The notes under the pieces: model-generated
Database searches by the model: none
Seen by the model: only the letters and a program-made list of their open reading frames with translations
Told to the model about the DNA's origin: nothing
Shown here: positions 1 to 64,000 of the stretch, piece after piece
How positions within the stretch are numbered: the first letter of the stretch is position 1
Layout of the letters: the number at the start of each line of letters is the position of its first letter
NCBI GenBank assembly: GCA_965222605.1
Contig: OZ244960.1
Coordinates: forward strand, 3,008,001-3,072,000
Length of the DNA stretch: 64,000 nt
Reading direction: 5' to 3'
From: Candidatus Latescibacterota bacterium
GTDB lineage: Bacteria > Latescibacterota > UBA2968
Translations under genes and position numbers: made by a program

Positions 1-1044
1 TACAAGTGGGAAACCTGGATTTACGCCCATATTGGCGAGGGATTTGAAGTGACATTTCTCGACGCCCTGGGCAATTTCGATTTTCAATTTCCCCAGCCGC
101 CTATTGACTCGCCCAATCGATTGCTGTGGCTGCACCTCGCACCCGAAGCCGTGGTCGCACGGGTCGTCAACCGCACGCCCTCTGTTTACCGCTATCCATA
201 TCCCGGAGATCCAATGCCGCTGCTTATGTCCGTAGCAGATTTCCAGGGAAATGGACGCGATACCCGCCTGGATGCCTTTATCGGCGTACCATGGAACGCA
301 CTGAAAACGCAAAAACGGGGAACACAGATATCGGCTTCGGTAAATCGAATGTGGGTCCTCTTTGACGCACAGGGCACAGAAATTGCCCGCGACAGCCTGA
401 ACACGCGAGCAACACAGCCCGAAACAGTTGACGACCCCGGCGTTTTATGGGTGGATCAGGTCACAACAGAAGTTAAACCCGGCCACTATCTAATGGCTGT
501 GCGCGTAACCGACCCGGCTTCGGGAAAATTGCAAATTCACCGGCAACTCGTCGATGTAGAAGCATACAATGCCTCGACCCTGATGGTAAGCGACCTTGTC
601 GTGGCGGGAAAAATTGCAACAATAGAAGCCCGTACAGAAGGCAAATTCATCCGAGACGAACTCGAAGTGCTCCCCCTGCCGTCACACACCTTTGCCCCAG
701 AACAGCCAGTCTATCTGTACTATGAAGTGTATAACCTCTTTAGAGATGACACAGGACAAACGCATTACCGCGTGGATTATGCCGTACGCGGCAGCAAAAA
801 TGCCGGCGCCCGGTTGCTAAAAGGCATCGGCACATTGCTGGGCATATCTGAAAAGCAAGAAGGGGTGCAAGTATCTTATGAACATCGGGGTAATACGGAA
901 ACAGAACCCGTATATGTAGCCCTCAATGTAGCGGCAAAACCGGGACAAAAACTCACAATTGGCGTAACCGTAACCGACCTGAACCGCCCGGGAAAGCCAA
1001 CAGCGACAAAAGATATTTGGGTAGCGATAGGAAGTGAGAAGTAA
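1..1044 (+). CDS. GWxTD-domain-type protein, C-terminal part (5' end outside window)
   Basis: Frame is open from base 1 (YKWETWIYAHIGEGFEVTFLDALG). The ExWxY...TFxD motif, then LMVSDLVVA and PxPSxxF...VYLYYEVYNL, is typical of GWxTD-family C-termini. Confidence 0.7.
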   Translation, partial: YKWETWIYAHIGEGFEVTFLDALGNFDFQFPQPPIDSPNRLLWLHLAPEAVVARVVNRTPSVYRYPYPGDPMPLLMSVADFQGNGRDTRLDAFIGVPWNALKTQKRGTQISASVNRMWVLFDAQGTEIARDSLNTRATQPETVDDPGVLWVDQVTTEVKPGHYLMAVRVTDPASGKLQIHRQLVDVEAYNASTLMVSDLVVAGKIATIEARTEGKFIRDELEVLPLPSHTFAPEQPVYLYYEVYNLFRDDTGQTHYRVDYAVRGSKNAGARLLKGIGTLLGISEKQEGVQVSYEHRGNTETEPVYVALNVAAKPGQKLTIGVTVTDLNRPGKPTATKDIWVAIGSEK

Positions 1045-1107
1045 GAAGTGAGCACAGGCGCAGCCTACAACGAAGCGTAGCGAGTAACGCCACCCAACGC
1101 CACCCGC

Positions 1108-1142
1108 GCGGTGTACAACTGGCCGACTCTCAGGCCAGTTCA
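1108..1142 (+). repeat. Hairpin mini-element copy A (35 bp)
   Basis: GCGGTGTACAACTGGCC-GACTCTCA-GGCCAGTTCA, nested between the inverted arms CACCCGC / GCGGGTG. Confidence 0.8.
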
Positions 1143-1177
1143 CGCGGGTGCTTCTTTACTTTTCACACTTCACACTT

Positions 1178-2161
1178 CTAAGCTGTCCCAACTTCGCGGG
1201 CGACTTTGGGGCGGCGGAGTTTCCAGATCAGACCATCCAGAACAAAGTGGGCAAACGAAGTCCCATAGGCAAAAAAGAGGAAGGCAAAAAGGGAATAGGT
1301 GTAAAAACCATAGAGAATGCCGCAGATAACAGCGGTAAAGAGAAATGTATTGCGTACAATATGGCTGGCGGCCTTATTGAGAAGTGGCGCGTCAAGAGCC
1401 GATGTGCGGACTTTATTTTTTATCGTAAGCGCGACCAGAGCGATGTATTCAGAAGCGTGATTGATACTGGTGGCAATATAGATGGCGCCAGCCGACAGGG
1501 TGGGACCAATGCCGTAGAGAAAGACCACAGAGCCAAAAAAGAGCAGTTTGGGAACGCTGATACCCTGGGCACCGCGAAATTCATAGACGAGCCAGGCCAG
1601 AGTGACCAGAATAGCCAATCCGTATAAAATGTGGGAGATAAGGAGCGGAGGCGTGAAGTCGAGCAGATTGCGAAGATAGTGCATGACCTTGACATCGGCT
1701 TCAGAACCAAAAAGGTAAAAGAAACCAGCCAAACCCCAGAGATACATCGTCCAGGCATCGAGGCGTTTGTGACCCCATTGAGCTTTGCCCGAGTAGATGC
1801 GGAGAATGCCGTATTTCTGACGAACAAAGTGAAAATAATTAAAAAGGTACCAGAAGGCGAACATCTCGGGTTCGTCAATTCGAAAAAAATAACAAAGACC
1901 CACAAACACAAAGCACAGGATGGGAATAAGCGTATAAAGGACGCGCGCGCGGCTAAATTCAGCGCGATCTAAATAGACCAGCAGAAACGTAAAGTACCGG
2001 TGCGTCGCAAAAAGAAACGTAACAGAGACAATGCGGATGGTATCGAAGTATTTGGGAAACAGGTAGGGGGCAAAAAAGAAAAGCAACCAGCCCAGGGTGA
2101 TGCAGGAAAGATCAACAACGGGCGTAACAACCCAGAGCGTGTGTGTTTTTTCAACGGACAT
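1178..2161 (-). CDS. Uncharacterised polytopic membrane protein with conserved His motifs
   Basis: Many hydrophobic segments, with motifs THRYFT, HFVRQKYG, HASEY and HFVLDGLIWK. Start placed at MSVEKT because the longer ORF overlaps the upstream gene. Confidence 0.7.
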   Translation of the reverse strand: MSVEKTHTLWVVTPVVDLSCITLGWLLFFFAPYLFPKYFDTIRIVSVTFLFATHRYFTFLLVYLDRAEFSRARVLYTLIPILCFVFVGLCYFFRIDEPEMFAFWYLFNYFHFVRQKYGILRIYSGKAQWGHKRLDAWTMYLWGLAGFFYLFGSEADVKVMHYLRNLLDFTPPLLISHILYGLAILVTLAWLVYEFRGAQGISVPKLLFFGSVVFLYGIGPTLSAGAIYIATSINHASEYIALVALTIKNKVRTSALDAPLLNKAASHIVRNTFLFTAVICGILYGFYTYSLFAFLFFAYGTSFAHFVLDGLIWKLRRPKVAREVGTA

Positions 2162-2178
2162 AGGTAGTAATTCCCACT

Positions 2179-2204
2179 TCTTGTATCTTTGTGTCTTTGT
2201 GTGA
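2179..2204 (-). repeat. Short tandem repeat (CACAAAGA/TACAAGA type)
   Basis: Minus strand reads TCACACAAAGACACAAAGATACAAGA, between two genes. Confidence 0.5.
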
Positions 2205-2211
2205 GGCCCTC

Positions 2212-3450
2212 TCACTTCTTTCCCGACCGCAAATCCAGACAAACCATTTCAGTGTGATTACGAAGATACAGTCTGCCATTAGCCAGCGTGGGTGGCGTCC
2301 AGCACCGCGGAGACAAAACCTGAGCGCTGGCTTTTTCTATGTACGCTTCTGGTATCGCCTCCACAAGAGCCAGTTTGCCCTGTTCTCCCAGGACGATCAG
2401 GTACCCATCGGCAAAGATGAGGGACCCCTTCTGAAAGCCGCGTTTGCGCCATTGCTCCTGCCCGGTCTCCGCGGCAATACACTTGAGAATGGCATTGTCA
2501 AAGCCATAGAGGTACCCCTTGCGATGAATAGACGTGGCAAAATGGTTTTTCATACTGCGATTGCGCCATACTTTTTTAACTGCAAACTGGCCGTTTTGAA
2601 AAATAAGCTGGATAACCGCCGCGCCTTTGCCATAGCCCGAAGAGATAAAGAGTCTATCCGGAGCGAGAAAAACAGGCGTCGCGGCATTGACATCGGGACC
2701 CGTTTGCCAGGGATGCCGCCACAAAAGTCGGCCATCTTTGGCAGCGACACCGACCAGACCAGAGACTGGAAAAAAGACGATTTGCCGGATATCAGAAACA
2801 GTAATAGCAATGGGTGACGCATAAGAAGGCGCGTCATCTTGAGAAGTCCATGCAACCCTGCCGGTAGTTTTATCAAAGGCGATAAAGGCTTTTCCAGAAG
2901 AACCCCCAACCTCGACGACCAGCAACTCGCCTTCCAGCAAAGGAGAAGTAGAAAAGCCCCAATGAGGGGGATCACTTATGAATTCAGTTTGAAAATGGTG
3001 AGACCATACTATTTCTCCGTCCTCAACATCAATTGCATAAAGCTGTCCGTTTGCACCCAAAAAGAAAGCCCGTTCTTTGTCAATAATGGGAGTAGATCGG
3101 GGACCGTTCCCGCCCTGCCAGTCTGAAAAATTGCTCCCGGTCTTAACTCGCCAGCGTTCTTGCCCAGTAGCGGCATCGAGACATACCGCGTATTCATCTT
3201 TCCCTTCTGCAAACATGGTATAGACTGCGCCCCGTGCAATGGCAATGCTCGAAAAACCCTCGCCCAGCGGTGTTCGCCAGAGAACAACAGGTCCGGAATC
3301 AGACCATTTTTTGAGCAACCCCGTTTCAGAGGAAACCCCATCGCGATTGGGGCCAAACCACTGCGACCAATCCGCAGCAAAGCCATTGCCCGTCAGGACA
3401 ACAGAGCCTGAGAGCAAGGCAATCAAAAAGGTGATAATGAGGATGCGCAT
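2212..3450 (-). CDS. PQQ-binding-like beta-propeller repeat protein, secreted
   Basis: Signal peptide, DWSQWFGPNRDG N-terminus, repeated LDAxTGxxxW blades, and a C-terminal PxLANGRLYLR. Confidence 0.9.
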   Translation of the reverse strand: MRILIITFLIALLSGSVVLTGNGFAADWSQWFGPNRDGVSSETGLLKKWSDSGPVVLWRTPLGEGFSSIAIARGAVYTMFAEGKDEYAVCLDAATGQERWRVKTGSNFSDWQGGNGPRSTPIIDKERAFFLGANGQLYAIDVEDGEIVWSHHFQTEFISDPPHWGFSTSPLLEGELLVVEVGGSSGKAFIAFDKTTGRVAWTSQDDAPSYASPIAITVSDIRQIVFFPVSGLVGVAAKDGRLLWRHPWQTGPDVNAATPVFLAPDRLFISSGYGKGAAVIQLIFQNGQFAVKKVWRNRSMKNHFATSIHRKGYLYGFDNAILKCIAAETGQEQWRKRGFQKGSLIFADGYLIVLGEQGKLALVEAIPEAYIEKASAQVLSPRCWTPPTLANGRLYLRNHTEMVCLDLRSGKK

Positions 3451-3511
3451 GGGAACTCCTCCTCTGTGTAAGAATCAAGTCACATAATCCGTGATTACTA
3501 TAATATAGGAC

Positions 3512-4555
3512 TTACGCAAGCACCATGTGAATAGTAGGCGCTTTGAGTTGTTGTTTCAAATAATCAGCTAACAAGCCGTATTTGACCTGATAAACGGATT
3601 GTCGTGTTTGATAGGCGACCTGTGCAAATCGCACCCAAACGAGGAAGGCACATCCGATGTGATTGCGAACAATGCGTGGCAATCGACATTGACACTTTTC
3701 AAGACCCGTCACTTGTTTTGCTTCTCGGTGAAATTGCTCAATTTTCCAACGCCAGTGACACGCCTGTTGTGCCACTTGGGTATCGTTTTGGGCCTGGTCG
3801 TTAGTCACGACATATTCCGTGCGTCTGGTAGAAGACATCACCCGAAATAATTTCACTTTATGGTCTCTTGGAAAGCCTCTGATTTTAATGCGTTTGCCAG
3901 CTTTTGTCTCGCTGACCGTCCAATCTAAGCGGTCTATGCGTTGATAGGGTTTAGCACCTGAAGAATCATCCACACGCCGATTCGATTTGAGAGGGCAGTA
4001 ATAGGTTTTTTGCAGTTTCTCAATGTGTAGCATGACCGTCCTGGTGGCATACCAGCTATCCATTAACACGGTCTGAAAAGGCAGTTTTCTGGCATAGACC
4101 AAGACAGATAACATCTCCTGTAGATGATCTAACTTGGTTTTGCCATCCCCCTCAGGGTCATAAATGCGATAGTCAATGAAAAAGAACCGATCCTGATCGG
4201 GATGAACTGCTGGCGCAGTTGTACCCCGTTCGACATAAACGCAAGTGACGACCCCGATGCCGTTGATGACCCCTTTGGCATTGCCGCTATATTGACGCCG
4301 CACCAACGCAATCTTGTGGGCATGACGCTTGTCCAGCACTGTGTCATCGAAGATCACATAGCCCTTTGGGGTCACTTGAATGTGGTCTTTGACGTGTTCC
4401 CACACCAGGCGAGGCGGGATGCGATCACCGGATAGGTAACGGTTGATCATATCATGACTGAACCTTTGGCTGTGGTCTGCGAAATGGGTCAGCGTATAGT
4501 TGATTGGACTGCTCAGCAAATACTGACAGTAATCCAAGCGGGTTGGTTTATCCAT
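3512..4555 (-). CDS. IS701-family DDE transposase
   Basis: Motifs IFDDTVLDK, YSGNA, VLMDSWYA and RWKIEQFHREAKQ. RBS GAGGAGGTG precedes MDKPTR. The stop codon lies inside the left IR. Confidence 0.9.
   Translation of the reverse strand: MDKPTRLDYCQYLLSSPINYTLTHFADHSQRFSHDMINRYLSGDRIPPRLVWEHVKDHIQVTPKGYVIFDDTVLDKRHAHKIALVRRQYSGNAKGVINGIGVVTCVYVERGTTAPAVHPDQDRFFFIDYRIYDPEGDGKTKLDHLQEMLSVLVYARKLPFQTVLMDSWYATRTVMLHIEKLQKTYYCPLKSNRRVDDSSGAKPYQRIDRLDWTVSETKAGKRIKIRGFPRDHKVKLFRVMSSTRRTEYVVTNDQAQNDTQVAQQACHWRWKIEQFHREAKQVTGLEKCQCRLPRIVRNHIGCAFLVWVRFAQVAYQTRQSVYQVKYGLLADYLKQQLKAPTIHMVLA
4203..4229 (-). repeat. Hairpin mini-element copy B (27 bp, in frame within the transposase)
   Basis: Minus strand ACGGGGTACAACTGC-GCCA-GCAGTTCA. 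Encodes the extra peptide in YV-ERGTTAPAVH-PD. Confidence 0.8.
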
Positions 4556-4674
4556 CCTCACCTCCTCGGTGCTCAGGTTAGGCTCCAATCCCGTCAATTT
4601 AAAGATTGGAAAACCTTGGGGCTATTGTTTTGCGTAAGTCCTAATAATAATAAATGGGTGATAAAAAGTGAGAG

Positions 4675-4728
4675 GTAGGAGGAAAATCCTTTTCCCGACC
4701 CGGATCGCGGCAGGGATGCCGCTCCAAC
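4675..4728. repeat. GTAG-type REP pair (REPIN-like, degenerate)
   Basis: GTAGGAGGAAAATCCTTTTCCCGA followed by an inverted copy reading GTTGGAGCGGCATCCCTGCCGCGA on the minus strand. Confidence 0.6.
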
Positions 4729-4750
4729 AGTAGTCTTGAATTGGCCTACC

Positions 4751-4781
4751 TATCCGTGTTCATCTGTGTTCATCTGTGGTT
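4751..4781 (-). repeat. CACAGATGAA tandem repeat overlapping the ankyrin gene stop
   Basis: Minus strand ACCACAGATGAACACAGATGAACACGGATA. It supplies the final TTDEHR* codons. Confidence 0.7.
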
Positions 4782-6007
4782 GCATTTCCCACCCGCTCCA
4801 ATTCCTGAACAACAGCCATATGCCCTTTTGCCCTCGCCCACATCAGGGCTGTAACCCCATCTTTATCCTCAATTGCGACATCGGCACCGCCTCTTAAAAG
4901 CGCGCGGACCGCCTGGACATGTCCTTCAAACGCGGCGGCCATCAACGGCGTGCGGCCCTCGCGGTCGGGCGCATTGACATTTGCGCCCACTTCCAATAAA
5001 AACTCGATTCGTGCGGTTTCACCATCCCAGGCTGCACCCATCAAAGCCGTATTCCCCATATTGTCCCTAACGTTGAGATCTGCGCCACCTGCCACAAGCA
5101 CCCGCACAATTTGGCGATGATCTCGTAAAACAGCCCGCATCAAAGGCGTTTCGCTGGCACTACCTCTAATATCGGGAATTCCGCCTTTTGTCAGAAGCGT
5201 ATCGACAATAGCGGTATGACCTTTGAACGCGGCCAGTAGCATGGGAGAATCGCCAAAATTATCCCTGGCATTGGGATCAGCACCTACATTCAGGAGGGCA
5301 TCCACCATATCTGTTTGACCTTCGACTGAAGCCCAGGTGAGAGCCGTCCGGTTGTCCTTATCTCTGATATTGGGATCCGCACCGTTTTCAAGGAGAACTT
5401 TCACTGCATACGTATGACCTGCAACAATCGCGCTCATCAGAGCCGTGCGCTCGTCGTTGTCCTGCGCGTTGACATCCGCGCCCGCGTCTATCAGAGCTTG
5501 AAGCGTAGTTGTGTGACCTTCTACTGCCGCGGGCATCAACGCAGTGGCTCCATGGGTGTTTTTTAAATGGAGATTCGCGCCTTTTTTCAGGAGAACGTTG
5601 ACGATATCTGTATGCCCATCAAAGGCAGCGGACATCAAGGCGGTGGCACCGTGTTTGTCCTGAATATTGGGGTCAGCTTTGCCCGACAAAAGGGCCTGCA
5701 CCGTCTGGATATGTCCTTGAAAAGCCGCGACAATCAAAGCCGTTTCCCCGCTCATACCCTGAGCATTGGGATCGGCACTTTTTTTTAAAAGCGCATTGAC
5801 GATATCTGTATGCCCACCTCTGGCTGCAACCATCAGCACGGTAGTACCGTATTTGTCCCGAGCATTTGCATTATCGCCAGCACTTAGACGCGCCTGTACA
5901 CCGGACAGGTTTCCCTTTGCTGCGGCTTCGAGGAGTTGTGTGCCATTGGCATGCGCCGCTGCAGAAAGGCTGAGGACAAGGAGAAATGTAAAGGTAATCC
6001 TGGACAT
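4760..6007 (-). CDS. Secreted ankyrin-repeat protein (about 11-12 repeats)
   Basis: N-terminal signal peptide followed by consecutive 33-aa repeats GxTALMxAAxxGHxxxVxxLLxxGADxN. Confidence 0.95.
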   Translation of the reverse strand: MSRITFTFLLVLSLSAAAHANGTQLLEAAAKGNLSGVQARLSAGDNANARDKYGTTVLMVAARGGHTDIVNALLKKSADPNAQGMSGETALIVAAFQGHIQTVQALLSGKADPNIQDKHGATALMSAAFDGHTDIVNVLLKKGANLHLKNTHGATALMPAAVEGHTTTLQALIDAGADVNAQDNDERTALMSAIVAGHTYAVKVLLENGADPNIRDKDNRTALTWASVEGQTDMVDALLNVGADPNARDNFGDSPMLLAAFKGHTAIVDTLLTKGGIPDIRGSASETPLMRAVLRDHRQIVRVLVAGGADLNVRDNMGNTALMGAAWDGETARIEFLLEVGANVNAPDREGRTPLMAAAFEGHVQAVRALLRGGADVAIEDKDGVTALMWARAKGHMAVVQELERVGNATTDEHR

Positions 6008-6066
6008 ATAGAAAAAGTAAAAGGTCCCCGAAAAAAGTCAAAGAAGATTCGGCGTCCAATTCATGC

Positions 6067-6940
6067 TCACGGAACGGGAATATTGAGATCAAAGGTCTGG
6101 CCGAGCCACTGATAGTAGAAACGTTGTGATGTGTCTTGCAGAATCTGGTCTTTCCAGCCAGCGGCAAGACGTTCGACCTCGGCAGTATTGCCGGCCATAC
6201 ACAGCGCGTAAAGATACAGGTAGCGTAGCGCCGGATCGGCAGACTCTGCGCGTTGGTAATACTGTGCAGCCAGAGTATAGTCGCGCTCGGCCAGCGCGCG
6301 TGCAGATAGATAGGGAAGATAAGGCGTTTCCGCATCGCCCTTTTTCAAGCGGGTATCAACCGCATAGAGCAGATCGTCCTGAATCTGGAGATGCCACAGC
6401 GGGAGAGTCCGCAAATCGGTCTGCGTGTGAAGCGTGTGAAGCGTAGCGATGCGAGTCCCCTGATCATGTATTTCGTCAGCCTGGGAAATTAGTGCAGCCT
6501 CGAGAAGGCGCTGTGCTTCAAAATAAACGAGCGTGCGCATCCGCATGTCATGAGGCCAGGCATTGTGAATAAAGGTACTCTTTTCAAAGCGCTCGCGAGT
6601 GAGCAGGGGATTCATCCAGCGGGCGTAGAACGCTTGATGGGGTTCGCGGTTAAAAAAACCCACAGAAAGGCGTTTGGGATAATTATCTACCAGCGGCGGG
6701 GTATCGCGCGTGAGCGCGTTGAGATGGTCGGCGTCAGACATAAAGAGCGCACCGAGTTGCTCGGGTTGCTCCAAACCGAGGGCGCGAAGTTCGGAACGCA
6801 CGACAGGATCGCGCCACTGTCGGCTAAAAAAGACCTCAGATAGGGAATAGGACGCATTTCGAGAGCCAGCGAGCATCCAGTTAAAACCCGCCCCAGCCCA
6901 AAGAGAAGCGTCTTCAAAAACATTGCAAAACGCGCGGATG
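6067..6940 (-). pseudogene. C-terminal fragment of a fused membrane/spermidine-synthase-like protein (5' truncated)
   Basis: Frame extends upstream of the annotated ATG as IRAFCNVFEDASLWAGAGFNWMLAG, followed by TPPLVDNYPKRL. No N-terminal part is present; the frame hits a stop near 6985. Confidence 0.6.
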
Positions 6941-7855
6941 GGCAGACTTCGGACGTCCCTGCAAGATGTGGCGGTCCATGATGATTACGGGCTTGAGGTC
7001 ACTGTAAACGATTTTGAGGCAATAGACTTTGAATTGAACCCCAACCGCTCCCGTTTTGGCACCACATCTTACAATCAGGTAAGCACTGACCGCTACCAGC
7101 CTACAATGGAAGTATATTACGGCGTACCCCTGGCAAATTTGCCAGACAGCGTTCAGGCGACTGGCATTTTGGAACGGGGTATTGCGGTATTTGACAGCAC
7201 ATGGAGACCGGTCTATCGAAAGATGGCTCCCCTGCCTTTTTCGGTGGATGCGATGGGTTCGCTGGGAGCGGGAGATCTTGCCGTTGATCAAATCGCGCTC
7301 AATCTACAGCCGGGCAACTATCACCTGGGGGTGGAGGTACGCAGTCTGCAAGGCAATCTGCGGGGTGCTTATACCCGGTCGCTAACAGTGGAGCCATATA
7401 CAGGTCCTTCGCTGATGCTTTCCGACATCGAGATGGCCGGTCTGGTGGTGCAAGACCCTTCCTCAAAAGTAAAAGGGGGACACAAAGTCGTGCCTATGCC
7501 ATCCAAAACCTATTTACCGGGACAACCTGTGACGATTTATTACGAGGTCTATGGGTTGACACACGACGAATTGGGTCAAACGCACTACCAGATGGATTAC
7601 AAAATATCACCCCGCAAAGGCAAACCCCTGGCAGTGACGATTTTGCGCGCGGTCGGAAAACTCCTGGGTATTGAACAAAAGAAAGTGGTAACGATTTCTT
7701 ACGAGCAGACAGGCACGCAGAAAACAGAACACAATTATCTGGAGATTGACGTGAAGGGATCAGAGGCGGGGCGCTATGAATTAGAGGTGGCAGTGACGGA
7801 TTTGAATACGGGAACAATGGTCGCCAAGGACGTAATATTTTTTATTGCCAGGTAG
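6923..7855 (+). pseudogene. C-terminal fragment of a GWxTD-type protein (5' truncated paralog of 1-1044)
   Basis: Shares LMLSDI, PMPSKTY...YYEVYGL, QTHY and GKLLGI...ISYE with the protein at 1-1044. It has no RBS or N-terminal domain, and its 5' end overlaps the opposite-strand fragment. Confidence 0.6.
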
Positions 7856-7868
7856 CCACCATTGAGCA

Positions 7869-9317
7869 TCAAGCACCGCTATACGCTCTGGCGAAATAGG
7901 TCTGGAACCCTTCTGGCCCGGGCCAGCCATCGAAAAGACGGCAATTCTCGGGCACCTGACCTTCTGCGCCGTTTTTGAGCCAGTCAATCAGAATGGGATC
8001 AGCACCTCGGCGCTCGAGTTCAGAAAGGCCAGCGGTTTGCAGGTTCTGGACGCGGTCGGGATGTTCCGCCGCCGTATTGTCCAGCGACCCATAAGGCGTG
8101 AGCATACAGTCTTCTAATTCCGGTTGCCATTCCAGGTATCCGTCCTGGTCGAACACAGTGAAAAATCCGCGCTGTTTTGCCCATCCCCGGGCAGTGCCCG
8201 CAAGCGCGAGTTGCCGCATCCCCGCACTGCCTTCCCGAGCTGCGGTGAGAATGTCGTGGCTGTCCAGGTTCCCCGGAATTGGCGCACCCGCCAGATTGGC
8301 GACAGTAGCGAAAAAATCCTGCGGTTGAAAAATCGCTGAACTGCGTCCCCTGTCGCCTTCGGGGGTTTTGATAATGAGCGGGATGTGGATTTCCTGCTCG
8401 TACACAGGCGCGTACTTGCCAAAGTGCCCGCGTTCACCAACATTGGTACCGTGATCGCCAGCGACAATAATAGCGGTATTTTTGCTCAGGCCAGTGGCGT
8501 CAAAGGCTTCGAGAAACCGCCCAAGGCAGTGATCCATCCAGGTGACTTTGGCGGCATAACTCGCTTTGAGGCGAGCTTTGGCTTCATCGGGCAAATTGGG
8601 ATTGTTGCGCCCCCCACCCTGAAAAGCGCGGGGATCAAGCCGCCCATCGTAACCGGGGGTTTTGTCGTATTTCAGCATAAAAGCCGGAGGTACATCCCAC
8701 GGTTCGTGGGGATCGAAACAGTCAATCCACAGGAAGAAATTTTCCCGCCGCGCATTATCCCGTAAGAATTGGGCTGCGGTATTGAACAGCTTGGCGCAAT
8801 TCCAGTCGTCTGTGTTTGTGCGCCCCCGGTTGGTACGGGCATACGTGTAGTTGTGTTTTGTCAGATCCGCGTCTTCTCCCAGAACATCGAATACGGGGTC
8901 TCTGCACCAGTTGCTCGGCCACTGTGCTTCGTCGTCCATCCATGCGCGGTCAACTTCTGCACCGCGAATAAACGTCCAGGTGTGGAACGGATAATCAAAT
9001 GCGTGCCCACCGTTGACGAGATGAGGCGTATCGTGAATGAGTTGTGTCGCGTATCCCGCCTCGCCCAGCACAGAGGGTAGGGAGCGCGTGTCAAAAGGCA
9101 GGGGTTTCCAGGTGTGGAACGGACTGCCGTATTTTCCGGTCATAACATCCGTGCGATAGGGGATGGTGGGAAAACTGGCGGCAAAAGCGCGGTCAAAACA
9201 CCATGATTGTGCGGCTAATCGGTCGAGGTTGGGCGTTTCTATCCAGTCATTTCCATTAGCACCAATATAATCGTAGCGCATCGTATCAATAATAATGAGA
9301 ACAATATTCATGGACAC
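7869..9317 (-). CDS. Sulfatase-like (alkaline phosphatase superfamily) hydrolase with Thr at the formylglycine position
   Basis: Motifs NIVLIIIDTMRYD, TPNLDRLA, SFPTIPYR, DPHEPW and GDHG. Confidence 0.85.
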   Translation of the reverse strand: MSMNIVLIIIDTMRYDYIGANGNDWIETPNLDRLAAQSWCFDRAFAASFPTIPYRTDVMTGKYGSPFHTWKPLPFDTRSLPSVLGEAGYATQLIHDTPHLVNGGHAFDYPFHTWTFIRGAEVDRAWMDDEAQWPSNWCRDPVFDVLGEDADLTKHNYTYARTNRGRTNTDDWNCAKLFNTAAQFLRDNARRENFFLWIDCFDPHEPWDVPPAFMLKYDKTPGYDGRLDPRAFQGGGRNNPNLPDEAKARLKASYAAKVTWMDHCLGRFLEAFDATGLSKNTAIIVAGDHGTNVGERGHFGKYAPVYEQEIHIPLIIKTPEGDRGRSSAIFQPQDFFATVANLAGAPIPGNLDSHDILTAAREGSAGMRQLALAGTARGWAKQRGFFTVFDQDGYLEWQPELEDCMLTPYGSLDNTAAEHPDRVQNLQTAGLSELERRGADPILIDWLKNGAEGQVPENCRLFDGWPGPEGFQTYFARAYSGA

Positions 9318-9332
9318 CTCCCCCCGCTATCT

Positions 9333-10109
9333 TCAAGAAATAGCCTGCACCGATGGACGTCTTCCCGCAGATGGCGGCGTTAAGATACGCCGCCGTTGAT
9401 CTGATGGATTGGTATAATCATCCGCATTGTAAAAATTATTGGAATATGCCAGATTGCCCGGAGCGTATTTGTACAAAAATGCTCGGCGTTCATGGCGTGC
9501 CCGCCACGGCATCGTGCCGTGCATCAGTGCTTCTGTAAAAATCAATGCATCGCCTGCTTCCACTTCTGGTTGAACCATATAATCGGGAACGCGTTCAAAA
9601 TCTCTCACTTCGAGTGGCACATTTTGTCCAAAATTGGTCTTATGGCTTCCTGGAATGCAGGTAAAGCCACCATCCCCCGCCTTTGCATCCGCCAAAAAGA
9701 AAGTCACCACACTCAACCCATTCAACATCTCACCTTCCAGATACAGATACTTGCGTTGACTGCCCCTGTGCCCACCGGGCGAGCCGTGCAGGCGGCCACA
9801 AGCAGCCCCCGGTCTCATAAAGATGCAATAGTCGTGATCAAGGCGAAACGTCGGACCGAGCAATTCAATTAAATACGGCAAAATACGCGGGTGATCAATC
9901 AGAGCCTGGGTCTCTGGCGACCACGCAGACACGCGCCCTACTTGTCGGCGACCTTTTCGCCCCTTTGAGTCCTCGTTCGGGTCGTCGTAATCGCGCACGA
10001 ATGTCGCATCAGCGACTTCATTGAGCCGTTTGACTTCCTGGGGCGTCAACACATTTTTAATGATCAAATATCCATCGAGATCAAATATAAACCTTTCTTC
10101 CGGTGTCAT
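9333..10109 (-). CDS. Phytanoyl-CoA dioxygenase (PhyH) family protein
   Basis: Motifs FDLDGYLII, GGFTCIPGSHK and AGDALIFTEALMHGT...RRAFLYKY. Confidence 0.88.
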   Translation of the reverse strand: MTPEERFIFDLDGYLIIKNVLTPQEVKRLNEVADATFVRDYDDPNEDSKGRKGRRQVGRVSAWSPETQALIDHPRILPYLIELLGPTFRLDHDYCIFMRPGAACGRLHGSPGGHRGSQRKYLYLEGEMLNGLSVVTFFLADAKAGDGGFTCIPGSHKTNFGQNVPLEVRDFERVPDYMVQPEVEAGDALIFTEALMHGTMPWRARHERRAFLYKYAPGNLAYSNNFYNADDYTNPSDQRRRILTPPSAGRRPSVQAIS

Positions 10110-10120
10110 ATCTCCCTCTT

Positions 10121-11266
10121 TTAAATATAATTCGTCGAACCATCGGGCGCTTTGGTACTGCCCCGTTCCCAGTGGACGTATTCGCCAGCTTTGATGACTT
10201 CTTCATTCACTTCCACGCCCAGGCCGGGACGATCTGGTCTCAATTCCAAATATCCATTCACGGGCCAATAGGGTTCATCCAACCAGTTCAGGGCATTGCT
10301 TTCATCGGGCAGGTGATATTCCAAAATTTTGAAATTGGGCGTGGCGGCTGCAAAATGGACATTGACCGCCGTAGCCAATGGTCCCATCGGGTTGTGCGGT
10401 GCCACCGTCACATAATGCGCCTGTGCAATCGCAGCGATTTTTCGCATTTCCAATAACCCACCGCATATACAAATATCCGGCTGAATAATATCCGCGCCAT
10501 CTTTCGACAACAAATCCAAAAACTCAAACTTCGTGTACAGAGATTCACCCGTTGCCAGCGGAACCTGCATTTGAGAACGCAAGCGTCCCCACGCATCGCT
10601 GTTCTCGGGCCTCAGGGGTTCTTCATAAAAGAGCGGATCGTAAGGCGCAAGCGCATTGGCCAGTTGCAATGCGCGAATTGGCTCAAAAATTTTGGCATGT
10701 GGATCAAATGCAAATTCCCAATTGTCATCCGAATGCTTCCGCAATGCCTCAAAATAATCAGCGGCAGCCGCACATACCCGACCCCATCGATCCGCACTGG
10801 GATCCAGGCGAAACGGGCTGGTCTTAAATGCCGTAATACCGTGCGCTTCATTTAGCTTGCGCGCAACACCTGCTGCTTCCTTGCCGTCTTTTCCGCCGAT
10901 ACTCCGATAAACCTGAATGCGATCGCGCACAGCACCGCCCAACAGCATATAAACCGGCAATCCCGCAGCTTTGCCACTGATATCCCACAGCGCGTGGTCC
11001 AGGCCCGACATGGCTGAAAGTCCAACCGCACCCGGCGGAAATCGGAACTGCTGAAACAGCTTGAGCATGATATATTCAATCCGCCGCGGGTCTTCTCCTT
11101 TAATCAGTTCAAAAATATAATCCAGCGTTGGACCAATTGCCAGATCAGGACCGGGGCTATAACACTCTCCCCATCCGTAAATGCCTTCATCGGTTTCGAC
11201 CTTCACCAGTGCACGAGACCGCCGCCCCATGCTCGCCATAAACGTCTTGATTGCTGTGATTTTCAT
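10121..11266 (-). CDS. Mandelate racemase/muconate lactonising enzyme family dehydratase (galactonate dehydratase-like)
   Basis: Motifs KVETDEGIYGWGE, ALWDISGK, FDPH, EEP, ATGE, QPD and APHNP. Confidence 0.9.
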   Translation of the reverse strand: MKITAIKTFMASMGRRSRALVKVETDEGIYGWGECYSPGPDLAIGPTLDYIFELIKGEDPRRIEYIMLKLFQQFRFPPGAVGLSAMSGLDHALWDISGKAAGLPVYMLLGGAVRDRIQVYRSIGGKDGKEAAGVARKLNEAHGITAFKTSPFRLDPSADRWGRVCAAAADYFEALRKHSDDNWEFAFDPHAKIFEPIRALQLANALAPYDPLFYEEPLRPENSDAWGRLRSQMQVPLATGESLYTKFEFLDLLSKDGADIIQPDICICGGLLEMRKIAAIAQAHYVTVAPHNPMGPLATAVNVHFAAATPNFKILEYHLPDESNALNWLDEPYWPVNGYLELRPDRPGLGVEVNEEVIKAGEYVHWERGSTKAPDGSTNYI

Positions 11267-12139
11267 TTATCCCCCCACTTTGCACGCAACGCGATAAACA
11301 TCCGTTCTCGCTGTAAAAAATAACGTCTTCCGATCTTCACCGCCCCAGTTCAAATTGGCAGCGGGAAGAGGCAGTTTAATTTTCCCAAGAAGATCGCCCT
11401 GGGGATTAAACACCCACACAGCACCCGGTCCCGTACAATAAATATTCCCATTGCGGTCCAGCTTCATGCCATCGGGTGCGCCCTCTTCATCGCCTTTTAG
11501 TTCGGCCAATACCTTGCCATTTGCGAGAGTGCCATCATCCTGTACATCAAATGCGCGAATATGTCCCCGCTGCGTATCATCGACGTACAGGGTTTTTTCA
11601 TCGGCTGTTATCGCCAATCCATTGGGGCGTTCAAAATCATCAATCAAAAGAATGGGTTCTGATTCGCCCGAAGACAAACGATACACCCCCAGGAACGGCA
11701 ATTCCTGTTCTGCTGCCACGCCGTGTCTGTTCGATAGACCATAAGGAGGATCCGTAAAAATAATGTCCCCGTTCTGACATACGATCAGATCGTTGGGCGA
11801 ATTTAGCTTTTTGCCCTGATAAGAATCCACCACCGTCTTCAATTCGCCATCCGCCTCAATGCTCACCCGCCGTCCAGAGTGTTCGCACGAAAGGAGCCGA
11901 CCCTGTCCATCCAATGTCAATCCATTTGAATGATAACTCGGTTGGCGGTATGCGACCACACCTCCTTCTGGCGTCCACTTAAAAATGGTATTTGCCGGAA
12001 TATCCGAAAAAAACAAACAGACTTGTGCCGGGTCCCAGACCGGGCCTTCGGTAAACTGAAACCCATCTGCAACCAATTCGGGTTCTGCCGCAGGATCAAT
12101 CAGATCAGCCATCTCGTCCCGAATAACTTCAATACCCAT
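11267..12139 (-). CDS. SMP-30/gluconolactonase family protein
   Basis: Motifs FTEGPVW, SNGL, NSPND, PNGL and PDGMKLD. Confidence 0.92.
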   Translation of the reverse strand: MGIEVIRDEMADLIDPAAEPELVADGFQFTEGPVWDPAQVCLFFSDIPANTIFKWTPEGGVVAYRQPSYHSNGLTLDGQGRLLSCEHSGRRVSIEADGELKTVVDSYQGKKLNSPNDLIVCQNGDIIFTDPPYGLSNRHGVAAEQELPFLGVYRLSSGESEPILLIDDFERPNGLAITADEKTLYVDDTQRGHIRAFDVQDDGTLANGKVLAELKGDEEGAPDGMKLDRNGNIYCTGPGAVWVFNPQGDLLGKIKLPLPAANLNWGGEDRKTLFFTARTDVYRVACKVGG

Positions 12140-12259
12140 TGTGTTAACCTTTCCTGAAGAGTAAAAAAAGCATTGTGAACCGTTTCAACGTCTTATATTA
12201 AAGACAACGGATCAATTTAAGAGCATTTATACACATCGGCAACCGTTAAAGGAGGGTCT

Positions 12260-13492
12260 ATGGAGCGCGTAATCAGCCTGCTGGGTCTGGTGGTCATGAT
12301 AGGTTTGGCCTGGGCTATGAGTGAGCACAAAAAGCAGGTGAACCTTCGCGTGGTATGGGGCGGGCTGTTGTTGCAACTTGTCCTCGCGGTATTCATTTTG
12401 AAAACATCAATAGGTGCTGCCATATTTCAAAGCATCGGAGATTTTTTCACCGCCACATTGGGCTTTGTCGATTCGGGCACAAGTCTGGTATTTGGAGAAG
12501 AATACGTCCATCACTTCTTTGCCTTCAAAGTATTGCCCACCATCATCTTCTTTTCCTCATTGATGTCAATCCTCTATTATCTGGGCATCATTCAAAAAGT
12601 CGTTGAAGCATTTGCCTATGTCATGCAACGCACATTGGGCACGTCGGGATCGGAAACACTCGCAGCAGCAGCCAATATTTTTGTCGGGCAAACCGAAGCA
12701 CCGCTGATGGTGCGTCCTTACATAAGCAGCATGACAAAATCCGAACTCATGGCATTGATGGTCGGTGGCTTTGCGACCATTGCCGGTGGCGTCCTGGTCG
12801 CCTATGCAGGCATGGGCATTGACGCGGGGCATCTCGTAGCCGCGTCGGTCATCTCCGCACCTGCAGCACTGCTCATTTCCAAACTGATGATTCCCGAAAC
12901 CGAGCAATCCGTGACCAGGGGACACGTTGAATTAACTGTGGAAGAAAAACACGCCAATATCGTAGATGCAGCAACCAAAGGCGCTTTAGACGGCATGAAG
13001 CTAACCCTCAACGTCGTCGCAATGCTCATCGCTTTCCTGGGCCTTGTCGCACTATTTGATGCAGCTCTGGGTCTGATTGGTGAGTGGATTGGCGCGCTCT
13101 TTGGATATAACTGGCACTGGTCCCTTGCCGCAGTTTTCGGTTATGTCTTTGCACCGTTCGCTTATCTTCTGGGCATCCCCTGGGCCGATTGCTTTTATGC
13201 TGGTGAATTATTGGGTAAAAAGATGGTGCTCAACGAATTTATCGCCTATGCACAAATGATGGAATGGTCCCAGCCCGATTCAGGCGTGGTCTTGAGCGAG
13301 CGGAGCACCTTGATCCTGACTTACGCATTGTGCGGCTTTGCCAACTTTGGCAGCGTGGGCATTCAAATCGGCGGCATCGGCGGCATTGCCCCAGAACGCC
13401 GTGCAGAATTAGCCCTGCTCGGCATACGCGCCATGATCGGCGGTACTCTTGCAATGATGATGACCGCTTGTATTGCTGGCGTTTTGATTTAA
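12260..13492 (+). CDS. nupC: Concentrative Na+/H+ nucleoside transporter (CNT/NupC family)
   Basis: Motifs VLPTIIFFSSL, ANIFVGQTEAPL, GGFATIAGGV, NEFIAY and YALCGFANFGS. Confidence 0.93.
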   Translation: MERVISLLGLVVMIGLAWAMSEHKKQVNLRVVWGGLLLQLVLAVFILKTSIGAAIFQSIGDFFTATLGFVDSGTSLVFGEEYVHHFFAFKVLPTIIFFSSLMSILYYLGIIQKVVEAFAYVMQRTLGTSGSETLAAAANIFVGQTEAPLMVRPYISSMTKSELMALMVGGFATIAGGVLVAYAGMGIDAGHLVAASVISAPAALLISKLMIPETEQSVTRGHVELTVEEKHANIVDAATKGALDGMKLTLNVVAMLIAFLGLVALFDAALGLIGEWIGALFGYNWHWSLAAVFGYVFAPFAYLLGIPWADCFYAGELLGKKMVLNEFIAYAQMMEWSQPDSGVVLSERSTLILTYALCGFANFGSVGIQIGGIGGIAPERRAELALLGIRAMIGGTLAMMMTACIAGVLI

Positions 13493-13496
13493 AAAA

Positions 13497-13525
13497 AAGA
13501 GCGCGTCAATAAAGACTCGCTCTTT
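13497..13525. terminator. Bidirectional intrinsic terminator between convergent genes
   Basis: AAAGAGCGCGTC-AATAAA-GACTCGCTCTTT with A/T-rich flanks. Confidence 0.65.
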
Positions 13526-13554
13526 CATTTAACGAACTCAAGTCGCGGCGCTTA

Positions 13555-14847
13555 CTATGCATGAGACCCCTTGACACCAATCGGCCAATTACAGGAGTCC
13601 GTGCGCGCATCTTTCATAAAGTTCTCTATTTTAGCGATCACATCCGGGTGATCCGCTGCAACATCGTTTTCCTCACCAATATCGTTTGCCAAATCGTACA
13701 ACTCAAGCGGTTCGTCGAGCAACCTGTGCGACGGATTGCGCACGGCCTTCCAATTTTTCCAGCGCACAGCCTGTTTGAAGCCCCCGCCAAAACGCTCCCA
13801 GTACAAAAAGCGTTCACCAATATCCTGTGATTCACCTGAAAGCGTCGGCAATATGCTCACGCCATCCATATTATCTGGCGCATCCATGCCGATCGCGTCT
13901 GCAACCGTAGGCATAAAATCGGCATAATACCACATTTGATCGCTCACAGTACCTGCAGAAATACGATCCGGCCAATGCACAATCATCGGCGTACGCAAAC
14001 CCCCTTCATACATCGTACCTTTTTGCCCGCGCAAAGCACCACAACTGCCAAACGGTTCCCACCGGCGTGCGGCTCCATGGTCAGAACCAAAAAACAAAAG
14101 CGTATTGTCCTTTATCCCCAGTTCGCGCAACAAATCCACAATCTGTCCAACCTGTGTATCAATTTTTGTAATCATCGCCGCATAAACTTTCTCATCTTCC
14201 GTCCACGGTTTATCGTCCCAGGCACTCGCATCGGGAATTTCATATCTCCCGTGCGGCAATGTCCACGGCAAATACAAAAAAAACGGGACCTCACTATTGT
14301 TGCGAATGAAGTCACAGGCAAAGTCAAAAATCATATCGTGAGAATAGTCGTCCTGCTGGCCGTCCAGATTTCCACTGAGAATAACCTTCTCCTCATTGTG
14401 CCACAAATAGGGCGGATAATACGAATGCGCGTTGCGCTGGTTGAGATACCCAAACCATTCATCAAATCCTTTGCGCGTGGGAATACCCGTCGTATCCGGT
14501 TCACCCAACCCCCATTTGCCGGTTATGCCAGTGGTATATCCCGCCTCCTTGAGCATCTCGGCAACCGTAAAATCCTCCGGTTCAAACGGCACCCGTTTCT
14601 GATCTCCCACACCGCCCACAATGCCAAAATTGTCGCGCACCCTCGTGTGTCCACTGTGCAAACCCGTCATCAAAACCGAGCGAGATGGCGCACAGATAGA
14701 AGACCCGGTATAACACTGTGTGAACCGCATGGATTCCGCCGCAAGCTGATCCAATCGGGGTGTGGGAATAACCTTTTGCTCATAACAACCCAGATCGCCA
14801 TAGCCAATATCATCACAGAGAATAAAAATAATGTTGGGCAATGACAT
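13555..14847 (-). CDS. Arylsulfatase (Cys-type)
   Basis: Motifs DDIGYGD, CAPSRSVLMTG, GKWGLG and YEGGLRTP. Confidence 0.93.
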   Translation of the reverse strand: MSLPNIIFILCDDIGYGDLGCYEQKVIPTPRLDQLAAESMRFTQCYTGSSICAPSRSVLMTGLHSGHTRVRDNFGIVGGVGDQKRVPFEPEDFTVAEMLKEAGYTTGITGKWGLGEPDTTGIPTRKGFDEWFGYLNQRNAHSYYPPYLWHNEEKVILSGNLDGQQDDYSHDMIFDFACDFIRNNSEVPFFLYLPWTLPHGRYEIPDASAWDDKPWTEDEKVYAAMITKIDTQVGQIVDLLRELGIKDNTLLFFGSDHGAARRWEPFGSCGALRGQKGTMYEGGLRTPMIVHWPDRISAGTVSDQMWYYADFMPTVADAIGMDAPDNMDGVSILPTLSGESQDIGERFLYWERFGGGFKQAVRWKNWKAVRNPSHRLLDEPLELYDLANDIGEENDVAADHPDVIAKIENFMKDARTDSCNWPIGVKGSHA

Positions 14848-14865
14848 AAACTATTTCCCGAAGTC

Positions 14866-16785
14866 TCACTCTTCCACCAACGCCAATTTTTGATCGTAAA
14901 CAGCCCGATCCTTTAACAGACGGACAGCTTCCTGGAACTGCTTATCACCCTTCAGCGTCGCTAAAATTTTGCCGTTGGTACCCCACACGCGATTGGCCAA
15001 TGCCCGTTCAATCTCCAGACGGATATACGGCTCGGCCTTATTATAATCGGCTTTGCGCTCGCGCTCTGCAGCCTGTGACAATTGACTGAGTGCAGTTATC
15101 GTGTCGTCTGTCAATACATCCTTTTCTTTTAGTGATTTTTCGACCTCTTGCACTTGAATTTCTGTATCCGTTTTATAGTCAAAACCCTCGGCATTAGCTG
15201 AATCTGCCATGAAAGTCCAGAATTGATCGACAATATCTTCGGGCAATGTATAGTCTTCAAACCGATTGGGGAATGATTGCGTCGTTGCAAAATCAACCGC
15301 AAAATCAAAAATCGATCCCTTGCGCAATAACGCCATCACCAGCCGCGGCCTGCGCTCTTGTTCAACCACCACATCGGGCTTAATCCCACCGCCGCCATAA
15401 ACTTTGCGCTTGTTCACGCGCGTTGTAAATACCTTTTCGGGATCGATATTTTCAGGCCCATTATGCTCGCTGGAAGCCAAACCCAACAACCCTTCCAATC
15501 GCATTCCAAGTACTTCTTCAGCCAGGTCCTTGTCCAGATCAAATCTTTCCTCGAGTTCCGTAATAACATCTTCGCGCCGTTCAGCCTGACCAATAATGCC
15601 AAAGAGTTCATAAGCCGAGACCTGTGTTGAATTTCCCACTGTAATCTCAATGGGGCCGCCGCGATATCGGCGTTTCTCTGCATTGTGAATGCTGCGCCCG
15701 CTCGGCGTATAATAGGCTGCTGTTGTCAGCTTCAAAGCTTTATCGCCCTGGCGACCCAATTGGCGCACGGTTTGTACAGATCCTTTGCCAAATGTTTGCG
15801 TGCCCACAATCAACCCCCGATCCCAATCCTGAATTGCCCCTGCGACAATTTCTGATGCACTGGCACTGCGCTCGTCAACCAGGATCACGAGTGGAATATC
15901 GGCGGGCAATATGGTGTCGTGTCGCGTTTTGTGACTGCGGCTCTGATCCGAAAGACGACCTCTGGTTGACACGACCAGCCGATTGGATGGCAAAAACTTA
16001 TCGACCACATCAACCGCTGCGTTGAGCAAACCGCCCGGATTGCCGCGCAGATCCAGAATAATCCCCGTGGCACCATTATTGAGCGAGTTGATCAATGCCT
16101 GTTGCAACTCCCCTCCTGTGCGTTCAGTAAATCGAGAAGAACTGAGCCAGGACATGGAAATATAACCGATATCGGGATCGACTTCGCCCGGAATTTGTAC
16201 ACTTGAAATGTCAATGCGCGCCCGAGTAATTGGCTGATCAAATGGTTCCTTCATTCCTGGTCGCTCAATTTTAATGGTCACGCCAGCACCTGGATTACCC
16301 CGCAAAATATTGACAATTTCGCGCAGGTCCTTGTCAAAAGTCGGATCCCCGTCAATGGCGATGATCCGATCTCCCACAACGAGCTTCGAGGTGTCGGCAG
16401 GCGTGTCTTCAATAACATTCATCACAACCGGAGGACCATCATCCTTCCCTCGCTTGCTGATCATAATGCCCAGTCCACCAAATTTGCCCTGTGTTTCTAT
16501 CTGAAGTTGCTTGAGGTCATTGCTATCAAAAAAGGTAGTATAAGGATCCAGATCCCACAACATGCCGGAAATGGCAGCCTTGCTCAAATCCTCTGGCTTC
16601 AGCTCATTGACATACTGGTTGAAGAGCAGGCGGTAGGCTTCGTTAATCTCCTCAAAACCGCGCCCCAATTGCTCATAAGTATCTTCGCCGGTCACCAACC
16701 GGGAATCGAGTACCAGATAAACACCCAAAACACCAATTAAAGTTGTAAAAATGGCGATTCTTCTTCGGAATCTCGCTCCAAACAT
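14866..16785 (-). CDS. ctpA: S41 family carboxyl-terminal protease (TM + PDZ + catalytic domain)
   Basis: Motifs LDPYT, GLGI (PDZ), LDLRGNPGG, SASASEI, TFGKGSVQ, YYTPSGRSI and GGGIKPD. Start placed at MFGARF. Confidence 0.92.
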   Translation of the reverse strand: MFGARFRRRIAIFTTLIGVLGVYLVLDSRLVTGEDTYEQLGRGFEEINEAYRLLFNQYVNELKPEDLSKAAISGMLWDLDPYTTFFDSNDLKQLQIETQGKFGGLGIMISKRGKDDGPPVVMNVIEDTPADTSKLVVGDRIIAIDGDPTFDKDLREIVNILRGNPGAGVTIKIERPGMKEPFDQPITRARIDISSVQIPGEVDPDIGYISMSWLSSSRFTERTGGELQQALINSLNNGATGIILDLRGNPGGLLNAAVDVVDKFLPSNRLVVSTRGRLSDQSRSHKTRHDTILPADIPLVILVDERSASASEIVAGAIQDWDRGLIVGTQTFGKGSVQTVRQLGRQGDKALKLTTAAYYTPSGRSIHNAEKRRYRGGPIEITVGNSTQVSAYELFGIIGQAERREDVITELEERFDLDKDLAEEVLGMRLEGLLGLASSEHNGPENIDPEKVFTTRVNKRKVYGGGGIKPDVVVEQERRPRLVMALLRKGSIFDFAVDFATTQSFPNRFEDYTLPEDIVDQFWTFMADSANAEGFDYKTDTEIQVQEVEKSLKEKDVLTDDTITALSQLSQAAERERKADYNKAEPYIRLEIERALANRVWGTNGKILATLKGDKQFQEAVRLLKDRAVYDQKLALVEE

Positions 16786-16798
16786 GGGGCGCCTCCAG

Positions 16799-16825
16799 GC
16801 GGTGTACAACTGCGTCAGCAGTTCA
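16799..16825 (+). repeat. Hairpin mini-element copy C (27 bp)
   Basis: GCGGTGTACAACTGC-GTCA-GCAGTTCA between tmk and ctpA. Confidence 0.8.
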
Positions 16826-16872
16826 TTTTTGATAAACGGCAATCAATTAAGGGTTGAAATCATAACGGCTAT

Positions 16873-17499
16873 TTAGTTCTCCAGCATTAGATCGGCAACC
16901 GCCTTCTTAACGTCTTCAAACACATCGCTTATGGGCCGAGAGCCATCAACCCGAAAAATGCGGTCGGGTTCAGATTTGTATGCCTCTTTAAAACCCTGTC
17001 GAACCCTCCGAAAAAATGCTTCATCTTCCGACTCAATGCGATCTCCCCCGGTTCCCCAACCGCGTTTTCGCGCAGTCTGTAAATCAACATCTAACCAGAT
17101 TGTGATATCTGGCATCAAACCACCCGTAGCCACGTTTTGAATCATTCTCAAGTCATCGAGATCTAATCCGCGACCATAGCCCTGATAAGCCAGTGTAGAA
17201 TCGACATAGCGATCTGAAATCACCACTTTGCCGGCATCCAGAGATGGTCGAATCAATTCGTTGACGTGCTGCGCGCGATCCGCTGAAAATAAGAACATCT
17301 CGGCGATTGCATCAATCTCGTCCTGCGATTGCTTTTCGAGTGCAAGACGCCGAATTCCCTGACCGAGGTCTGTATCACCCGGCTCATAAGTAAATACAAC
17401 ATTATACCCACTACCCCGCAGATAATCAAACAGCAACTTGGCCTGGGTGCTTTTTCCGCCTTTATCAGTGCCTTCAAATGAAATAAAAAAACCGGACAT
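16873..17499 (-). CDS. tmk: Thymidylate kinase
   Basis: Motifs FISFEGTDKGGKSTQ, EPG, ADRAQH and SDRYVDSTLAYQGYGRG. Confidence 0.95.
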   Translation of the reverse strand: MSGFFISFEGTDKGGKSTQAKLLFDYLRGSGYNVVFTYEPGDTDLGQGIRRLALEKQSQDEIDAIAEMFLFSADRAQHVNELIRPSLDAGKVVISDRYVDSTLAYQGYGRGLDLDDLRMIQNVATGGLMPDITIWLDVDLQTARKRGWGTGGDRIESEDEAFFRRVRQGFKEAYKSEPDRIFRVDGSRPISDVFEDVKKAVADLMLEN

Positions 17500-17522
17500 T
17501 TGTTCCCAATTTTTCTGCAAAG

Positions 17523-17553
17523 AAAAAAAGAACCCGGCGGTACCTCCGGGTTT
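17523..17553 (-). terminator. Intrinsic terminator-like hairpin after the CDP-alcohol transferase gene
   Basis: AACCCGG-N8-CCGGGTT followed by a T-run on the minus strand. Confidence 0.55.
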
Positions 17554-17580
17554 TGTCATCCTGTCTTCGACAATTAGGCC

Positions 17581-18174
17581 TTATGATTTTGTCAGCTTGC
17601 GAAAGTGAATGACCCGCTCCATCGCGGTAAAATTTCCCAACAGCGCAATTGCCCAGACCACAACGATCAAACTGATATCCCCAACCAGAGGGACGATCAC
17701 CCCGCCAGCACCAATGGCAATAACGCGCTCGGGACGCTGCATAAACCCAACTTTGCACTCCGCCCCAAGACCCTCAATGCGCGCGCGCACATAACTCACC
17801 ATCAGAGATCCTGCCAGTGCAAAAAAGACCGCCGAGCTTGTCCAGAGATCATCAGCTCGTATAAAACTGATCGCAATGCCAAACCAGATGAAAATTTCGG
17901 AATATCGATCAACAGTGGAATCGAGAAGCGCACCAAATTTGGATTCTGTCTTGCCCTTGCGCGCCACCTGCCCGTCAAGAAAATCAAAAATACCCGCAAC
18001 AAGCACCGTCAACCCGGCCCACATATACAATCCAAAGCCAAAGAGCACGGCGGCACCTATATTGAAAACAAACCCGATCATGGTCAACAAATCGGGAGTA
18101 AAGCGTTTTCCGACGAGATATTCTGTAGAAGGTGCCAAAATCTCGGCGACATCATCTTTAACTTTTTCAATCAC
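17581..18174 (-). CDS. CDP-alcohol phosphatidyltransferase (PgsA/phosphatidylinositol-phosphate synthase-like)
   Basis: Signature DxxDGxxAR...GxxxDxxxD, plus SYVRAR and RPER. Confidence 0.9.
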   Translation of the reverse strand: MIEKVKDDVAEILAPSTEYLVGKRFTPDLLTMIGFVFNIGAAVLFGFGLYMWAGLTVLVAGIFDFLDGQVARKGKTESKFGALLDSTVDRYSEIFIWFGIAISFIRADDLWTSSAVFFALAGSLMVSYVRARIEGLGAECKVGFMQRPERVIAIGAGGVIVPLVGDISLIVVVWAIALLGNFTAMERVIHFRKLTKS

Positions 18175-18341
18175 TGTTAAAACCCACGAATAGTGAAGTT
18201 TTTATTTGAATTTTATGACGTTAGCACAAATCCAAATATAGGCCAATTTTGGAGGTGTTGCAAGCGAAATTTCCCTTCAACGCAAGTTGAAAAACCACCC
18301 TAAAATTTCTGCATTTCAGTGGCAGAAAACACAAGATTTAT

Positions 18342-18446
18342 TGTGGAAAATTATGTGGATAACTTTTCCTCAATCGGACATTTTCAGTCCTTTATTGAAA
18401 AAAATCAACGATTTAAATTGTTAACACTATTATCCACTTTTCCACA
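18342..18446. promoter_or_regulatory. Secondary DnaA-box cluster flanking an IHF consensus (datA/DARS-like)
   Basis: TGTGGAAAA 18342, TGTGGATAA 18354, TTTTCCTCA 18364, IHF-type AATCAACGATTTA 18403-18415, TTATCCACT 18430, TTTTCCACA 18438. Confidence 0.7.
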
Positions 18447-18493
18447 TTCAATGCGACAAGTTCCCTTTGATTGCTTTTCCTCCTCACATCTGT

Positions 18494-19183
18494 CTATCGA
18501 AACACGTCTATGCGCTTGATCACCACAGGTTTTATTGGTCGATCTCCCGGTGCGGTTTCGACCATTGCAATTTTGTTGACCACATCCATTCCCTTTGTCA
18601 CTTCTCCAAAAGCAGTATATTGAGTGTCCAAATTGGGCGAAGTCCCATGCATAATGAAAAATTGTGACCCGGCACCAGCCGACACATCTGAAATGCGTGC
18701 CATAGAAAGAATGCTCGGTACGTGTTTTATATCATTAAATTCATGAGGGATATGCACGAGCGGTCCCCCCATTCCATAGTCAGATGGATTATCGTCCTTT
18801 GAATTTGGATCGCCTCCCTGAATCATGAAATTTTTAATTACGCGATGAAACTTGGTATTGTCATAAAACCCGCTTTCTGCTCGCGTGATAAAGGCAAAAC
18901 AATGAACAGGTGCCTTTTCGGGATGGAACTTCAATTCGATATCGCCCATATTCGTCGCGATACGCGCCTTCACATTCCGAATCTGATTTACCAGAAACAG
19001 CATTCGGCCTCCGATTTCGCCGGCTCGCTCAATCTGGTTTTGTGCCTTGTTCAAAGAGCTTTTCAACGACCGATTCTCATTGTTCAACTTTTCATTGGCT
19101 TGTTTTAAATCTTCCATTCCGCTACCTCCACAGGCCGCTATCGAAAGACATAGCCCTAAAAAAACAAATCGTTTCATAGACAT
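18494..19183 (-). CDS. Cyclophilin-type peptidyl-prolyl isomerase lipoprotein with N-terminal coiled coil
   Basis: Lipobox IAAC, then FHRVIKNFMIQGGDP, LSMAR and GSQFFI. Confidence 0.92.
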   Translation of the reverse strand: MSMKRFVFLGLCLSIAACGGSGMEDLKQANEKLNNENRSLKSSLNKAQNQIERAGEIGGRMLFLVNQIRNVKARIATNMGDIELKFHPEKAPVHCFAFITRAESGFYDNTKFHRVIKNFMIQGGDPNSKDDNPSDYGMGGPLVHIPHEFNDIKHVPSILSMARISDVSAGAGSQFFIMHGTSPNLDTQYTAFGEVTKGMDVVNKIAMVETAPGDRPIKPVVIKRIDVFR

Positions 19184-19409
19184 TTCTCCTTTAAATCATA
19201 TTTCTAAATATAAGCCCAGACGCTCATCATAGGCAACAATCCGTTTGCACATCTCAGCGAAAATAAACAACCACCTGTCTGCAGGTGATTGTTACAATGA
19301 CTAAGCGTGGAAACAATACCCCCCAAATCTCTCTTGACAGTGGTTCTCCTCCACGCTTTATTGTTCGCGGAACAACACAAACCTCCACATTCCCAAGGAC
19401 AACATCATT

Positions 19410-20270
19410 ATGCGACTTGTTACATTTACTCACCAGGGACAGCGTCGGCTCGGTGCTCGATCAGGCGATTCGATCATTGACCTCAGTGCTGCCGATCCTT
19501 CGATTCCCTCCACCATGAAAGAATTTCTCGAAGCAGGCGATAATGCCATTTCCAGAGCCCAGGCAGTGATTGATAAAGGGGGCCATGCCATTTCTGCAAC
19601 AGATGTCACTGTTCATGCTCCCATCGACAATCCAGAAAAAATCATTTGCATAGGTCTCAACTACGCCGATCATGCCGCCGAGAGCGGTATGCCCATTCCC
19701 GACGAACCCATTGTCTTTTCCAAATATGCATCATCCATCATCGGACCCGATGAGAATATCGTGGCTCCCAGCGCGAGTTCCCAGGTTGACTACGAAGTCG
19801 AGCTTGTTGTCGCTATTGGCAAACGCGGTCGCAACATCTCTGAAGAAGATGCCCTCAACCACGTTGCGGGCTACATGGTCGGACACGACGTGAGTGCTCG
19901 TGATTACCAGCTCGAAAAACCAGGAGCACAATGGATGATGGGCAAAACCTTTGATACATTTGCTCCAATAGGACCTGATCTGGTCACAACCGACAATGTG
20001 CCCGATCCTCATAATCTGGGCATTCGCTGTATCCTCAATGGCGAAACAGTGCAGGATTCCAACACCTCTCAACTGATTTTCGGCGTACCCAAACTCATTG
20101 CTTATCTCACACATGTATTCACGCTTACCCCCGGAGATTTGATTTTTACCGGCACACCTCCCGGTGTGGGTATGGGGCGTGAGCCGCAACTCTGGCTCAA
20201 ACACGGCGACCATGTGATATGTGAAATTGATGGACTGGGACGACTCGAAAATCCGGTTGTTTCAGATTGA
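19410..20270 (+). CDS. Fumarylacetoacetate hydrolase family protein
   Basis: Motifs KIICIGLNYADH, DYEVEL, DVSARD, GKTFDTF and TGTPPGVG. Confidence 0.93.
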   Translation: MRLVTFTHQGQRRLGARSGDSIIDLSAADPSIPSTMKEFLEAGDNAISRAQAVIDKGGHAISATDVTVHAPIDNPEKIICIGLNYADHAAESGMPIPDEPIVFSKYASSIIGPDENIVAPSASSQVDYEVELVVAIGKRGRNISEEDALNHVAGYMVGHDVSARDYQLEKPGAQWMMGKTFDTFAPIGPDLVTTDNVPDPHNLGIRCILNGETVQDSNTSQLIFGVPKLIAYLTHVFTLTPGDLIFTGTPPGVGMGREPQLWLKHGDHVICEIDGLGRLENPVVSD

Positions 20271-20327
20271 GATATCCCAAAGTCACGGAAAACACTTCCA
20301 GAGGATTTGATGTTTGGGGAGGGAATG

Positions 20328-20678
20328 TCAAACAGAGGGCAAACGGCTCCGCAATTCTGTCAGCTCGCGTTCGAGATGATCCAATCTGAACGAAACTTCA
20401 CGCTCGTGCAACAGCCGATCAGCAGTACCCATACCATCGTGTATGATCGAAAGCCTGCGCTTGAGCTGTTCGCAGATGTGACCGACTTCTGATATATCGG
20501 CCTCGACCTGAGCCTGGCGTGTGCCTATTTTGTGAATCGCATCCTGCACATTTTGGAGGTCAGATCGAATTTCTACAAATTGCCTGGCGACCATTTGAGC
20601 GAAATTTTCTTGCGAAGACTCAATGGCGTCGCGAACGGTTTCTCGAATGAGATCGAGTTCGCCAGCATCAAAGGCCAT
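20328..20678 (-). CDS. Hypothetical coiled-coil protein (116 aa)
   Basis: Heptad-patterned sequence from MAFDAGEL. The upstream ORF extension is low-complexity and probably non-coding. Confidence 0.6.
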   Translation of the reverse strand: MAFDAGELDLIRETVRDAIESSQENFAQMVARQFVEIRSDLQNVQDAIHKIGTRQAQVEADISEVGHICEQLKRRLSIIHDGMGTADRLLHEREVSFRLDHLERELTELRSRLPSV

Positions 20679-20895
20679 GGGCGAATTCCTGAAAAGACAG
20701 ATGGAGTACGAAAAAATATCCGTACTTGAATGCTGGAAAAAAAAGGGGGAGAAAAAGGGGAAATGGGGAGGATAAGCCTGACGATCTGGGGAGAAAGGGG
20801 AATCAGAGCAAGATCGGTTTACCCTCCCCACCCAATAAAGAGAGACTTGAATTCAGGCAAAATATAATTTAACTGAATCGCGTTTCTCTTTATTT

Positions 20896-20940
20896 TTCAG
20901 GACATTATGTCCTGAACACACACAAACAAGTGTGTGTTCA
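20896..20940. promoter_or_regulatory. Two abutting inverted repeats (candidate operator/hairpins)
   Basis: TTCAGGACAT-T-ATGTCCTGAA (20896-20916) and TGAACACACAC-AAACAA-GTGTGTGTTCA (20913-20940), in a divergent intergenic region. Confidence 0.5.
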
Positions 20941-21127
20941 GTGCCTTCTGTGTGGGGAGTAACAGAATGCACTGACCAAAATATACACTGTCAAGTTTGT
21001 GTTGTCAAGAAAAAATGTTTTCATCTAACTCATCTATTTCTCAAGAATTTAGCTTGCCACGCGGCTCTTTTCAATTCATATTATGTTATGAAACTTTTAA
21101 ATGCGACTGACCTTTTGGGAGGGGTGT

Positions 21128-21631
21128 ATGAGGTTTGGTGAAATAATAAAACAAGCTCGTACTGGCCGATTTAGCCAGCAGGCTTTGGGTGAAAGTATTG
21201 GGGTGTGGGGCACTTATATCTATCAAATAGAAAAAGGCGAACGCATACCATCCGACGACGTGTGTACGAATCTTGCAAAAGCACTCGATCTCGATCCTCA
21301 ATTGCTTCTTTTTTTGGCGTATAAAGAACGCGCACAGAAAACAACCGAAGGCCGCAGACTTTTTACACAGATGGAAAAACTGATGACAGACCCTGTCATT
21401 AGCCAGGTAATTGCCGACCCAAAAATGCTTGACTCAGGCATTGTCAAAGCACTTCAGATTCCCAATATCCGCAAGGTACTCAAGAACAAGCAGTGGTGCG
21501 AAGCCCTGAACGCGAGTGCTTCAACTACAGACCGGGATATTCCCGAACTCATTAAGATTATCACCCAGATCCCCGCCCAACAATGGCAAGCATTGCTCAG
21601 TACAGCAAAAGCTTTTGCAGGCATAACTTGA
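21128..21631 (+). CDS. XRE-family helix-turn-helix regulator with C-terminal extension
   Basis: FGEIIKQAR...SQQALGESIGV...YIYQIEKGERIPS; RBS GGAGGGG. Confidence 0.85.
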   Translation: MRFGEIIKQARTGRFSQQALGESIGVWGTYIYQIEKGERIPSDDVCTNLAKALDLDPQLLLFLAYKERAQKTTEGRRLFTQMEKLMTDPVISQVIADPKMLDSGIVKALQIPNIRKVLKNKQWCEALNASASTTDRDIPELIKIITQIPAQQWQALLSTAKAFAGIT

Positions 21632-21738
21632 TCATATTAATGAAATTGAGGTGTATAATTTTCTACAGGATATTTCTGAAAGAAGCCACAGAATAGCGAT
21701 TACCATTACTGGCATGGCCTGAAATCCCCATTAAAATC

Positions 21739-21777
21739 AAAAAAGCCCGTTTTCTCGCGTTGAGAAACGGGCTTTTT
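21739..21777. terminator. Bidirectional intrinsic terminator
   Basis: AAAAAAGCCCGTTTTCTC-GCGTT-GAGAAACGGGCTTTTT. Confidence 0.85.
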
Positions 21778-21844
21778 ACATATTCTCTCAGGTTGTGATT
21801 ATCAATAATAAGTTAATCTACACTTCTATTTACTAACTTCCTAA

Positions 21845-21860
21845 TGTTTCACGTGGAACG
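21845..21860. promoter_or_regulatory. parS centromere-like site 1
   Basis: TGTTTCACGTGGAACG versus consensus TGTTNCACGTGAAACA; at the rsmG 3' end, near oriC. Confidence 0.85.
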
Positions 21861-21892
21861 GTTTACAACTGGTCGCAGTCCAGACCAGTTCA
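21858..21892 (+). repeat. Hairpin mini-element copy D (35 bp) in parS1; supplies the rsmG stop codon
   Basis: ACGGTTTACAACTGGTC-GCAGTCCA-GACCAGTTCA. Confidence 0.8.
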
Positions 21893-22528
21893 ACGTCTTT
21901 TAAGAAAGACAAAGGAACGTTTTCGTTCCATAAATGGTAAAGTCAAAGTGGCTTCAGTAGCATAGATGTCGCGTGGAACACCGTTTGTGAACTCGCTAAG
22001 AGCACATGGCCCTTTCATTGAAATAAGCACACCGCGGGGGGCGAGAAAAGGTTCAACCCAATTCCAGAGTTGGGGAAGCCGTGCAACTGCACGGGCTGTA
22101 CCAATCAGAAATTTACCCGCGAATGAGGAATCTCCAATAAGGTTCTCAGCGCGACTTCTGATAGCGAAAGTGCTTTGAAGGCCGAGCGCAGTAATCGTTT
22201 CCTGGAGAAAAAGGGCTTTCATGCGGGCGGGTTCGAGGAGATAAACTTCGAGGTCGGACCTCATAATCTTGATCACAATACCCGGCAGACCAGCACCCGA
22301 ACCCAAATCGAGGAGAGGTCCATCCATTGGAAGGTGCGGTACCAGCGAGAGACAATCGAGAATATGACGCTCCCATATAAAATTGCGGTCATTGCGGGAG
22401 ATCAATCGAACGCGAGCCGACCAATTGGTAAGCAAATTGACGTATTGCTGGAGCCTGACGACCTGTTCCTGAGAAAAAGAAAGGTCAAAGGACCTCTCCG
22501 CAAGCTCAATGGCCTCATTGGGTTGCAT
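21890..22528 (-). CDS. rsmG: 16S rRNA m7G527 methyltransferase RsmG (GidB)
   Basis: Motifs RHILDCL, LLDLGSGAGLPGI, RAE, ARAVA and MKG. Confidence 0.95.
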   Translation of the reverse strand: MQPNEAIELAERSFDLSFSQEQVVRLQQYVNLLTNWSARVRLISRNDRNFIWERHILDCLSLVPHLPMDGPLLDLGSGAGLPGIVIKIMRSDLEVYLLEPARMKALFLQETITALGLQSTFAIRSRAENLIGDSSFAGKFLIGTARAVARLPQLWNWVEPFLAPRGVLISMKGPCALSEFTNGVPRDIYATEATLTLPFMERKRSFVFLKRR

Positions 22529-22575
22529 TGGATATACCTTTAGAAAGACGTAAGACGACCGCCCAACCCCTCTTA

Positions 22576-22591
22576 TGTTTCACGTGAAACG
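22576..22591. promoter_or_regulatory. parS centromere-like site 2
   Basis: TGTTTCACGTGAAACG, 15/16 match to TGTTTCACGTGAAACA, between mnmE and rsmG. Confidence 0.9.
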
Positions 22592-22623
22592 GTGTACAAC
22601 TGGTCGTTTCTCAGACCAGTTCA
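22589..22623 (+). repeat. Hairpin mini-element copy E (35 bp) in parS2
   Basis: ACGGTGTACAACTGGTC-GTTTCTCA-GACCAGTTCA. Removing it restores the perfect palindrome ATGTTTCACGTGAAACAT. Confidence 0.85.
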
Positions 22624-22626
22624 ACA

Positions 22627-23973
22627 TTATTTGCCAATGCAAAAGGTTTTGAAGATTCGATCAAGAACATCATCTGGGGTAGTCTCCCCAATGATCGCGG
22701 CAAGCGCGTCGAGTGCAACGCGGAGATCCATGGCAATAATTTCCCCTGGATTGCCGAATTCAAGGCTTTGAAGAGCCTGGGAGAGTCCCGTTGAAGCCTG
22801 TTGAAGTGCGAGAACATGCCGTTCTTTGGTAACGATCTCGTCAGGCAGGTCGCTCTTTCCCAGGAGAGTCTCGCGAAGGCGATCACGCAGGGTGGAGATG
22901 CCATCGCCTGTTTTGGCTGAAAGAATAAGTTGGGGATGGAGAGACTGAACGCTTTGCCAACCCGTGTAGATACCGAGGTCGCTCTTATTGAGAACAAGAA
23001 ATGCGTGATCAAAACGACTGATGTTGTCCAGATCCAGGGTAGATGGAGGAAGCGATCCATCTACAATATAGAGAACAATAGCTGCGCGGTCTATGAATTG
23101 TTGAGACCGACGCGTACCCTCTCGTTCCACCGGGTCGTCGGTGTCGCGAATACCAGCAGTATCAACCAGTGTCACAGTGATTCCATTGAGATCTATCTGC
23201 TCTTCAATTGTGTCCCGAGTTGTACCGGGAATATCTGTAACAATCGCGCGGTCTTCTTCAAGAAGTCGGTTAAGAAGGCTGGATTTTCCCACATTGGGTT
23301 GACCTGCGAGAGTGATGACAGCCCCTTCACGAATAATTTTTCCGCGTTCATACGAAAGAATGAGATCTTCAATATGCCTTGAAGCCTGAGAGATCGGTGG
23401 CTTAATCATCTCGACATCTATCTCTACATCCTCGGAAAAGTCTAAACCGGCTTCAAGAAGCATGGCAGCCTGACGAATAGATTCTGCCATTTTTACGAAA
23501 CGGCGATGAAGCCCTCCTCGGAGTTGAAAAAAAGCAGATTGGAGGCTCAGATCAGATTTCGCGGTGATCATATCAGAAACTGCTTCGGCCTGTGAGAGGT
23601 CTATTTTACCGTTGAGGAAAGCTCGCCTGGTAAATTCACCAGGACCAGCGGGTCGAGCACCTTCATGGAAAATTGCTTCCATAATCCGTCTGAGGAGAAA
23701 AGGTCCCCCATGACAGTTAAATTCAACCGTATCGTCGCCGGTAAAGGAATTGGGGGCGCGCATGACTGAGATCAGGATTTTGTCAAAATCCCGACCCTGA
23801 ATGTAGAGATGTCCAAAAGAAAGTTGGCGAGACGGAAGGCGGCTGAGGGCGGTTTTGCCTTTGAAGAGATGTTCTGCTATTGAGATGGCATCTGGTCCGC
23901 TGAGCCTGATGATGCCAATTGCCCCTTCACCTGGAGCAGTGGCGATTGCGGCAATGGTATCTTTGTCAGACAT
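22627..23973 (-). CDS. mnmE: tRNA modification GTPase MnmE (TrmE)
   Basis: Motifs DTIAAIATAPG, GQPNVGKSS, GTTRD, DTAGIR, NKSD and C-terminal FCIGK. Confidence 0.97.
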   Translation of the reverse strand: MSDKDTIAAIATAPGEGAIGIIRLSGPDAISIAEHLFKGKTALSRLPSRQLSFGHLYIQGRDFDKILISVMRAPNSFTGDDTVEFNCHGGPFLLRRIMEAIFHEGARPAGPGEFTRRAFLNGKIDLSQAEAVSDMITAKSDLSLQSAFFQLRGGLHRRFVKMAESIRQAAMLLEAGLDFSEDVEIDVEMIKPPISQASRHIEDLILSYERGKIIREGAVITLAGQPNVGKSSLLNRLLEEDRAIVTDIPGTTRDTIEEQIDLNGITVTLVDTAGIRDTDDPVEREGTRRSQQFIDRAAIVLYIVDGSLPPSTLDLDNISRFDHAFLVLNKSDLGIYTGWQSVQSLHPQLILSAKTGDGISTLRDRLRETLLGKSDLPDEIVTKERHVLALQQASTGLSQALQSLEFGNPGEIIAMDLRVALDALAAIIGETTPDDVLDRIFKTFCIGK

Positions 23974-23986
23974 AGAAATAAACCGA

Positions 23987-25690
23987 TCAGGACGTGCCCA
24001 ACATCGATTTGGTTCTTTCCATAATGATCTGCTGGGCGAGGGTCAGCACATTGTAGAGCGTGTAATAAAACACGAGACCTGAAGACATAGTCCAGAAAAT
24101 ATAGGTGAGAAAGACGGGCATGATATACACAAGGACAGCCTGTTTGGGATCTTTCATCATCATCTTTTGCTGAATAAACATCGACACGCCCATTAAAAGA
24201 GGCAAGAGGTGCAGGTCAAAACCGCCAATGGGGATGGTATCTGGTTGGGAAAGATCGGTGATCCAGAGAGCGAATCCAGCTTGCCGGAGTTCAATAGTAC
24301 CACGAAAGAGAGAGAAAAGAGAAAACAGTATGGGCATCTGTAAAACCATAGGCAAACATCCACCGATGGGGTTGATCTTCTCCTCCCGGTAGAGTTTCAT
24401 CATGGCCGTGTTCATCTTTTGCTGGTCTTTAGCATAACGCTCGCGGAGTTCGGCAATTTTGGGTTGGAGAGTCTGCATCTTGGCAGTGGATTCAAGACTC
24501 TTGTGCGTGAGTGGGAAAACAACGACCTTGACGAGAATAGAAAAAAGAATTATGACCACGCCGTAGTTTGGAACCAGAGCGTGCATGGCCAGGAAGGCTT
24601 TAAGAATTAAAATTGTAACTGGCTTGAGAATGGCGCGCACAAAATAAGGACCGTAATCGACAAAGTCATCGAGGTTCAGTTCTCGTTCAAGTCCATCAAA
24701 GTCATGATTTTGAGCACGCAAAATGTTATAAGAAATTGGGCCAATATATGCGGAGTAATTGATAATATTAAGTCCAGAATCAGCATACATATCAAAAGCA
24801 AAATCGCGATAAGAAAAGCCAAGTGGGTCAATTATAGTATCACCGTATAGGGCGAGGTCATAACGACCATCGTTGGGGATAACCGCGGCGAGAAAGTATT
24901 TATTTCTTACGCCAATCCAGGTCAGTTGACCGCTCGGGGGCGTCTCTTTTTCCTGAAGGCGGTCTGTATCCCATGTTTCAACTTCCCCTCCCATGTAGGT
25001 GACGATTTGTTCGTAAGCACCTTCGTAAAAACTCTCTGAAGTACCGCGCTTATTTTCTGTATCAGCGAGACCACCATCCCATGTTATCGCCAATTTATCA
25101 TCTCGAGCAAGCCCTTCAGCTATGACGGAAACGTGAATGCGATATCGGTTGCCCTGAAAACGGAAACGTTTCTCGACTGGACCACGCGGAGATTGAGCGC
25201 GAAATACGATCAAGTCTTGCGTATCACCATAAATGTCAAGGCGATCGCGATCGGGGATAAATTCGAGACTATTGAGGGACTCACTTGCAATAGTAGCTCC
25301 AAGTCCAGCACCGTTGGGTGCCATCACTTCCAGCCAATTGCCATTGCCATCAAAGTAGGTCTTGAGTTGCCAACTGGTAATTACGCCACCGCGCGTGGAG
25401 ATGACAGCGCGGTAGAGTTCGGCATCTATGACAATATCACGTGCCTGGAACGTCGATGTAGAGGCTGGCTTTTCGTCCTGGATAGGAGGTTGCTGGATTT
25501 CTGGTTGTTGTGTGGGTTGACGTTCGGGAGATGTATCAGTAATCTGCGGTGGTTCAGTTTGGCGAGGGGCAGGTTTTTTTACAGGATTAGAAGGCTGAGG
25601 AGTGTCACCCTGCTGGAATTGCATGTAATACGGCATCAGTATCAAAATCAGGCCGATTAACGCAAAGGCAATTACCGTGCGTTTATCCAT
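23987..25690 (-). CDS. yidC: Membrane protein insertase YidC
   Basis: N-terminal TM, periplasmic domain, NYGVVII, LQPKI, GGCLPMVLQMPI and WITDLS. Confidence 0.96.
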   Translation of the reverse strand: MDKRTVIAFALIGLILILMPYYMQFQQGDTPQPSNPVKKPAPRQTEPPQITDTSPERQPTQQPEIQQPPIQDEKPASTSTFQARDIVIDAELYRAVISTRGGVITSWQLKTYFDGNGNWLEVMAPNGAGLGATIASESLNSLEFIPDRDRLDIYGDTQDLIVFRAQSPRGPVEKRFRFQGNRYRIHVSVIAEGLARDDKLAITWDGGLADTENKRGTSESFYEGAYEQIVTYMGGEVETWDTDRLQEKETPPSGQLTWIGVRNKYFLAAVIPNDGRYDLALYGDTIIDPLGFSYRDFAFDMYADSGLNIINYSAYIGPISYNILRAQNHDFDGLERELNLDDFVDYGPYFVRAILKPVTILILKAFLAMHALVPNYGVVIILFSILVKVVVFPLTHKSLESTAKMQTLQPKIAELRERYAKDQQKMNTAMMKLYREEKINPIGGCLPMVLQMPILFSLFSLFRGTIELRQAGFALWITDLSQPDTIPIGGFDLHLLPLLMGVSMFIQQKMMMKDPKQAVLVYIMPVFLTYIFWTMSSGLVFYYTLYNVLTLAQQIIMERTKSMLGTS

Positions 25691-25757
25691 AGATTAAGTC
25701 CTTCTACATATTTGATTGAGAATAGTCGATGAAAGGAAGGAATTGCAAAAAAGGAGA

Positions 25758-26105
25758 TCAAGAGTCGATAAGACCGAGCTTTTGAAACGCGAGGTGTAGT
25801 TCCAGACGGAGTTCGGCATAAGAGACACCGTAAGCGTGGTCTCCTATGGAGATAATCATCAAACAGTGAGGATGGCCTAAAGGTATTAGTTCGGAACATA
25901 TTGCACGTACTTGCCGGCGGATGCGATTGCGCCGAACTGCGTTTCCAAATTTTTTCCTAATTGAAATGAGCGTTAGATCCATCTCGGAAGTACCAATCCG
26001 AACATGAACCCAACGCCCACGAAAGATTTGGCCGTGCTGTCGAATTTTCGCTATTTCGCGTCGAATGCGTAGGTTGGGTGTTCCCATAACACACCTACAT
26101 ATCAA
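25758..26105 (-). CDS. rnpA: Ribonuclease P protein component
   Basis: RNR motif [14 protein letters not shown]; lies between rpmH and yidC. Start codon uncertain. Confidence 0.88.
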
Positions 26106-26236
26106 TGCGATAGCTGCTTGCGACCCTTTCGGCGCCGTCGATTGAGCACATGGCGACCACCAGGAGAACTCATGCGAGCGCGAAAACCATGTTTATTTTT
26201 GCGCTTGCGATTATGTGGTTGAAACGTCCGTTTCAT
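26102..26236 (-). CDS. rpmH: 50S ribosomal protein L34 (below the ORF-track size cutoff)
   Basis: Translates to [44 protein letters not shown]; RBS GAGGT. Confidence 0.97.
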
Positions 26237-26356
26237 CAAACCACCTCGTATCTACAAAAATTTCAATTATCTATATCGACAAAGAGTTTGGAATATAGAT
26301 GTGCATATCTCGTTTGTCAAGGGATTTCCCCTTGATGGGAGACCTGTGTAATTACA

Positions 26357-26372
26357 CTACTATATATGGTGT
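26357..26372. promoter_or_regulatory. NrdR-box-like site in the rpmH-dnaA intergenic region
   Basis: CTACTATATATGGTGT matches the acaCwAtATaTwGtgt consensus. Confidence 0.5.
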
Positions 26373-26764
26373 ACATTTTTTTTGTACACCCTATATTGAC
26401 TTTTTGCTATTATTTTATTATTTTTCAAATGTTTATTAATATTTTTCTTTGACCAAAACTCACTTGACACCGCTTATTTCATTGCTTAGTTTTCGATTAG
26501 CTTTCAGAATCTTTTGAAATTCACTTTTGAAGTGGATTCCCCCACCGTGATCTGCTGTTAAAAATAACCGAACTATTTCGATTTCAAAATCTCAGAATAC
26601 TTTCAATGTTCCTTCCCTCAATTGAGAGCCCCCCTTCTTCTGACGCGAAATCAACCTCCCTTATATTCGGATTTCTCAGACAACGGTTTCCATCTCTTAA
26701 AGCACCCTCTTGATATGTCCTTTAGTTGGCGCGTGTTTGCCAGCCATAGACGGATATTTGCACT

Positions 26765-28147
26765 ATGGATGAACGCTCTTCTAACTTATGGAACCGGTGT
26801 CTCCACGCCATCCAGGAAAAAATACAGGATCAAAGTTTTGAAACCTGGTTCGCTCCTATTACGGCGCGGCAATTTACCTCTGAAGAAGCTATTCTGGTGG
26901 TGCCAGAGAGAATTTATGCCGATTGGTTAGAACAAAATTACATCGGGTTGATCAAAACGACCATCCAGGAAGTCTTCACATGGAATCCGCGGATAACTTT
27001 TACGGTTGGTAATACTCATCAACAGATGTCATCTCCTGTGACACATGGTCCCGAATTTATGCACGGAGCACCTCTCGATTCCGTATCTGCGGTGCCATCT
27101 CTTCATCCTGGACCTGTCCAACCTGTATTTCCTCTGAATCCACGCTACCGGTTTGACAATTTTGTTGTCGGTGACAGCAATGAGGTGTCGTTTTCGGCAG
27201 CAAAAGCCACAGCAGAGTTACCTGGACAAACAGCTTTTAATCCCCTTGTCCTTTATAGCGGCGTTGGATTGGGAAAAACCCACCTGTTACAGGCCATTGG
27301 TGCATACTGTATCGAAATGGGGACAGCTCAACGGGTAGTTTATGTTACTGCACAACAGTTTCTTACAGATTATTTAGAAGGAATCAATCGCGGAACAACC
27401 TCTAATTTCTATCAAACCTATCGCCAGGCGGATGTGTTGCTGGTTGATGACATCCAGTATTATGTGAAAACCGAAGGTTGCCAAAGAGAGTTTATCCATA
27501 CATTTAATGCCCTATTTCAAGCAGATAAACAGATCATCATCAGCTCTGATCGTCCGCCGTCTCATCTCAAGGGGTTTGAAGATCGGTTGATTTCTCGGTT
27601 TCAATGGGGTTTGGTTACAAATATCGAAGCACCAGACCTTCCCACGCGTGTGGCGATTTTAATGCAAAAAGCAGAAGAAATGGGCGTTTCATTGTCCCAC
27701 GAAATTGCGAGTTTCTTAGCTGAACAGATCGATACCAATATACGCGAACTTGAAGGTGCATTAAAACGCCTGGTGGCCTTTACCAAATTACAACGCTATC
27801 CACTCACGATTGAAACAGCGCGAAAGACGCTGCTAAGTCCGCCCCAAAAGACCAAACCGACTGTTACTATTGAGAGCATTCAAAAAGCTGCAGCCCACTT
27901 TTTTGAAATACCTTTAGATAAACTGGTGGGTACAACCCGAAAGCAAGATGTGGCAACAGCCCGGCATGTGAGTATGTATTTGAGCAAATCTCTTACAGGT
28001 GCTCCACTCAAGACCATTGGTGTGCAATTTGGAAATCGCGATCACAGCACAGTTATTCACGCCTGCCGGAGAGTAGAGAGCAAAATATCGTCGGATCCAG
28101 AATTCGAACATCTTGTAAGTGAACTACAAGATCATATCGTAGGTTAA
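26765..28147 (+). CDS. dnaA: Chromosomal replication initiator DnaA
   Basis: Motifs SFETWF, YRFDNFVVG, NPLVLYSGVGLGKTHL, LLVDDIQ, RLISRF, NIRELEGAL and RDHSTVIHA. Confidence 0.98.
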   Translation: MDERSSNLWNRCLHAIQEKIQDQSFETWFAPITARQFTSEEAILVVPERIYADWLEQNYIGLIKTTIQEVFTWNPRITFTVGNTHQQMSSPVTHGPEFMHGAPLDSVSAVPSLHPGPVQPVFPLNPRYRFDNFVVGDSNEVSFSAAKATAELPGQTAFNPLVLYSGVGLGKTHLLQAIGAYCIEMGTAQRVVYVTAQQFLTDYLEGINRGTTSNFYQTYRQADVLLVDDIQYYVKTEGCQREFIHTFNALFQADKQIIISSDRPPSHLKGFEDRLISRFQWGLVTNIEAPDLPTRVAILMQKAEEMGVSLSHEIASFLAEQIDTNIRELEGALKRLVAFTKLQRYPLTIETARKTLLSPPQKTKPTVTIESIQKAAAHFFEIPLDKLVGTTRKQDVATARHVSMYLSKSLTGAPLKTIGVQFGNRDHSTVIHACRRVESKISSDPEFEHLVSELQDHIVG

Positions 28148-28194
28148 GGAGTAAAAGCCCAGTAATGACATAAACAGATAGATCTTAAAAATAT

Positions 28195-28230
28195 GCCCCA
28201 GACTCCCGTAGAGGTCTGGGGTTTATTTTT
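28195..28230 (+). terminator. Intrinsic terminator after dnaA
   Basis: GCCCCAGAC-N10-GTCTGGGGT followed by TTATTTTT. Confidence 0.75.
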
Positions 28231-28299
28231 ATCGATTATATTCCTGTTTTATTGGTCGAGAAATAATGCCACCGGATGTCCAGGAGGTCATTTACTCAC

Positions 28300-28663
28300 A
28301 ATCTCTGTTTATGTTATTAATAGAATAAAAATATGTACTATTATATACGACAATAATAATAACACTGTGAATTCTGTGGAAAATGAGCGAAAAAAAGAAC
28401 AACCCACGGGAAAATAGGGAGATAAAAAAATTTCTGCCAATTTGACATTGTGTATTTCTGTGTGCAAACAGTGTGGAAAACAGTGTGGTTTTCCACAATT
28501 GAGAATGTGGATTTGTTTTCCACATATATAATCCACAATTTATCCAGATTCTTTTCCACATACAAAAACTTGTGCACAGGGCTGTGCACAGACACTGTTT
28601 CTCTTTAAAAATCAATGAGTTCTTATTTTTTTGAACAATGGACGGCAAATTGAGTTATCCACA
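28300..28663. other. Chromosomal replication origin oriC
   Basis: AT-rich tract, TAA trios (28354-28362) next to tandem boxes TGTGAATTC/TGTGGAAAA (28366-28383), further boxes at 28472, 28489, 28506, 28516, 28529, 28540, 28552, 28570 and 28582, IHF-like AATCAATGAGTTC at 28610 and perfect TTATCCACA at 28655. Confidence 0.88.
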
Positions 28664-28792
28664 TTGGAGAAATCTACTGTTGATAGGTGTATCAGGTTGA
28701 CGGAGGGCTTTCTTTTTTTCAGGGGATATGTTTATATTGTTCTGTGGCGTCAGGTAGTCAATCTCAACAATTATTCGCAGGAGATGATCGAG

Positions 28793-29416
28793 GTGCTGAC
28801 TTATAATTCTCAAAAAGCGATGCGTGTATTGTGCAAGAAGGACCGCACACTCGGTCAATTAATCCAGCTGGCAGGACCAATAACCATTGAGTTCCCCAAA
28901 CGAATAAAGCCTTTTGATGCGCTTTTGCGGTCGATTATCTATCAACAACTTTCAGGGAAAGCTGCTGATACCATTCACAAACGGGTGCGTGACCTGTTTG
29001 CAGGGGGAAGCATCAACCCGGATCAAGTACTTGCCATAGATGATCAGATGCTTCGCAATGCAGGAATGTCCCGGGCAAAAGTGGCCGCAGTAAATGATCT
29101 CGCGCAAAAAACTATGGATGGGCTGATTCCCTCGGGGTCACGCCTTCGCGAAATGTCGGACGCCGACATTGTAGAAAACCTCACACAAGTGCGTGGCATT
29201 GGGGAGTGGACCGTTCAAATGCTTCTGATGTTTCAGCTCGGTAGGCCCGATGTACTCCCGACAAAAGATTTGGGGGTACGCAAGGGATTTATGCTTACTT
29301 ATGGGTTGGACCAGTTGCCGGCAGAAAAGGAAGTGATGGTCTATTGTGAGCGGTGGAGACCTTATCGGTCAGTGGGGAGCTGGTACATGTGGCGGGCAAT
29401 CGAGTTGTGGGGATAA
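28793..29416 (+). CDS. DNA-3-methyladenine glycosylase II (HhH-GPD, AlkA-like)
   Basis: Motifs SIIYQQLSGKAA, LTQVRGIGEWT, RPDVLPTKDLG and WRPYRS. GTG start chosen 9 nt after AGGAG. Confidence 0.9.
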   Translation: MLTYNSQKAMRVLCKKDRTLGQLIQLAGPITIEFPKRIKPFDALLRSIIYQQLSGKAADTIHKRVRDLFAGGSINPDQVLAIDDQMLRNAGMSRAKVAAVNDLAQKTMDGLIPSGSRLREMSDADIVENLTQVRGIGEWTVQMLLMFQLGRPDVLPTKDLGVRKGFMLTYGLDQLPAEKEVMVYCERWRPYRSVGSWYMWRAIELWG

Positions 29417-29443
29417 AATCTTTATTTATAAACGGAGCGGATT

Positions 29444-30802
29444 ATGCCAAACCTACTCGTTTTATTGAGCGATCAGTTGCGCCGGCAGGCTCTTGGAGTT
29501 CACGGCGATCCAGATGCGCGCACACCGCATCTGGACGCTTTTGCACAACAGGGTATTCGATTTGACAATGCGTGTTCCACGTATCCGATCTGCGTGCCTT
29601 TTCGGTTTACACTTATGACTGGCGAATATGCCCATGTTCGCAAAATACCGGGTATTGAATACATTATGTCCACGGAAGAACGCACGCTGGCCGATGAGTT
29701 TAATGAGGCGGGGTATGAGACCATTTATGTGGGCAAATGGCATCTCGATGGCGGGCATGGGCGGTTGGGATCTGCTGTGCAGGTCAATCGCACGCAGGTG
29801 CCGCGTTCTCGGCAGGGGCGGTGGCAAAAGTGGTACGGGTTTGAGCTGCGCAATGATCCCTTTGACACCTGTTATTTTGAAGATGACGATCCCATACCCA
29901 AAAAAATCGAAGGGTATCAGACCGATGGCTTGTTTCAAATTGGTATGGATTATATAAAAGACCGCGCAGATGACCGTCCTTTTTGTATGGTCATTTCTGT
30001 GGAACCGCCTCACGATCCCTTTGTAGCTCCCGAAGATGTGCAATCCGCCTGGGAAGGGAGAGATATTGTATTACCCGAAAACTTTGATGTCGCAGACCCC
30101 ATACAGCGCGAAACTTTTATTCTCAATCGCAAGCGCTACAATGCCATGGTGGAGAATCTGGATGCCAATGTCGGAAAGATGATGGCTTTTCTCAAAGCGG
30201 AAGGATTATTGGAGGATACAATCGTGGTCTTTTTATCTGATCACGGCGAATTGGCGGGGGCACACGGCCTGCGTGCCAAGCAGTGGCCTTACGAAGAATC
30301 TGTGGGGATTCCGCTCATGGTGTGGGATTCTCGTGTAAGAAAACGGGCGGGAACGGTGATCAAAGACCCGACATGCACCGAGGATTTATTTCCAACATTA
30401 CTTGGATTGGTGGGGTTAACCCCAAAAAACAAGGTGCAGGGGACGAACTTAACGCCCCTCATTCACGGGACTGTAGATGCGCTTGATCGCGAGGGTGTTT
30501 TGCTCGAATTTGTTGCGGAACTGCGAGAACGGCCACCATTTTTTGATGAAGTCTGGCGGGGATTTCGCACGCGGGATTACAAATATACCGTGAAGGGCAA
30601 TAACATGGGCGGCAGGCCCTGGCAATTTTTTGACCTGAAAAACGATCCCGGGGAAATGAATAATCTGGTGGATGACCCCAATTACCGCGACCTGGTTGCC
30701 CACCATCATCGCTTGCTGTGTGAACGCATGATTGAAACAGAAGATCACTTTGTCCTGCTCCCAGCGTTTGACAGTGAAGGTGTAAACGTCTGGGAAGAAT
30801 AA
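29444..30802 (+). CDS. Sulfatase (Cys-type)
   Basis: Motifs PNLLVLLSDQ, CVPFR, GKWHL, PPHDP and SDHGE. Confidence 0.92.
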   Translation: MPNLLVLLSDQLRRQALGVHGDPDARTPHLDAFAQQGIRFDNACSTYPICVPFRFTLMTGEYAHVRKIPGIEYIMSTEERTLADEFNEAGYETIYVGKWHLDGGHGRLGSAVQVNRTQVPRSRQGRWQKWYGFELRNDPFDTCYFEDDDPIPKKIEGYQTDGLFQIGMDYIKDRADDRPFCMVISVEPPHDPFVAPEDVQSAWEGRDIVLPENFDVADPIQRETFILNRKRYNAMVENLDANVGKMMAFLKAEGLLEDTIVVFLSDHGELAGAHGLRAKQWPYEESVGIPLMVWDSRVRKRAGTVIKDPTCTEDLFPTLLGLVGLTPKNKVQGTNLTPLIHGTVDALDREGVLLEFVAELRERPPFFDEVWRGFRTRDYKYTVKGNNMGGRPWQFFDLKNDPGEMNNLVDDPNYRDLVAHHHRLLCERMIETEDHFVLLPAFDSEGVNVWEE

Positions 30803-30804
30803 AT

Positions 30805-31893
30805 TCAGGGTTTCCAGATGGTCGCGCCGATATAGCGTTCGCCTTCTGGCGTATCGTTGTAATAATAGGCAGTTACAAGTGCCCCATCGGGTCTCAAAAC
30901 AGTGCGCGGATACCCGATATCCGGATTGCCTCCGTCGCCGCGCAGTACAATGTCCTCGCTCCAGATGGTGCCGGTAGGATCACCGATCCTGGCGCGGATA
31001 CCATAAGGTGTTGCGCGATAACCGTAAGTCAGAACAATCCGTCCGTCCCTCAGAAGCGTCAATGTCGGTGGATTGCCCCCCATCCCAGAAGCCGGTACAG
31101 GGCGACCGACATGTGTCCAGGTCAGTCCGTCATCTTCGGACAAGTACGCGTTGATCCAGTGTTTCGACGCGGTAAATTCCCCGTGCTCCGTGCAGCGCAC
31201 AGCAACGAGAATACGCCCATCACTTAGACGCACACTCGCGGGCATAATCTGAAAGCCCGCAGGTTCTTCACTCAGCCACGATAGAAATCCAAATTTGCGC
31301 CCGCCATCATAAGATCGCGCAGCAAATACGCGGCCTTCGCGTCCATTGCGCTTATTCGCCGTTAGAAATAGCGTGCATTGATCCGCGCTATCCACCAGAT
31401 AATCCGTTCGCGCAGCAATCCCGGTTTGTCCCCACATTGGGAGAGAGAAAGGCCCTTTCCACGACTGGCATCGGTCCTGCGAATAGTACCAGAAGGAACA
31501 GACCCCTGGACCCAGACCCGTCCTGGCACACATCAATGCGAAATCGGGATGGGAAAAATCCACATTGCCCGGGCAATCTATCGGCGCGTGTTCACCGTCG
31601 AGAACTTCACCTACGCGCAATCCCTCATTCATGTGTTCGTCGGCTGATAATCCGCGATTTCCCGGGGTTTTGCACGGCATGGGCATCACGTCCCAGGTCT
31701 CGCCGCCATCCATGCTCCGCGTCTGCATGTTTACAAATGGACGCTCTTTGTCTCGCGCGTGAAAACCGCCCTGGGGATCTGTATATCCCAGCGTAAATCC
31801 CAGTGCGATCTCGTCACCCCACGACCACACGCCGTAATTTGCGGGCCAACCTGCAAACCGCCCTGTTTCTCGGTACACTGTTACGTGTTTCAT
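30805..31893 (-). CDS. BNR/Asp-box sialidase-like beta-propeller protein
   Basis: Asp-boxes SMDGGETW, SQDRCQSW, SYDGGRKF and SEDDGLTW; C-terminal DIGYP. Confidence 0.85.
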   Translation of the reverse strand: MKHVTVYRETGRFAGWPANYGVWSWGDEIALGFTLGYTDPQGGFHARDKERPFVNMQTRSMDGGETWDVMPMPCKTPGNRGLSADEHMNEGLRVGEVLDGEHAPIDCPGNVDFSHPDFALMCARTGLGPGVCSFWYYSQDRCQSWKGPFSLPMWGQTGIAARTDYLVDSADQCTLFLTANKRNGREGRVFAARSYDGGRKFGFLSWLSEEPAGFQIMPASVRLSDGRILVAVRCTEHGEFTASKHWINAYLSEDDGLTWTHVGRPVPASGMGGNPPTLTLLRDGRIVLTYGYRATPYGIRARIGDPTGTIWSEDIVLRGDGGNPDIGYPRTVLRPDGALVTAYYYNDTPEGERYIGATIWKP

Positions 31894-32897
31894 AATTTAA
31901 CCGTACCATTTTCCAGCATACTCAACAGTGCCGAATCATCTACATCCAAGGGCAATATAACCTTGCCCCGGCGGCGACTCGACTCATAAGTAGCAAAAAT
32001 CAATTCTGTTGCTTGCAGTGCTTTGCGCCCTGAAAGCTCGGGTTCGCGTCCGTTTTTTATGGCATCGACCAGGTCCAGCACGGACGCTGTTGTCGCATCG
32101 CGCTGACTCACAGTGCCGCTGAGATCTACATCTATTTGCTGGGTACCCGATACAACGCGGAGCGGGGGAGCATTGCGTCCTCCTATTTCAATGACCCCGT
32201 CGCTCCCGACCAACCGATTCTGACTACCCTGCAGCCCGGTTCCACCCGTTGCCAACAATCCCTCGCGGCCATTTCGATATCGGATCCAGGAAATTCCGCT
32301 GCCTTCCACGGGCGTTCCAAAAACCTCGCGTCCGCCTTCGGCGTCAATTTGTCCGATCACCCACTCGGCGGGTTCATCGTCATTGTAAAAGAAAAACATA
32401 TCAAACCAGTGGGTGCCCCAATCGAACATGTTTGGACAATTGCCCTCAAAACGCCGCAGTTCGCCAATTGCGCCAGATTTTGCTATCTCCTTTGCCTTCA
32501 CAAACTGCCCAGCAAACCGTCTCTGATGGCAAAATGTAATGACCACGTCGTTATCTACGCATGCCTGATAGAGCGACTTTGCTTCTCCCCAGGTCGGTGC
32601 CATGGGCTTCTCGGCGTGAATCGCCTGAATCCCACTGCCCGCCGCATCCACAATCATATCGTGATGCAGTCCTGTCCAGGTACACACACTTACAAAATCC
32701 AGGTCTTCTTTTTCCAGCATGTCGCGGTAGTCTTCATAGCCGTTTTCAACACCAAATTCTTCCATATACGCCAAACGCGGCGCCTCAAATGGATCGGCAC
32801 ACGCTACGAGAGCCACGTCGTCTGACGCGGTCCATCCGCGTGCATGCCCTTTACCTCGGCCTCCACAACCAATGACACCAGCTTTAAAATTCGCCAT
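31890..32897 (-). CDS. Gfo/Idh/MocA family oxidoreductase
   Basis: Motifs GVIGCGGRG, AEKPMA and DWGTHWFD. Confidence 0.92.
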   Translation of the reverse strand: MANFKAGVIGCGGRGKGHARGWTASDDVALVACADPFEAPRLAYMEEFGVENGYEDYRDMLEKEDLDFVSVCTWTGLHHDMIVDAAGSGIQAIHAEKPMAPTWGEAKSLYQACVDNDVVITFCHQRRFAGQFVKAKEIAKSGAIGELRRFEGNCPNMFDWGTHWFDMFFFYNDDEPAEWVIGQIDAEGGREVFGTPVEGSGISWIRYRNGREGLLATGGTGLQGSQNRLVGSDGVIEIGGRNAPPLRVVSGTQQIDVDLSGTVSQRDATTASVLDLVDAIKNGREPELSGRKALQATELIFATYESSRRRGKVILPLDVDDSALLSMLENGTVKL

Positions 32898-32931
32898 TTT
32901 TTCTCCTGATAGACGTTAAAAAGAACCCTGC

Positions 32932-33903
32932 CTACGTTGTGTAAATCGACGTTGCATCCACCACATATCCCTTTTGATTATCCACCACATTCAACAGGGG
33001 TTCTCCGGCGCAGAATCGACGCACATTTTCTACAATCAATGCCTTTCTGCGCTTGTCAATTTCGGGCGAAATACCCGCAACATGCGGCGTCAAGATCACA
33101 TTTTCCATGGACCATAATGCATGACCTTGCGGCAGCGGCTCCTCTTCATAGACATCGAGACCTGCACCACCGATCTGCCCGGATTGCAATGCGTTGGTCA
33201 GTGCGTGCAATTGGACCACTTTGCCGCGACCGATGTTGATTAAAATTCCCGTATTTTTCATCGCCCGAAACATATCCGCATCGAATAACGCTTCGGTCTC
33301 GGCTGTGTGCGGCACGCAAATTACCACAAAATCGGACTCCGCGACCATATCCGAAAGTTCATCGGGGGAATAAATACGCGCGATAAAATCGGGCTTTCCC
33401 TTTGGCGCTGGATCCAACCCCAGCACCCGCATGCCAAATACCGGGCCTCGCTCGGCAACGGACAAACCGATGCCTCCCAAACCGACCACGCCCAATGTCG
33501 TTCCCGCAAGATGGATGACCGGTGCGCCTTTTTCCCATTTGCCCTGGGACTGATTGCGAATATAGTGATGCAATCCGCGGGCAAAAGCCATTACCATTGA
33601 AAATACATGATCGGCAATGACGTCGCTGTATATCCCGCGGATATTCGTCACCGTCAAATCGCTTTTCCGCAGCTCTGGAAAGTAATATCCATCCAGCCCG
33701 GCACTCGTCGCCTGCACCCACCGCAGTTTTTTTCCTGCCTTCAAAATCTGCGCCGTCATACCTCCAAAATACGCATCTGCATCACCAATTGCAGACAGTA
33801 TGTCCTTTTCGGACTTCACGACCACTGTTTCCACACCCAGGTCGCGGATTTGCTGCATGTATTCATCTTCTAACGCCCGCTGCAAAACCATTTTTATCGC
33901 CAT
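32932..33903 (-). CDS. D-2-hydroxyacid dehydrogenase family protein
   Basis: Motifs GVVGLGGIG, INIGRG, LDVYEEEP and TPHVAG. Start at MAIKMV after GGAGG. Confidence 0.92.
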   Translation of the reverse strand: MAIKMVLQRALEDEYMQQIRDLGVETVVVKSEKDILSAIGDADAYFGGMTAQILKAGKKLRWVQATSAGLDGYYFPELRKSDLTVTNIRGIYSDVIADHVFSMVMAFARGLHHYIRNQSQGKWEKGAPVIHLAGTTLGVVGLGGIGLSVAERGPVFGMRVLGLDPAPKGKPDFIARIYSPDELSDMVAESDFVVICVPHTAETEALFDADMFRAMKNTGILINIGRGKVVQLHALTNALQSGQIGGAGLDVYEEEPLPQGHALWSMENVILTPHVAGISPEIDKRRKALIVENVRRFCAGEPLLNVVDNQKGYVVDATSIYTT

Positions 33904-33919
33904 TTCACAACCTCCAGTA

Positions 33920-35197
33920 TTATGCTTGCCAGGGCACACTGCCATTTTGCTGCATTTCCGTCTGCAACAACTGACCCATCTCTCGAAATGCATCTTTCCG
34001 CGTTTTTGCCTGATCTGATGTCTCTTGAGGATCGCCGCCCAGGTCATAAAGTTCAAGGGGTTCAAAAGGATTGTTGTGCAGCAATTTGATATTGCCGCGT
34101 CGAACCGCGTGCTGATTCAGTCCGAGAAATGGGTGGCCCCCTTCTTTTCGCACCCAGTACATCGCGCGATCAGAGAAATTCTGCTTTTCGCCTCTCAGCG
34201 TTGGCAAAATAGACAGTCCCTCGATCTGGTGGTTGACCGATACACCTGCTGTCTCGCAGGCTGTGGGGAAGAGGTCCATCAGCATCGCAACATTGTCACA
34301 CACATAGCCTTTTTCGATTCCATCTGCCCACATTGCACAGGCGGGTACCCGAATCCCGCCTTCATACATCTGTCCTTTTCCGCCTTTTAACGCACCGTTA
34401 GTCGCGCCCACGTTTAACTGTCCGCCATTGTCCGATGTGTAAATCACAAGTGTATTGGAAAGTTGTCCGGTTTTCTCGAGCGTGTCCAGGACCCGACCAA
34501 TGCCCGCATCCATGTGCTCGACCAGCGCGATGTATTTCACCCGTTCGGGCGAGGCATCCGGCTCGCGCTGGCGCACCCGTTCGATCCAATCCTCTGGCGG
34601 TTGAATGGGCGTGTGCGGCGCATTATAAGCCAGATACAGGAAAAACGGCTGTGACGAATGCGCGTGTTCTCGAATCACCTCTATCGCCCATTCTGTAAAT
34701 AAATCCGTCGCGTGTCCACGCGGATCAATCACTTCGAGGCCTTTCCGCATGTAATTCTGGTCGTGCCGCAAATGCGTGTAATAATCGTCCATCATGTCGC
34801 CTAAAAAACCGTGGAAATGATCAAATCCGCGCTTACACGGATGGTTCTCAGGCTCGAGACCGAGGTGCCATTTTCCAATAATTGACGTGTGATAGTCTTT
34901 TTGTTTGAGCATTGATGGCAGTGTTACGGCATCACGACTGAAATATCCCCAGCTTCTCTCGGGATGCGTGCGAATCACACCCGGGACGCCAACCCGGTCT
35001 GGATACCGCCCCGTCATCAATGCTGCGCGACTGGGGGAGCACACGGATGAATTTGCGTAGAACTGTGTCAAGCGCATGCCGTTTTCAGCAATGCGATCGA
35101 TATTTGGCGTTTGAATATGCGGACCATGATGCGCTGAGATATCGCCATAACCGTGGTCATCGCCCAGGATTATCAAAATATTTGGCAACTGTGCCAT
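33920..35197 (-). CDS. Arylsulfatase (Cys-type)
   Basis: Motifs DDHGYGD, CSPSRAALMTG, GKWHLG, APHTP and SDNG. Confidence 0.93.
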   Translation of the reverse strand: MAQLPNILIILGDDHGYGDISAHHGPHIQTPNIDRIAENGMRLTQFYANSSVCSPSRAALMTGRYPDRVGVPGVIRTHPERSWGYFSRDAVTLPSMLKQKDYHTSIIGKWHLGLEPENHPCKRGFDHFHGFLGDMMDDYYTHLRHDQNYMRKGLEVIDPRGHATDLFTEWAIEVIREHAHSSQPFFLYLAYNAPHTPIQPPEDWIERVRQREPDASPERVKYIALVEHMDAGIGRVLDTLEKTGQLSNTLVIYTSDNGGQLNVGATNGALKGGKGQMYEGGIRVPACAMWADGIEKGYVCDNVAMLMDLFPTACETAGVSVNHQIEGLSILPTLRGEKQNFSDRAMYWVRKEGGHPFLGLNQHAVRRGNIKLLHNNPFEPLELYDLGGDPQETSDQAKTRKDAFREMGQLLQTEMQQNGSVPWQA

Positions 35198-35216
35198 CAA
35201 TCACCTCCTTTAATAA

Positions 35217-35546
35217 TTACATGTGCCGCAGCATTCGCCGCACCAGTTCGCGTTTTTCCGCGGGGTCTTTTGCCCAGCAAATTTCCTCAAAACGATCTTC
35301 AAATATTCCGGAATTTTCGATCTTTCGATCCCGACTCAATTTTTGTAATTGCTCAAATTCACGAACATCAAGCCTGTGGGACATGCGGTTTAATGCAAAT
35401 CTGAACCGTTTCGGATTTCGAAAAAAATAAGTGCCCAATTCCCGGAGCATGTCGCCGTATTTCAAGCCTTGCTCCGCAACAGTTTCCGCCAGTTTATCAT
35501 TTTGCATGACTAAAATCCTTTTCTTACTCGTCTGCGCGTTTTCCAT
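35217..35546 (-). CDS. Hypothetical protein (109 aa)
   Basis: In operon orientation and protein-like in composition; no recognised motif. Confidence 0.55.
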   Translation of the reverse strand: MENAQTSKKRILVMQNDKLAETVAEQGLKYGDMLRELGTYFFRNPKRFRFALNRMSHRLDVREFEQLQKLSRDRKIENSGIFEDRFEEICWAKDPAEKRELVRRMLRHM

Positions 35547-35829
35547 TGGCCTCTGCTTCTTTCATCATATCGGGTAGAATGGGTATGCCTTCGTGTCGCA
35601 AACGATAAAAGTCCTCGCCGCCGCTGAGATGCGGATATCGCCCGGTCATCAATGCCGAGCGGCTCGGTTGGCATACTGCAATCGTCACATGACCGTGGTT
35701 AAACCGCAATCCTCCCGCGGCCAATCGGTCAATATTTGGCGTTGTCCCCGCTGTTGGACACCCAAAAGCCCCCACCGCATCCCAGTTCATGTCATCTGCT
35801 GTTATCAGCATAAAATTTGGTCTGTTCAT
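35524..35829 (-). pseudogene. Truncated sulfatase (N-terminal portion only)
   Basis: MNRPNFMLITADD...TPNIDRLA...CQPSRSALMTGRYP, ending after about 100 codons. Confidence 0.8.
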
Positions 35830-35843
35830 ATTGTTCCTTTTCA

Positions 35844-36302
35844 CTACTCTTCCCCATCGTAATATTCCGTCTCGGTCAGGCGCCCCAATTTGCCCGGTGG
35901 ACGAATTGCCCATTTATTCGAATCGGGATAATAGACCGGGTCACTTACGGGATTGTCGGCAATGACATAATAAATCAAATCTTCTGTCGCACTTGTATTG
36001 TGAATCTGATGCGCGGTGCCGGGCGGTTGAACAAATGCATCGCCTGCTCCGACTTCAAATTTGTGATTGTTGCGGCGCACAGTGCCGTGACCCCGGAGCA
36101 CGAGATAAAATTCCCATTGTACCTGGTGCGCGTGGCACGGAAAATTTATCTTGCCCGGCGGCAATCGCACCCATTCAACCTCAAATGGTTGTCCTGTGGT
36201 TTCTAATGCGGCGGAAATATCCTTCCAATGCAAACCGTATTTGCCCGTGCGCGATTGCCGTGATTTCTCCTCAATTTTCGATTCATTGATTTTTTCTATC
36301 AC
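35844..36302 (-). CDS. Cupin domain protein
   Basis: Motifs PCHAH...EFYLVLRG...PPGTAHQ and YYPDSNK. Confidence 0.88.
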   Translation of the reverse strand: MIEKINESKIEEKSRQSRTGKYGLHWKDISAALETTGQPFEVEWVRLPPGKINFPCHAHQVQWEFYLVLRGHGTVRRNNHKFEVGAGDAFVQPPGTAHQIHNTSATEDLIYYVIADNPVSDPVYYPDSNKWAIRPPGKLGRLTETEYYDGEE

Positions 36303-36326
36303 TGTGATCTTCTCCCCTATAAGCGT

Positions 36327-37106
36327 TTACTGTGCGTTCCATCCGCCATCCAAATATAGCGATGCTCCCGTCATAAAGCTCGACGCATCGCTCGCCAAAA
36401 ACAACGCTGCGCCACGAATTTCATGCAACTCGGCCCAGCGATTTAATGCCGTCAATTCCAATAATGACTTCACTTTCTCTGGCGTCTTTAGAAGCGGCAC
36501 ATTGATCTCTGTCAAAAATGGTCCCGGACACAGTGCATTGCATCGCACATTGGACTCGGCCCATTCCAGAGCCATTGTTTTTGTCATTCCGATTAATCCC
36601 GCCTTTGACGAACAATAAGCCGAACGCTCTTTTAACCCCACGCCACTTAATGCCGACGCAATATTCACCACTGAACCCGATCCTTGCGGTTTCATAATTC
36701 GGGCAGCCGCTCGGCAACACAACCATACGCCAGTCAAATTGATATCAATCACTTGCTTAAATTCATCGAGTGGAAAATCCTCCACAAGATGCCGAATATT
36801 AATCCCTGCGCTGTTGATCAACACATCCAGCTTACCGTATTTCTCGATCACTGTATCAAATACCCGATCCACGTCTTTTTCTTGTGTCACATCTCCAGCG
36901 ACACCAAGACTTTCTTGTTCTGTTTCTTCTGCGATCTCTCCCGCCAACCGGTCACAATCTACCTGCGTTCGCGAACAAATAACGGTTTTTGCACCGGCCT
37001 GCGCCAATCCCATCGCCATTGATGCGCCCAATCCTTTAGACCCTCCTGTGATCAACGCGACCTTCCCATCCAACCGAAACAAATCCATTACATGTATTTC
37101 TGACAT
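36327..37106 (-). CDS. SDR oxidoreductase (gluconate 5-dehydrogenase-like)
   Basis: Motifs TGGSKGLG, NSAG, YCSSK and DGGW. Confidence 0.92.
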   Translation of the reverse strand: MSEIHVMDLFRLDGKVALITGGSKGLGASMAMGLAQAGAKTVICSRTQVDCDRLAGEIAEETEQESLGVAGDVTQEKDVDRVFDTVIEKYGKLDVLINSAGINIRHLVEDFPLDEFKQVIDINLTGVWLCCRAAARIMKPQGSGSVVNIASALSGVGLKERSAYCSSKAGLIGMTKTMALEWAESNVRCNALCPGPFLTEINVPLLKTPEKVKSLLELTALNRWAELHEIRGAALFLASDASSFMTGASLYLDGGWNAQ

Positions 37107-37133
37107 ATTGTTCTCCAGTGGTTATCGGTCAGC

Positions 37134-37205
37134 GGGCGACCACAGAGGGTCGCCCCTACAAACCGGATAACATATCATCGTAGGGGACGGTCCCTGTGCC
37201 GTCCC
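37134..37205. repeat. Pair of GTAG-type REP palindromes
   Basis: Minus: GTAGGGGCGACCCTCTGTGGTCGCCC (37134-37159). Plus: GTAGGGGACGGTCCCTGTGCCGTCCC (37180-37205). Confidence 0.8.
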
Positions 37206-37217
37206 GTCAGCAGTCAC

Positions 37218-38321
37218 CTATGGTCTCAATGTCACCTTTACGGACTGTGTTCCATCTGCTACGAGTTCGATACCCTTGTGAAAATCCTCAAGGGGCAATT
37301 GATGGGTTACGATCTGGTCCATTGGGAGAAGCCCCTGTTCCAACATTCGAATGGCAATGGGATAACAATGCGGACTCAAATGCGCGCCGTGAATATTGAG
37401 TTCTTTTGTATCTCCAATAATCGTCCAGTCCGTTGTCACGGGTTCGCGCATCACACTGAACTCGACAAATGTGCCGAGTTTGCAAATCATAAGCAGTCCC
37501 TGTTCCACTGCCGCGGGATGCCCGGTTGCCTCAATATACACATCGCAGCCATAACCTTCTGTCAACTTATGGACTTCGTCAATCACATCCACCGAATTTG
37601 GATTCAAACCCAAATTCGCCCCACACGCTCTGGCTATTTCCAACCGTCTATCATCCAGGTCTAAGGCAATTAGCAAAGCGGGATTTTTCATTCGCGCAGC
37701 AGCGACCATACCCAGACCGAGCGGTCCCGCACCGGCAATTACGACCGTGTCATTTAACTGAATATTGCCGCGTTCGACCGCGTGAATTGCACAGGCGAGG
37801 GGTTCTACATACGCCGCATGTGCGGCGGGGATGGATTTTGGTACGCGATAATTCAAGGCTTTGGTAGGCAACTTGCAGTATTCAGCCATTGCCCCAAATG
37901 TCGCCTGGCGAAAGCCATAAATGTCGTGTACCATGCACATCCAGTATTGCCCACGCAAGCAATAACGACACGCGCCACAGGGCACAATCTGCTCCGATAC
38001 GGCGAGGTCGCCAATCGCCAACCCGTATTTGTCACCTGCGCCGTCACCGAGGGCAACGACCTCTCCGACAAACTCGTGTCCGGGAATAATCGGCGCCTGG
38101 CAATAGCCCTCGCGATGGGAATCGCCCCAAAACATGGGTGCTCCCAGATAACACTTCAAATCGCTTGCACATATACCGACCGATTGCACGCGAATTAGAA
38201 CCTCACCTGCATCTACCTGCGGCACTGCGTATTCTTCCAGGCGATAATCTTCGGGCGCGCGACACATTACCGCGGGCATCGTTTTTGGCAAATCACCCAT
38301 ATCGAATCCTTTTCTTGACAA
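37218..38321 (-). CDS. Zn-dependent polyol dehydrogenase (erythritol/L-threitol dehydrogenase-like)
   Basis: Motifs GICASD, GHEFVG, CxxCxxCx7C and GAGPLG. Substrate is inferred from family resemblance. Confidence 0.85.
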   Translation of the reverse strand: MSRKGFDMGDLPKTMPAVMCRAPEDYRLEEYAVPQVDAGEVLIRVQSVGICASDLKCYLGAPMFWGDSHREGYCQAPIIPGHEFVGEVVALGDGAGDKYGLAIGDLAVSEQIVPCGACRYCLRGQYWMCMVHDIYGFRQATFGAMAEYCKLPTKALNYRVPKSIPAAHAAYVEPLACAIHAVERGNIQLNDTVVIAGAGPLGLGMVAAARMKNPALLIALDLDDRRLEIARACGANLGLNPNSVDVIDEVHKLTEGYGCDVYIEATGHPAAVEQGLLMICKLGTFVEFSVMREPVTTDWTIIGDTKELNIHGAHLSPHCYPIAIRMLEQGLLPMDQIVTHQLPLEDFHKGIELVADGTQSVKVTLRP

Positions 38322-38398
38322 TTAAAAGCCCTTACGATACACTTCTACATTATAATACAAAGCACGAAAATTTTCATCTCTAACCTTATGAGGCAAAA

Positions 38399-39694
38399 GT
38401 GGCAATTGGTATCGGCTTGATTGGCATGGGTGTTGTCGGTGGCGGCGTCGCGCGCATTTTGCGTGACCGCGACCATGAATTTAAACATGTTCGGGGCCTC
38501 GATCTCGACATTCGCAAAATCGCTGTGCGCGATCTGTCCAAACCTCGCGCAATTGACTTGCTTCCCGACCGTTTCACGACCAATCCAATGGATGTGGTCA
38601 CCGACCCTAAAATCCAGATTGTGATCGAGGTGATGGGCGGTGTTGATGCGGCATATGACCTGGTTCTCGCGGCTCTTCAAAATGGCAAAGATGTGGTTAC
38701 GGCCAACAAAGCCCTTCTTGCCGAACGCGGCGACAGCCTATTTGAGGCAGCGGTTCAAAACAATGTTGGCCTCGGCTTTGAAGCCAGCGTATGCGGTGGT
38801 ATTCCCATTATCCAAACGCTCAGCCAGGGGCTGGTAGCCAACGATATTCAATCGCTTTACGGCATTCTCAACGGCACGACCAACTACATCCTCACCCGCA
38901 TGACAGAAGCCGGGGCGGACTTTGATCCCATGCTCAAAGAGGCACAGGACAAAGGGTTTGCCGAAGCCGATCCGACCATGGACATCGACGGCACGGATGC
39001 GGCTCAAAAGCTCGCGCTGCTCTGTCGCCTCGCGTTCCGTCAGCGCGTCTCATCCGGCGATATTCTCAAAGAGGGCATCTCTCACATCACCGCATTGGAC
39101 ATCGACTTTGCCCGCGAACTCGGCTACACTATCAAATTGCTCGGCATAGCCCGGGTGGTGGGCTATCGCATTGAAGCCCGCGTGCATCCCGCTCTTGTGC
39201 CTCGCGATGCGCTCCTGGCCGATATTCGCAATGAATTTAATGCTGTGGAAATTGTCGGCAGTGCGGTTGACGCTCAGGTCTTTTACGGCAAGGGTGCCGG
39301 CGAATTGCCCACGGCCAGCGCGGTGGTCGCGGATCTGGTCGCCATCGCCGAGCGGCGCAAAGCTGGTCTTGGTCCTGCGGGAGCACCGCTTGCTCCGCTG
39401 CCCGAGGCCGATCTCGTTCCCATTGATGACATTCAAACCGGTAGCTATTGTCGCTTTACTGTTCACGACAAACCCGGGGTTCTGGCGCAGATTGCAGCAC
39501 TCTTTGCCGGGGAAAATATCAGCATAGAAACGGTTATCCAGCACGGGCGCTCGGAAACAGAAGGTGGCACGGTTCCTCTGATCATGATCACACACGATGC
39601 TCCCGAATCCGCGATGCAATGCGCCATCACGCGCATCGGGAAATTGTCCGCGGTGACTGAAAAACCGCAGATCATTCGCATTCTTCATCCCTAA
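38399..39694 (+). CDS. hom: Homoserine dehydrogenase with C-terminal ACT domain
   Basis: Motifs GMGVVGGGV, VVTANKA, EASVCGGIP, GILNGTTNYIL, AEADPT and DKPGVLA. Confidence 0.96.
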   Translation: MAIGIGLIGMGVVGGGVARILRDRDHEFKHVRGLDLDIRKIAVRDLSKPRAIDLLPDRFTTNPMDVVTDPKIQIVIEVMGGVDAAYDLVLAALQNGKDVVTANKALLAERGDSLFEAAVQNNVGLGFEASVCGGIPIIQTLSQGLVANDIQSLYGILNGTTNYILTRMTEAGADFDPMLKEAQDKGFAEADPTMDIDGTDAAQKLALLCRLAFRQRVSSGDILKEGISHITALDIDFARELGYTIKLLGIARVVGYRIEARVHPALVPRDALLADIRNEFNAVEIVGSAVDAQVFYGKGAGELPTASAVVADLVAIAERRKAGLGPAGAPLAPLPEADLVPIDDIQTGSYCRFTVHDKPGVLAQIAALFAGENISIETVIQHGRSETEGGTVPLIMITHDAPESAMQCAITRIGKLSAVTEKPQIIRILHP

Positions 39695-39708
39695 GAGAAT
39701 GCGAGTAC

Positions 39709-39740
39709 AAAAAAGCGGCAGAGAAAAATCTCTGCCGCTA
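39709..39740. terminator. Terminator between convergent hom and gyrA
   Basis: AAAAAAGCGGCAGAGA-AAAA-TCTCTGCCGCT. Confidence 0.8.
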
Positions 39741-39768
39741 CGAACTTCAATTCAAAAGATTGTGTTGT

Positions 39769-42366
39769 TCACTTCCATCCTGTTCGCTTTTGCACCTCGC
39801 GCCATAACGCCTTCACCATTTCTTCTCCCGTCGTCTTTTTTCCGTTCTCCTCAGCAGTATTCTCATCTTCACTTTCACTTACTTCTTCAGATGTCGGGTC
39901 TATCGCGGTTTCGCCTTCTTCTTCCTCATCCTGGCTGACCTGTGCCACATCGATCACCTGATCGCCGTCATCCACGTTGATCAAACGCACACCCTGTGCA
40001 TTGCGCCCAATCACGCTCACTTCCGAAACTTTCTGTCGGATCAAGATGCCATTCTGTGTCACGATCACCATATCGTCCTGGCTATCTTTCATTACCAGCA
40101 TCACCGATACCACAGGACCATTGCGATCTGTGGTTTTGATGTTGATCACGCCTTTGCCACCCCGGTTTGTCAGGCGATAATCCAAAACCGGCGTGCGCTT
40201 GCCATATCCATTGGCACATACTGTCAACAAACGGGACTGCTCTACATCCTCAGGTTTAACGACCACCATGCCCACCACGACATCATCGCCTTGCAAGGAC
40301 ACACCGCGCACCCCCTGTGAGTTGCGCCCCAAAGAACGCACCTTGTCTTCATTAAAGTACACAGCCTGCCCGCGCTTTGTGGCAATGATCACCTGGTCGT
40401 CACCCCTTGTAATCGCGGCTTTAATTAGCTGATCGTCTTCCAGCACATTCATCGCGATAATGCCACCCTTGCGCGGGCGACTATACGCCGACAGCACGGT
40501 CTTTTTTATTTGTCCCTTTAGGGTTACAGACAACAGATAGTGATCTTCATCAAATTCACGCACTGGCACGACTTCGGCTACCTTATGTCCATAGGGAATA
40601 TCCACCACATTGACAATGGGCCGACCTCGGGCTTGACGCGTACCTCTCGGAATTTCATGTACTTTTAACCACACACAGTGACCCCGGTCTGTCAATACGA
40701 GGATATAGCTGTGCGTGGAAGCCACGAACAAGCTTTCTACAAAATCTTCATCCTTTGTGCGCATCCCCGTGATCCCACGGCCCCCCCGGTTTTGTGCGCG
40801 ATAGGTGGATACGGGAATGCGTTTGATATATCCGTTGTGAGAAATTGTAATGACCATGTCTTCTTCGCGGATCAAATCTTCAATACTAAACTCAGAGGCC
40901 GCCAACACGATTTCTGATCGACGCTCATCGCCGTATTTTTCGCGCATCACACCCAATTCGTCTTTGACAATTTTCATACGCGATTCGCGGTTGTCCAAAA
41001 TAGAGCCCAGTCGTTCAATTTCTTGCTTCAGCGCGGAATATTCGTCTTCTATCTTCTGCTGTTCCATGTTGGTCAATCGTTGCAATGTCATGGATAAAAT
41101 GGCCTGTGTCTGGCGTTGAGACAATTCGAGTTGTGTCATCAACGCACGCCGCGCTTCGTTGGGGTCTGCCGAGCCGCGGATAATGCGGATCACTTCGTCG
41201 ATATGGTCCTGCGCGAGTATTAATCCTTCCAAGATATGTGCGCGATCTTCAGCCACCCGCAGTTCGTATTCCGTGCGTCGTTTCACGACATCGTGGCGGT
41301 GGTCGATATAACACTGCAACATGTGCTTTATGGTCACTTGTAGCGGCCGGCCGTTGACCAGCGCAACCATATTGGCCGCAAACGTCGTTTCCAATTGGGT
41401 GTGTTTGTAGAGTTGATTCAAAATCACCTCCCCGACGGTATCGCGTTTGAGTTCCACCACAATACGCAACCCATCGCGGTCGGATTCATCCTGAATATTT
41501 GAAATTCCTTCAATGCGCTTTTCGCGTACCAGATCCGCCATTTTTTCTAACAGCGTTGTCTTGTTCACCATATAGGGGATTTCTGTGATGATAATGGTTT
41601 CTCGCTCGGTTTTGTCTTCTTCTATATCGGCTTTTGCCCGGATCTTCAGGTGCCCGCGCCCCGTCTGATAGGCGTCTAAAACGCCACCTATACCATAAAT
41701 GGTGCCGCCGGTTGGAAAGTCGGGTGCTTTGATATATTCCATCAACTCACCGATATCCAATTCGGGATTATCGATCAATGCGACAAGGCCATCGACGACC
41801 TCCTGCAAATTGTGCGGTGGGATTGCTGTCGCCATTGTCGTGGCAATTCCCACGGCGCCGTTGCAAACCATGTTTGGAAATGCAGAAGGCAATACTTTGG
41901 GTTCTTCCAGGCGCTCGTCGTAGTTGGGGCGATAATCAACGGTCTCTTTCTCGAGATCGTTTAACATCTCCTGCCCCGGTCCGGCCATACGCGCTTCTGT
42001 ATAGCGCATCGCAGCGGGTGGATATCCGTCGATGGAGCCAAAATTGCCCTGCCCATCTACGAGTGGATAACGCAACTTAAAATCCTGAGCCAGATGCACC
42101 AGCGTTGGATAGACAATGTCTTCACCGTGCGGATGGTAATTGCCCGAGGCATGACCGGCGATATGAGCACATTTTCGATGCTGCCGGTTTGCGCCCAGGC
42201 CGAGGTCATTCATCGCCACCAAAATGCGTCTTTGCGATGGCTTCATCCCATCGCGCACATCCGGCAATGCGCGATTGACCAGTGTGCTCATCGAATAATC
42301 GAGCATGGACTTCTTCAACTCATCACCAATTTCAACAGGGATCACCCGCGATCGTTCTATCATCAT
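39769..42366 (-). CDS. gyrA: DNA gyrase subunit A
   Basis: Motifs RALPDVRDG, HPHG, AAMRYTE, GyrA-box QNRGGRG, CTD blades and acidic tail. Confidence 0.97.
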   Translation of the reverse strand: MMIERSRVIPVEIGDELKKSMLDYSMSTLVNRALPDVRDGMKPSQRRILVAMNDLGLGANRQHRKCAHIAGHASGNYHPHGEDIVYPTLVHLAQDFKLRYPLVDGQGNFGSIDGYPPAAMRYTEARMAGPGQEMLNDLEKETVDYRPNYDERLEEPKVLPSAFPNMVCNGAVGIATTMATAIPPHNLQEVVDGLVALIDNPELDIGELMEYIKAPDFPTGGTIYGIGGVLDAYQTGRGHLKIRAKADIEEDKTERETIIITEIPYMVNKTTLLEKMADLVREKRIEGISNIQDESDRDGLRIVVELKRDTVGEVILNQLYKHTQLETTFAANMVALVNGRPLQVTIKHMLQCYIDHRHDVVKRRTEYELRVAEDRAHILEGLILAQDHIDEVIRIIRGSADPNEARRALMTQLELSQRQTQAILSMTLQRLTNMEQQKIEDEYSALKQEIERLGSILDNRESRMKIVKDELGVMREKYGDERRSEIVLAASEFSIEDLIREEDMVITISHNGYIKRIPVSTYRAQNRGGRGITGMRTKDEDFVESLFVASTHSYILVLTDRGHCVWLKVHEIPRGTRQARGRPIVNVVDIPYGHKVAEVVPVREFDEDHYLLSVTLKGQIKKTVLSAYSRPRKGGIIAMNVLEDDQLIKAAITRGDDQVIIATKRGQAVYFNEDKVRSLGRNSQGVRGVSLQGDDVVVGMVVVKPEDVEQSRLLTVCANGYGKRTPVLDYRLTNRGGKGVINIKTTDRNGPVVSVMLVMKDSQDDMVIVTQNGILIRQKVSEVSVIGRNAQGVRLINVDDGDQVIDVAQVSQDEEEEGETAIDPTSEEVSESEDENTAEENGKKTTGEEMVKALWREVQKRTGWK

Positions 42367-42411
42367 TGTCTTATCGTCTCCTTTGAGTTATCTGTTGCCA
42401 GTAGCCAGTTT

Positions 42412-44376
<1,965 letters not shown>

Positions 44377-44718
44377 CTATTGTAGCCAGATTGTTTTTAC
44401 AACATCACCGCCAACCTCGCGGTTCAAATTTTGACGTATGGTCTCGCATTGAAAGCGCAACCAGTGCCGCCAGGTGGGGTTTTGTACTGAAACCGTTAAC
44501 TGCTCCCCCCGAAAGCCTTCAACTTTCGTTACAGCAGCAATATCTTTTCCCACAATTTCTTCCCACAGTGACAACACGCGTTGTTCTCTCAATTTTTTCG
44601 CAATCCCCAGTCTATTCACCACCTGGCGAATGGCATCACCTGCGGAAACCGGCTCGCCTATCGCGCCAGCCCGATACTTGTAAACACCACTCTTGCGTCT
44701 ATCAATCTCGGCATCCAT
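44377..44718 (-). CDS. DUF721 / DciA-like protein
   Basis: W-x-x-IVG...LTVSVQNPTWRHWL; canonical position between recF and gyrB. Confidence 0.8.
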   Translation of the reverse strand: MDAEIDRRKSGVYKYRAGAIGEPVSAGDAIRQVVNRLGIAKKLREQRVLSLWEEIVGKDIAAVTKVEGFRGEQLTVSVQNPTWRHWLRFQCETIRQNLNREVGGDVVKTIWLQ

Positions 44719-44726
44719 AGTCTTAC

Positions 44727-45815
44727 TCACAATTTCAGCAGCCGAAATCCATGTGCTCCAAAATCCAAATCTGGATCGCGCGCTGAGGTTACGACCACCT
44801 GCCCAAAATCGGGAATCAGGTTCAATACTGCGTTTGCCCGATGGGGATCGAGTTCTGAAAACACATCGTCCATCAGCAAAACAGGACGCCACCCGGTCTG
44901 TTGCTCTAAAAATGTTGCTTCGGCCAATTTCCAGGAAAGCAGAACGGTTTTTAGTTGGCCTTTAGACGCGAATTGATGCACAGCTTTGTCATCAAGTGTA
45001 AAAATCAGATTGTCGCGGTGTGGCCCTGTAAGTGTATATCGCAATTCGACTTCCTGTGGCAACCGGGTCGTCAGAGCTTCGAAGAGTATTTCCCTGCCCT
45101 GATCGCGCGTTTCCAGGGATATGGGACTGCGGTAACTCGCTTTCATTTTTTCGGGTGTGGGCGCAATAGACTGATAATATTCCGATAGAAGATGTTGTAT
45201 ATCATTCAGTGCTTCGAGGCGGCGAGATATAATGCGAGCACCCAAATTGGACAATTGCTCATTCCACGGTTCAATTTGTTCGGGATGTGATAACAGTGCT
45301 GAACGGCGGTCTTTTAACAACCGATTGCGCTGCGCCAAAACGCGCTGATACCCTTCCAGATCAGCCAAATAGGACGCGCTTGATTGCGAAACGAGTATAT
45401 CTAAAATGCGGCGGCGCTGCGCCGGTTCGCGCAATACGAGATCCACATCTTCGGGGGAGAACAAAACAGCGTTGAATGCGCCAATAAGGTCTGAAAGGCG
45501 GGGAAGAGAGGTCTCTGCAAGAGAGGCTTGTTTCTTGCCAACGAGGGGATCGTAGGCAATGCGAATGGGGAAGGAACGATCTTCGCGCTCTATCTGGGCT
45601 TCGATCACGAAATAGTTAGCGCCCCATTTGAGCACGTCCCGATCCCTGGCACCTCGGCCCGATTTGGCCAGTGCCAAAAAGTACAACGCTTCTAAAACAT
45701 TTGATTTACCGCGGGCATTGTCTGCCCAAATTGCCGTTTTTGCCTGATCAAATGTAAATTCAGCATGCTCAAAGTTTCGAAAATTGATGAGTTTAAGTGA
45801 GGAGACATACATCAT
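44727..45815 (-). CDS. recF: DNA replication/repair protein RecF
   Basis: Motifs NFRN, NARGKSN, FSPED, GPHRD, SKGQ and LLMDDVFSELD. Confidence 0.96.
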   Translation of the reverse strand: MMYVSSLKLINFRNFEHAEFTFDQAKTAIWADNARGKSNVLEALYFLALAKSGRGARDRDVLKWGANYFVIEAQIEREDRSFPIRIAYDPLVGKKQASLAETSLPRLSDLIGAFNAVLFSPEDVDLVLREPAQRRRILDILVSQSSASYLADLEGYQRVLAQRNRLLKDRRSALLSHPEQIEPWNEQLSNLGARIISRRLEALNDIQHLLSEYYQSIAPTPEKMKASYRSPISLETRDQGREILFEALTTRLPQEVELRYTLTGPHRDNLIFTLDDKAVHQFASKGQLKTVLLSWKLAEATFLEQQTGWRPVLLMDDVFSELDPHRANAVLNLIPDFGQVVVTSARDPDLDFGAHGFRLLKL

Positions 45816-46996
45816 TCATTGAGCCGCAAGGGCATAAGGAGACAAAGATAGTCTTCGCCTTCGAGCTGTTCACCGGGTCTGATGATTCCCGCGGCAACAG
45901 CGCTGTCGAGTTCAAAGAGCACTTCGTCACAGGAAATGCGCCGGAGCACGTCCAGGAGATAGCCGGAATTATATCCAATGGTCATTTCATCTTCATCGTA
46001 TTCAACACCCATAGATTCCCGTGCTTCGCCTCCTATTTCCTGGCTGGTAGCTGATAATGCGAGTTCGTTCTTTTGGAGTTCGAGCCGCAATTGATGGGTT
46101 TGAGCACTTGCCAGAATGGATACGCGCCGCACAGCTGGTAACAATTGGCTGTTCGAAACGCGAAGACGCTTGCCGTTGTTTTGGGGAATTACCTGTTCGA
46201 AATCGACATAAGGACCTTCAATCAGTCGAGAGAAAATCTGGACGGTATCTTCACTGTCTTCGTCACCCAGTGAAAAAAGCACATGGCTTTGCCCAAGTTG
46301 CGCTTTTTGGAGATCTACTCCTCCTCCCATGAGTTTGACCACATGATTCAAAGCGCGAGGGGGAATAATGGCGTCTCTATTGTCATCGGGTAACCCATCC
46401 TGAATCCGCGAATATTTGACCAGGCGGTGACCATCTGTTGCCACCATGGTCATGCGGCCATTGCCAATCTGCCAGAGCACACCAGTGAGCACCGGGCGCG
46501 TTTCATCGCGAGATACGGCAAAGACCGTTTTAGAAATCATCTCGCTGAGGACATTGCTATCAGCCGAAGCGTTCTCAGAATCCTCGTCTTCATCTGATAG
46601 AAACGCGATCTCGGGACCTTCGATCTCTGAAGGCAGTTCGGGGAAATCGTCGGCTGGTACCGACATCAAGGCATAAGTTCCTTCGGCACCACTTTGGCGC
46701 TGAAGGGTGACACGACCTTCTTCGGCGGTGAGGGATAGGGATTCATCGGGCAACTCACGCACGATTTCTGAGAACTTGCGTGCTGGCACCGTTGTTGCCC
46801 CGGGGTCTTCAATGGTGGCTGAAAGTTTGCATGTGATTGATATATCGAGATCTGTGGCGCTTAAACACACATCACTGCCATTGTTTGCATCAATGAGGAT
46901 ATTGGACAACACTGGCAGTGCGGTTTTAGAGGGCACGATATCAATCACAGCCTGAATACCTTTGAGGAGTTCATTTTTTTCTATCGATACTTTCAT
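45812..46996 (-). CDS. dnaN: DNA polymerase III beta sliding clamp
   Basis: Motifs ATDLD, ETRPVLTGV, VATDGHRL, SRLIEG and LMPLR. Confidence 0.97.
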   Translation of the reverse strand: MKVSIEKNELLKGIQAVIDIVPSKTALPVLSNILIDANNGSDVCLSATDLDISITCKLSATIEDPGATTVPARKFSEIVRELPDESLSLTAEEGRVTLQRQSGAEGTYALMSVPADDFPELPSEIEGPEIAFLSDEDEDSENASADSNVLSEMISKTVFAVSRDETRPVLTGVLWQIGNGRMTMVATDGHRLVKYSRIQDGLPDDNRDAIIPPRALNHVVKLMGGGVDLQKAQLGQSHVLFSLGDEDSEDTVQIFSRLIEGPYVDFEQVIPQNNGKRLRVSNSQLLPAVRRVSILASAQTHQLRLELQKNELALSATSQEIGGEARESMGVEYDEDEMTIGYNSGYLLDVLRRISCDEVLFELDSAVAAGIIRPGEQLEGEDYLCLLMPLRLNE

Positions 46997-47203
46997 GGAT
47001 GCGATTCTCCCGAGCGCGTCAAGCCCTTTGTAAATGATTTTTATGGCGTTGAATAGAGCGTTTTTTCAGGATAAAAAATGATTGATTTTTTATTCAATTA
47101 CAAACACCATAATTTACTGAATTTTAACGGTTTTGTCAACCTTACTTTTTGTTCGAAAACTCCTTTTTATCCCTGAGAATTGTCGAACAAAAAGATGCAA
47201 AAT

Positions 47204-47257
47204 TCAAACTGTTCTAAATTCACGTCGTTCAGTGAGCCATACCCCTTTGCAATGACC
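47204..47257 (-). repeat. Diverged duplicate of the addA 3' end
   Basis: Encodes WLTERREFRTV* versus WLTERREFRAI* at the addA end (48002-48056). Confidence 0.8.
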
Positions 47258-47292
47258 TTGATTTGTGCATCATTTGTGCATATCTTTGTTTT

Positions 47293-47574
47293 ATGAATTA
47301 TCAATGGGACCCAGAAAAGGCAGAATCAAATTTCCTTACACATGGTGTTGATTTCGCTGACTCAGTAGGAGTATTTGAGGATATCTGGGCATTGACCTTG
47401 AAAGAAGAGATTGAATCGGGTGAGCAACGATTTGCCACTCTTGGTACCGATTTCTTTGGACGAATTTTGGTTGTCGTTTATACATATCGAAACGAAGACA
47501 TCCGTTTAATTTCCGCTCGCCCCGCAACGCGTCGGGAAAGGAGAATATATGAAAAAAAAAGAATATCATTTTGA
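47293..47574 (+). CDS. brnT: BrnT family toxin
   Basis: Motifs YQWDPEKAESN..HGVDF, EQRF and IRLISAR. Confidence 0.9.
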   Translation: MNYQWDPEKAESNFLTHGVDFADSVGVFEDIWALTLKEEIESGEQRFATLGTDFFGRILVVVYTYRNEDIRLISARPATRRERRIYEKKRISF

Positions 47575-47809
47575 AACCGCCCAACAAGGCCCTGTCGTCC
47601 AGCCACCACCCGGCAAGACGCGTATCACCATTCGCCTTGACACAGATGTACTGAATTGGTTTAAGAAACAGGTTCATGAAGCAGGGGGCGGAAATTATCA
47701 GACGCTTGTGAACCAGGCCCTCAGAGAACACATCCAGGCTAACAATGGAGTATTGGAACAAACACTACGCAAAGTCATTCGCGAAGAACTCAGTTCACGC
47801 GCAGTCTAA
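47549..47809 (+). CDS. brnA: BrnA family antitoxin
   Basis: KTRITIRLDTDVLNWFK...GNYQTLVNQAL; overlaps brnT. Confidence 0.9.
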   Translation: MKKKEYHFETAQQGPVVQPPPGKTRITIRLDTDVLNWFKKQVHEAGGGNYQTLVNQALREHIQANNGVLEQTLRKVIREELSSRAV

Positions 47810-47810
47810 C

Positions 47811-47849
47811 ACAAAGACGCCGATGCCTGGGTAGCATCGGCGTCTTTGT
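47811..47849. terminator. Strong hairpin/terminator after brnA
   Basis: ACAAAGACGCCGATGC-N7-GCATCGGCGTCTTTGT, a 16-bp perfect stem. Confidence 0.8.
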
Positions 47850-47928
47850 TCGTAAACGATAGTGGCTATTCTATCACAGCGGTTTTGAACGTCCTTCTGA
47901 AGCGCGCGTCTGAGCATGGGAAGAGAAT

Positions 47929-47954
47929 TGAATTTCTGCGAAGTTGTACACCGC
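47929..47954 (-). repeat. Hairpin mini-element copy F (26 bp)
   Basis: Minus strand GCGGTGTACAACTTC-GCA-GAAATTCA. Confidence 0.7.
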
Positions 47955-48001
47955 TCCGATTAAAGTCACACATGACGTTAATTTTTATTAAACGCCATCT
48001 T

Positions 48002-51000
48002 TCAAATGGCTCTAAATTCACGTCGTTCCGTCAGCCACAAGCCCTTTGCAATAACGGTTTCTCCGGTGAAATTCTCCCAGTGTTTTGCATAGGTGTTCAC
48101 CTGATCGGCTGTTTGTTCGCACAGTGCTTGTACATCTTCATCGGTTTTGACCGCATTGGTTTTGTAATCGACGATTTTCCATCCTTTGGGCAGGCGATAG
48201 ACCAGATCGATGACGCCACGAATAATGTTGTTGGGTGAGGAGTTGTTCACCGTTTGCGGTACCGCAAAGGGGACTTCGGTATAGACGGTTTCTGAAGCCT
48301 GAATTTCTGCCCATATCTCCGAGTTGCGAAAATGCTGCAATGCGTCCAGCGCGTGCGGTAGAAACGCGGTGTCTGCACCCGCCTCATTCAGTAGATGTAT
48401 GACATAAGGTGTGGGATCAGCGGGCAATCGCATGTTGATGGCATCGTCGAATATCTGGTGAACCACGGTGCCATACGCAGCCCCCTTGCCCGCTACTGAT
48501 CGCCTCTCGTCCAAATATGCGATATCCGCCCGATCATCCGTCACCTGCGCGACTTCAAACGATTCTTTTTTCACAACTTTCCAGAAATGATCTCTTTGCT
48601 CGTGTTCCAGGCTGAAAGGCCGCGTTTCGAGAGGGGGGGCTTCTATTGTGGGATATTTTGCCAACTCCGGCACATTTTTAAGATGGGGATAGAGCGGCGA
48701 CCACGGTCCATGGTCGGGTTTTTCCTCGTAGGTGGATATTATGAGCAAATTTTCTGCGCGTGTTGCAGCCACGTAGAGCAATCGCAGTTCTTCGCCTTGC
48801 AAAAATCGCGTCTCTTCGGCTTCGGCATCTTCCCAACCCACAGGCTCGGCAACGACCTCGCGTTGATATGGTCCGCGGGGTTTTGTAATGGGCAATGCCA
48901 AAAAGGGTTCGTCGCTGGTGCGGGATACGTGAAATTCGGGGCCGTAGCGCGTGTAACTCGTGTCATAGGGGTCGGCGAGGAAGACGATTTTGCCCTGTAA
49001 TCCTTTTGCCTGATGCAGATTCATCAATCGCACGACATCTTCCTGTGCAGAAGAGAGGGTCATTTGTTCAATTTTGTAGTCTCTGTCGTCAATGAGGGCA
49101 CGTAGCTCGGTCACCACCTGCCCCCAATGCAATCCCTGCGCGCTCCACTCGCGGACGAGAGATAATATGCGAATGAGATTGCCTGCATGTGTGGCGCCCA
49201 TGGGCAGGGCGCGCACAAAAGGCAGGAGGCCGAGCTTTTCTACACAGCGCGCTATGGCGGCATCTGGCGATAGGGATTGCAACCATTTCGATGCTTTTTT
49301 GAGATGATCATAAGCCTGCTCGAACGTTCGGTGTAATTTTCGATCCATTCCTTTGGGCAAATCGCGTGTCCAATTAAAATCACCGCCTGCTTTTTTGAAC
49401 GCATAGAGTGTATCATCTCCCAGGCCGACGAGATCCCCCCGCAAATAGGCGAGTAGTGGAAGCGGATTGTCGGGCATATAAACCGTTTCCAAAAAATCCG
49501 TGAGTGTGTGCAATACGTCTGCTTCGCCAAGGCGATTGCCACCCGTGATATCAAAGGGAATACCGCACTTTTCCAGAGCCTGGGCATAATGGGACAAAGA
49601 GCCAGAGGTGCGCGTTAAGATGAGAAAGTCCCCCGGTGATGCTTTGGGAGGAAGCGCGGCGGTTTCTCCCGCGCCATTAAATTCTGTTTTGCCCTCTATG
49701 GCTGCGGCGATGAAATTTGCAATCTGATCTGCGTCTTCCGTCGCGATTTGGCTTCGGCTGTTGCGATAGACTTTGTCGATTGAGATTCGGCGAACTGCAA
49801 AATTCTCGCCATCGGGTCTGTATTTGAATAGGGGTGCAAATTCGGCTTGATAGGGTTTTTCGTGCGCGGCGAACAGGGGTTCGAATGCCGCGTTGATCCA
49901 ATCGCAGAGGTGGCTCACTGAGCGAAAGTTTGTGTTCAGGTTGACAATATCGCCATTGGTGTCGTCAATGCGCTTGCGGACGAGGTCAAAGGTTTCGACA
50001 TCCGCGCGGCGAAAGCGGTAGATTGACTGTTTGCCATCGCCGACTAAAAATAAACTACCCGGGCGGGGTGTGAGTTTGCGCCAGTCGGGTTCTTCCAAAT
50101 TTTCGCCGGTTAAATACAGCAATATTTCGGCCTGGATGGGATCGGTATCTTGAAATTCATCTACGAATAGGCAGCGATAGCGATCCTGAAAGTGATGGCG
50201 AACTTCGGGGTGGTCGCGCAGTAATCGCGCGGCCAATTCGAGCAGGTCTTGAAATGTGAGGCGACCGGATTCGCGACGGGTTCTGGCGTATTCTTCAACG
50301 GCATCATCGACATAGGGCGCAGCAAATTGGTAGATGTATTGCCGCCATTTGGTGAGGGTGGGGTCGAGTGTTTCGGCTTGAAATTCGGATAATAAGGTGT
50401 CTCGCAAGTGCTTTGCAAAATCCTGGTTGGGTGCCCAACTTTTCAGAGTAACGCTGAGGTTTCCGGTGAGTATTTGCAAGAGGGCGATGCGATCCGCATC
50501 GGAGTGAATCCCCCGATTCGACAAGAATAAGCGCGCGCGCGTCAAAGCTGTCTGGAGGGCATCGCGTCTGCCGGGGAGTGGATCGGGGATATAGGCTCCT
50601 GCGCGTTGTAGAAATGCTTTCAGTTTTGAAACTGCGGTCGATAAGTCGGGTTTTTGTACAGATTCGGATACGAGCGGTACATCGCTGAACAGGCAGCGTC
50701 TTTGAAAAAATCCATATAAATCTTCCGGGCGCAGGCCAAGTTCTTCAAATTTGGCGAGTTGCGGGTCTTCGGATAGAAAACACTGTTGTACAAACCGATC
50801 CCATGCTTCGCGGCGCATCACGGCTTCTTCGCGCTCTTCGACTTCTGAAAAATCGGGCGGCAGACCCGCTTCAACGGGGCGTTCTCGCAATAACTGGCCG
50901 CAGAATGAGTGTATGGTGCCAATAAAGCATTGATCTACTTTTTCGAGTGCTTTTTGAATGCGATGCAGGTCTTGACCGTCTGCGTTTTTGGCGCGCGATT

Positions 51001-51220
51001 TTAATTCACTGAAAAATCGCCCGCGCATTTCACCTGCTGCTTTGCGCGTAAAGGTGATTGCCGTCAGGTGATCTACGGCTACCACACCTGTTTGCACCGC
51101 GTTCGCCATCCGTTGCACCAGCGCGTGGGTCTTTCCCGCGCCTGCCCCTGCGAGCACCATCATATTTTGATCCAGTGCTTCGGCAATTTTATCGCGTGCT
51201 TGTTGATCTCGAAGGTTCAT
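48002..51220 (-). CDS. addA: AddA-like UvrD helicase with C-terminal RecB-type nuclease
   Basis: Motifs AGAGAGKT, TFTRKAA, VDEFQD, GDGKQSIYRFR, HQAKGL, YVAATRA and GVIDL...VDYKT. Start at MNLRDQ overlaps the addB stop. Confidence 0.9.
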   Translation of the reverse strand: MNLRDQQARDKIAEALDQNMMVLAGAGAGKTHALVQRMANAVQTGVVAVDHLTAITFTRKAAGEMRGRFFSELKSRAKNADGQDLHRIQKALEKVDQCFIGTIHSFCGQLLRERPVEAGLPPDFSEVEEREEAVMRREAWDRFVQQCFLSEDPQLAKFEELGLRPEDLYGFFQRRCLFSDVPLVSESVQKPDLSTAVSKLKAFLQRAGAYIPDPLPGRRDALQTALTRARLFLSNRGIHSDADRIALLQILTGNLSVTLKSWAPNQDFAKHLRDTLLSEFQAETLDPTLTKWRQYIYQFAAPYVDDAVEEYARTRRESGRLTFQDLLELAARLLRDHPEVRHHFQDRYRCLFVDEFQDTDPIQAEILLYLTGENLEEPDWRKLTPRPGSLFLVGDGKQSIYRFRRADVETFDLVRKRIDDTNGDIVNLNTNFRSVSHLCDWINAAFEPLFAAHEKPYQAEFAPLFKYRPDGENFAVRRISIDKVYRNSRSQIATEDADQIANFIAAAIEGKTEFNGAGETAALPPKASPGDFLILTRTSGSLSHYAQALEKCGIPFDITGGNRLGEADVLHTLTDFLETVYMPDNPLPLLAYLRGDLVGLGDDTLYAFKKAGGDFNWTRDLPKGMDRKLHRTFEQAYDHLKKASKWLQSLSPDAAIARCVEKLGLLPFVRALPMGATHAGNLIRILSLVREWSAQGLHWGQVVTELRALIDDRDYKIEQMTLSSAQEDVVRLMNLHQAKGLQGKIVFLADPYDTSYTRYGPEFHVSRTSDEPFLALPITKPRGPYQREVVAEPVGWEDAEAEETRFLQGEELRLLYVAATRAENLLIISTYEEKPDHGPWSPLYPHLKNVPELAKYPTIEAPPLETRPFSLEHEQRDHFWKVVKKESFEVAQVTDDRADIAYLDERRSVAGKGAAYGTVVHQIFDDAINMRLPADPTPYVIHLLNEAGADTAFLPHALDALQHFRNSEIWAEIQASETVYTEVPFAVPQTVNNSSPNNIIRGVIDLVYRLPKGWKIVDYKTNAVKTDEDVQALCEQTADQVNTYAKHWENFTGETVIAKGLWLTERREFRAI

Positions 51221-54180
51221 ACTCCCATCCAGCGATTCAGGCTGTCCAGCAAGGGCGCGAAGTCGGGATCGTCGTCCATTGTTTCGCGCGCGGCGGCGAG
51301 GGCGTTGGCGTCCAGACGTTCTTTGCTGCAGACGCGGTTGTAGATGCAGTAGTCGCACTCCTGGGATTTTTGAATGTGAAAAAAGCCGCCTCTGGCTGTT
51401 AGTTCGAGCAAGGGGCGCAACACATTGGCGAGTGCTTCGGGCGTTGGTGGTGCGTCAGAAAGCCGACGGCCGTGTTCTCTATCGCCGGGGAAGACGTAAC
51501 CGGACAATTGTACGCGATTGGATTCATGTTGTTGTTTTAGAATCGAATTCAGGGCATAGGCGTACAATGCCCATTGCAAATGCGTGCCGCGTTTGAGCAA
51601 GTCCTGTTCGTCGTATTGCGCCATTGATCCGGTTTTGTAATCCCAAATTACAAAGTTGTCCTCAACGCGGTCCACGCGGTCAATGCGCCCGCGGATGCGG
51701 AAGCTGACATCTTCTGCGAGTTCGAGTGTTACGGGTGCTTCGCTATTTAGTCCGCCTGATTCGCCAAATCCGAAACTTACTTCAAATCCGATAGGATCGG
51801 CATTTTTTTGATCGGATTCGACGGCCAAAAATACCTGCGCGGCTTGTGATAGGCGTTTGACATCGGCGCGATACGCCGCTTCATGCTCAACGGGATGGGT
51901 TTCTTTTTTGGCTTCTATTTCTTTTTGTAGAAGTTCCTGGATAAGTGTGCCATGTCGGTCGCGGTCAGGGCGTTCGCCTCGCGCTTTCAGGAGTTGCATA
52001 AATTTGTGAAAGAGCGCGTGTAATAATGCGCCATAGGACAGGGGATCGAGCCATCGCGTGGGATCAGATTCGGCTTTTTCTATGGGCTGAATTTCGAGCA
52101 CATGGTTCAAAAAATACCGGTATGGACATCGGGCGAGCATTTCCAATTTTGAGGGTGAAAATATGCGGTGCTGTGCTGTAATCGCCAATTCGGGTGTGGG
52201 CGCGCCCAGCCAGCCATCGTAGGTTGTCATCCCGCTCCATTCACGCGCGTCGCGCGCCTTTTGTCCAGAAACCAGATAGGGGAATATCCGATTCACAACG
52301 GATGCGTAGTCGGCAGAGGGATAGTGTGCGAGCAATGTCTCTGCATCGTCCAGCGCCTGTGCAGATGTTTCGGGCAGTGCTCGTGCAAGTTCAGGGGCAA
52401 TTTTCATCTGTTCGGCTGCTTGCTGAAAGAGTGCGGCGGGATAGCGTTCCCGACTATCGGATAGGCTTCGGTGGCACGATAACAATGTCACTTTGTTAGA
52501 TGCCATGCCCAATACGCGAATGAGATGCCACACTTGCTCGGCGGGTCGCGTGCGGCGCAATTCCAGTTCGCGCGATACGCCCGAGCGCTCGCCATCTAAT
52601 AACATGGGGTCTTCTGTGGCACCACCGGGGAACGTGGCTTCATCCATGCCTATGACATAGATATGTGGGCGATTGGTATATCCCGCGCGTGAAAGCGGGG
52701 CAATCGATAGGTGCCCGGGTTTGGCTGCTTCGGCTTTAAAAGAGAGGTTGGCGGTCAATTCAGATAGACGGTTTGCCAATCGGCGTGCTGGTGCTTTGCG
52801 GCGCACGGATTGGGCCACATGGTGCAGGCGATCCCCAAGCGCGGTGAGGACCTCATCTTCGGCGTTTCCAAAATGTTCGAGAAATTGCAAGCCAGCATCA
52901 ACCAATGCGTCAGGCGATACATTGGGTCCTCTGGGGATCAGATCGAATAAGCGTTTGAGTTCTTCTTCAACAGCTTCAACTTCCCCAAGTGTCAATCCGC
53001 GATGGCCGGTTTCCGAGTTTTCGGCTTCTCTGTGGCGCATGTCGGCTTTTATTTGGTTCAGGGCCATAAAATAACGCGCAGGATCCCCGTCAATCCGCGC
53101 TTGTTGGAGGACGGTTGCAATTACAGATGCGTTTTCAGAGGCAATCAGACCCGCGCGGCACATCATTACGAGTTCGTCTGCGGGGTATCCCGCGCCCAAC
53201 CAGCGGTAAAAATTCACCAATGCGCGACCGGTTCGGGTTGTCGCTATCGGTATGCCTTCGGCAAATGTGGCGGGTAGTTCAAATCGCTGAACCGCATCGC
53301 ACAACAGGCTCACATAAGGCATTTCTGAGGTGTAAGCGATTTCGACGGTATCCAGGGGTATGTGTCCCGATCTTATGTCGCGCAATACGGTGCTGATTTC
53401 TGTTTCGGTGCCGAGGGTTTCGCACAGTTGAATTTGAGAAGTGTCCCTGGGGAACAGTCCCAATGTGAATATGTTTCCGCCCGCTCCGATTTTGCCTGTG
53501 GCGGCGGGAAAGGGCGCTTTGGGAAAGCGCCTTGCTGCACTGTGTGGCGGGGGCGGTACACCCATATTATTTCGCCCGATGCGCCAGATTTGTCCCTGTG
53601 ATTTTTCGCGTAGATAGTCGAATGCCAGCCTGGGTAATGGGGTTTCATCGAGGATGGCATAGTAAGTATTTTGTGGGGGTGATTTTAGATGTGTCAAAGC
53701 GCGTTGATACAATACGGCGTTGTCGTAGAGGTTATCTCTCTCAAATGTCGCGCAGTACGCCTGATAAAGTCGCTGTAATACCTGATGCCGCAGGCCTTTC
53801 GCAGAGAGCGAGTCGGGTTCCAATCCCGCTGCACGCAGAACGCGCAATGTGCGCAAAAAAGGGCGCGTGAGCGCGGTGGCCTGTTGTGCGAAGTAGTCAT
53901 CATTGATTTCGCGCACGGCGTGGGGGATCATTTCGTCCAGCCAGAATAGATCCGCATCTTGTGCCATGCGCGAATGCCCCTCTGCGATGAGATGGGCACC
54001 CGCATCTTTTTCCGCGAGACTGCGCGGGGTCTCAATCTGCAAGTTCAAATAGGAATAACCCGTTGCCGCAAGTGCGATTGTCAGGTCGTGTCCTGCGGTC
54101 ATGGTAGGGACAATCAGGACTTTTGCTTCAATTGGGTGGGCGTCACAAAATGTTTCTATTTGTGCGAGGTGGTATTGCAT
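51217..54180 (-). CDS. addB: AddB-like inactive helicase/PD-(D/E)XK nuclease with Fe-S cysteines
   Basis: Motifs FSPSKLEMLARCP, GRIDRVD...DYKTG, QWALY and CDYCx5C. Confidence 0.88.
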   Translation of the reverse strand: MQYHLAQIETFCDAHPIEAKVLIVPTMTAGHDLTIALAATGYSYLNLQIETPRSLAEKDAGAHLIAEGHSRMAQDADLFWLDEMIPHAVREINDDYFAQQATALTRPFLRTLRVLRAAGLEPDSLSAKGLRHQVLQRLYQAYCATFERDNLYDNAVLYQRALTHLKSPPQNTYYAILDETPLPRLAFDYLREKSQGQIWRIGRNNMGVPPPPHSAARRFPKAPFPAATGKIGAGGNIFTLGLFPRDTSQIQLCETLGTETEISTVLRDIRSGHIPLDTVEIAYTSEMPYVSLLCDAVQRFELPATFAEGIPIATTRTGRALVNFYRWLGAGYPADELVMMCRAGLIASENASVIATVLQQARIDGDPARYFMALNQIKADMRHREAENSETGHRGLTLGEVEAVEEELKRLFDLIPRGPNVSPDALVDAGLQFLEHFGNAEDEVLTALGDRLHHVAQSVRRKAPARRLANRLSELTANLSFKAEAAKPGHLSIAPLSRAGYTNRPHIYVIGMDEATFPGGATEDPMLLDGERSGVSRELELRRTRPAEQVWHLIRVLGMASNKVTLLSCHRSLSDSRERYPAALFQQAAEQMKIAPELARALPETSAQALDDAETLLAHYPSADYASVVNRIFPYLVSGQKARDAREWSGMTTYDGWLGAPTPELAITAQHRIFSPSKLEMLARCPYRYFLNHVLEIQPIEKAESDPTRWLDPLSYGALLHALFHKFMQLLKARGERPDRDRHGTLIQELLQKEIEAKKETHPVEHEAAYRADVKRLSQAAQVFLAVESDQKNADPIGFEVSFGFGESGGLNSEAPVTLELAEDVSFRIRGRIDRVDRVEDNFVIWDYKTGSMAQYDEQDLLKRGTHLQWALYAYALNSILKQQHESNRVQLSGYVFPGDREHGRRLSDAPPTPEALANVLRPLLELTARGGFFHIQKSQECDYCIYNRVCSKERLDANALAAARETMDDDPDFAPLLDSLNRWMGV

Positions 54181-54191
54181 GAAATCATTCC

Positions 54192-56660
54192 TTATTCATA
54201 TCGCAATATCTCAACGGGATTTGTTCGGGCGGCTTTCCACGCCTGTGTGCTTACGGTTAATAGCGCGATCCCAAATGTCAGGAGGCTTCCCAGCACAAAT
54301 GGGGTTGCGCTGAGTTCAATCCGATAGGCAAAATGCTGCAACCATTGATCCATTGCCAGATAAATTATCGGATAGGCGATTAGATTTGCTATTCCGACGA
54401 GTATGACAAAGTCTCTGCACAGCAGTATTACGAGATTCCAAACGGACGCGCCCATTACTTTGCGTATGCCTATTTCCCGTGTGCGCTGTTCTGCGGTGAA
54501 GGCCGCCAGCCCCAATAGCCCCAGACACGCTACAAAGATCGCGATGACAAATGCCGCGCTGAATATTTGCCCCGTGCGCTGGTCGTCCCGATACCAGCGT
54601 TCCAATTCGTCGGCCGCAAAGGCGATGGCAGGCGAGCGCGTGGGAAGAAATTGCGACCAGGTGCGTTGTAGAAATGCCATTGTTTCTGAGATTTCTTGCG
54701 GACGAATCCGCATGGAGAGGTGGCTGAGGCGATACCACGCCGCTGTGATGACCAATGGCTCGATGGTTTCGTAGAGGTGTCGATAGTGAAAGTCTTTGAC
54801 TACGCCAATTACATGTCCTTTTCGGACGTGTGAGTTCAACACTTTGCCTATGGGGTCTGTCCAGCCAAATACCTTTGCTGCGGTTTCGTTTATGACGAAT
54901 AATTCGCCGGGTTTGCCGCGTCTTTCCCACGCGCGTTCCGCATAAATGCGGTCGTAATTTCGCCCGGATAGCAGGGGAATGTCGTAGCAGTCTATAAATG
55001 TCTCGTCTGCGCCAAATACCCGCACTTCAACGCCCCGATCCAGATCGCCTTCTGGGAAGAACCACTCGCGGTTGGGCCAACTATGTCCCGGCAAATCCGA
55101 TGTTGCCGATGCGGTTGTGATGTTCGGGTGCTGTGAGAAGGCGTCTCTGATCTTAAGATACCGTTTTTGCAACTGTCCGCCATCACTTAGATATCGGTCT
55201 TGTCGGAAGATAGAGGCGACGACGACTTCATCTTTGTTAAATCCCAGGTCTTTTTCCCGGATCAATCGCATCTGATCGGCTACGATTATGGTTCCGATGA
55301 CCAGTACAATCGAAATGGCAAATTGTAATACGACGAGTGCTTTTCGCACGCAGGCCTGGGCTGAGCCGGCTTTGATTGACCCGCCCTTCAAAACGGTCGC
55401 GGGTTCGAATGCAGAGAGGTAGAGTGCGGGATAGCTTCCGGATAATAGTCCGACAAACAGGGTGATTCCGAGTATCCAAAGGGTCAATCCCCTGTCCAGC
55501 ATCAGGTTTTCCTGCACAAATGCGCTGAATGGGGGCAGTGCGAGATATACCAATCCGAGTGCTATACATGCGGATAGGGATGATAATAGCAGGGCTTCGC
55601 CCAGGAATTGCTTTATTAGATGCGAGCGAGACGCGCCTACGACTTTTCGCAGCCCTACTTCTTTTGCGCGGCTGGCGGATCGGGCTGTGGAGAGGTTCAT
55701 GAAGTTGATACAGGCTATTGTGAGGATGAAAAATCCCACGAGTTCCAGCAAATAAATTTGTTGTATATCTTTGTAGGGTCTTCCCGCATCGCCCGTGAAT
55801 CCGGGCATATCGATTTTGGAATACAGGTGCATGCGCGGCACGGGATGGAGATAATAGCGTACGGTTTCGCTTTCGTCTTCTGCGATTTCCGCGTAGCGTT
55901 CGACCAGTTCCGGTAATTTCCGGGCGATATCTTCGGGTTTGGCATCGGGTTTCAGGCGCAGGTATGTATTTGCCGGGCGCGAGTACGATGGCGGCAACCA
56001 GTGATCCCACGATCTGCGCTGGCGCACGCCCTGTGGCATGGTGGCGGTGATGAAGTCGTATTGAAACCGAGAGTTGTGTGGTGCTTGTCGAATGACGCCT
56101 GTGATTTGATATGTGCCGCCAAATAGGCTGTGATCTACTGTGATTGTTTTGCCGAGTGGATCGGTAGTCCCAAAAAATTTTCGTGCGATGGGCTCTGTTA
56201 TGACGACCGAAAATGGGTTTTGTAATACGGTTTTGGGATCGCCTGCCAATACGTCAATACCGAAGAACGCAAATATATTGGGATCACTTAACCAGAACAT
56301 CTGTTGAAACGATTTTTCCCCAGCGTTCACCCATCTGAGACCAGCCCAAAACCGCGTTGCGTCTTCTATTTCTGGAAATTCTTCGGGCAGTACGGTCGCC
56401 AGTGGTCCTTGCTGGCCCGTGTTCCATGCAATCCGCCCGTTTGCATGTCGGGTTTGTTTCATGACGCGGTAGGTGCGCGCTACTTCTGGGCGAAATTCGT
56501 CGTAGCTCAGTTCATAGGAGATGTAAATCGCGAGCAATACCGCACACGCTATTCCGAGTGCCAGTCCCGACAGGTTGATCAATGAATAGCCGGGATGTCT
56601 CAGCAGGTTTCGGATGGCGATGGTGAGGTAGTTTTTTCCGAGGTAGAGCGTTTGTTTCAT
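54192..56660 (-). CDS. ABC transporter permease (duplicated MacB-PCD/FtsX architecture)
   Basis: Motifs KNYLTIAIRNL, ACINFMNLSTARS, KEVGLRKVVGA, GVVKDFH, EIGIRKVMGA and NPVEILRYE. Confidence 0.92.
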   Translation of the reverse strand: MKQTLYLGKNYLTIAIRNLLRHPGYSLINLSGLALGIACAVLLAIYISYELSYDEFRPEVARTYRVMKQTRHANGRIAWNTGQQGPLATVLPEEFPEIEDATRFWAGLRWVNAGEKSFQQMFWLSDPNIFAFFGIDVLAGDPKTVLQNPFSVVITEPIARKFFGTTDPLGKTITVDHSLFGGTYQITGVIRQAPHNSRFQYDFITATMPQGVRQRRSWDHWLPPSYSRPANTYLRLKPDAKPEDIARKLPELVERYAEIAEDESETVRYYLHPVPRMHLYSKIDMPGFTGDAGRPYKDIQQIYLLELVGFFILTIACINFMNLSTARSASRAKEVGLRKVVGASRSHLIKQFLGEALLLSSLSACIALGLVYLALPPFSAFVQENLMLDRGLTLWILGITLFVGLLSGSYPALYLSAFEPATVLKGGSIKAGSAQACVRKALVVLQFAISIVLVIGTIIVADQMRLIREKDLGFNKDEVVVASIFRQDRYLSDGGQLQKRYLKIRDAFSQHPNITTASATSDLPGHSWPNREWFFPEGDLDRGVEVRVFGADETFIDCYDIPLLSGRNYDRIYAERAWERRGKPGELFVINETAAKVFGWTDPIGKVLNSHVRKGHVIGVVKDFHYRHLYETIEPLVITAAWYRLSHLSMRIRPQEISETMAFLQRTWSQFLPTRSPAIAFAADELERWYRDDQRTGQIFSAAFVIAIFVACLGLLGLAAFTAEQRTREIGIRKVMGASVWNLVILLCRDFVILVGIANLIAYPIIYLAMDQWLQHFAYRIELSATPFVLGSLLTFGIALLTVSTQAWKAARTNPVEILRYE

Positions 56661-56688
56661 GGGATATAGGTGTGATGTGTGAAGTGTG

Positions 56689-56718
56689 ATCCGCAGATGA
56701 CGCAGATGAACGCAGATA
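56689..56718 (+). repeat. CGCAGATGA(A) tandem repeat
   Basis: ATCCGCAGATGACGCAGATGAACGCAGATA, related to the repeat at 4751-4781. Confidence 0.7.
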
Positions 56719-56762
56719 AAAAAGAGGGGCTGGGGACTGGGGGCTGGTTGGACGTTGGTGGT

Positions 56763-56796
56763 TGTCATCGCGGCATGCTGTTGAGCCGCGATCCAG
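56763..56796 (+). repeat. CGTC/TGTC-type REP-like palindrome
   Basis: TGTCATCGCGGC-ATGCTGTTGA-GCCGCGATCCAG. Confidence 0.6.
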
Positions 56797-56886
56797 AAGG
56801 TTTTGACTGTCCCGCGCAGCACAACGCAGTCATCCAGTTCTTTTCATCATACTCAGAGATTTTCATTCGTTCAAGGGTTTTTTCGT

Positions 56887-56940
56887 TGAACTACTCCCCG
56901 CTTACCCCATACAGGGACATGCATTGCAGTGGTACACCAT
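56887..56940 (-). repeat. Hairpin mini-element copy G (54 bp, degenerate, long interior)
   Basis: Minus strand ATGGTGTACCACTGC...GGGGAGTAGTTCA. Confidence 0.5.
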
Positions 56941-57134
56941 TCAGAACCCATACGGATCGCTGGGCAGGGTTTTGAGTTGCGGCAGGTTGTGGTTTATCTT
57001 ATTCTTTTTACGATCCCCGCGCCTGTTGTTAAACTTTACAAGCGACTAGCCTTGCTCTGGGGCGAATGGGTGGGAGCTACACTCGAAGCACAACACCAGT
57101 AAAACTGATCGCTACATGTGGTGGAGGTATCGGT

Positions 57135-58568
57135 ATGAGCATGACAATACGGTTAAAAAATCTTGGCATCTTAAAGCATGCGGAATTTTCGCTGGGCGAT
57201 TTGACCATTATATGCGGTGAAAATAATACCGGCAAAACCTATACCGCCTACGCATTGTACGGTTTCTTGCGGTCCTGGCGTGAACTTATGGATTTTTCGA
57301 TTGGCGATGCTCAGATACAAAGGTTGCTTACAGAAGGTGTCCTCACTATCGGCTTATCACAATATGTGAAAACAGCAAATCAGATGCTTGCGGAGGCCTG
57401 TAAGAAGTATAATCATCAACTGGATGAAGTTTTTGCGGCAACAGAAGGCACATTTGATAAAAGTGAATTTCAAGTTCAGGTAGGAACTCCCCATATACTT
57501 GAAGAAGATGAACTCAAAATGAGGTTCACTGATGGTGATTGGCAATTTGACGGTGATTGGCAATTTGACGGTGATTGGCACGTTAGCTGTGAAAAAAGAA
57601 AAGGGAGTCAAGAGCTAATATTTACTTTGCAGGCAGAGAAAAAAAGGCGAAGAAGAGAAATGCTTTCCCGTATTGCAAACAGGTTTATTCATGACAGGAT
57701 CAGTGATATTATTTTTTTAAAGTCCCTTTCTTTTGCCTTTATCACTTCAACGGAGCGCACGGGTGTGGCTATTTTTCGGAGAGAACTAAATTTTGCTCGC
57801 AACCGCCTGCTTGACGAGATGGCGCAGGCAAACAAAGTGGCTGATTCTCGGGACTTGCTGTCCAAAGGGTACCAAAATTACCCTTCGCCAATAGAAGCCA
57901 ATGTAGAATTTACAGGGCAGCTTGAATACATTTCAAAAAGAAAAAGCTTTATCACCAAAGAACATCCCGATGTATTGGAAGAATTTGCTGATATTATCGG
58001 TGGCGATTATAGCATAACACAAAATGACCAGCTATACTATATCCCCAGAGGGACGGGGATCAGGTTGACGATGGATCAAAGCTCAAGTGCTGTGCGTTCA
58101 TTGCTGGATATGGGTTTTTATCTGCGCTATGTCGCCCATAAGGGGGATCTGCTTATGGTGGATGAGCCGGAATTGAGCCTTCATCCCAAAAACCAACGTC
58201 GTATCGCCAAACTTTTTGTGCGGTTGGTGAATTTGGGGATTAAAGTCTTTGTAACGACCCATAGCGATTACATCGTCAAAGAACTGAATACGCTTATCAT
58301 GCTTAATCACGATAAGCCACACTTGAAAAGAATAGCGAAAGAAAACGGTTATCGGGATGATGAGTTGATCAGTTCAGACCAGGTTAAAGTGTATATGGCG
58401 CAAGAAGATTTGATCCCATTAGAAGAAGGACAAAAGAGGCGCAGAAGAGGTCATACGCTTGTGGAGGCTGATATTGATCCAGAGCTTGGCATTGAAGCCC
58501 CCAGCTTTGACGAGACTATTGATGACATGAACAGGATTCAGGGGGATATTGTGTGGGGTGGGGAATAA
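57135..58568 (+). CDS. ABC-fold/AAA_15-AAA_21-like ATPase
   Basis: Walker A GENNTGKT, degenerate signature QSSSAVRS, Walker B/D-loop MVDEPELSLHP and H-loop TTHS. Start after GGAGGT. Confidence 0.88.
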   Translation: MSMTIRLKNLGILKHAEFSLGDLTIICGENNTGKTYTAYALYGFLRSWRELMDFSIGDAQIQRLLTEGVLTIGLSQYVKTANQMLAEACKKYNHQLDEVFAATEGTFDKSEFQVQVGTPHILEEDELKMRFTDGDWQFDGDWQFDGDWHVSCEKRKGSQELIFTLQAEKKRRRREMLSRIANRFIHDRISDIIFLKSLSFAFITSTERTGVAIFRRELNFARNRLLDEMAQANKVADSRDLLSKGYQNYPSPIEANVEFTGQLEYISKRKSFITKEHPDVLEEFADIIGGDYSITQNDQLYYIPRGTGIRLTMDQSSSAVRSLLDMGFYLRYVAHKGDLLMVDEPELSLHPKNQRRIAKLFVRLVNLGIKVFVTTHSDYIVKELNTLIMLNHDKPHLKRIAKENGYRDDELISSDQVKVYMAQEDLIPLEEGQKRRRRGHTLVEADIDPELGIEAPSFDETIDDMNRIQGDIVWGGE

Positions 58569-59139
58569 GATCGTGAATGATATTGAAATATTACAGGAAA
58601 TGCTCATCTCTCAGGCGCAGGTTCCATTGCAACAGGAACAAGGTAGGGTCTCTGTCGAACTAACCGACATGCAAGCCAAAACAACTGTTGTCATAAAAGA
58701 ACTACCTCCTGACTCAATTGTTATCAAAACGGATGTTTTTGAACTCAGACGCGCCTTCTTTGCGGGTTCAAAGGACGAACGCAGGCGAGCGGATTTCGTG
58801 ATTGTATCCCATGAGGATACGAAAAAGTGGATTATCTGTATTGAAACAAAAAAAGGCAGAATACAAAAAAGTGAAGTTATTGCACAATTACGAGGAGCGC
58901 GATGTGTTATGGATTATTGTAAATCTATAGGAAGGGAATTTTGGACAGCAAAAAGATTTCTCGAAGGCTATGAGTTCCGATTTGTAGGCATAGCACATAT
59001 TAACGTTCCAAAACAACCAACGCATTCCACTCCCGACATTCAGTCCCAGGGAGAATTACATAGCCGACCTGATGTTTTTCTGCAAATTTTAGGGAGTTCG
59101 GATCTCTCTTTTAGCAACTTAATTGATGAGGCATCCTGA
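58549..59139 (+). CDS. Putative PD-(D/E)XK-like nuclease, partner of the ATPase
   Basis: RRADFVIV...IICIETK...AQL; overlaps the ATPase 3' end. Start uncertain. Confidence 0.65.
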   Translation: MCGVGNKIVNDIEILQEMLISQAQVPLQQEQGRVSVELTDMQAKTTVVIKELPPDSIVIKTDVFELRRAFFAGSKDERRRADFVIVSHEDTKKWIICIETKKGRIQKSEVIAQLRGARCVMDYCKSIGREFWTAKRFLEGYEFRFVGIAHINVPKQPTHSTPDIQSQGELHSRPDVFLQILGSSDLSFSNLIDEAS

Positions 59140-59205
59140 TGGCACTTAATTCCCTTTAATTATACGATACCTCTCTTGATAACAGAATTAAAATCCGTGA
59201 ACACA

Positions 59206-59826
59206 TCACATTGTATTCATACGAATAACTTTACGACGACGTATTTCAACCTTTGTGATATTTTTTAACGTCCATTCTTCTGGCTCACGCCCTCGTTGGC
59301 TATACCGTGCATAAAAATGTATAACATCCCCTTCAGTAATATACTCAGCCCATTTTCCTTTACTCACAGATGTATAAGTACGTGTAATAGATTCTCCAAA
59401 TGTACCATAATGAAATAGTACTCGTGTATTTGATACTTCCCCACACGTAACTTCTCCGCACTTATCATAAACTAAAAACACATCGGATAAACGTACCATT
59501 TCCAATTCTTCCGGTCCCTTATACCAATAATTGGGTTCTTTGTAAATCTTTTTAACCGTGGCACAAAAGCGTTGTCTGGGCATCTTGTTTGTCCTCATAA
59601 CAGGATAAAATGATAATACAGAAAAAGTTTCACTATGCTGTACCAATTCTAAATTTTTCCTGTGTATCCTCGTATGTTCGGACAAAATATCCAATGCTTC
59701 TTTTTCACCCCAAAGACCCTCTATATCTACCAGCCATCTGTTAGGCAACAATCCGTCAACCACAGGATAAAAACCAAGTTTTTCTGGTTCTTTTTCCACA
59801 TGTACCTTCCAAGCCGGTCCTAACAT
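59206..59826 (-). CDS. Hypothetical protein in AT-rich segment
   Basis: 206-aa ORF with no recognised motif, in visibly AT-rich DNA. Confidence 0.55.
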   Translation of the reverse strand: MLGPAWKVHVEKEPEKLGFYPVVDGLLPNRWLVDIEGLWGEKEALDILSEHTRIHRKNLELVQHSETFSVLSFYPVMRTNKMPRQRFCATVKKIYKEPNYWYKGPEELEMVRLSDVFLVYDKCGEVTCGEVSNTRVLFHYGTFGESITRTYTSVSKGKWAEYITEGDVIHFYARYSQRGREPEEWTLKNITKVEIRRRKVIRMNTM

Positions 59827-60064
59827 ATTTACCTGTCGTATTATCCCTTAACCCACACACACCAGAATCAAAATTTGAACTGGGAAAAGAACCAATCCGG
59901 CTCTTTTTTTTCTTTTGACTCATGTCCCAGACCCTCCAAATGATTAGCAAACATCTCTTGATATTTAAATCCTATCCACTTTTCACACCTCCAAAATACT
60001 TAAAACCTAAATACTGTAAATATAAATAATTTCAATAATTTACACTGACACACCGGACGTTTTG

Positions 60065-60209
60065 TATATAAGCCCCTTTTTAATCTTACTTAGAGAGGTA
60101 TATTCTTTTTCAAGGCATTTTTTCGTTAAACACACATAACCCGGACAAGGGGAAAAGCAATCCGATGGAATATAGTAGCCCGATTTTATATAAGCCCCTT
60201 TTTAATCTT
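60065..60209 (+). repeat. 23-bp direct repeat pair
   Basis: TATATAAGCCCCTTTTTAATCTT at 60065-60087 and 60187-60209. Confidence 0.85.
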
Positions 60210-60214
60210 TTAGA

Positions 60215-61502
60215 GTGGAGATACCGCCTGAGTTTTGCGTCACGGCAGAGGGGAATACCTATGGCGGCGATATCCGGATGGGCGATCTTGAGGGAAAAGG
60301 GCGGGCGGACTTTCTGGTGTATCGGTCTGTTGACGATGCACATGACGGCGGGGGCATGAAGCCTTGTTTTCTCGGCGCTTTTACCGCGGATGGTGAGGTT
60401 TTGTGGCAGGTGGGAGAGGGTGGCGTCCAGCCCAGCCGGCCCGGTCCTGTCGCTATTTACGATATTGATGGCGATGGCGCTGAGGAAGTTATTTGCTTTT
60501 TCCTCGATCCTGCGGTCGAGGCCGATCCCGATTCGATGGCGAATGTTGTTGTTCAGATTCGGGACGGCGCGACTGGCGATCTCAAGCAGAAAGATAGTCC
60601 CGCTGAGTTGCGGGCGTGTCGGGGACAGGGGGCGAATTGGGTGCATCAGCGTATTATGATTGCCAATTTCCGCGGGACCGATGCCCCTCGAGATTTTGTG
60701 ATTAAGCTCGGGGGCAAGGTCATTGCTTTTGATGAGGATCTTCGAGTTCTTTGGACCTATGAAACCAAGTGGACAGAGTACAGCCGATGTCCCGCGTACA
60801 TTCCCTCGGTCGGAGATATTGACGGCGATGGCAGAGATGAGGTCAATGGCGGATATTTTTTATTAGATCACGATGGGACGGTGATCTGGGAAAACCAGCT
60901 TGGATGGAATATGGATTCGGTGGTGATCGCGGAATGGGATAATGGCGAGGTGCGCGCCATCTGTTCTGGCTTCGGGCATGTGATGGATCATTGCGGAAAT
61001 GTGGTTCTTGCGACTCGGCGAAGAGTTGGTTCCTCACGGTCAGGAGGTCAGAGTGGCGCGATTTAGCGCGTGCGATCCGTCTCCCCAGATGGTGATTCGA
61101 TATCAAGGGCACAATACGGATGTCATGGTCGTGGATACAAAGGGGAACTGTCTCAACGATTTCCGCCTTAACCCTTCTCCCAACAACACGGGTATGGAGG
61201 TCGTGTACTGGAATGGAGCGGACGCGCCTGCGCTTCTGTACAATGGTGGGATGCTGTGGCAGCCTCTTGAGGGGACCTCTATCCCACTGCCGGATCTTCC
61301 GGCACCCGAACCTGTTGGACGCATGGCCTGGTATCACTGCATTCCTGCGGATGTGTGCGGAGACGAACGGGAAGAACTGGTTCTGTACAATCCATGGGAT
61401 ACCGCCATCTATATTTATACTCCGCATCCCCTGGACGACAGTTTGTATCGTGGGATACCACCCCACTGCCCGAGACAATACAATGTCAGGTTGATGGATT
61501 AA
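60215..61502 (+). pseudogene. Frameshifted FG-GAP/rhamnogalacturonan-lyase-like beta-propeller gene
   Basis: DxDGDG Ca-binding motifs (YDIDGDGAEE, GDIDGDGRDE, ADVCGDEREE). Frame switch near 61010 joins NVVL to RLGEELVPHGQE. Confidence 0.7.
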
Positions 61503-61595
61503 GGACATCGTTCGGCAAGAAATCTATCTGGTTAATATTATCGTTTGGAGTTATATTTTAAGTCAGCAGAGCATTTCATACAAGGAGCCACAGAA

Positions 61596-61784
61596 ATGGC
61601 TGATTTACTTCAACAGGTAGTCTCAGAGATCCAAAAACTGCCAGCAGACCAGCGGGATGCCATTGCCGCACGTATTCTAACGGACCTGAAAGATGAGCAG
61701 GCCTGGACAGAACGTTTTGAAGCCACAACTGATGAGCAGTGGGATCGTTTGGCTGAAGGAGTAAGAAGGGAAATTGAAGTGTAG
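61596..61784 (+). CDS. Small antitoxin-like protein (addiction-module type)
   Basis: MADLLQQVVSEIQKLPADQRDAIAARILTDLKDEQAW...; RBS AAGGAG. No toxin gene follows. Confidence 0.6.
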   Translation: MADLLQQVVSEIQKLPADQRDAIAARILTDLKDEQAWTERFEATTDEQWDRLAEGVRREIEV

Positions 61785-61803
61785 CGAAAGGTGTAATCGG
61801 ACC

Positions 61804-62127
61804 TTATTTTTCTGAAGCCCAACGGACTCTTTCAAACCGTTGGGCTTTTTCTATCTTCAGGAGGAGGTGGGCAAGTAGGCTCTCTGCCGTTTCAAATGCA
61901 CTGGAAGATCGGCCCTCCCGCTCGTCTCGTTCAACTTCTCGCTCGCCTTTTTGCCATGACTCCAGCCACCAGTACTTCTGCTCTGGATCGATAAGACCTG
62001 CTTTAGCAGCCACGTTGACCTCTGCCTCGGTTAATCCTTTGGAATTAAGCATGTCCTCGTTGATGGTCTTGATCTTGTCTTTTGCCCGCGCGAGAATCCG
62101 CGTAGTATAGCTTGTTTTTTGGTGCAT
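61804..62127 (-). CDS. Antitoxin-like protein with AbrB-associated C-terminal motif
   Basis: IDPEQKYWWLESWQKGEREVERDEREGR resembles the QxWFWxxxWQxGERE tail of AbrB/MazE-type antitoxins. Start uncertain. Confidence 0.55.
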   Translation of the reverse strand: MHQKTSYTTRILARAKDKIKTINEDMLNSKGLTEAEVNVAAKAGLIDPEQKYWWLESWQKGEREVERDEREGRSSSAFETAESLLAHLLLKIEKAQRFERVRWASEK

Positions 62128-62210
62128 CTTGATTTCAACCCTTGTGGCATTGATAGGTGTAACAAAATGCTTGTCAACCATTTTGTTGACAAAGACGAGG
62201 AGCAATAACG

Positions 62211-63866
62211 TCACAATAAACACGTCTTTGCTTGCAGTTCATCGACGAGAACTTTCTGGTTTTCAGAGTAATCCACGGGCACTTCGACGACATGTACGCC
62301 GCCGTCGGCATAACATTGTTCCAGCAGGGAGACAGTCATTTCTGTAGATTCCACGCGATGCCCATGTGCGCCGTAGCTGTTGGCGTACATGACAAAATCC
62401 GGGTTGTTAAATTCCAGTCCAAAATCGGGAAGCCCCATCCCGTATTGTTTCCAGCGGATCATGCCGTAGGAATTGTCTTTTAAGATCAACACAACGAGAT
62501 TGAGGTTGAGTCTTACGGCTGTTTCCAATTCCTGGCTGTTCATCATAAAACCACCGTCGCCGCAAATCGCCATCACCTGCCGGTTGGGATAAAACCGCGC
62601 GGCTTCCATTGCCGAGGGCAGGCCCGCGCCCATGGTGGCAAGGGCATTGTCCAGCAATACGGTATTGGGCTGTGTGGTTGGGTAGTTGCGCGCAAACCAG
62701 ATTTTGTACACGCCGTTATCCAGCGCAATAATGCCGTCTTCGGGCATGACTTTGCGGACGTCCCAGACGAGGCGCTGTGGTTTTACTGGAAAGCTGTTGT
62801 CGTCCTCTCCCAGACGAATGTGTTCTTGAATCTGTTCGCGGATTCGCATGTAGTAGTCGAAGTCGTGCGAGGCTGTTTTGCCGGTTTTATCGGCAAGGCG
62901 CCGGATCGTATTTGCAATGTCGCCGACCACTTCCAATTGCGGAAAGTAAACATTATCTACCACAGCCGTTCCGAAGTTGATATGGATAACGCGGGTTGCC
63001 CCCTCGTCGTGTGACATGAAAAATGGCGGTTTTTCCACCACGTCGTGCCCGACGTTTATGATCAGATCGGCGCGTTCGATGGCACAATGGAGATAGTCGC
63101 CATCGGATAGTGCTGCGGTGCCCAAAAACAGGGGGTGGAGGCCGCCAACGACGCCTTTGCCCAGTTGGGTATTGAAAAAGGGAATGCCGGTTTTGTCGAG
63201 GAAGTGCGCCACAGATTCCCTTATGCGCTTGCGGTTGGTGCCCGCGCCCAGGAGCAGCAAGGGCCGTGTGGCTTCTTTGATCATTTTGACAGCATCGTCA
63301 ATGGCGCGTTCGTTGGCATCGCCGCGCATGCAGGTGCTGATATTAAAGACCGGTGTGGTGTGTTCATCAACTGGCTCTTCGGCAACATCTTCCGGCAATT
63401 CCAGATGCACGGCACCGGGGCGCTCTTCTTGTGCCAGACGAAATGCCTCCCGCACCATAGAGGGGATCATATCTACGTTGACAATTTGTCTGGTGTATTT
63501 TGTGAGGGGTTCCATCATACTCACGACGTCGATGATCTGAAATTGGCCCTGTTTGCTCTTTTTGATGGGCTTTTGGCCCGTGATCATGAGCAGAGGCATG
63601 CCGCCTAATTGGGCATAGGCGGCACCCGTCACAAAATTGGTCGCGCCGGGACCGAGTGTGGCAAGACAAACGCCCGTCTTGCCCGTAAGCCGTCCATAGG
63701 TCGCAGCCATAAACGTAGCGCCCTGTTCATGCCGCGTCAGAATGAGTTTGATGCTCGATTTGCGAAGGGCTTCCAAAAAGGCGAGGTTTTCTTCTCCCGG
63801 CACGCCGTAGATATACGCCACGCCTTCATTTTCCAATGCTTTGACAAATAGGTCCGAAGCGTTCAT
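62211..63866 (-). CDS. Acetolactate synthase large subunit (ThDP enzyme)
   Basis: Motifs GVPGEEN, RHEQGA, TLGPGATN and ThDP motif GDGGFMM...DN. Confidence 0.92.
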   Translation of the reverse strand: MNASDLFVKALENEGVAYIYGVPGEENLAFLEALRKSSIKLILTRHEQGATFMAATYGRLTGKTGVCLATLGPGATNFVTGAAYAQLGGMPLLMITGQKPIKKSKQGQFQIIDVVSMMEPLTKYTRQIVNVDMIPSMVREAFRLAQEERPGAVHLELPEDVAEEPVDEHTTPVFNISTCMRGDANERAIDDAVKMIKEATRPLLLLGAGTNRKRIRESVAHFLDKTGIPFFNTQLGKGVVGGLHPLFLGTAALSDGDYLHCAIERADLIINVGHDVVEKPPFFMSHDEGATRVIHINFGTAVVDNVYFPQLEVVGDIANTIRRLADKTGKTASHDFDYYMRIREQIQEHIRLGEDDNSFPVKPQRLVWDVRKVMPEDGIIALDNGVYKIWFARNYPTTQPNTVLLDNALATMGAGLPSAMEAARFYPNRQVMAICGDGGFMMNSQELETAVRLNLNLVVLILKDNSYGMIRWKQYGMGLPDFGLEFNNPDFVMYANSYGAHGHRVESTEMTVSLLEQCYADGGVHVVEVPVDYSENQKVLVDELQAKTCLL

Positions 63867-63878
63867 GCTTCCTCCGTG

Positions 63879-64000
63879 TTATGCGATGGGGACACTGCGT
63901 CCCTTCATTTTGTATTGGTTGAGCAGGTCGGTCAGTCGCGATACGATTTCGGGGTGTTGCGCGTAGAGGTTTTCGCGTTCTTCGTAGCCGATTTCCATGT
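63879..64000 (-). CDS. Probable sulfatase C-terminus (5' part outside window)
   Basis: Translates to ...EERENLYAQHPEIVSRLTDLLNQYKMKGRSVPIA*, a typical sulfatase ending. Confidence 0.65.
   Translation of the reverse strand, partial: MEIGYEERENLYAQHPEIVSRLTDLLNQYKMKGRSVPIA

Follow-up and report, generated by a model that had tools for sequence, protein, structure and literature searches.

Hairpin elements of 28-37 bp inserted at many sites within one genus of Candidatus Latescibacterota

Short hairpin-forming sequences recur within a stretch of 64,000 nt from Candidatus Latescibacterota bacterium (GCA_965222605.1, contig OZ244960.1, positions 3,008,001-3,072,000; hereafter the window). They raise the questions whether they belong to a single family, whether they reached their sites by insertion and what could have moved them. 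We report that these hairpin elements of 28-37 bp are a genuine family, inserted at many sites within one genus of uncultured Latescibacterota, and that the family ranks among the smallest mobile DNA known.

The unit is composed of a variable, purine-rich four-base extension RRRY (mostly GAGC, GAAC or AAGC), the constant tag GGTGTAC, a hairpin of the form AAC-stem-loop-stem-GTT and a final CA. This order, with the constant tag on the 5' side and the variable hairpin behind it, is the REP-like layout that had been proposed in an earlier note on the window. Within the tag, the T, A and C of GTAC are near-invariant in 67 copies. The elements fall into size classes of 24/25, 33 and 46 nt, and each unit has one hairpin and no second subterminal one. 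The hairpin base is always AAC...GTT, the upper stem of 3-5 bp covaries and the loop is closed by G·A; mini-loops closed in this way are a common trait of stable DNA hairpins. Stem statistics were computed for the 33-nt class on 40 unique matches that had been selected with the two anchors alone. At stem positions 1-5, Watson-Crick pairs occur in 31-35 of these 40, and the G·A closure is found in 27, while the pairs themselves switch at position 1 (T-A 29, G-C 6), position 3 (G-C 29, C-G 4) and position 4 (T-A 17, C-G 11, G-C 3). The observation from the window that the interiors differ and yet keep pairing is therefore confirmed genome-wide. Copies that have the same core can differ in their RRRY extension; on the 5' side the junction varies, and on the 3' side it is sharp. 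The ends of the element offer only a 4-bp inverted match (GAAC...GTTC). Copies are single, and the only close inverted pair seen lies at genome positions 4940781/4940863.

The strict pattern GTACAACT-N(4-30)-AGTTCA is matched four times in the window, against 0.01 matches expected, and none of 100 shuffled windows reached this number. The 6.34 Mb genome contains about 72-76 copies (76 at ≤ 46 nt), against six non-canonical matches in the reversed genome that served as control. Copies are thus plentiful outside the window, and the dispersed family of structured mini-elements suspected from the window alone is real. The copy number overstates the number of independent insertions, because many copies have ≥ 12 nt of flank in common (about 14 of 71 in this genome and most of the 100 copies listed for the relative G010). 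Most copies are intergenic: 15 of 72 lie inside a long spanning open frame, compared to 1567 of 2000 random windows. No bias was detected in replication strand (36 leading, 36 lagging) or, based on a crude gene call, in orientation towards neighbouring genes (tandem same 19, tandem opposite 15, convergent 9, divergent 9). The window has no Rfam match at gathering score, and neither size class of the element that was searched in viral contigs gave a match there. Among the literature matches listed for Latescibacteria, no title or opening of an abstract refers to such repeats, and the tag 12-mer occurs in literature text only in unrelated eukaryote papers.

All seven sequence stretches that the earlier note had counted as copies are present in the window (Table 1), but only copies A-E are canonical, whereas copy F is a degenerate member and copy G is doubtful. 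For copies A-E, the predicted single-stranded DNA fold is the expected hairpin, with 11 nt left over as a tail at the 5' end and 2 nt at the 3' end (z from -1.9 to -3.1). One stem pair is broken in copy F, for which the expected fold is not predicted (z -0.5); an intact sibling is located at genome position 5848193. No hairpin is predicted for copy G (56887-56938, minus strand; z +0.7), and in relative G014 the orthologous stretch exists in diverged form. Copy A is located at the tip of an inverted repeat that resembles a terminator and lies downstream of the ORF at 49-1044, and copy C between a thymidylate kinase gene and an S41 peptidase gene. The minus-strand gene rsmG has its stop codon in the last three bases of copy D, and copy E lies 3 nt beyond the mnmE stop codon. 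Copy F lies within a stretch of ~750 bp (47253-48000) that is missing from G004 and G014 and at which the G009 alignment also breaks.

Table 1. Copies of the hairpin element in the window and the host gene of copy B. Positions are those of the window.
Feature	Position	Strand	Size class	Element position	Extension	Remarks
Copy A	1106..1142	+	33 nt	1110-1142	GCGC	
Copy B	4203..4231	-	25 nt	4203-4227	GAAC	
Host of copy B	3512..4597	-				Insertion-sequence transposase ORF (DDE_5 / DDE_Tnp_1)
Copy C	16797..16825	+	25 nt	16801-16825	AGGC	
Copy D	21856..21892	+	33 nt	21860-21892	GAAC	Tag GGTTTAC
Copy E	22587..22623	+	33 nt	22591-22623	AAAC	
Copy F	47929..47956	-	24 nt	47929-47952	GAGC	Degenerate
Copy G	56887..56942	-				Doubtful, degenerate; tag GGTGTACCAC (C for A), interior 31 nt

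Evidence for insertion comes from nine independent host contexts in this genome for which filled and empty paralogues exist. In all of them, an AA or AG dinucleotide in the empty site is replaced by RRRY plus the element. The net gain equals the element plus two nucleotides in seven contexts and plus one in two. The element always has the same orientation with respect to the AA strand, and its 3' end is identical to the base at unrelated sites. RRRY is absent from the empty sites and is therefore not a retained target motif. The cleanest pair is the copy at genome position 5848193 and five empty copies with 98% identical flanks (three read at the junction). Copy B represents an in-frame insert of +27 nt, or nine codons, and the transposase frame is open with or without it, in line with what had been claimed for its removal. 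All 19 copies of this insertion sequence that were read in relatives (18 loci of G002, G016 and G010) are empty, with the codon AAT in 17 and CAT in two, both of the latter in G016; since the site is also empty in two old paralogues in this genome, the empty state is ancestral. Further pairs comprise sites that are filled in relatives and empty here. Some copies are also nested: at genome positions 4034021 and 4279282, a copy on the opposite strand interrupts the loop of another. G014 holds two nested cases, one of them at the mnmE parS, where the same place is empty in G000 and G004. These filled and empty pairs, within the genome and against relatives, together with the nested copies establish that real insertion took place. 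No clean orthologous empty site was obtained from relatives for window copies A, C, F and G; for A, C and F the reason is that orthologous intergenic sites are often unalignable.

Target duplication is absent from all nine contexts. A broader comparison matched the left 10 nt with the right 10 nt of each copy at different shifts, with permuted pairs as control. At shifts 0-4 there is no excess (2.27-2.63 matches; permuted pairs give about 2.5), so that the lack of a consistent duplication reported for the window extends to the family. Shift 6 alone stands out (3.22 against 2.54, a value reached in 0 of 1000 permutations), an effect attributed to host arrays of 7-9-mers.

Insertion has frequently hit hairpin apexes or short tandem repeats. 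The targets include REPs, terminators, the loop of another copy, insertion sequences and tandem arrays of 7-9-mers that contain G-AA; position -5 is frequently a G, and GTG often stands left of the target. A special case is formed by parS. A whole-genome search with a 15-mer from the window, allowing ≤ 2 mismatches, found only two CACGTG-core parS sites in the genome, and both carry a copy: copy D adjoins the parS-like site at 21845-21860 and copy E the site at 22576-22590. Removal of copy E does restore parS, as had been noted, but the site is hardly disrupted in its presence because the four bases that the element itself has at its 5' end re-create 15 of 16 parS positions. Nor is the insertion recent: every relative examined (nine in one comparison, three in an alignment) has copies at both sites, so the parS copies are old and orthologous.

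Only one genus of Candidatus Latescibacterota harbours the element. In all 21 genomes of this genus, many of which are single contigs, the pattern is matched more often than its control (27-326 matches against 3-16), and it stays near control level in the other 32 genomes of the order. Matches are most numerous in G010 (326), G016 (209) and G014 (178), and copy number differs about tenfold among species.

What moves the element was sought among known enzymes. The earlier note had suggested mobilisation by HUH enzymes. Worked out further, a one-hairpin derivative would be moved by an IS200/IS605 TnpA or a RAYT, and the palindromic GTAC just before the hairpin would act as a guide that pairs with cut sites GARC and GTTC. 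The layout follows REP logic, with the tag 5' of the hairpin and no target duplication, and the G·A-closed loops also fit; judging from the bases involved, GARC and GTTC could each form three of four antiparallel pairs with GTAC. Miniature derivatives of IS200/IS605 elements likewise insert in one orientation without target duplication, and recognition of the hairpin is plausible. The genome encodes one IS200-type TnpA (354357-354836) and two RAYT-like genes, but the element was not found flanking any of the three. These Y1 genes are flanked by other hairpins, one RAYT-like gene adjoins a separate GTAG-tagged REP family, and the hairpins of resident IS200/TnpB elements differ in sequence from the element. 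Moreover, the Y1 transposase domain PF01797 has no match in 8 of 21 genus genomes, including the three richest in pattern matches, although the copies in Y1-free genomes could be fossils, because the high counts of G010 largely reflect composite repeats. RAYT-like genes do not track the element either, as they turn up both within the genus (8 of 20 other genomes) and beyond it (8 of the 10 other genera). IS200/IS605 elements favour the lagging-strand template, whereas the copies studied here are evenly divided between strands. They also have one hairpin instead of a left-end and a right-end hairpin, and they lose two target bases instead of retaining a conserved target tetranucleotide at the left flank. 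Long copies with the same ends enclosing a gene were looked for and not found. Taken together, HUH mobilisation appears unlikely.

Other candidates were surveyed in the same way. Inspection of 35 TnpB ORFs revealed one TnpB subfamily with a 25-nt element in its left-end region; because other subfamilies are empty there, the element is a passenger of the TnpB element and not an end of the insertion sequence. Genes between close pairs of copies have nothing in common. Reverse transcriptases (PF00078) were rejected as mobiliser, being present in only 9 of 21 genus genomes and in neither this genome nor G018, as were IS91-type Y2 enzymes (PF04986; 1 of 21). IS110 is found in only 8 of 21. One IS110-family element inserts within the element's tag, and since it sits inside the element where junctions were read, the element is an IS110 target and not IS110 cargo.

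Two further explanations were considered. Without any dedicated enzyme, template switching or microhomology copying at stalled forks could spread an existing copy, with subsequent tandem amplification, composite-repeat recombination and hitch-hiking on insertion sequences. It would account for the variable 5' and sharp 3' junctions, the preference for G at -5 and GTG, the strong association with tandem 7-9-mers and hairpins, the tandem 38-nt arrays in G010 and the multiplication of filled insertion-sequence copies. Microhomology would, however, leave both ends ragged, while the 3' end is fixed and the orientation and the AA/AG rule are the same in nine contexts; insertions in unique coding sequence also carry no donor flank. 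We consider this process quite improbable. A host function, whereby the hairpin is kept for protein binding, parS/ParB, transcription ends or mRNA stability and spread is secondary, is suggested by the conserved parS copies, the compensatory changes that maintain the stem and the mostly intergenic positions. The association with parS is equally explained by the target rule, since GTG-AA is where this insertion occurred and the site is restored by the element. The even orientation towards genes, the lack of an Rfam match, the copies inside transposase ORFs and inside each other, and the variable copy number among species all argue against it, which makes a host function very unlikely.

The closest analogues are REP/BIME sequences and the small dispersed repeats (SDRs) of cyanobacteria. 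As in REPs and REPINs, the hairpins are short and mostly extragenic, have a constant 5' tag and a variable stem, occur in tens to hundreds of copies and are embedded in mosaics with other short motifs. IS110-family elements target REPs according to a passage in PMC12288879, as is seen for this element. It differs from REPs in its tag (GGTGTAC with GTAC, not GT[AG]G), in its single copies instead of the inverted doublets of REPINs, in the lack of a cognate RAYT that is flanked by the element or co-occurs with it, and in a base-level insertion rule that can be read from empty sites. The SDR4-6 repeats of Nostocaceae, attributed to Elhai et al. 2008 (Genome Res 18:1484), are reportedly hairpin-forming repeats of 21-27 nt that insert into other repeats (SDR5 into HIP1 sites) and are not known to have a mobiliser. 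The passage on SDRs in PMC5861425 states that none was found in HIP1-rich cyanobacteria outside Nostocaceae. Measured against this description, the element is similar in its 24-, 25- and 33-nt classes and in that copies nest and have entered REPs, tandem arrays and insertion sequences, but it belongs to another phylum and is apparently unrelated in sequence. DDE-type MITEs are dissimilar, as the element has neither terminal inverted repeats beyond 4 bp nor a target duplication. Integron attC sites also have AAC and GTT triplets at the base of the folded hairpin. They measure 57 nt or more, against 24-46 nt here, where the outer boxes are unpaired and copies are dispersed singly, not in cassette arrays. 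By reasoning, the permutation expected from an AA|C crossover would also mismatch the observed junctions.

The element is thus probably a non-autonomous, ultra-small insertion element of the REP or small-dispersed-repeat kind that is restricted to one genus and moves as a folded single strand. The tag and hairpin of this strand would be recognised by an enzyme supplied in trans, which would cut immediately before RRRY and immediately after GTTC(A). The piece would then be joined in one orientation only, replacing an unpaired A-A or A-G without target duplication, with the apex of other hairpins and G-AA-containing tandem arrays of 7-9-mers as preferred targets. Once inserted, copies also spread passively, by carrier insertion sequences, composite repeats and tandem amplification. 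The variation of RRRY among identical cores is not easily reconciled with a fixed boundary and may instead reflect polar copying. The enzyme searches yielded no candidate, which counts against this explanation, so that the core of its mechanism is what we infer: an intermediate in single-stranded form, an enzyme acting in trans and the places where it cuts. To our knowledge, replacement of two target bases is the signature of no characterised transposase family. It is conceivable, if rather doubtful, that the chemistry is undescribed: a folded strand of 28-37 nt would replace an unpaired purine dinucleotide at a hairpin tip by means of a genus-specific enzyme outside the Y1/Y2 HUH, reverse transcriptase and IS110 groups, and parS would be preferred because it is extruded or opened.

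How REP-like and other bacterial repeats of less than 50 bp spread is a long-standing open question. This genus makes a comparative hunt for a mobiliser feasible, because it offers single-contig genomes, a sharp junction rule, nested and polymorphic copies and negative results for the usual candidates. The element adds a natural IS110-family target outside Proteobacteria, and it represents a mobile element that sits on both chromosomal parS sites without destroying them.

The seven stretches described in the earlier note as copies of a dispersed hairpin mini-element (copies A–G) all lie where it placed them, and the strict pattern GTACAACT-N(4-30)-AGTTCA matches the window four times, against 0.01 expected and with 0 of 100 shuffles reaching four. 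The element is composed of a 5' extension RRRY, the tag GGTGTAC, a hairpin AAC-stem-loop-stem-GTT and a final CA. Copies A to E are canonical and fully accepted: their predicted ssDNA fold is the expected hairpin (z -1.9 to -3.1), with unpaired tails of 11 nt at the 5' side and 2 nt at the 3' side. Copy F, with one broken stem pair, is a decayed copy, and copy G, with an interior of 31 nt, is doubtful; neither is predicted to fold as expected. A stretch orthologous to copy G is present, but diverged, in the relative G014.

The window spans positions 3,008,001-3,072,000 of a single 6.34 Mb contig and contains the origin region (rsmG, mnmE, dnaA). The genome was scanned for the 10-nt tag (≤ 2 mismatches), ≥ 3 stem pairs and GTTCA (≤ 1 mismatch), which yielded 102 matches versus 23 in the reversed genome; at lengths ≤ 46 nt, this genome-wide search, suggested earlier as a check, returned 76 matches against six in the control, all of them non-canonical. 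Dropping four rows judged doubtful (at 353288, 1352148, 3898051 and 5378217 of the genome) left 72 copies, 67 of them with distinct flanks. The initial impression that the interiors vary yet keep pairing extends to the whole genome when matches are picked by the two anchors alone, to avoid circularity. In the 33-nt class (40 unique matches), each of the five upper-stem positions is Watson-Crick paired in 31-35 of 40, with pair types switching at position 1 (T-A 29 / G-C 6), position 3 (G-C 29 / C-G 4) and position 4 (T-A 17 / C-G 11 / G-C 3). The position after the upper stem is G·A in 27/40, and the 25-nt class follows the same pairing logic. Because pairing is kept while pair types switch, the hairpin is under constraint, whether it would act as DNA or RNA.

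Coordinates and properties of element copies, size classes, flanks and associated genes (window coordinates unless marked genome; flank counts from 67 copies of this genome)
Feature	Position	Strand	Details
Copy A	1106..1142	+	
Copy B	4203..4231	-	
Copy C	16797..16825	+	
Copy D	21856..21892	+	
Copy E	22587..22623	+	
Copy F	47929..47956	-	
Copy G	56887..56942	-	
24/25-nt size class			upper stem 3 bp, loop GNA or GNNA
33-nt size class			upper stem 5 bp, loop 8 nt
46-nt size class			third element length class
Flank	-5		G 40
Flank	-4		G 46 / A 17
Flank	-3		A 52
Flank	-2		G 33 / A 29
Flank	-1		C 48 / T 13
Flank	+1		G never; T 34, A 18, C 15
IS110 copies inside element	genome 3341160-3342768 and 4319157-4320765		445-453-aa transposase
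BrnT toxin / BrnA antitoxin pair	47263-47574, 47549-47809	+, +	within 47253-48000

The 120-nt flanks of every copy were searched with BLAST against this genome, and filled and empty paralogues were identified in nine independent host contexts. In each of these, an empty X-AA-Z or X-AG-Z corresponds to a filled X-RRRY-element-Z; the net gain is the element plus two bases in seven contexts and plus one in two, and none shows a target duplication, in agreement with the earlier reading. The youngest insertion (genome position 5848193) lies within a DDE transposase gene with five empty copies, whose flanks are 98% identical and three of which were read at the junction. Among the copies of an IS256-like transposase gene are four filled and four empty ones, and one TnpB element likewise occurs in both states. 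Copy B indeed interrupts a DDE transposase ORF in frame, expanding a single AAT codon to ten codons without closing the frame; this insertion sequence has an identical, likewise filled copy at genome position 3723864. At 18 loci read in three relatives (G002, G016 and G010), 19/19 copies are empty, with target codon AAT in 17 and CAT in two, so the empty state is ancestral at the copy-B site and its AA is not a scar. In two empty loci of G016 (L183, L187) the target codon starts with C instead of A, as at the right junction of the filled sequence; this may be a simple substitution or a scar left by excision.

In the reverse search, with 60-nt flanks of relatives' copies, this genome is empty at L067/L138, L078 and L112 in obedience to the same junction rule; L091, L129 and L137 are empty here as well, less cleanly. 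Nested copies always lie on the opposite strand within the host copy's loop, as at genome positions 4034021 and 4279282 (empty paralogue at 3526419) and at the mnmE parS site of G014, where G000 and G004 are empty; G014 holds a second nested copy. Insertion is thus orientation-specific, with a sharp 3' end, two target bases replaced and a variable, purine-rich stretch of four bases at the 5' end of the inserted unit, and mostly falls at places that are likely unpaired.

The flank composition is shared by 71 further distinct-flank copies in relatives, with 5' extensions GAGC (15), AAGC (15), GAAC (11), GGGC (8) and GAAT (6) and position +1 being T 46, C 22, A 2 and G 1. A G, often GTG, stands before the target AA, and 15/72 copies lie within a long spanning open frame versus 1567/2000 random windows. 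Hosts comprise 7-9-mer tandem arrays (units such as GTGAAGN, GAATTAR and AATAGACG; AAAGGCACA in G010), whose phase is kept when RRRY and element are removed and AA is restored, hairpin apexes, and loops of other element copies. The hairpins hit at their apex are stems resembling terminators (copy A, and at 1748458 and 4294721 of the genome), one REP with a GTAG tag and two further hairpin repeats. Arrays of the first three units are favoured hosts and are common intergenically (window 1150-1180; genome 4671393-4671474, 5007190-5007330 and others). A separate dispersed hairpin repeat, in which the arms ...AAAAACGCGAGT and TTTGAGCGTTTT... enclose an AA at the apex (genome 484270-484440, 4572191-4572264 and 6294533-6294594; relatives L073, L078 and L112), harbours the element at this AA across many copies and species. 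Around copy F, a stretch of ~750 bp (window 47253-48000) is missing from G004 and G014, and the G009 alignment also breaks there; imperfect direct repeats of ~50 nt border it, and the copy lies near one edge.

A window 15-mer query (≤ 2 mismatches) retrieved only two CACGTG-core parS-like sites from the genome, both within the window (21845-21860 and 22576-22590) and each abutted by a copy. Relative to a 16-nt palindrome that we take to be the parS consensus, the junction rule restores a perfect site at copy E, as had been claimed, but the element's AAAC rebuilds 15/16 anyway; at copy D the restored site has one departure. With the copies in place, their own AAAC or GAAC rebuilds 15/16 positions. 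Since both sites carry a copy in every relative examined (nine in one comparison, three in an alignment), these insertions are old. In G004, the rsmG parS site is flanked by a copy on each side, and in G015, G002 and G003 a piece related to the AAAAACGCGAGT/TTTGAGCGTTTT repeat is inserted in the tag of a parS-adjacent copy. Occupation of 2/2 sites is far above chance for ~72 copies over many genomic GTGAA sites, and may reflect either a hot target or retention.

Across 53 genomes of the order, the pattern GTACAAC-N(9-32)-GTTCA exceeds the control in 21/21 genomes of one genus (27-326 matches versus 3-16); the other 32 have 2-18 versus 0-26, and one listed match in G026, from a different family, resembles a genuine copy of the 33-nt class. 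When prokaryotes were scanned for the exact pattern, with a single genome for each species, at least 110 stretches were found, and the 80 matches listed all carry the name Candidatus Latescibacterota or uncultured Latescibacteria; the viral contigs scanned gave none. Most of the 100 matches listed for G010 either have ≥ 12 nt of flank in common or belong to tandem arrays of 38 nt, so its 326 matches are largely amplified composite repeats. Its 38-nt-period arrays (e.g. C1:1841447-1841611) join a 27-nt element form to 11 nt of 9-mer host repeat, and identical composite flanks return at dozens of loci.

The best reading, which we consider reasonably probable, is that a trans-acting enzyme would recognise tag and hairpin on a single strand and then paste it into the target. 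Mobilisation by an HUH enzyme, as originally proposed, is unlikely. It has one attraction, read from the sequence, namely 3/4 possible pairs between the palindromic GTAC and either GARC or GTTC, but co-occurrence, strand-bias and target-motif tests all speak against it. PF01797 (Y1) has no match in 8/21 genus genomes (G004, G012, G006, G014, G016, G052, G010 and G017), where element copies could be fossils and copy numbers call for caution, and RAYT-like proteins, found in 8/20 other genus genomes and 8/10 other genera, do not track the element. Replication-strand orientation is 36:36, and a crude gene call shows no bias in orientation to neighbouring genes, with counts of 19 (same), 15 (opposite), 9 (convergent) and 9 (divergent). 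In this genome, the Y1 genes are an IS200-type TnpA and two RAYT-like genes; the element was not found in any of their flanks, and one of the RAYT-like pair has GTAG REPs of its own. Copying without any enzyme would account for the ragged 5' side but leaves the invariant 3' end unexplained, and we regard it as quite improbable. A host function, compatible with the other readings, is suggested by the parS association alone and seems very doubtful.

Reverse transcriptase (matches in 9/21 genus genomes, none here) and IS91-type Y2 (1/21) were rejected as mobilisers. A separate REP family of the classical kind, tagged with GTAG and built on GGGCG...CGCCC stems, lies on the flanks of a RAYT-like gene at genome 3942096-3942650, recurs at 1101688 and 6210722 and adjoins element copies; in relatives, the element also lies within the loop of such REPs. 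TnpB (IS605 OrfB) has 35 matches genome-wide, one of them (3072828-3073967) immediately beyond the window, versus a single IS200-type TnpA (354357-354836), whose flanking hairpins resemble the left-end hairpin of some TnpB elements.

The resemblance to REPs seen earlier holds, as layout and genomic ecology are those of REP/BIME, while size and nesting recall cyanobacterial small dispersed repeats as portrayed in passages citing them. By the tests that define each group, the element falls outside REP/RAYT, IS200/IS605 derivatives and DDE MITEs. Rfam returned no match, none of the Latescibacteria papers listed describes such repeats, judged by title or abstract start, and the 12-mer of the tag occurred only in unrelated eukaryote work; we thus found no previous description in Rfam or the literature searched.

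IS110-family transposases match in 8/21 genus genomes (57 in G010, 18 in G018, seven each in G016 and G004, four here). Two of the four here interrupt the element, with the junction precisely where GGT meets GTAC in its tag, and a third is in an element-like remnant. The same junction was present in 5/6 loci read in G004 (L204, L212, L216, L220 and L224), in elements of four different types, but in 0/18 loci read for shorter IS110 types (G010, G016 and G018). The element is thus a landing pad for the 445-453-aa IS110 subfamily, as REPs are for ISPpu9 according to the abstract of PMC12288879.

Follow-up and report, generated by a model that had tools for sequence, protein, structure and literature searches.

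The cyanobacterial repeats SDR1-8 are reportedly hairpins of only 21-27 nt, which vary by compensatory changes, insert into one another and often reside in heptamer arrays. To our knowledge, they have no known transposase. Elements of the IS200/IS605 type insert in one orientation 3' of a short target, without target duplication and with a strand bias relative to replication; their ends form two subterminal hairpins, and a target-like right end leads to tandem insertions and seamless empty sites. Full insertion sequences such as IS1397 are said to target REP/BIME palindromes. The parS sites, for their part, are few, essential for ParB loading and usually regarded as untouchable; their consensus is a 16-bp palindrome (TGTTNCACGTGAAACA). 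REP elements are described as imperfect palindromes of 20-40 bp whose conserved tag, GTAG or CGTC, stays unpaired 5' of the stem, present in tens to hundreds of copies and mostly downstream of genes (Di Nocera et al. 2013, PMC3733652), and for REPINs our comparison system is the RAYT-mobilised REP/REPIN (Bertels and Rainey 2011, PMC3116915). Here, we describe a 35-nt hairpin repeat that shares traits with each of these mobile or repeated elements and that sits in both parS sites of a Latescibacterota chromosome.

The locus lies in a window of 64,000 nt (the whole stretch of DNA analysed, to which positions refer unless called genome positions) from the Latescibacterota MAG studied here, G000. 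A genome-wide scan of G000 returned two parS-like sites with at most one mismatch and 11 places with at most two; these two are its only parS sites, stand 731 bp apart at the 3' ends of rsmG and mnmE, and both (2/2) carry the element. On its best strand each has one mismatch to the consensus, and the 14-bp core is perfect in both. The first site, parS1 (16-mer TGTTTCACGTGGAACG, 21845-21860; core GTTTCACGTGGAAC, 21846-21859), overlaps the ancestral 3' end of rsmG (21890-22528, minus strand), which encodes the 16S rRNA m7G527 methyltransferase (212 aa; TIGR00138, 118 bits). The second, parS2 (16-mer TGTTTCACGTGAAACG, 22576-22591; core 22577-22590), stands in its empty state directly behind the stop of mnmE (22627-23973, minus strand; stop TAA 22627-22629), the gene of the tRNA modification GTPase (448 aa; NF003661, 380 bits). 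Upstream of parS2 runs a short series of heptamers, GAAAGAC GTAAGAC GACCGCC (22543-22563, plus strand), and relatives have longer (GTAAGAC)n arrays at this position. Further along come yidC (23987-25690, minus), rnpA (25758-26105, minus) and dnaA (26765-28147, plus), which marks the replication origin region. Since dnaA is 4.1-4.9 kb from the parS sites, these are origin-proximal; the cumulative GC-skew minimum falls at about 3.0 Mb of the contig, the window start, and the parS sites at 3.030 Mb. ParB is encoded 2.2 Mb away from them (genome position 5240094-5240633; TIGR00180, 191 bits). The short ORFs at genome positions 465597 and 3263026, two paralogues of 175-178 aa, are ParB-HTH-like but lack the ParB N-terminal domain, and we saw no sign that they have any bearing on the element.

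The element unit consists of GGTGTAC, an 8-bp stem enclosing an 8-nt loop, and CAAC, 35 nt in all, and is placed after GTGRAAC at both parS. Copy D (21860-21894, plus strand) follows TGTTTCACGTGGAAC (21845-21859) and reads GGTTTAC-AACTGGTC-GCAGTCCA-GACCAGTT-CAAC, with GGTTTAC at 21860-21866, the stem arms at 21867-21874 and 21883-21890, the loop at 21875-21882 and CAAC at 21891-21894. Copy E (22591-22625, plus strand) follows TGTTTCACGTGAAAC (22576-22590) and reads GGTGTAC-AACTGGTC-GTTTCTCA-GACCAGTT-CAAC, with GGTGTAC at 22591-22597, the stem arms at 22598-22605 and 22614-22621, the loop at 22606-22613 and CAAC at 22622-22625. A 35-bp copy thus occupies the same spot in both parS, with different loops, as the preliminary description of this DNA had proposed. 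It placed the insert after the 13th base; as AAC on both sides leaves a 3-nt ambiguity, three other registers describe the position equally well. A 30-nt pattern with the loop left free matches exactly twice in the window and in none of 100 shuffles. An Rfam scan of 21000-23500 (E up to 1) gave no match on the hairpins, and two sub-threshold chance matches at 21736-21839. Searches of the literature on parS with REP or MITE insertions and on Latescibacteria repeats turned up no repeat element described inside a chromosomal parS.

What the sites looked like before insertion was also predicted correctly. Removal of the 35 nt of copy E yields a perfect 18-bp palindrome, ATGTTTCACGTGAAACAT, and the identical 18-mer exists as a real empty site in the related genome G019. 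Removal of copy D turns the end of rsmG from KRR* into KRRST*, in frame, with the stop inside parS; the current stop TGA after KRR is the TCA of copy D at 21890-21892. In relatives with truly empty sites, rsmG ends in ..RRFT*, with its stop within CACGTGA. Insertion, which had been called near-neutral, would indeed have cost little to judge from the sequences: the 14-bp core is kept at 42 of 42 sites, rsmG is shorter by 2 residues and mnmE is untouched.

These hairpins are secondary insertions into pre-existing parS. Across the 21 genomes of the genus, the parS core at all 42 sites of the locus is GTTYCACGTGRAAC with at most one mismatch (37/42 perfect), and at the site-1 position it is conserved in 21/21 and in sister genera. 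Inserts occupy site 1 in 17 of the 21 and site 2 in 16. Four genomes, G001, G010, G016 and G018 (4/21), which form one clade with 100% support, have both sites empty, site 2 of G018 having no hairpin; G019 is filled at site 1 and empty at site 2. Both are likewise empty in the four sister genera checked (4/4), where parS also adjoins mnmE and still abuts its stop. Because one clade of the genus and all four sister genera have empty sites, the inserts are derived, and parS plus hairpin is not a uniformly ancestral unit of the mnmE-rsmG region. On the tree, one split accommodates the right-half inserts, and a single gain at each site suffices; most of the occupancy is therefore explained by shared ancestry and not by 17 events. 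Further insertions did follow. In G004, G008, G007 and G017 the left half of parS1 carries mirror-image inserts, 35 nt long or composite and flanked by GTT..GTT; parsimony calls for two to four additional events to explain them (four changes by the Fitch method on the genus tree, counted by hand). A second copy stands in tandem at site 2 of G015, and nested copies are found within loops. Contigs of four public runs span the locus with both inserts; none of them contains a joint across either element as excision or polymorphism would leave, and contigs cannot show rare variants.

The 35-nt repeat is a genus-restricted family. We counted 34 intact copies in G000 and 3-127 in each of the 20 other genus genomes (679 in all 21), none in 10 genomes of five sister genera, and no match to a reversed control. 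Its stem changes are compensatory: where two pairs were left free in the pattern, 34/34 and 34/34 copies pair, with three pair types each. Copy A of the family (1108-1143, plus strand; stem AACTGGCC/GGCCAGTT) also lies in the window, in a stretch with inverted heptamer arrays. Single copies make up most of the 34, and inverted or nested pairs are few (at genome positions 4034018-4034089 and 4940776-4940900, for instance); the 34 show no replication-strand bias, with about equal numbers on each strand of each replichore by hand count. A cyanobacterial source, which the likeness to SDR repeats had suggested, was set aside; the HIP1 motif is not enriched in the genome (163 copies against about 105 expected).

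Outside parS, empty and filled alleles could be contrasted at four loci, and at each the filled allele is longer by about 35 nt net. Insertion took place, in genome positions, in TTGTGAC|AA at 4411373 (empty site in G019, GTGAAACGTC), GTAAAAC|GTAAAAG at 4694235, GGG|ATTA within an array of GGGATTA heptamers at 2707868, and GTGAAGTGTG at 1348064. Three of these four resolved targets resemble a GT-purine heptamer (GTAAAAC, GTGAA..), that at 2707868 does not, and none is a palindrome. No clean empty site was obtained at genome positions 438598, which lies inside a multi-copy larger repeat, or at 1101690 and 4047753, where the relatives' sequence diverges. The ambiguous AAC would allow a 3-bp target duplication at some sites, not at 2707868. 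The flanks point the same way: a 7-mer of the form GNRRRRY precedes 11 of the 34 copies, a pattern that 0.8% of random positions fit, and across the genus GTGRAAC is joined to the 5' end of the element in 55 places, of which 19 are parS and 36 are not, against one match for the control. Because of the non-parS targets and of these 36 junctions, we take the element to follow a heptamer-like sequence that the parS half-site happens to match, a motif drawn from four resolved non-parS loci plus flank statistics. The left-flank signal could in part belong to the element or to larger repeats, four of the 34 copies sharing one flank; G016 has seven identical junctions. Among 1323 GTGRAAC sites in G000, two outside parS carry a family copy (one degenerate long copy and one short variant) versus two of four parS half-sites. 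Thus, parS occupancy exceeds what the motif alone would lead one to expect; most of the other sites lie in genes.

How does this element compare with the described systems? Like the SDR repeats it is very small, varies with its structure preserved, inserts into itself and occurs in the context of heptamer arrays; unlike them it has 35 nt, an unrelated sequence and a host in another phylum, Latescibacterota, and the palindrome that it enters, at the foot, is a functional protein-binding site, the chromosomal centromere. We therefore say that it works like an SDR without counting it as one, given the lack of sequence relation. With REPs it shares the short imperfect palindrome, the many dispersed copies, their location mostly 3' of genes and a conserved unpaired tag 5' of the stem, and it also has sub-families with different stems, but its tag is GTAC (GGTGTAC) and not GTAG or CGTC. 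Its copies, mostly single apart from a few inverted or nested pairs, seem to differ from the inverted doublets of REPINs. With IS200/IS605 it has in common the single orientation 3' of a specific short target without duplication of that target (at the parS halves and the four loci, save for the ambiguous AAC), the hairpin ends, the target-like right end, the tandem insertions and the seamless empty sites, whereas its single hairpin, its 35 nt and the equal strand distribution of its 34 copies set it apart. In having its insertion point fixed within a short palindromic motif that is conserved, the element recalls insertion sequences of the IS1397 type; those are full insertion sequences with a transposase that enter selfish repeats, whereas here a 35-nt unit has entered two centromere sites.

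No cognate transposase for the family was found. A RAYT/IS200 enzyme was rejected as mobiliser, having no consistent association with the family. No family copy lies within 1.5 kb of the two RAYT-like ORFs of G000 (genome positions 5722921-5723460 and 3942129-3942623), which, unlike what a REP system would show, are flanked by other, GTAG-type palindromes; a RAYT-like homologue in G011 has one copy 20 nt downstream. The RAYT-like protein is matched in 9/21 genomes of the genus, G014 and G020 among them, and also in sister genera that lack the element, so that its presence does not follow the family. Pfam Y1_Tnp is matched in 13/21 and was not found in the other eight, among them G014 (127 copies), G020 (70), G004 (49) and G017 (36). 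The single IS200-type copy in G000 has hairpins unrelated to the element. A reverse transcriptase was set aside as well: Pfam RVT_1 occurs in 9/21 genus genomes, does not track the family and was not found in G000, G004, G007, G009 and G017, each with 30-49 copies. A likeness to integron attC sites (a stem closed by AAC/GTT, and GTT at both junctions of the mirrored inserts) was judged by eye and rejected; the element fits the integron R-box consensus poorly and is far shorter than attC.

Could the two parS inserts have arisen in another way? The preliminary description had itself named a single insertion followed by duplication or gene conversion; on this view there would be no targeting. Just 731 bp separate the sites, which have 14-16 bp to the left of the insert in common, as well as the same 3'-terminal CCAGTTCAAC. 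In G007 and G017, moreover, the nested insert at site 1 resembles the site-2 insert of their clade, so some exchange between sites is possible. Yet there is no homology right of the inserts (GTCTTTTAAG vs ATTATTTGCC), 6 of 35 positions distinguish copy D from copy E but 3 of 35 distinguish E from its site-2 orthologue in G004, and G019 is filled at one site and empty at the other. Copying would also leave the mirror-image left-half inserts and the 36 identical junctions elsewhere unexplained. Already disfavoured by flanks, divergence and G019, it appears highly improbable. The same description had supposed that the element targets parS, or palindromes generally. The first half of this is supported in that parS was entered recurrently, as the left-half inserts in four genomes and the separate origins of D and E show. 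The second half would be best served if a structure and not a sequence were recognised, the element inserting into hairpin- or cruciform-extruding DNA for which parS is merely a 16-18-bp palindrome. Copy A fits this, with CACCCGCG and CGCGGGTG on its two sides and inverted heptamer arrays flanking it, as do the nested copies in loops of resident hairpins and several copies next to terminator-like hairpins. But the parS insert is not central: it sits at the 3' foot of the palindrome, 7 nt from the dyad, at a sequence-defined point that has its exact mirror counterpart on the other arm. Elsewhere, the resolved targets, four in number, are heptamers, or a T-run plus GTGA, the 36 GTGRAAC junctions lie off parS, and no relative provided an empty site for copy A. 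Recognition of structure is thus unlikely, and the claim for palindromes as such is not supported.

Selection offers another account, in which the hairpin was recruited beside parS, as a barrier to transcription or ParB spreading or as a 3' mRNA stabiliser for rsmG and mnmE, and kept for that role. Members of the filled clade do keep some insert (17/17 at site 1, 16/17 at site 2), and the termini G.T.TAC.. and ..CCAGTTCAAC are kept even where the interior was rebuilt; REPs 3' of genes are considered to function as RNA elements (PMC3733652). The hairpin itself, however, fares less well. G004 and G014 have lost its 3' stem at site 1, G005 has a truncated insert of 20 nt, G011 has a loop deletion at site 2, and elsewhere nested inserts of 20-115 nt split the hairpin. 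No T-run follows it on the transcribed strand, and the four empty-clade genomes and the sister genera manage without it. We regard recruitment as quite improbable.

Our preferred reading, to which we give a probability of about 0.7, is that D and E arose separately, each by insertion of a genus-confined, non-autonomous 35-nt hairpin repeat that lands at a heptamer-like motif. The element enters in one orientation, directly 3' of a purine-rich heptamer-like sequence (GT-R-R | AAC; GTGA|AAC in parS), and adds exactly 35 nt, with no target duplication beyond the ambiguous AAC. The motif appears to be read by its sequence, and the parS half-site GTGAAAC would be a perfect instance of it, which is apparently why both parS were used at the same spot. 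Since selection for ParB binding keeps the half-site constant, parS would be a permanent target; since the element begins with (AAC)G, the 14-bp core would be rebuilt, making the insertion nearly neutral and persistent. ParB probably still binds parS with the insert. As for the enzyme, our guess from the geometry is a single-strand HUH transposase of the IS200/IS605 or RAYT-like kind working by cut-and-paste, whose left-hand cut would follow GTRR and whose right-hand cut would follow GTTC. A bolder and rather doubtful version sees here a new class of ultra-small mobile hairpins outside cyanobacteria, with no recognisable transposase or reverse transcriptase, a GT-purine heptamer as its address and parS half-sites as a permanent landing pad; the same machinery may even build the heptamer arrays that house the element.

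Thus both parS of one chromosome, and in some species both arms of one of them, took up a mobile repeat and kept the 14-bp core. Naturally occurring parS variants in the genus, whose inserts measure 0-149 nt and lie 1-3 bp outside the core, bear on how much flank ParB needs, and the 21 genomes offer empty and filled sites for studying how such an element moves. With them, very small hairpin repeats that nest and are linked to heptamer arrays are described from a second lineage, one that belongs to an uncultured phylum. We envision that mimicry of an element's target is enough to turn a conserved protein-binding site into a hot spot; if the ultra-small class is real, a centromere sequence and a selfish element would have become coupled.

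Each of the two parS sites in the source genome (6.34 Mb, a single contig, 51% G+C; the window spans C1:3008001-3072000) carries a 35-nt hairpin element beside its right half. At parS1 with copy D (21845-21894) the sequence runs ..TAATGTTTCACGTGGAAC, GGTTTAC AACTGGTC GCAGTCCA GACCAGTT CAAC, GTCTTTTAAG.., and at parS2 with copy E (22576-22625) it runs ..TTATGTTTCACGTGAAAC, GGTGTAC AACTGGTC GTTTCTCA GACCAGTT CAAC, ATTATTTGCC... A 30-nt pattern with the loop left free has two exact matches in the window and none in 100 shuffles. The neighbourhood consists of rsmG (21890-22528), mnmE (22627-23973) and yidC (23987-25690), all on the minus strand, rnpA (25758-26105) and dnaA (26765-28147, plus strand). 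Since the cumulative GC-skew minimum is at ~3.0 Mb, both sites lie in the origin region. Searching the genome with the parS consensus TGTTNCACGTGAAACA returned 11 places with ≤2 mismatches; just two combine ≤1 mismatch with a CACGTG centre, and both carry the element. In each of the 21 genus genomes the core GTTYCACGTGRAAC occupies exactly these two positions; 37 of the 42 sites match it perfectly, and the other 5 have one mismatch. Elsewhere in the genus there are ten one-mismatch places, fewer than for a reversed-pattern control.

The ParB gene (TIGR00180, 191 bits; C1:5240094-5240633) is 2.2 Mb from the parS sites. It is the only full-length parB homologue of this genome, also 2.2 Mb from the origin, in contrast to the usual rsmG-parA-parB order. 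Two paralogous ORFs of 175-178 aa (genome 465597-465761 and 3263026-3263193; L025, L026) match the ParB helix-turn-helix part only (TIGR00180 positions 104-158, about 30 bits), and one of them adjoins an XRE-type gene. Between another XRE-type gene (21101-21631) and parS1 lies a two-way terminator-like hairpin (21744-21779, AAAAAGCCCGTTTCTCGCGTTGAGAAACGGGCTTTTT), kept in most relatives.

How much do the inserts disturb their hosts? As the preliminary description stated, removing 35 nt from copy E gives ATGTTTCACGTGAAACAT, and without copy D rsmG ends in KRRST*, with its stop inside parS. The rsmG stop (TGA) now comes from the TCA of the element (21890-21892), at the cost of two C-terminal residues; mnmE is unaffected. 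The same account held parS to be nearly intact after insertion, and in fact the 14-bp core is unchanged because the unit starts (AAC)G, the 16-mer being altered at position 16 only (A to G in copy E). The frequent GTGGAAC variant differs at a position left free (N) in the consensus, and is no mark of the element, since it also occurs in insert-free left halves (G002, G012, G013, G020 and G006).

The two copies belong to a family. The source genome holds 34 intact copies of GGTGTAC-AAC.....-N8-.....GTT-CA, the loop of copy D being the commonest (5/34), together with fragments and a shorter variant, GGTGTACAACTGC-N4-GCAGTTCA; nhmmer gives 90 matches at E ≤10. When two stem pairs were left free in the pattern, which matches 34 copies, both proved complementary in 34/34 (TA 23, GC 10, GT 1 for one pair; TA 20, CG 10, GC 4 for the other); thus the middle of the stem is conserved in structure, not in sequence. 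Genus-wide, this pattern finds 679 copies in 21 genomes (fewest in G010 and G018, with 3 each, and most in G014, with 127). It has no match in 10 genomes representing five sister genera, and a reversed control gives none either. Rfam holds nothing resembling the hairpin. The short variant, which has a 6-bp stem, a 4-nt loop and the same 5' tag as the 35-nt element, lies at 4216-4231 (-), 16798-16812 (+) and 47942-47957 (-) in the window and at about 30 more places in the genome; it is also nested within composite parS inserts of relatives, and probably corresponds to the further hairpins first named copies B and C.

Aligning the mnmE-rsmG region across relatives (all MAGs; 13 of the 21 genus genomes are single contigs) revealed both filled and empty sites. 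The right half is filled in 17/21 genus genomes at site 1 and in 16/21 at site 2; G001, G010, G016 and G018 lack the hairpin at both, and G019 has only site 1 filled. Empty site 1 reads ..GTGAAAC(G/A)TCTTTGAAG.. and empty site 2 ..GTGAAACA(T/C)TATTTGCC, with just a 9-10-nt half-site duplication (GTGAAACACCGTGAAAC) at site 2 of G018 (L043). On a midpoint-rooted tree of mnmE, rsmG and yidC (three linked genes, 3,690 columns), a branch with 100% support sets these four hairpin-free genomes apart. In four sister genera (G021-G024) parS directly follows the mnmE stop without any element, and a second parS site comes ~650-680 bp on in two of the four. Given this branch and these sister genera, the empty state is ancestral and the inserts are derived; a parS-plus-hairpin unit uniformly ancestral in the lineage, one outcome the preliminary description had considered, is thus not what we find. 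Contigs from public runs, which cannot reveal rare variants, contain both inserts and give no sign of another joint.

Some of these sites have further peculiarities. At site 2 of G019 (L037) ~110 bp are absent, comprising the rsmG 5' end, spacer and element (compare window 22500-22626), and the apparent rsmG start is an ATG within parS2 (ATGTTTCACGTGAAACAT..) that overlaps the stop of mnmE (TAATG). G024 (L097) has two perfect parS cores 26 bp apart at its mnmE end. G001 differs from the other genomes in what lies upstream of parS1, a sequence unrelated to theirs, and a 49-residue Y1_Tnp-matching fragment (L142, C1:4618128-4618274) lies ~270 bp from its empty parS1.

For the right halves, one gain per site suffices on the tree. 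Did both derive from a single insertion followed by duplication or gene conversion, as had been offered as an alternative? Among the three lineages whose branching order at the foot of the filled clade is unresolved, G019 carries the element at site 1 while its site 2 is empty; copies D and E differ at 6/35 positions, whereas copy E has only 3 differences from the site-2 copy of G004; and the right flanks are unrelated, sharing nothing able to guide gene conversion. These comparisons speak against a single origin, and the two gains are separate. The nearest relatives, G014 and G004, have in common a deleted GTATC.. version of copy D, while copy D itself has the commonest loop, which suggests that it was replaced or converted from another copy.

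Four genomes (G004, G008, G007, G017) also have a parS1 left-half insert in reverse orientation, flanked GTT..GTT, the exact mirror of AAC..AAC (in G008, ..ACTTTT/GTTGCACTGGTCTGGGCAACGACCAGTTGTATCCC/GTTTCATGTGGAAC). By Fitch parsimony, counted by hand on the three-gene tree, these need four changes; G004 has also lost ~30 bp of the former left flank, and its insert is certainly separate from the other three. Both sites show later events too. A tandem second copy stands at site 2 of G015, and copies or other small hairpins have entered the loop or the step between GTA and C, so that inserts reach as much as 149 nt (G020). Decay is seen as well, with the 3' stem lost at site 1 in G004 and G014 and the G005 insert truncated to 20 nt.

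What does the element follow? For four non-parS copies of the source genome, relatives offer an empty site for comparison. At 4411373, TTTTGTGAC/AAATCAC (G004) or TTGTGAAACGTC (G019) becomes GTGACGAAA(GGTGTAC..CAGTTCA)ATCAC; at 4694235, GTGAGGG GTAAAAC/GTAAAAG (G004; a longer GTGAGAT/GTAAGAC array in G014) becomes GTAGAAC(GGTGTAC..CAGTTCAAC)GCAAAAG, with the AAC..AAC layout of parS; at 2707868 the insert lies within a heptamer array (empty, GGGATTA GGG/ATTA); and at 1348064 it lies in ATGTGAAGTGTG.., where diverged flanks make the junction inexact. Filled sites are longer by 35 nt at the three loci with clean junctions and by nearly as much at 1348064; all four agree with a single orientation of a 35-mer, AAC-GGTGTAC-stem-loop-stem-C, inserted between a purine and A. 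Across the source genome the preceding 7-mer fits GNRRRRY in 11/34 copies against 0.8% of random positions, and 10/34 have GTRRRR in the 28 nt upstream, compared with 7% for random windows. With TRF set to a low threshold, 46 of the period-7 arrays consist of tandem heptamers like GTGAAGT, GTGAGAC and GTAAGAG, which are thus frequent, and many relatives have such arrays on the flanks of parS2. Genus-wide, the junction GTGRAAC + NNKKTAYAAC has 55 matches, of which 19 lie at parS and 36 do not (reversed control, 1).

From these few resolved loci, flank statistics and 36 non-parS junctions, the parS half-site appears to be the best conserved instance of the usual landing sequence of the element. 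A purely sequence-based account is weakened by occupancy, since, of 1323 GTGRAAC sites in the source genome, only 2 outside parS hold a family copy, compared with 2 of the 4 parS half-sites; we infer that the excess reflects the location of the other sites, mostly in genes, and the constancy of parS over time. The earlier proposal that the element targets palindromes in general is not supported. Copy A (1108..1143) does sit in a palindrome centre, as first seen, but a search of relatives found no empty site for it. Its surroundings (1030-1180; L103-L117 in relatives) form a convergent intergenic spacer rebuilt in each species from different inverted heptamer arrays (GAAGTGA, TTAATTC, CATCTGCGTC..), a hot spot of small-repeat turnover.

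The element has a fixed size and a set orientation, and it makes no duplication other than the ambiguous AAC. Tandem insertions adjoin its own GTTCAAC end, the empty sites of close relatives are seamless, and an unpaired 5' tag is conserved alongside a covarying stem. All these are features of single-strand HUH transposition (IS200/IS605, RAYT/REP), and by this likeness the element may be moved by an HUH-like enzyme. REP tags and REPtrons are treated in PMC3733652. Which enzyme could it be? The IS200-type copy of the source genome has different hairpins. Its two RAYT-like ORFs (185 and 180 aa, YFVT..NHxH motifs; L023, genome 3940818-3944087, and L022, genome 5721463-5724627) have GTAG-type palindromes alongside and no family copy within 1.5 kb. 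Within the genus, Y1_Tnp (Pfam) is found in 13/21 genomes but not in G014, G020, G004 or G017; a RAYT-like protein in 9/21, including G014 and G020, and also in sister genera without the element; and a reverse transcriptase in 9/21 but not in the source genome. The 34 copies show no replication-strand bias by our own count. The mobilising enzyme could have been lost, or be too divergent for the queries used. The RAYT-like ORFs and their GTAG-tagged palindromes (for example GTAGGGGCGAGGCA/TGCCTCGCCC) are a second, classical REP system in this genome.

Literature searches on parS with REP or MITE, and on Latescibacteria repeats, returned no report of a repeat inside a chromosomal parS. Among known repeats the cyanobacterial SDR family comes closest; REP and REPIN sequences are alike in form, but the 35-nt element differs from them in its tag and in RAYT association. 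We rate the kind, very small hairpin repeats, as already known, and its parS target as new and biologically notable.
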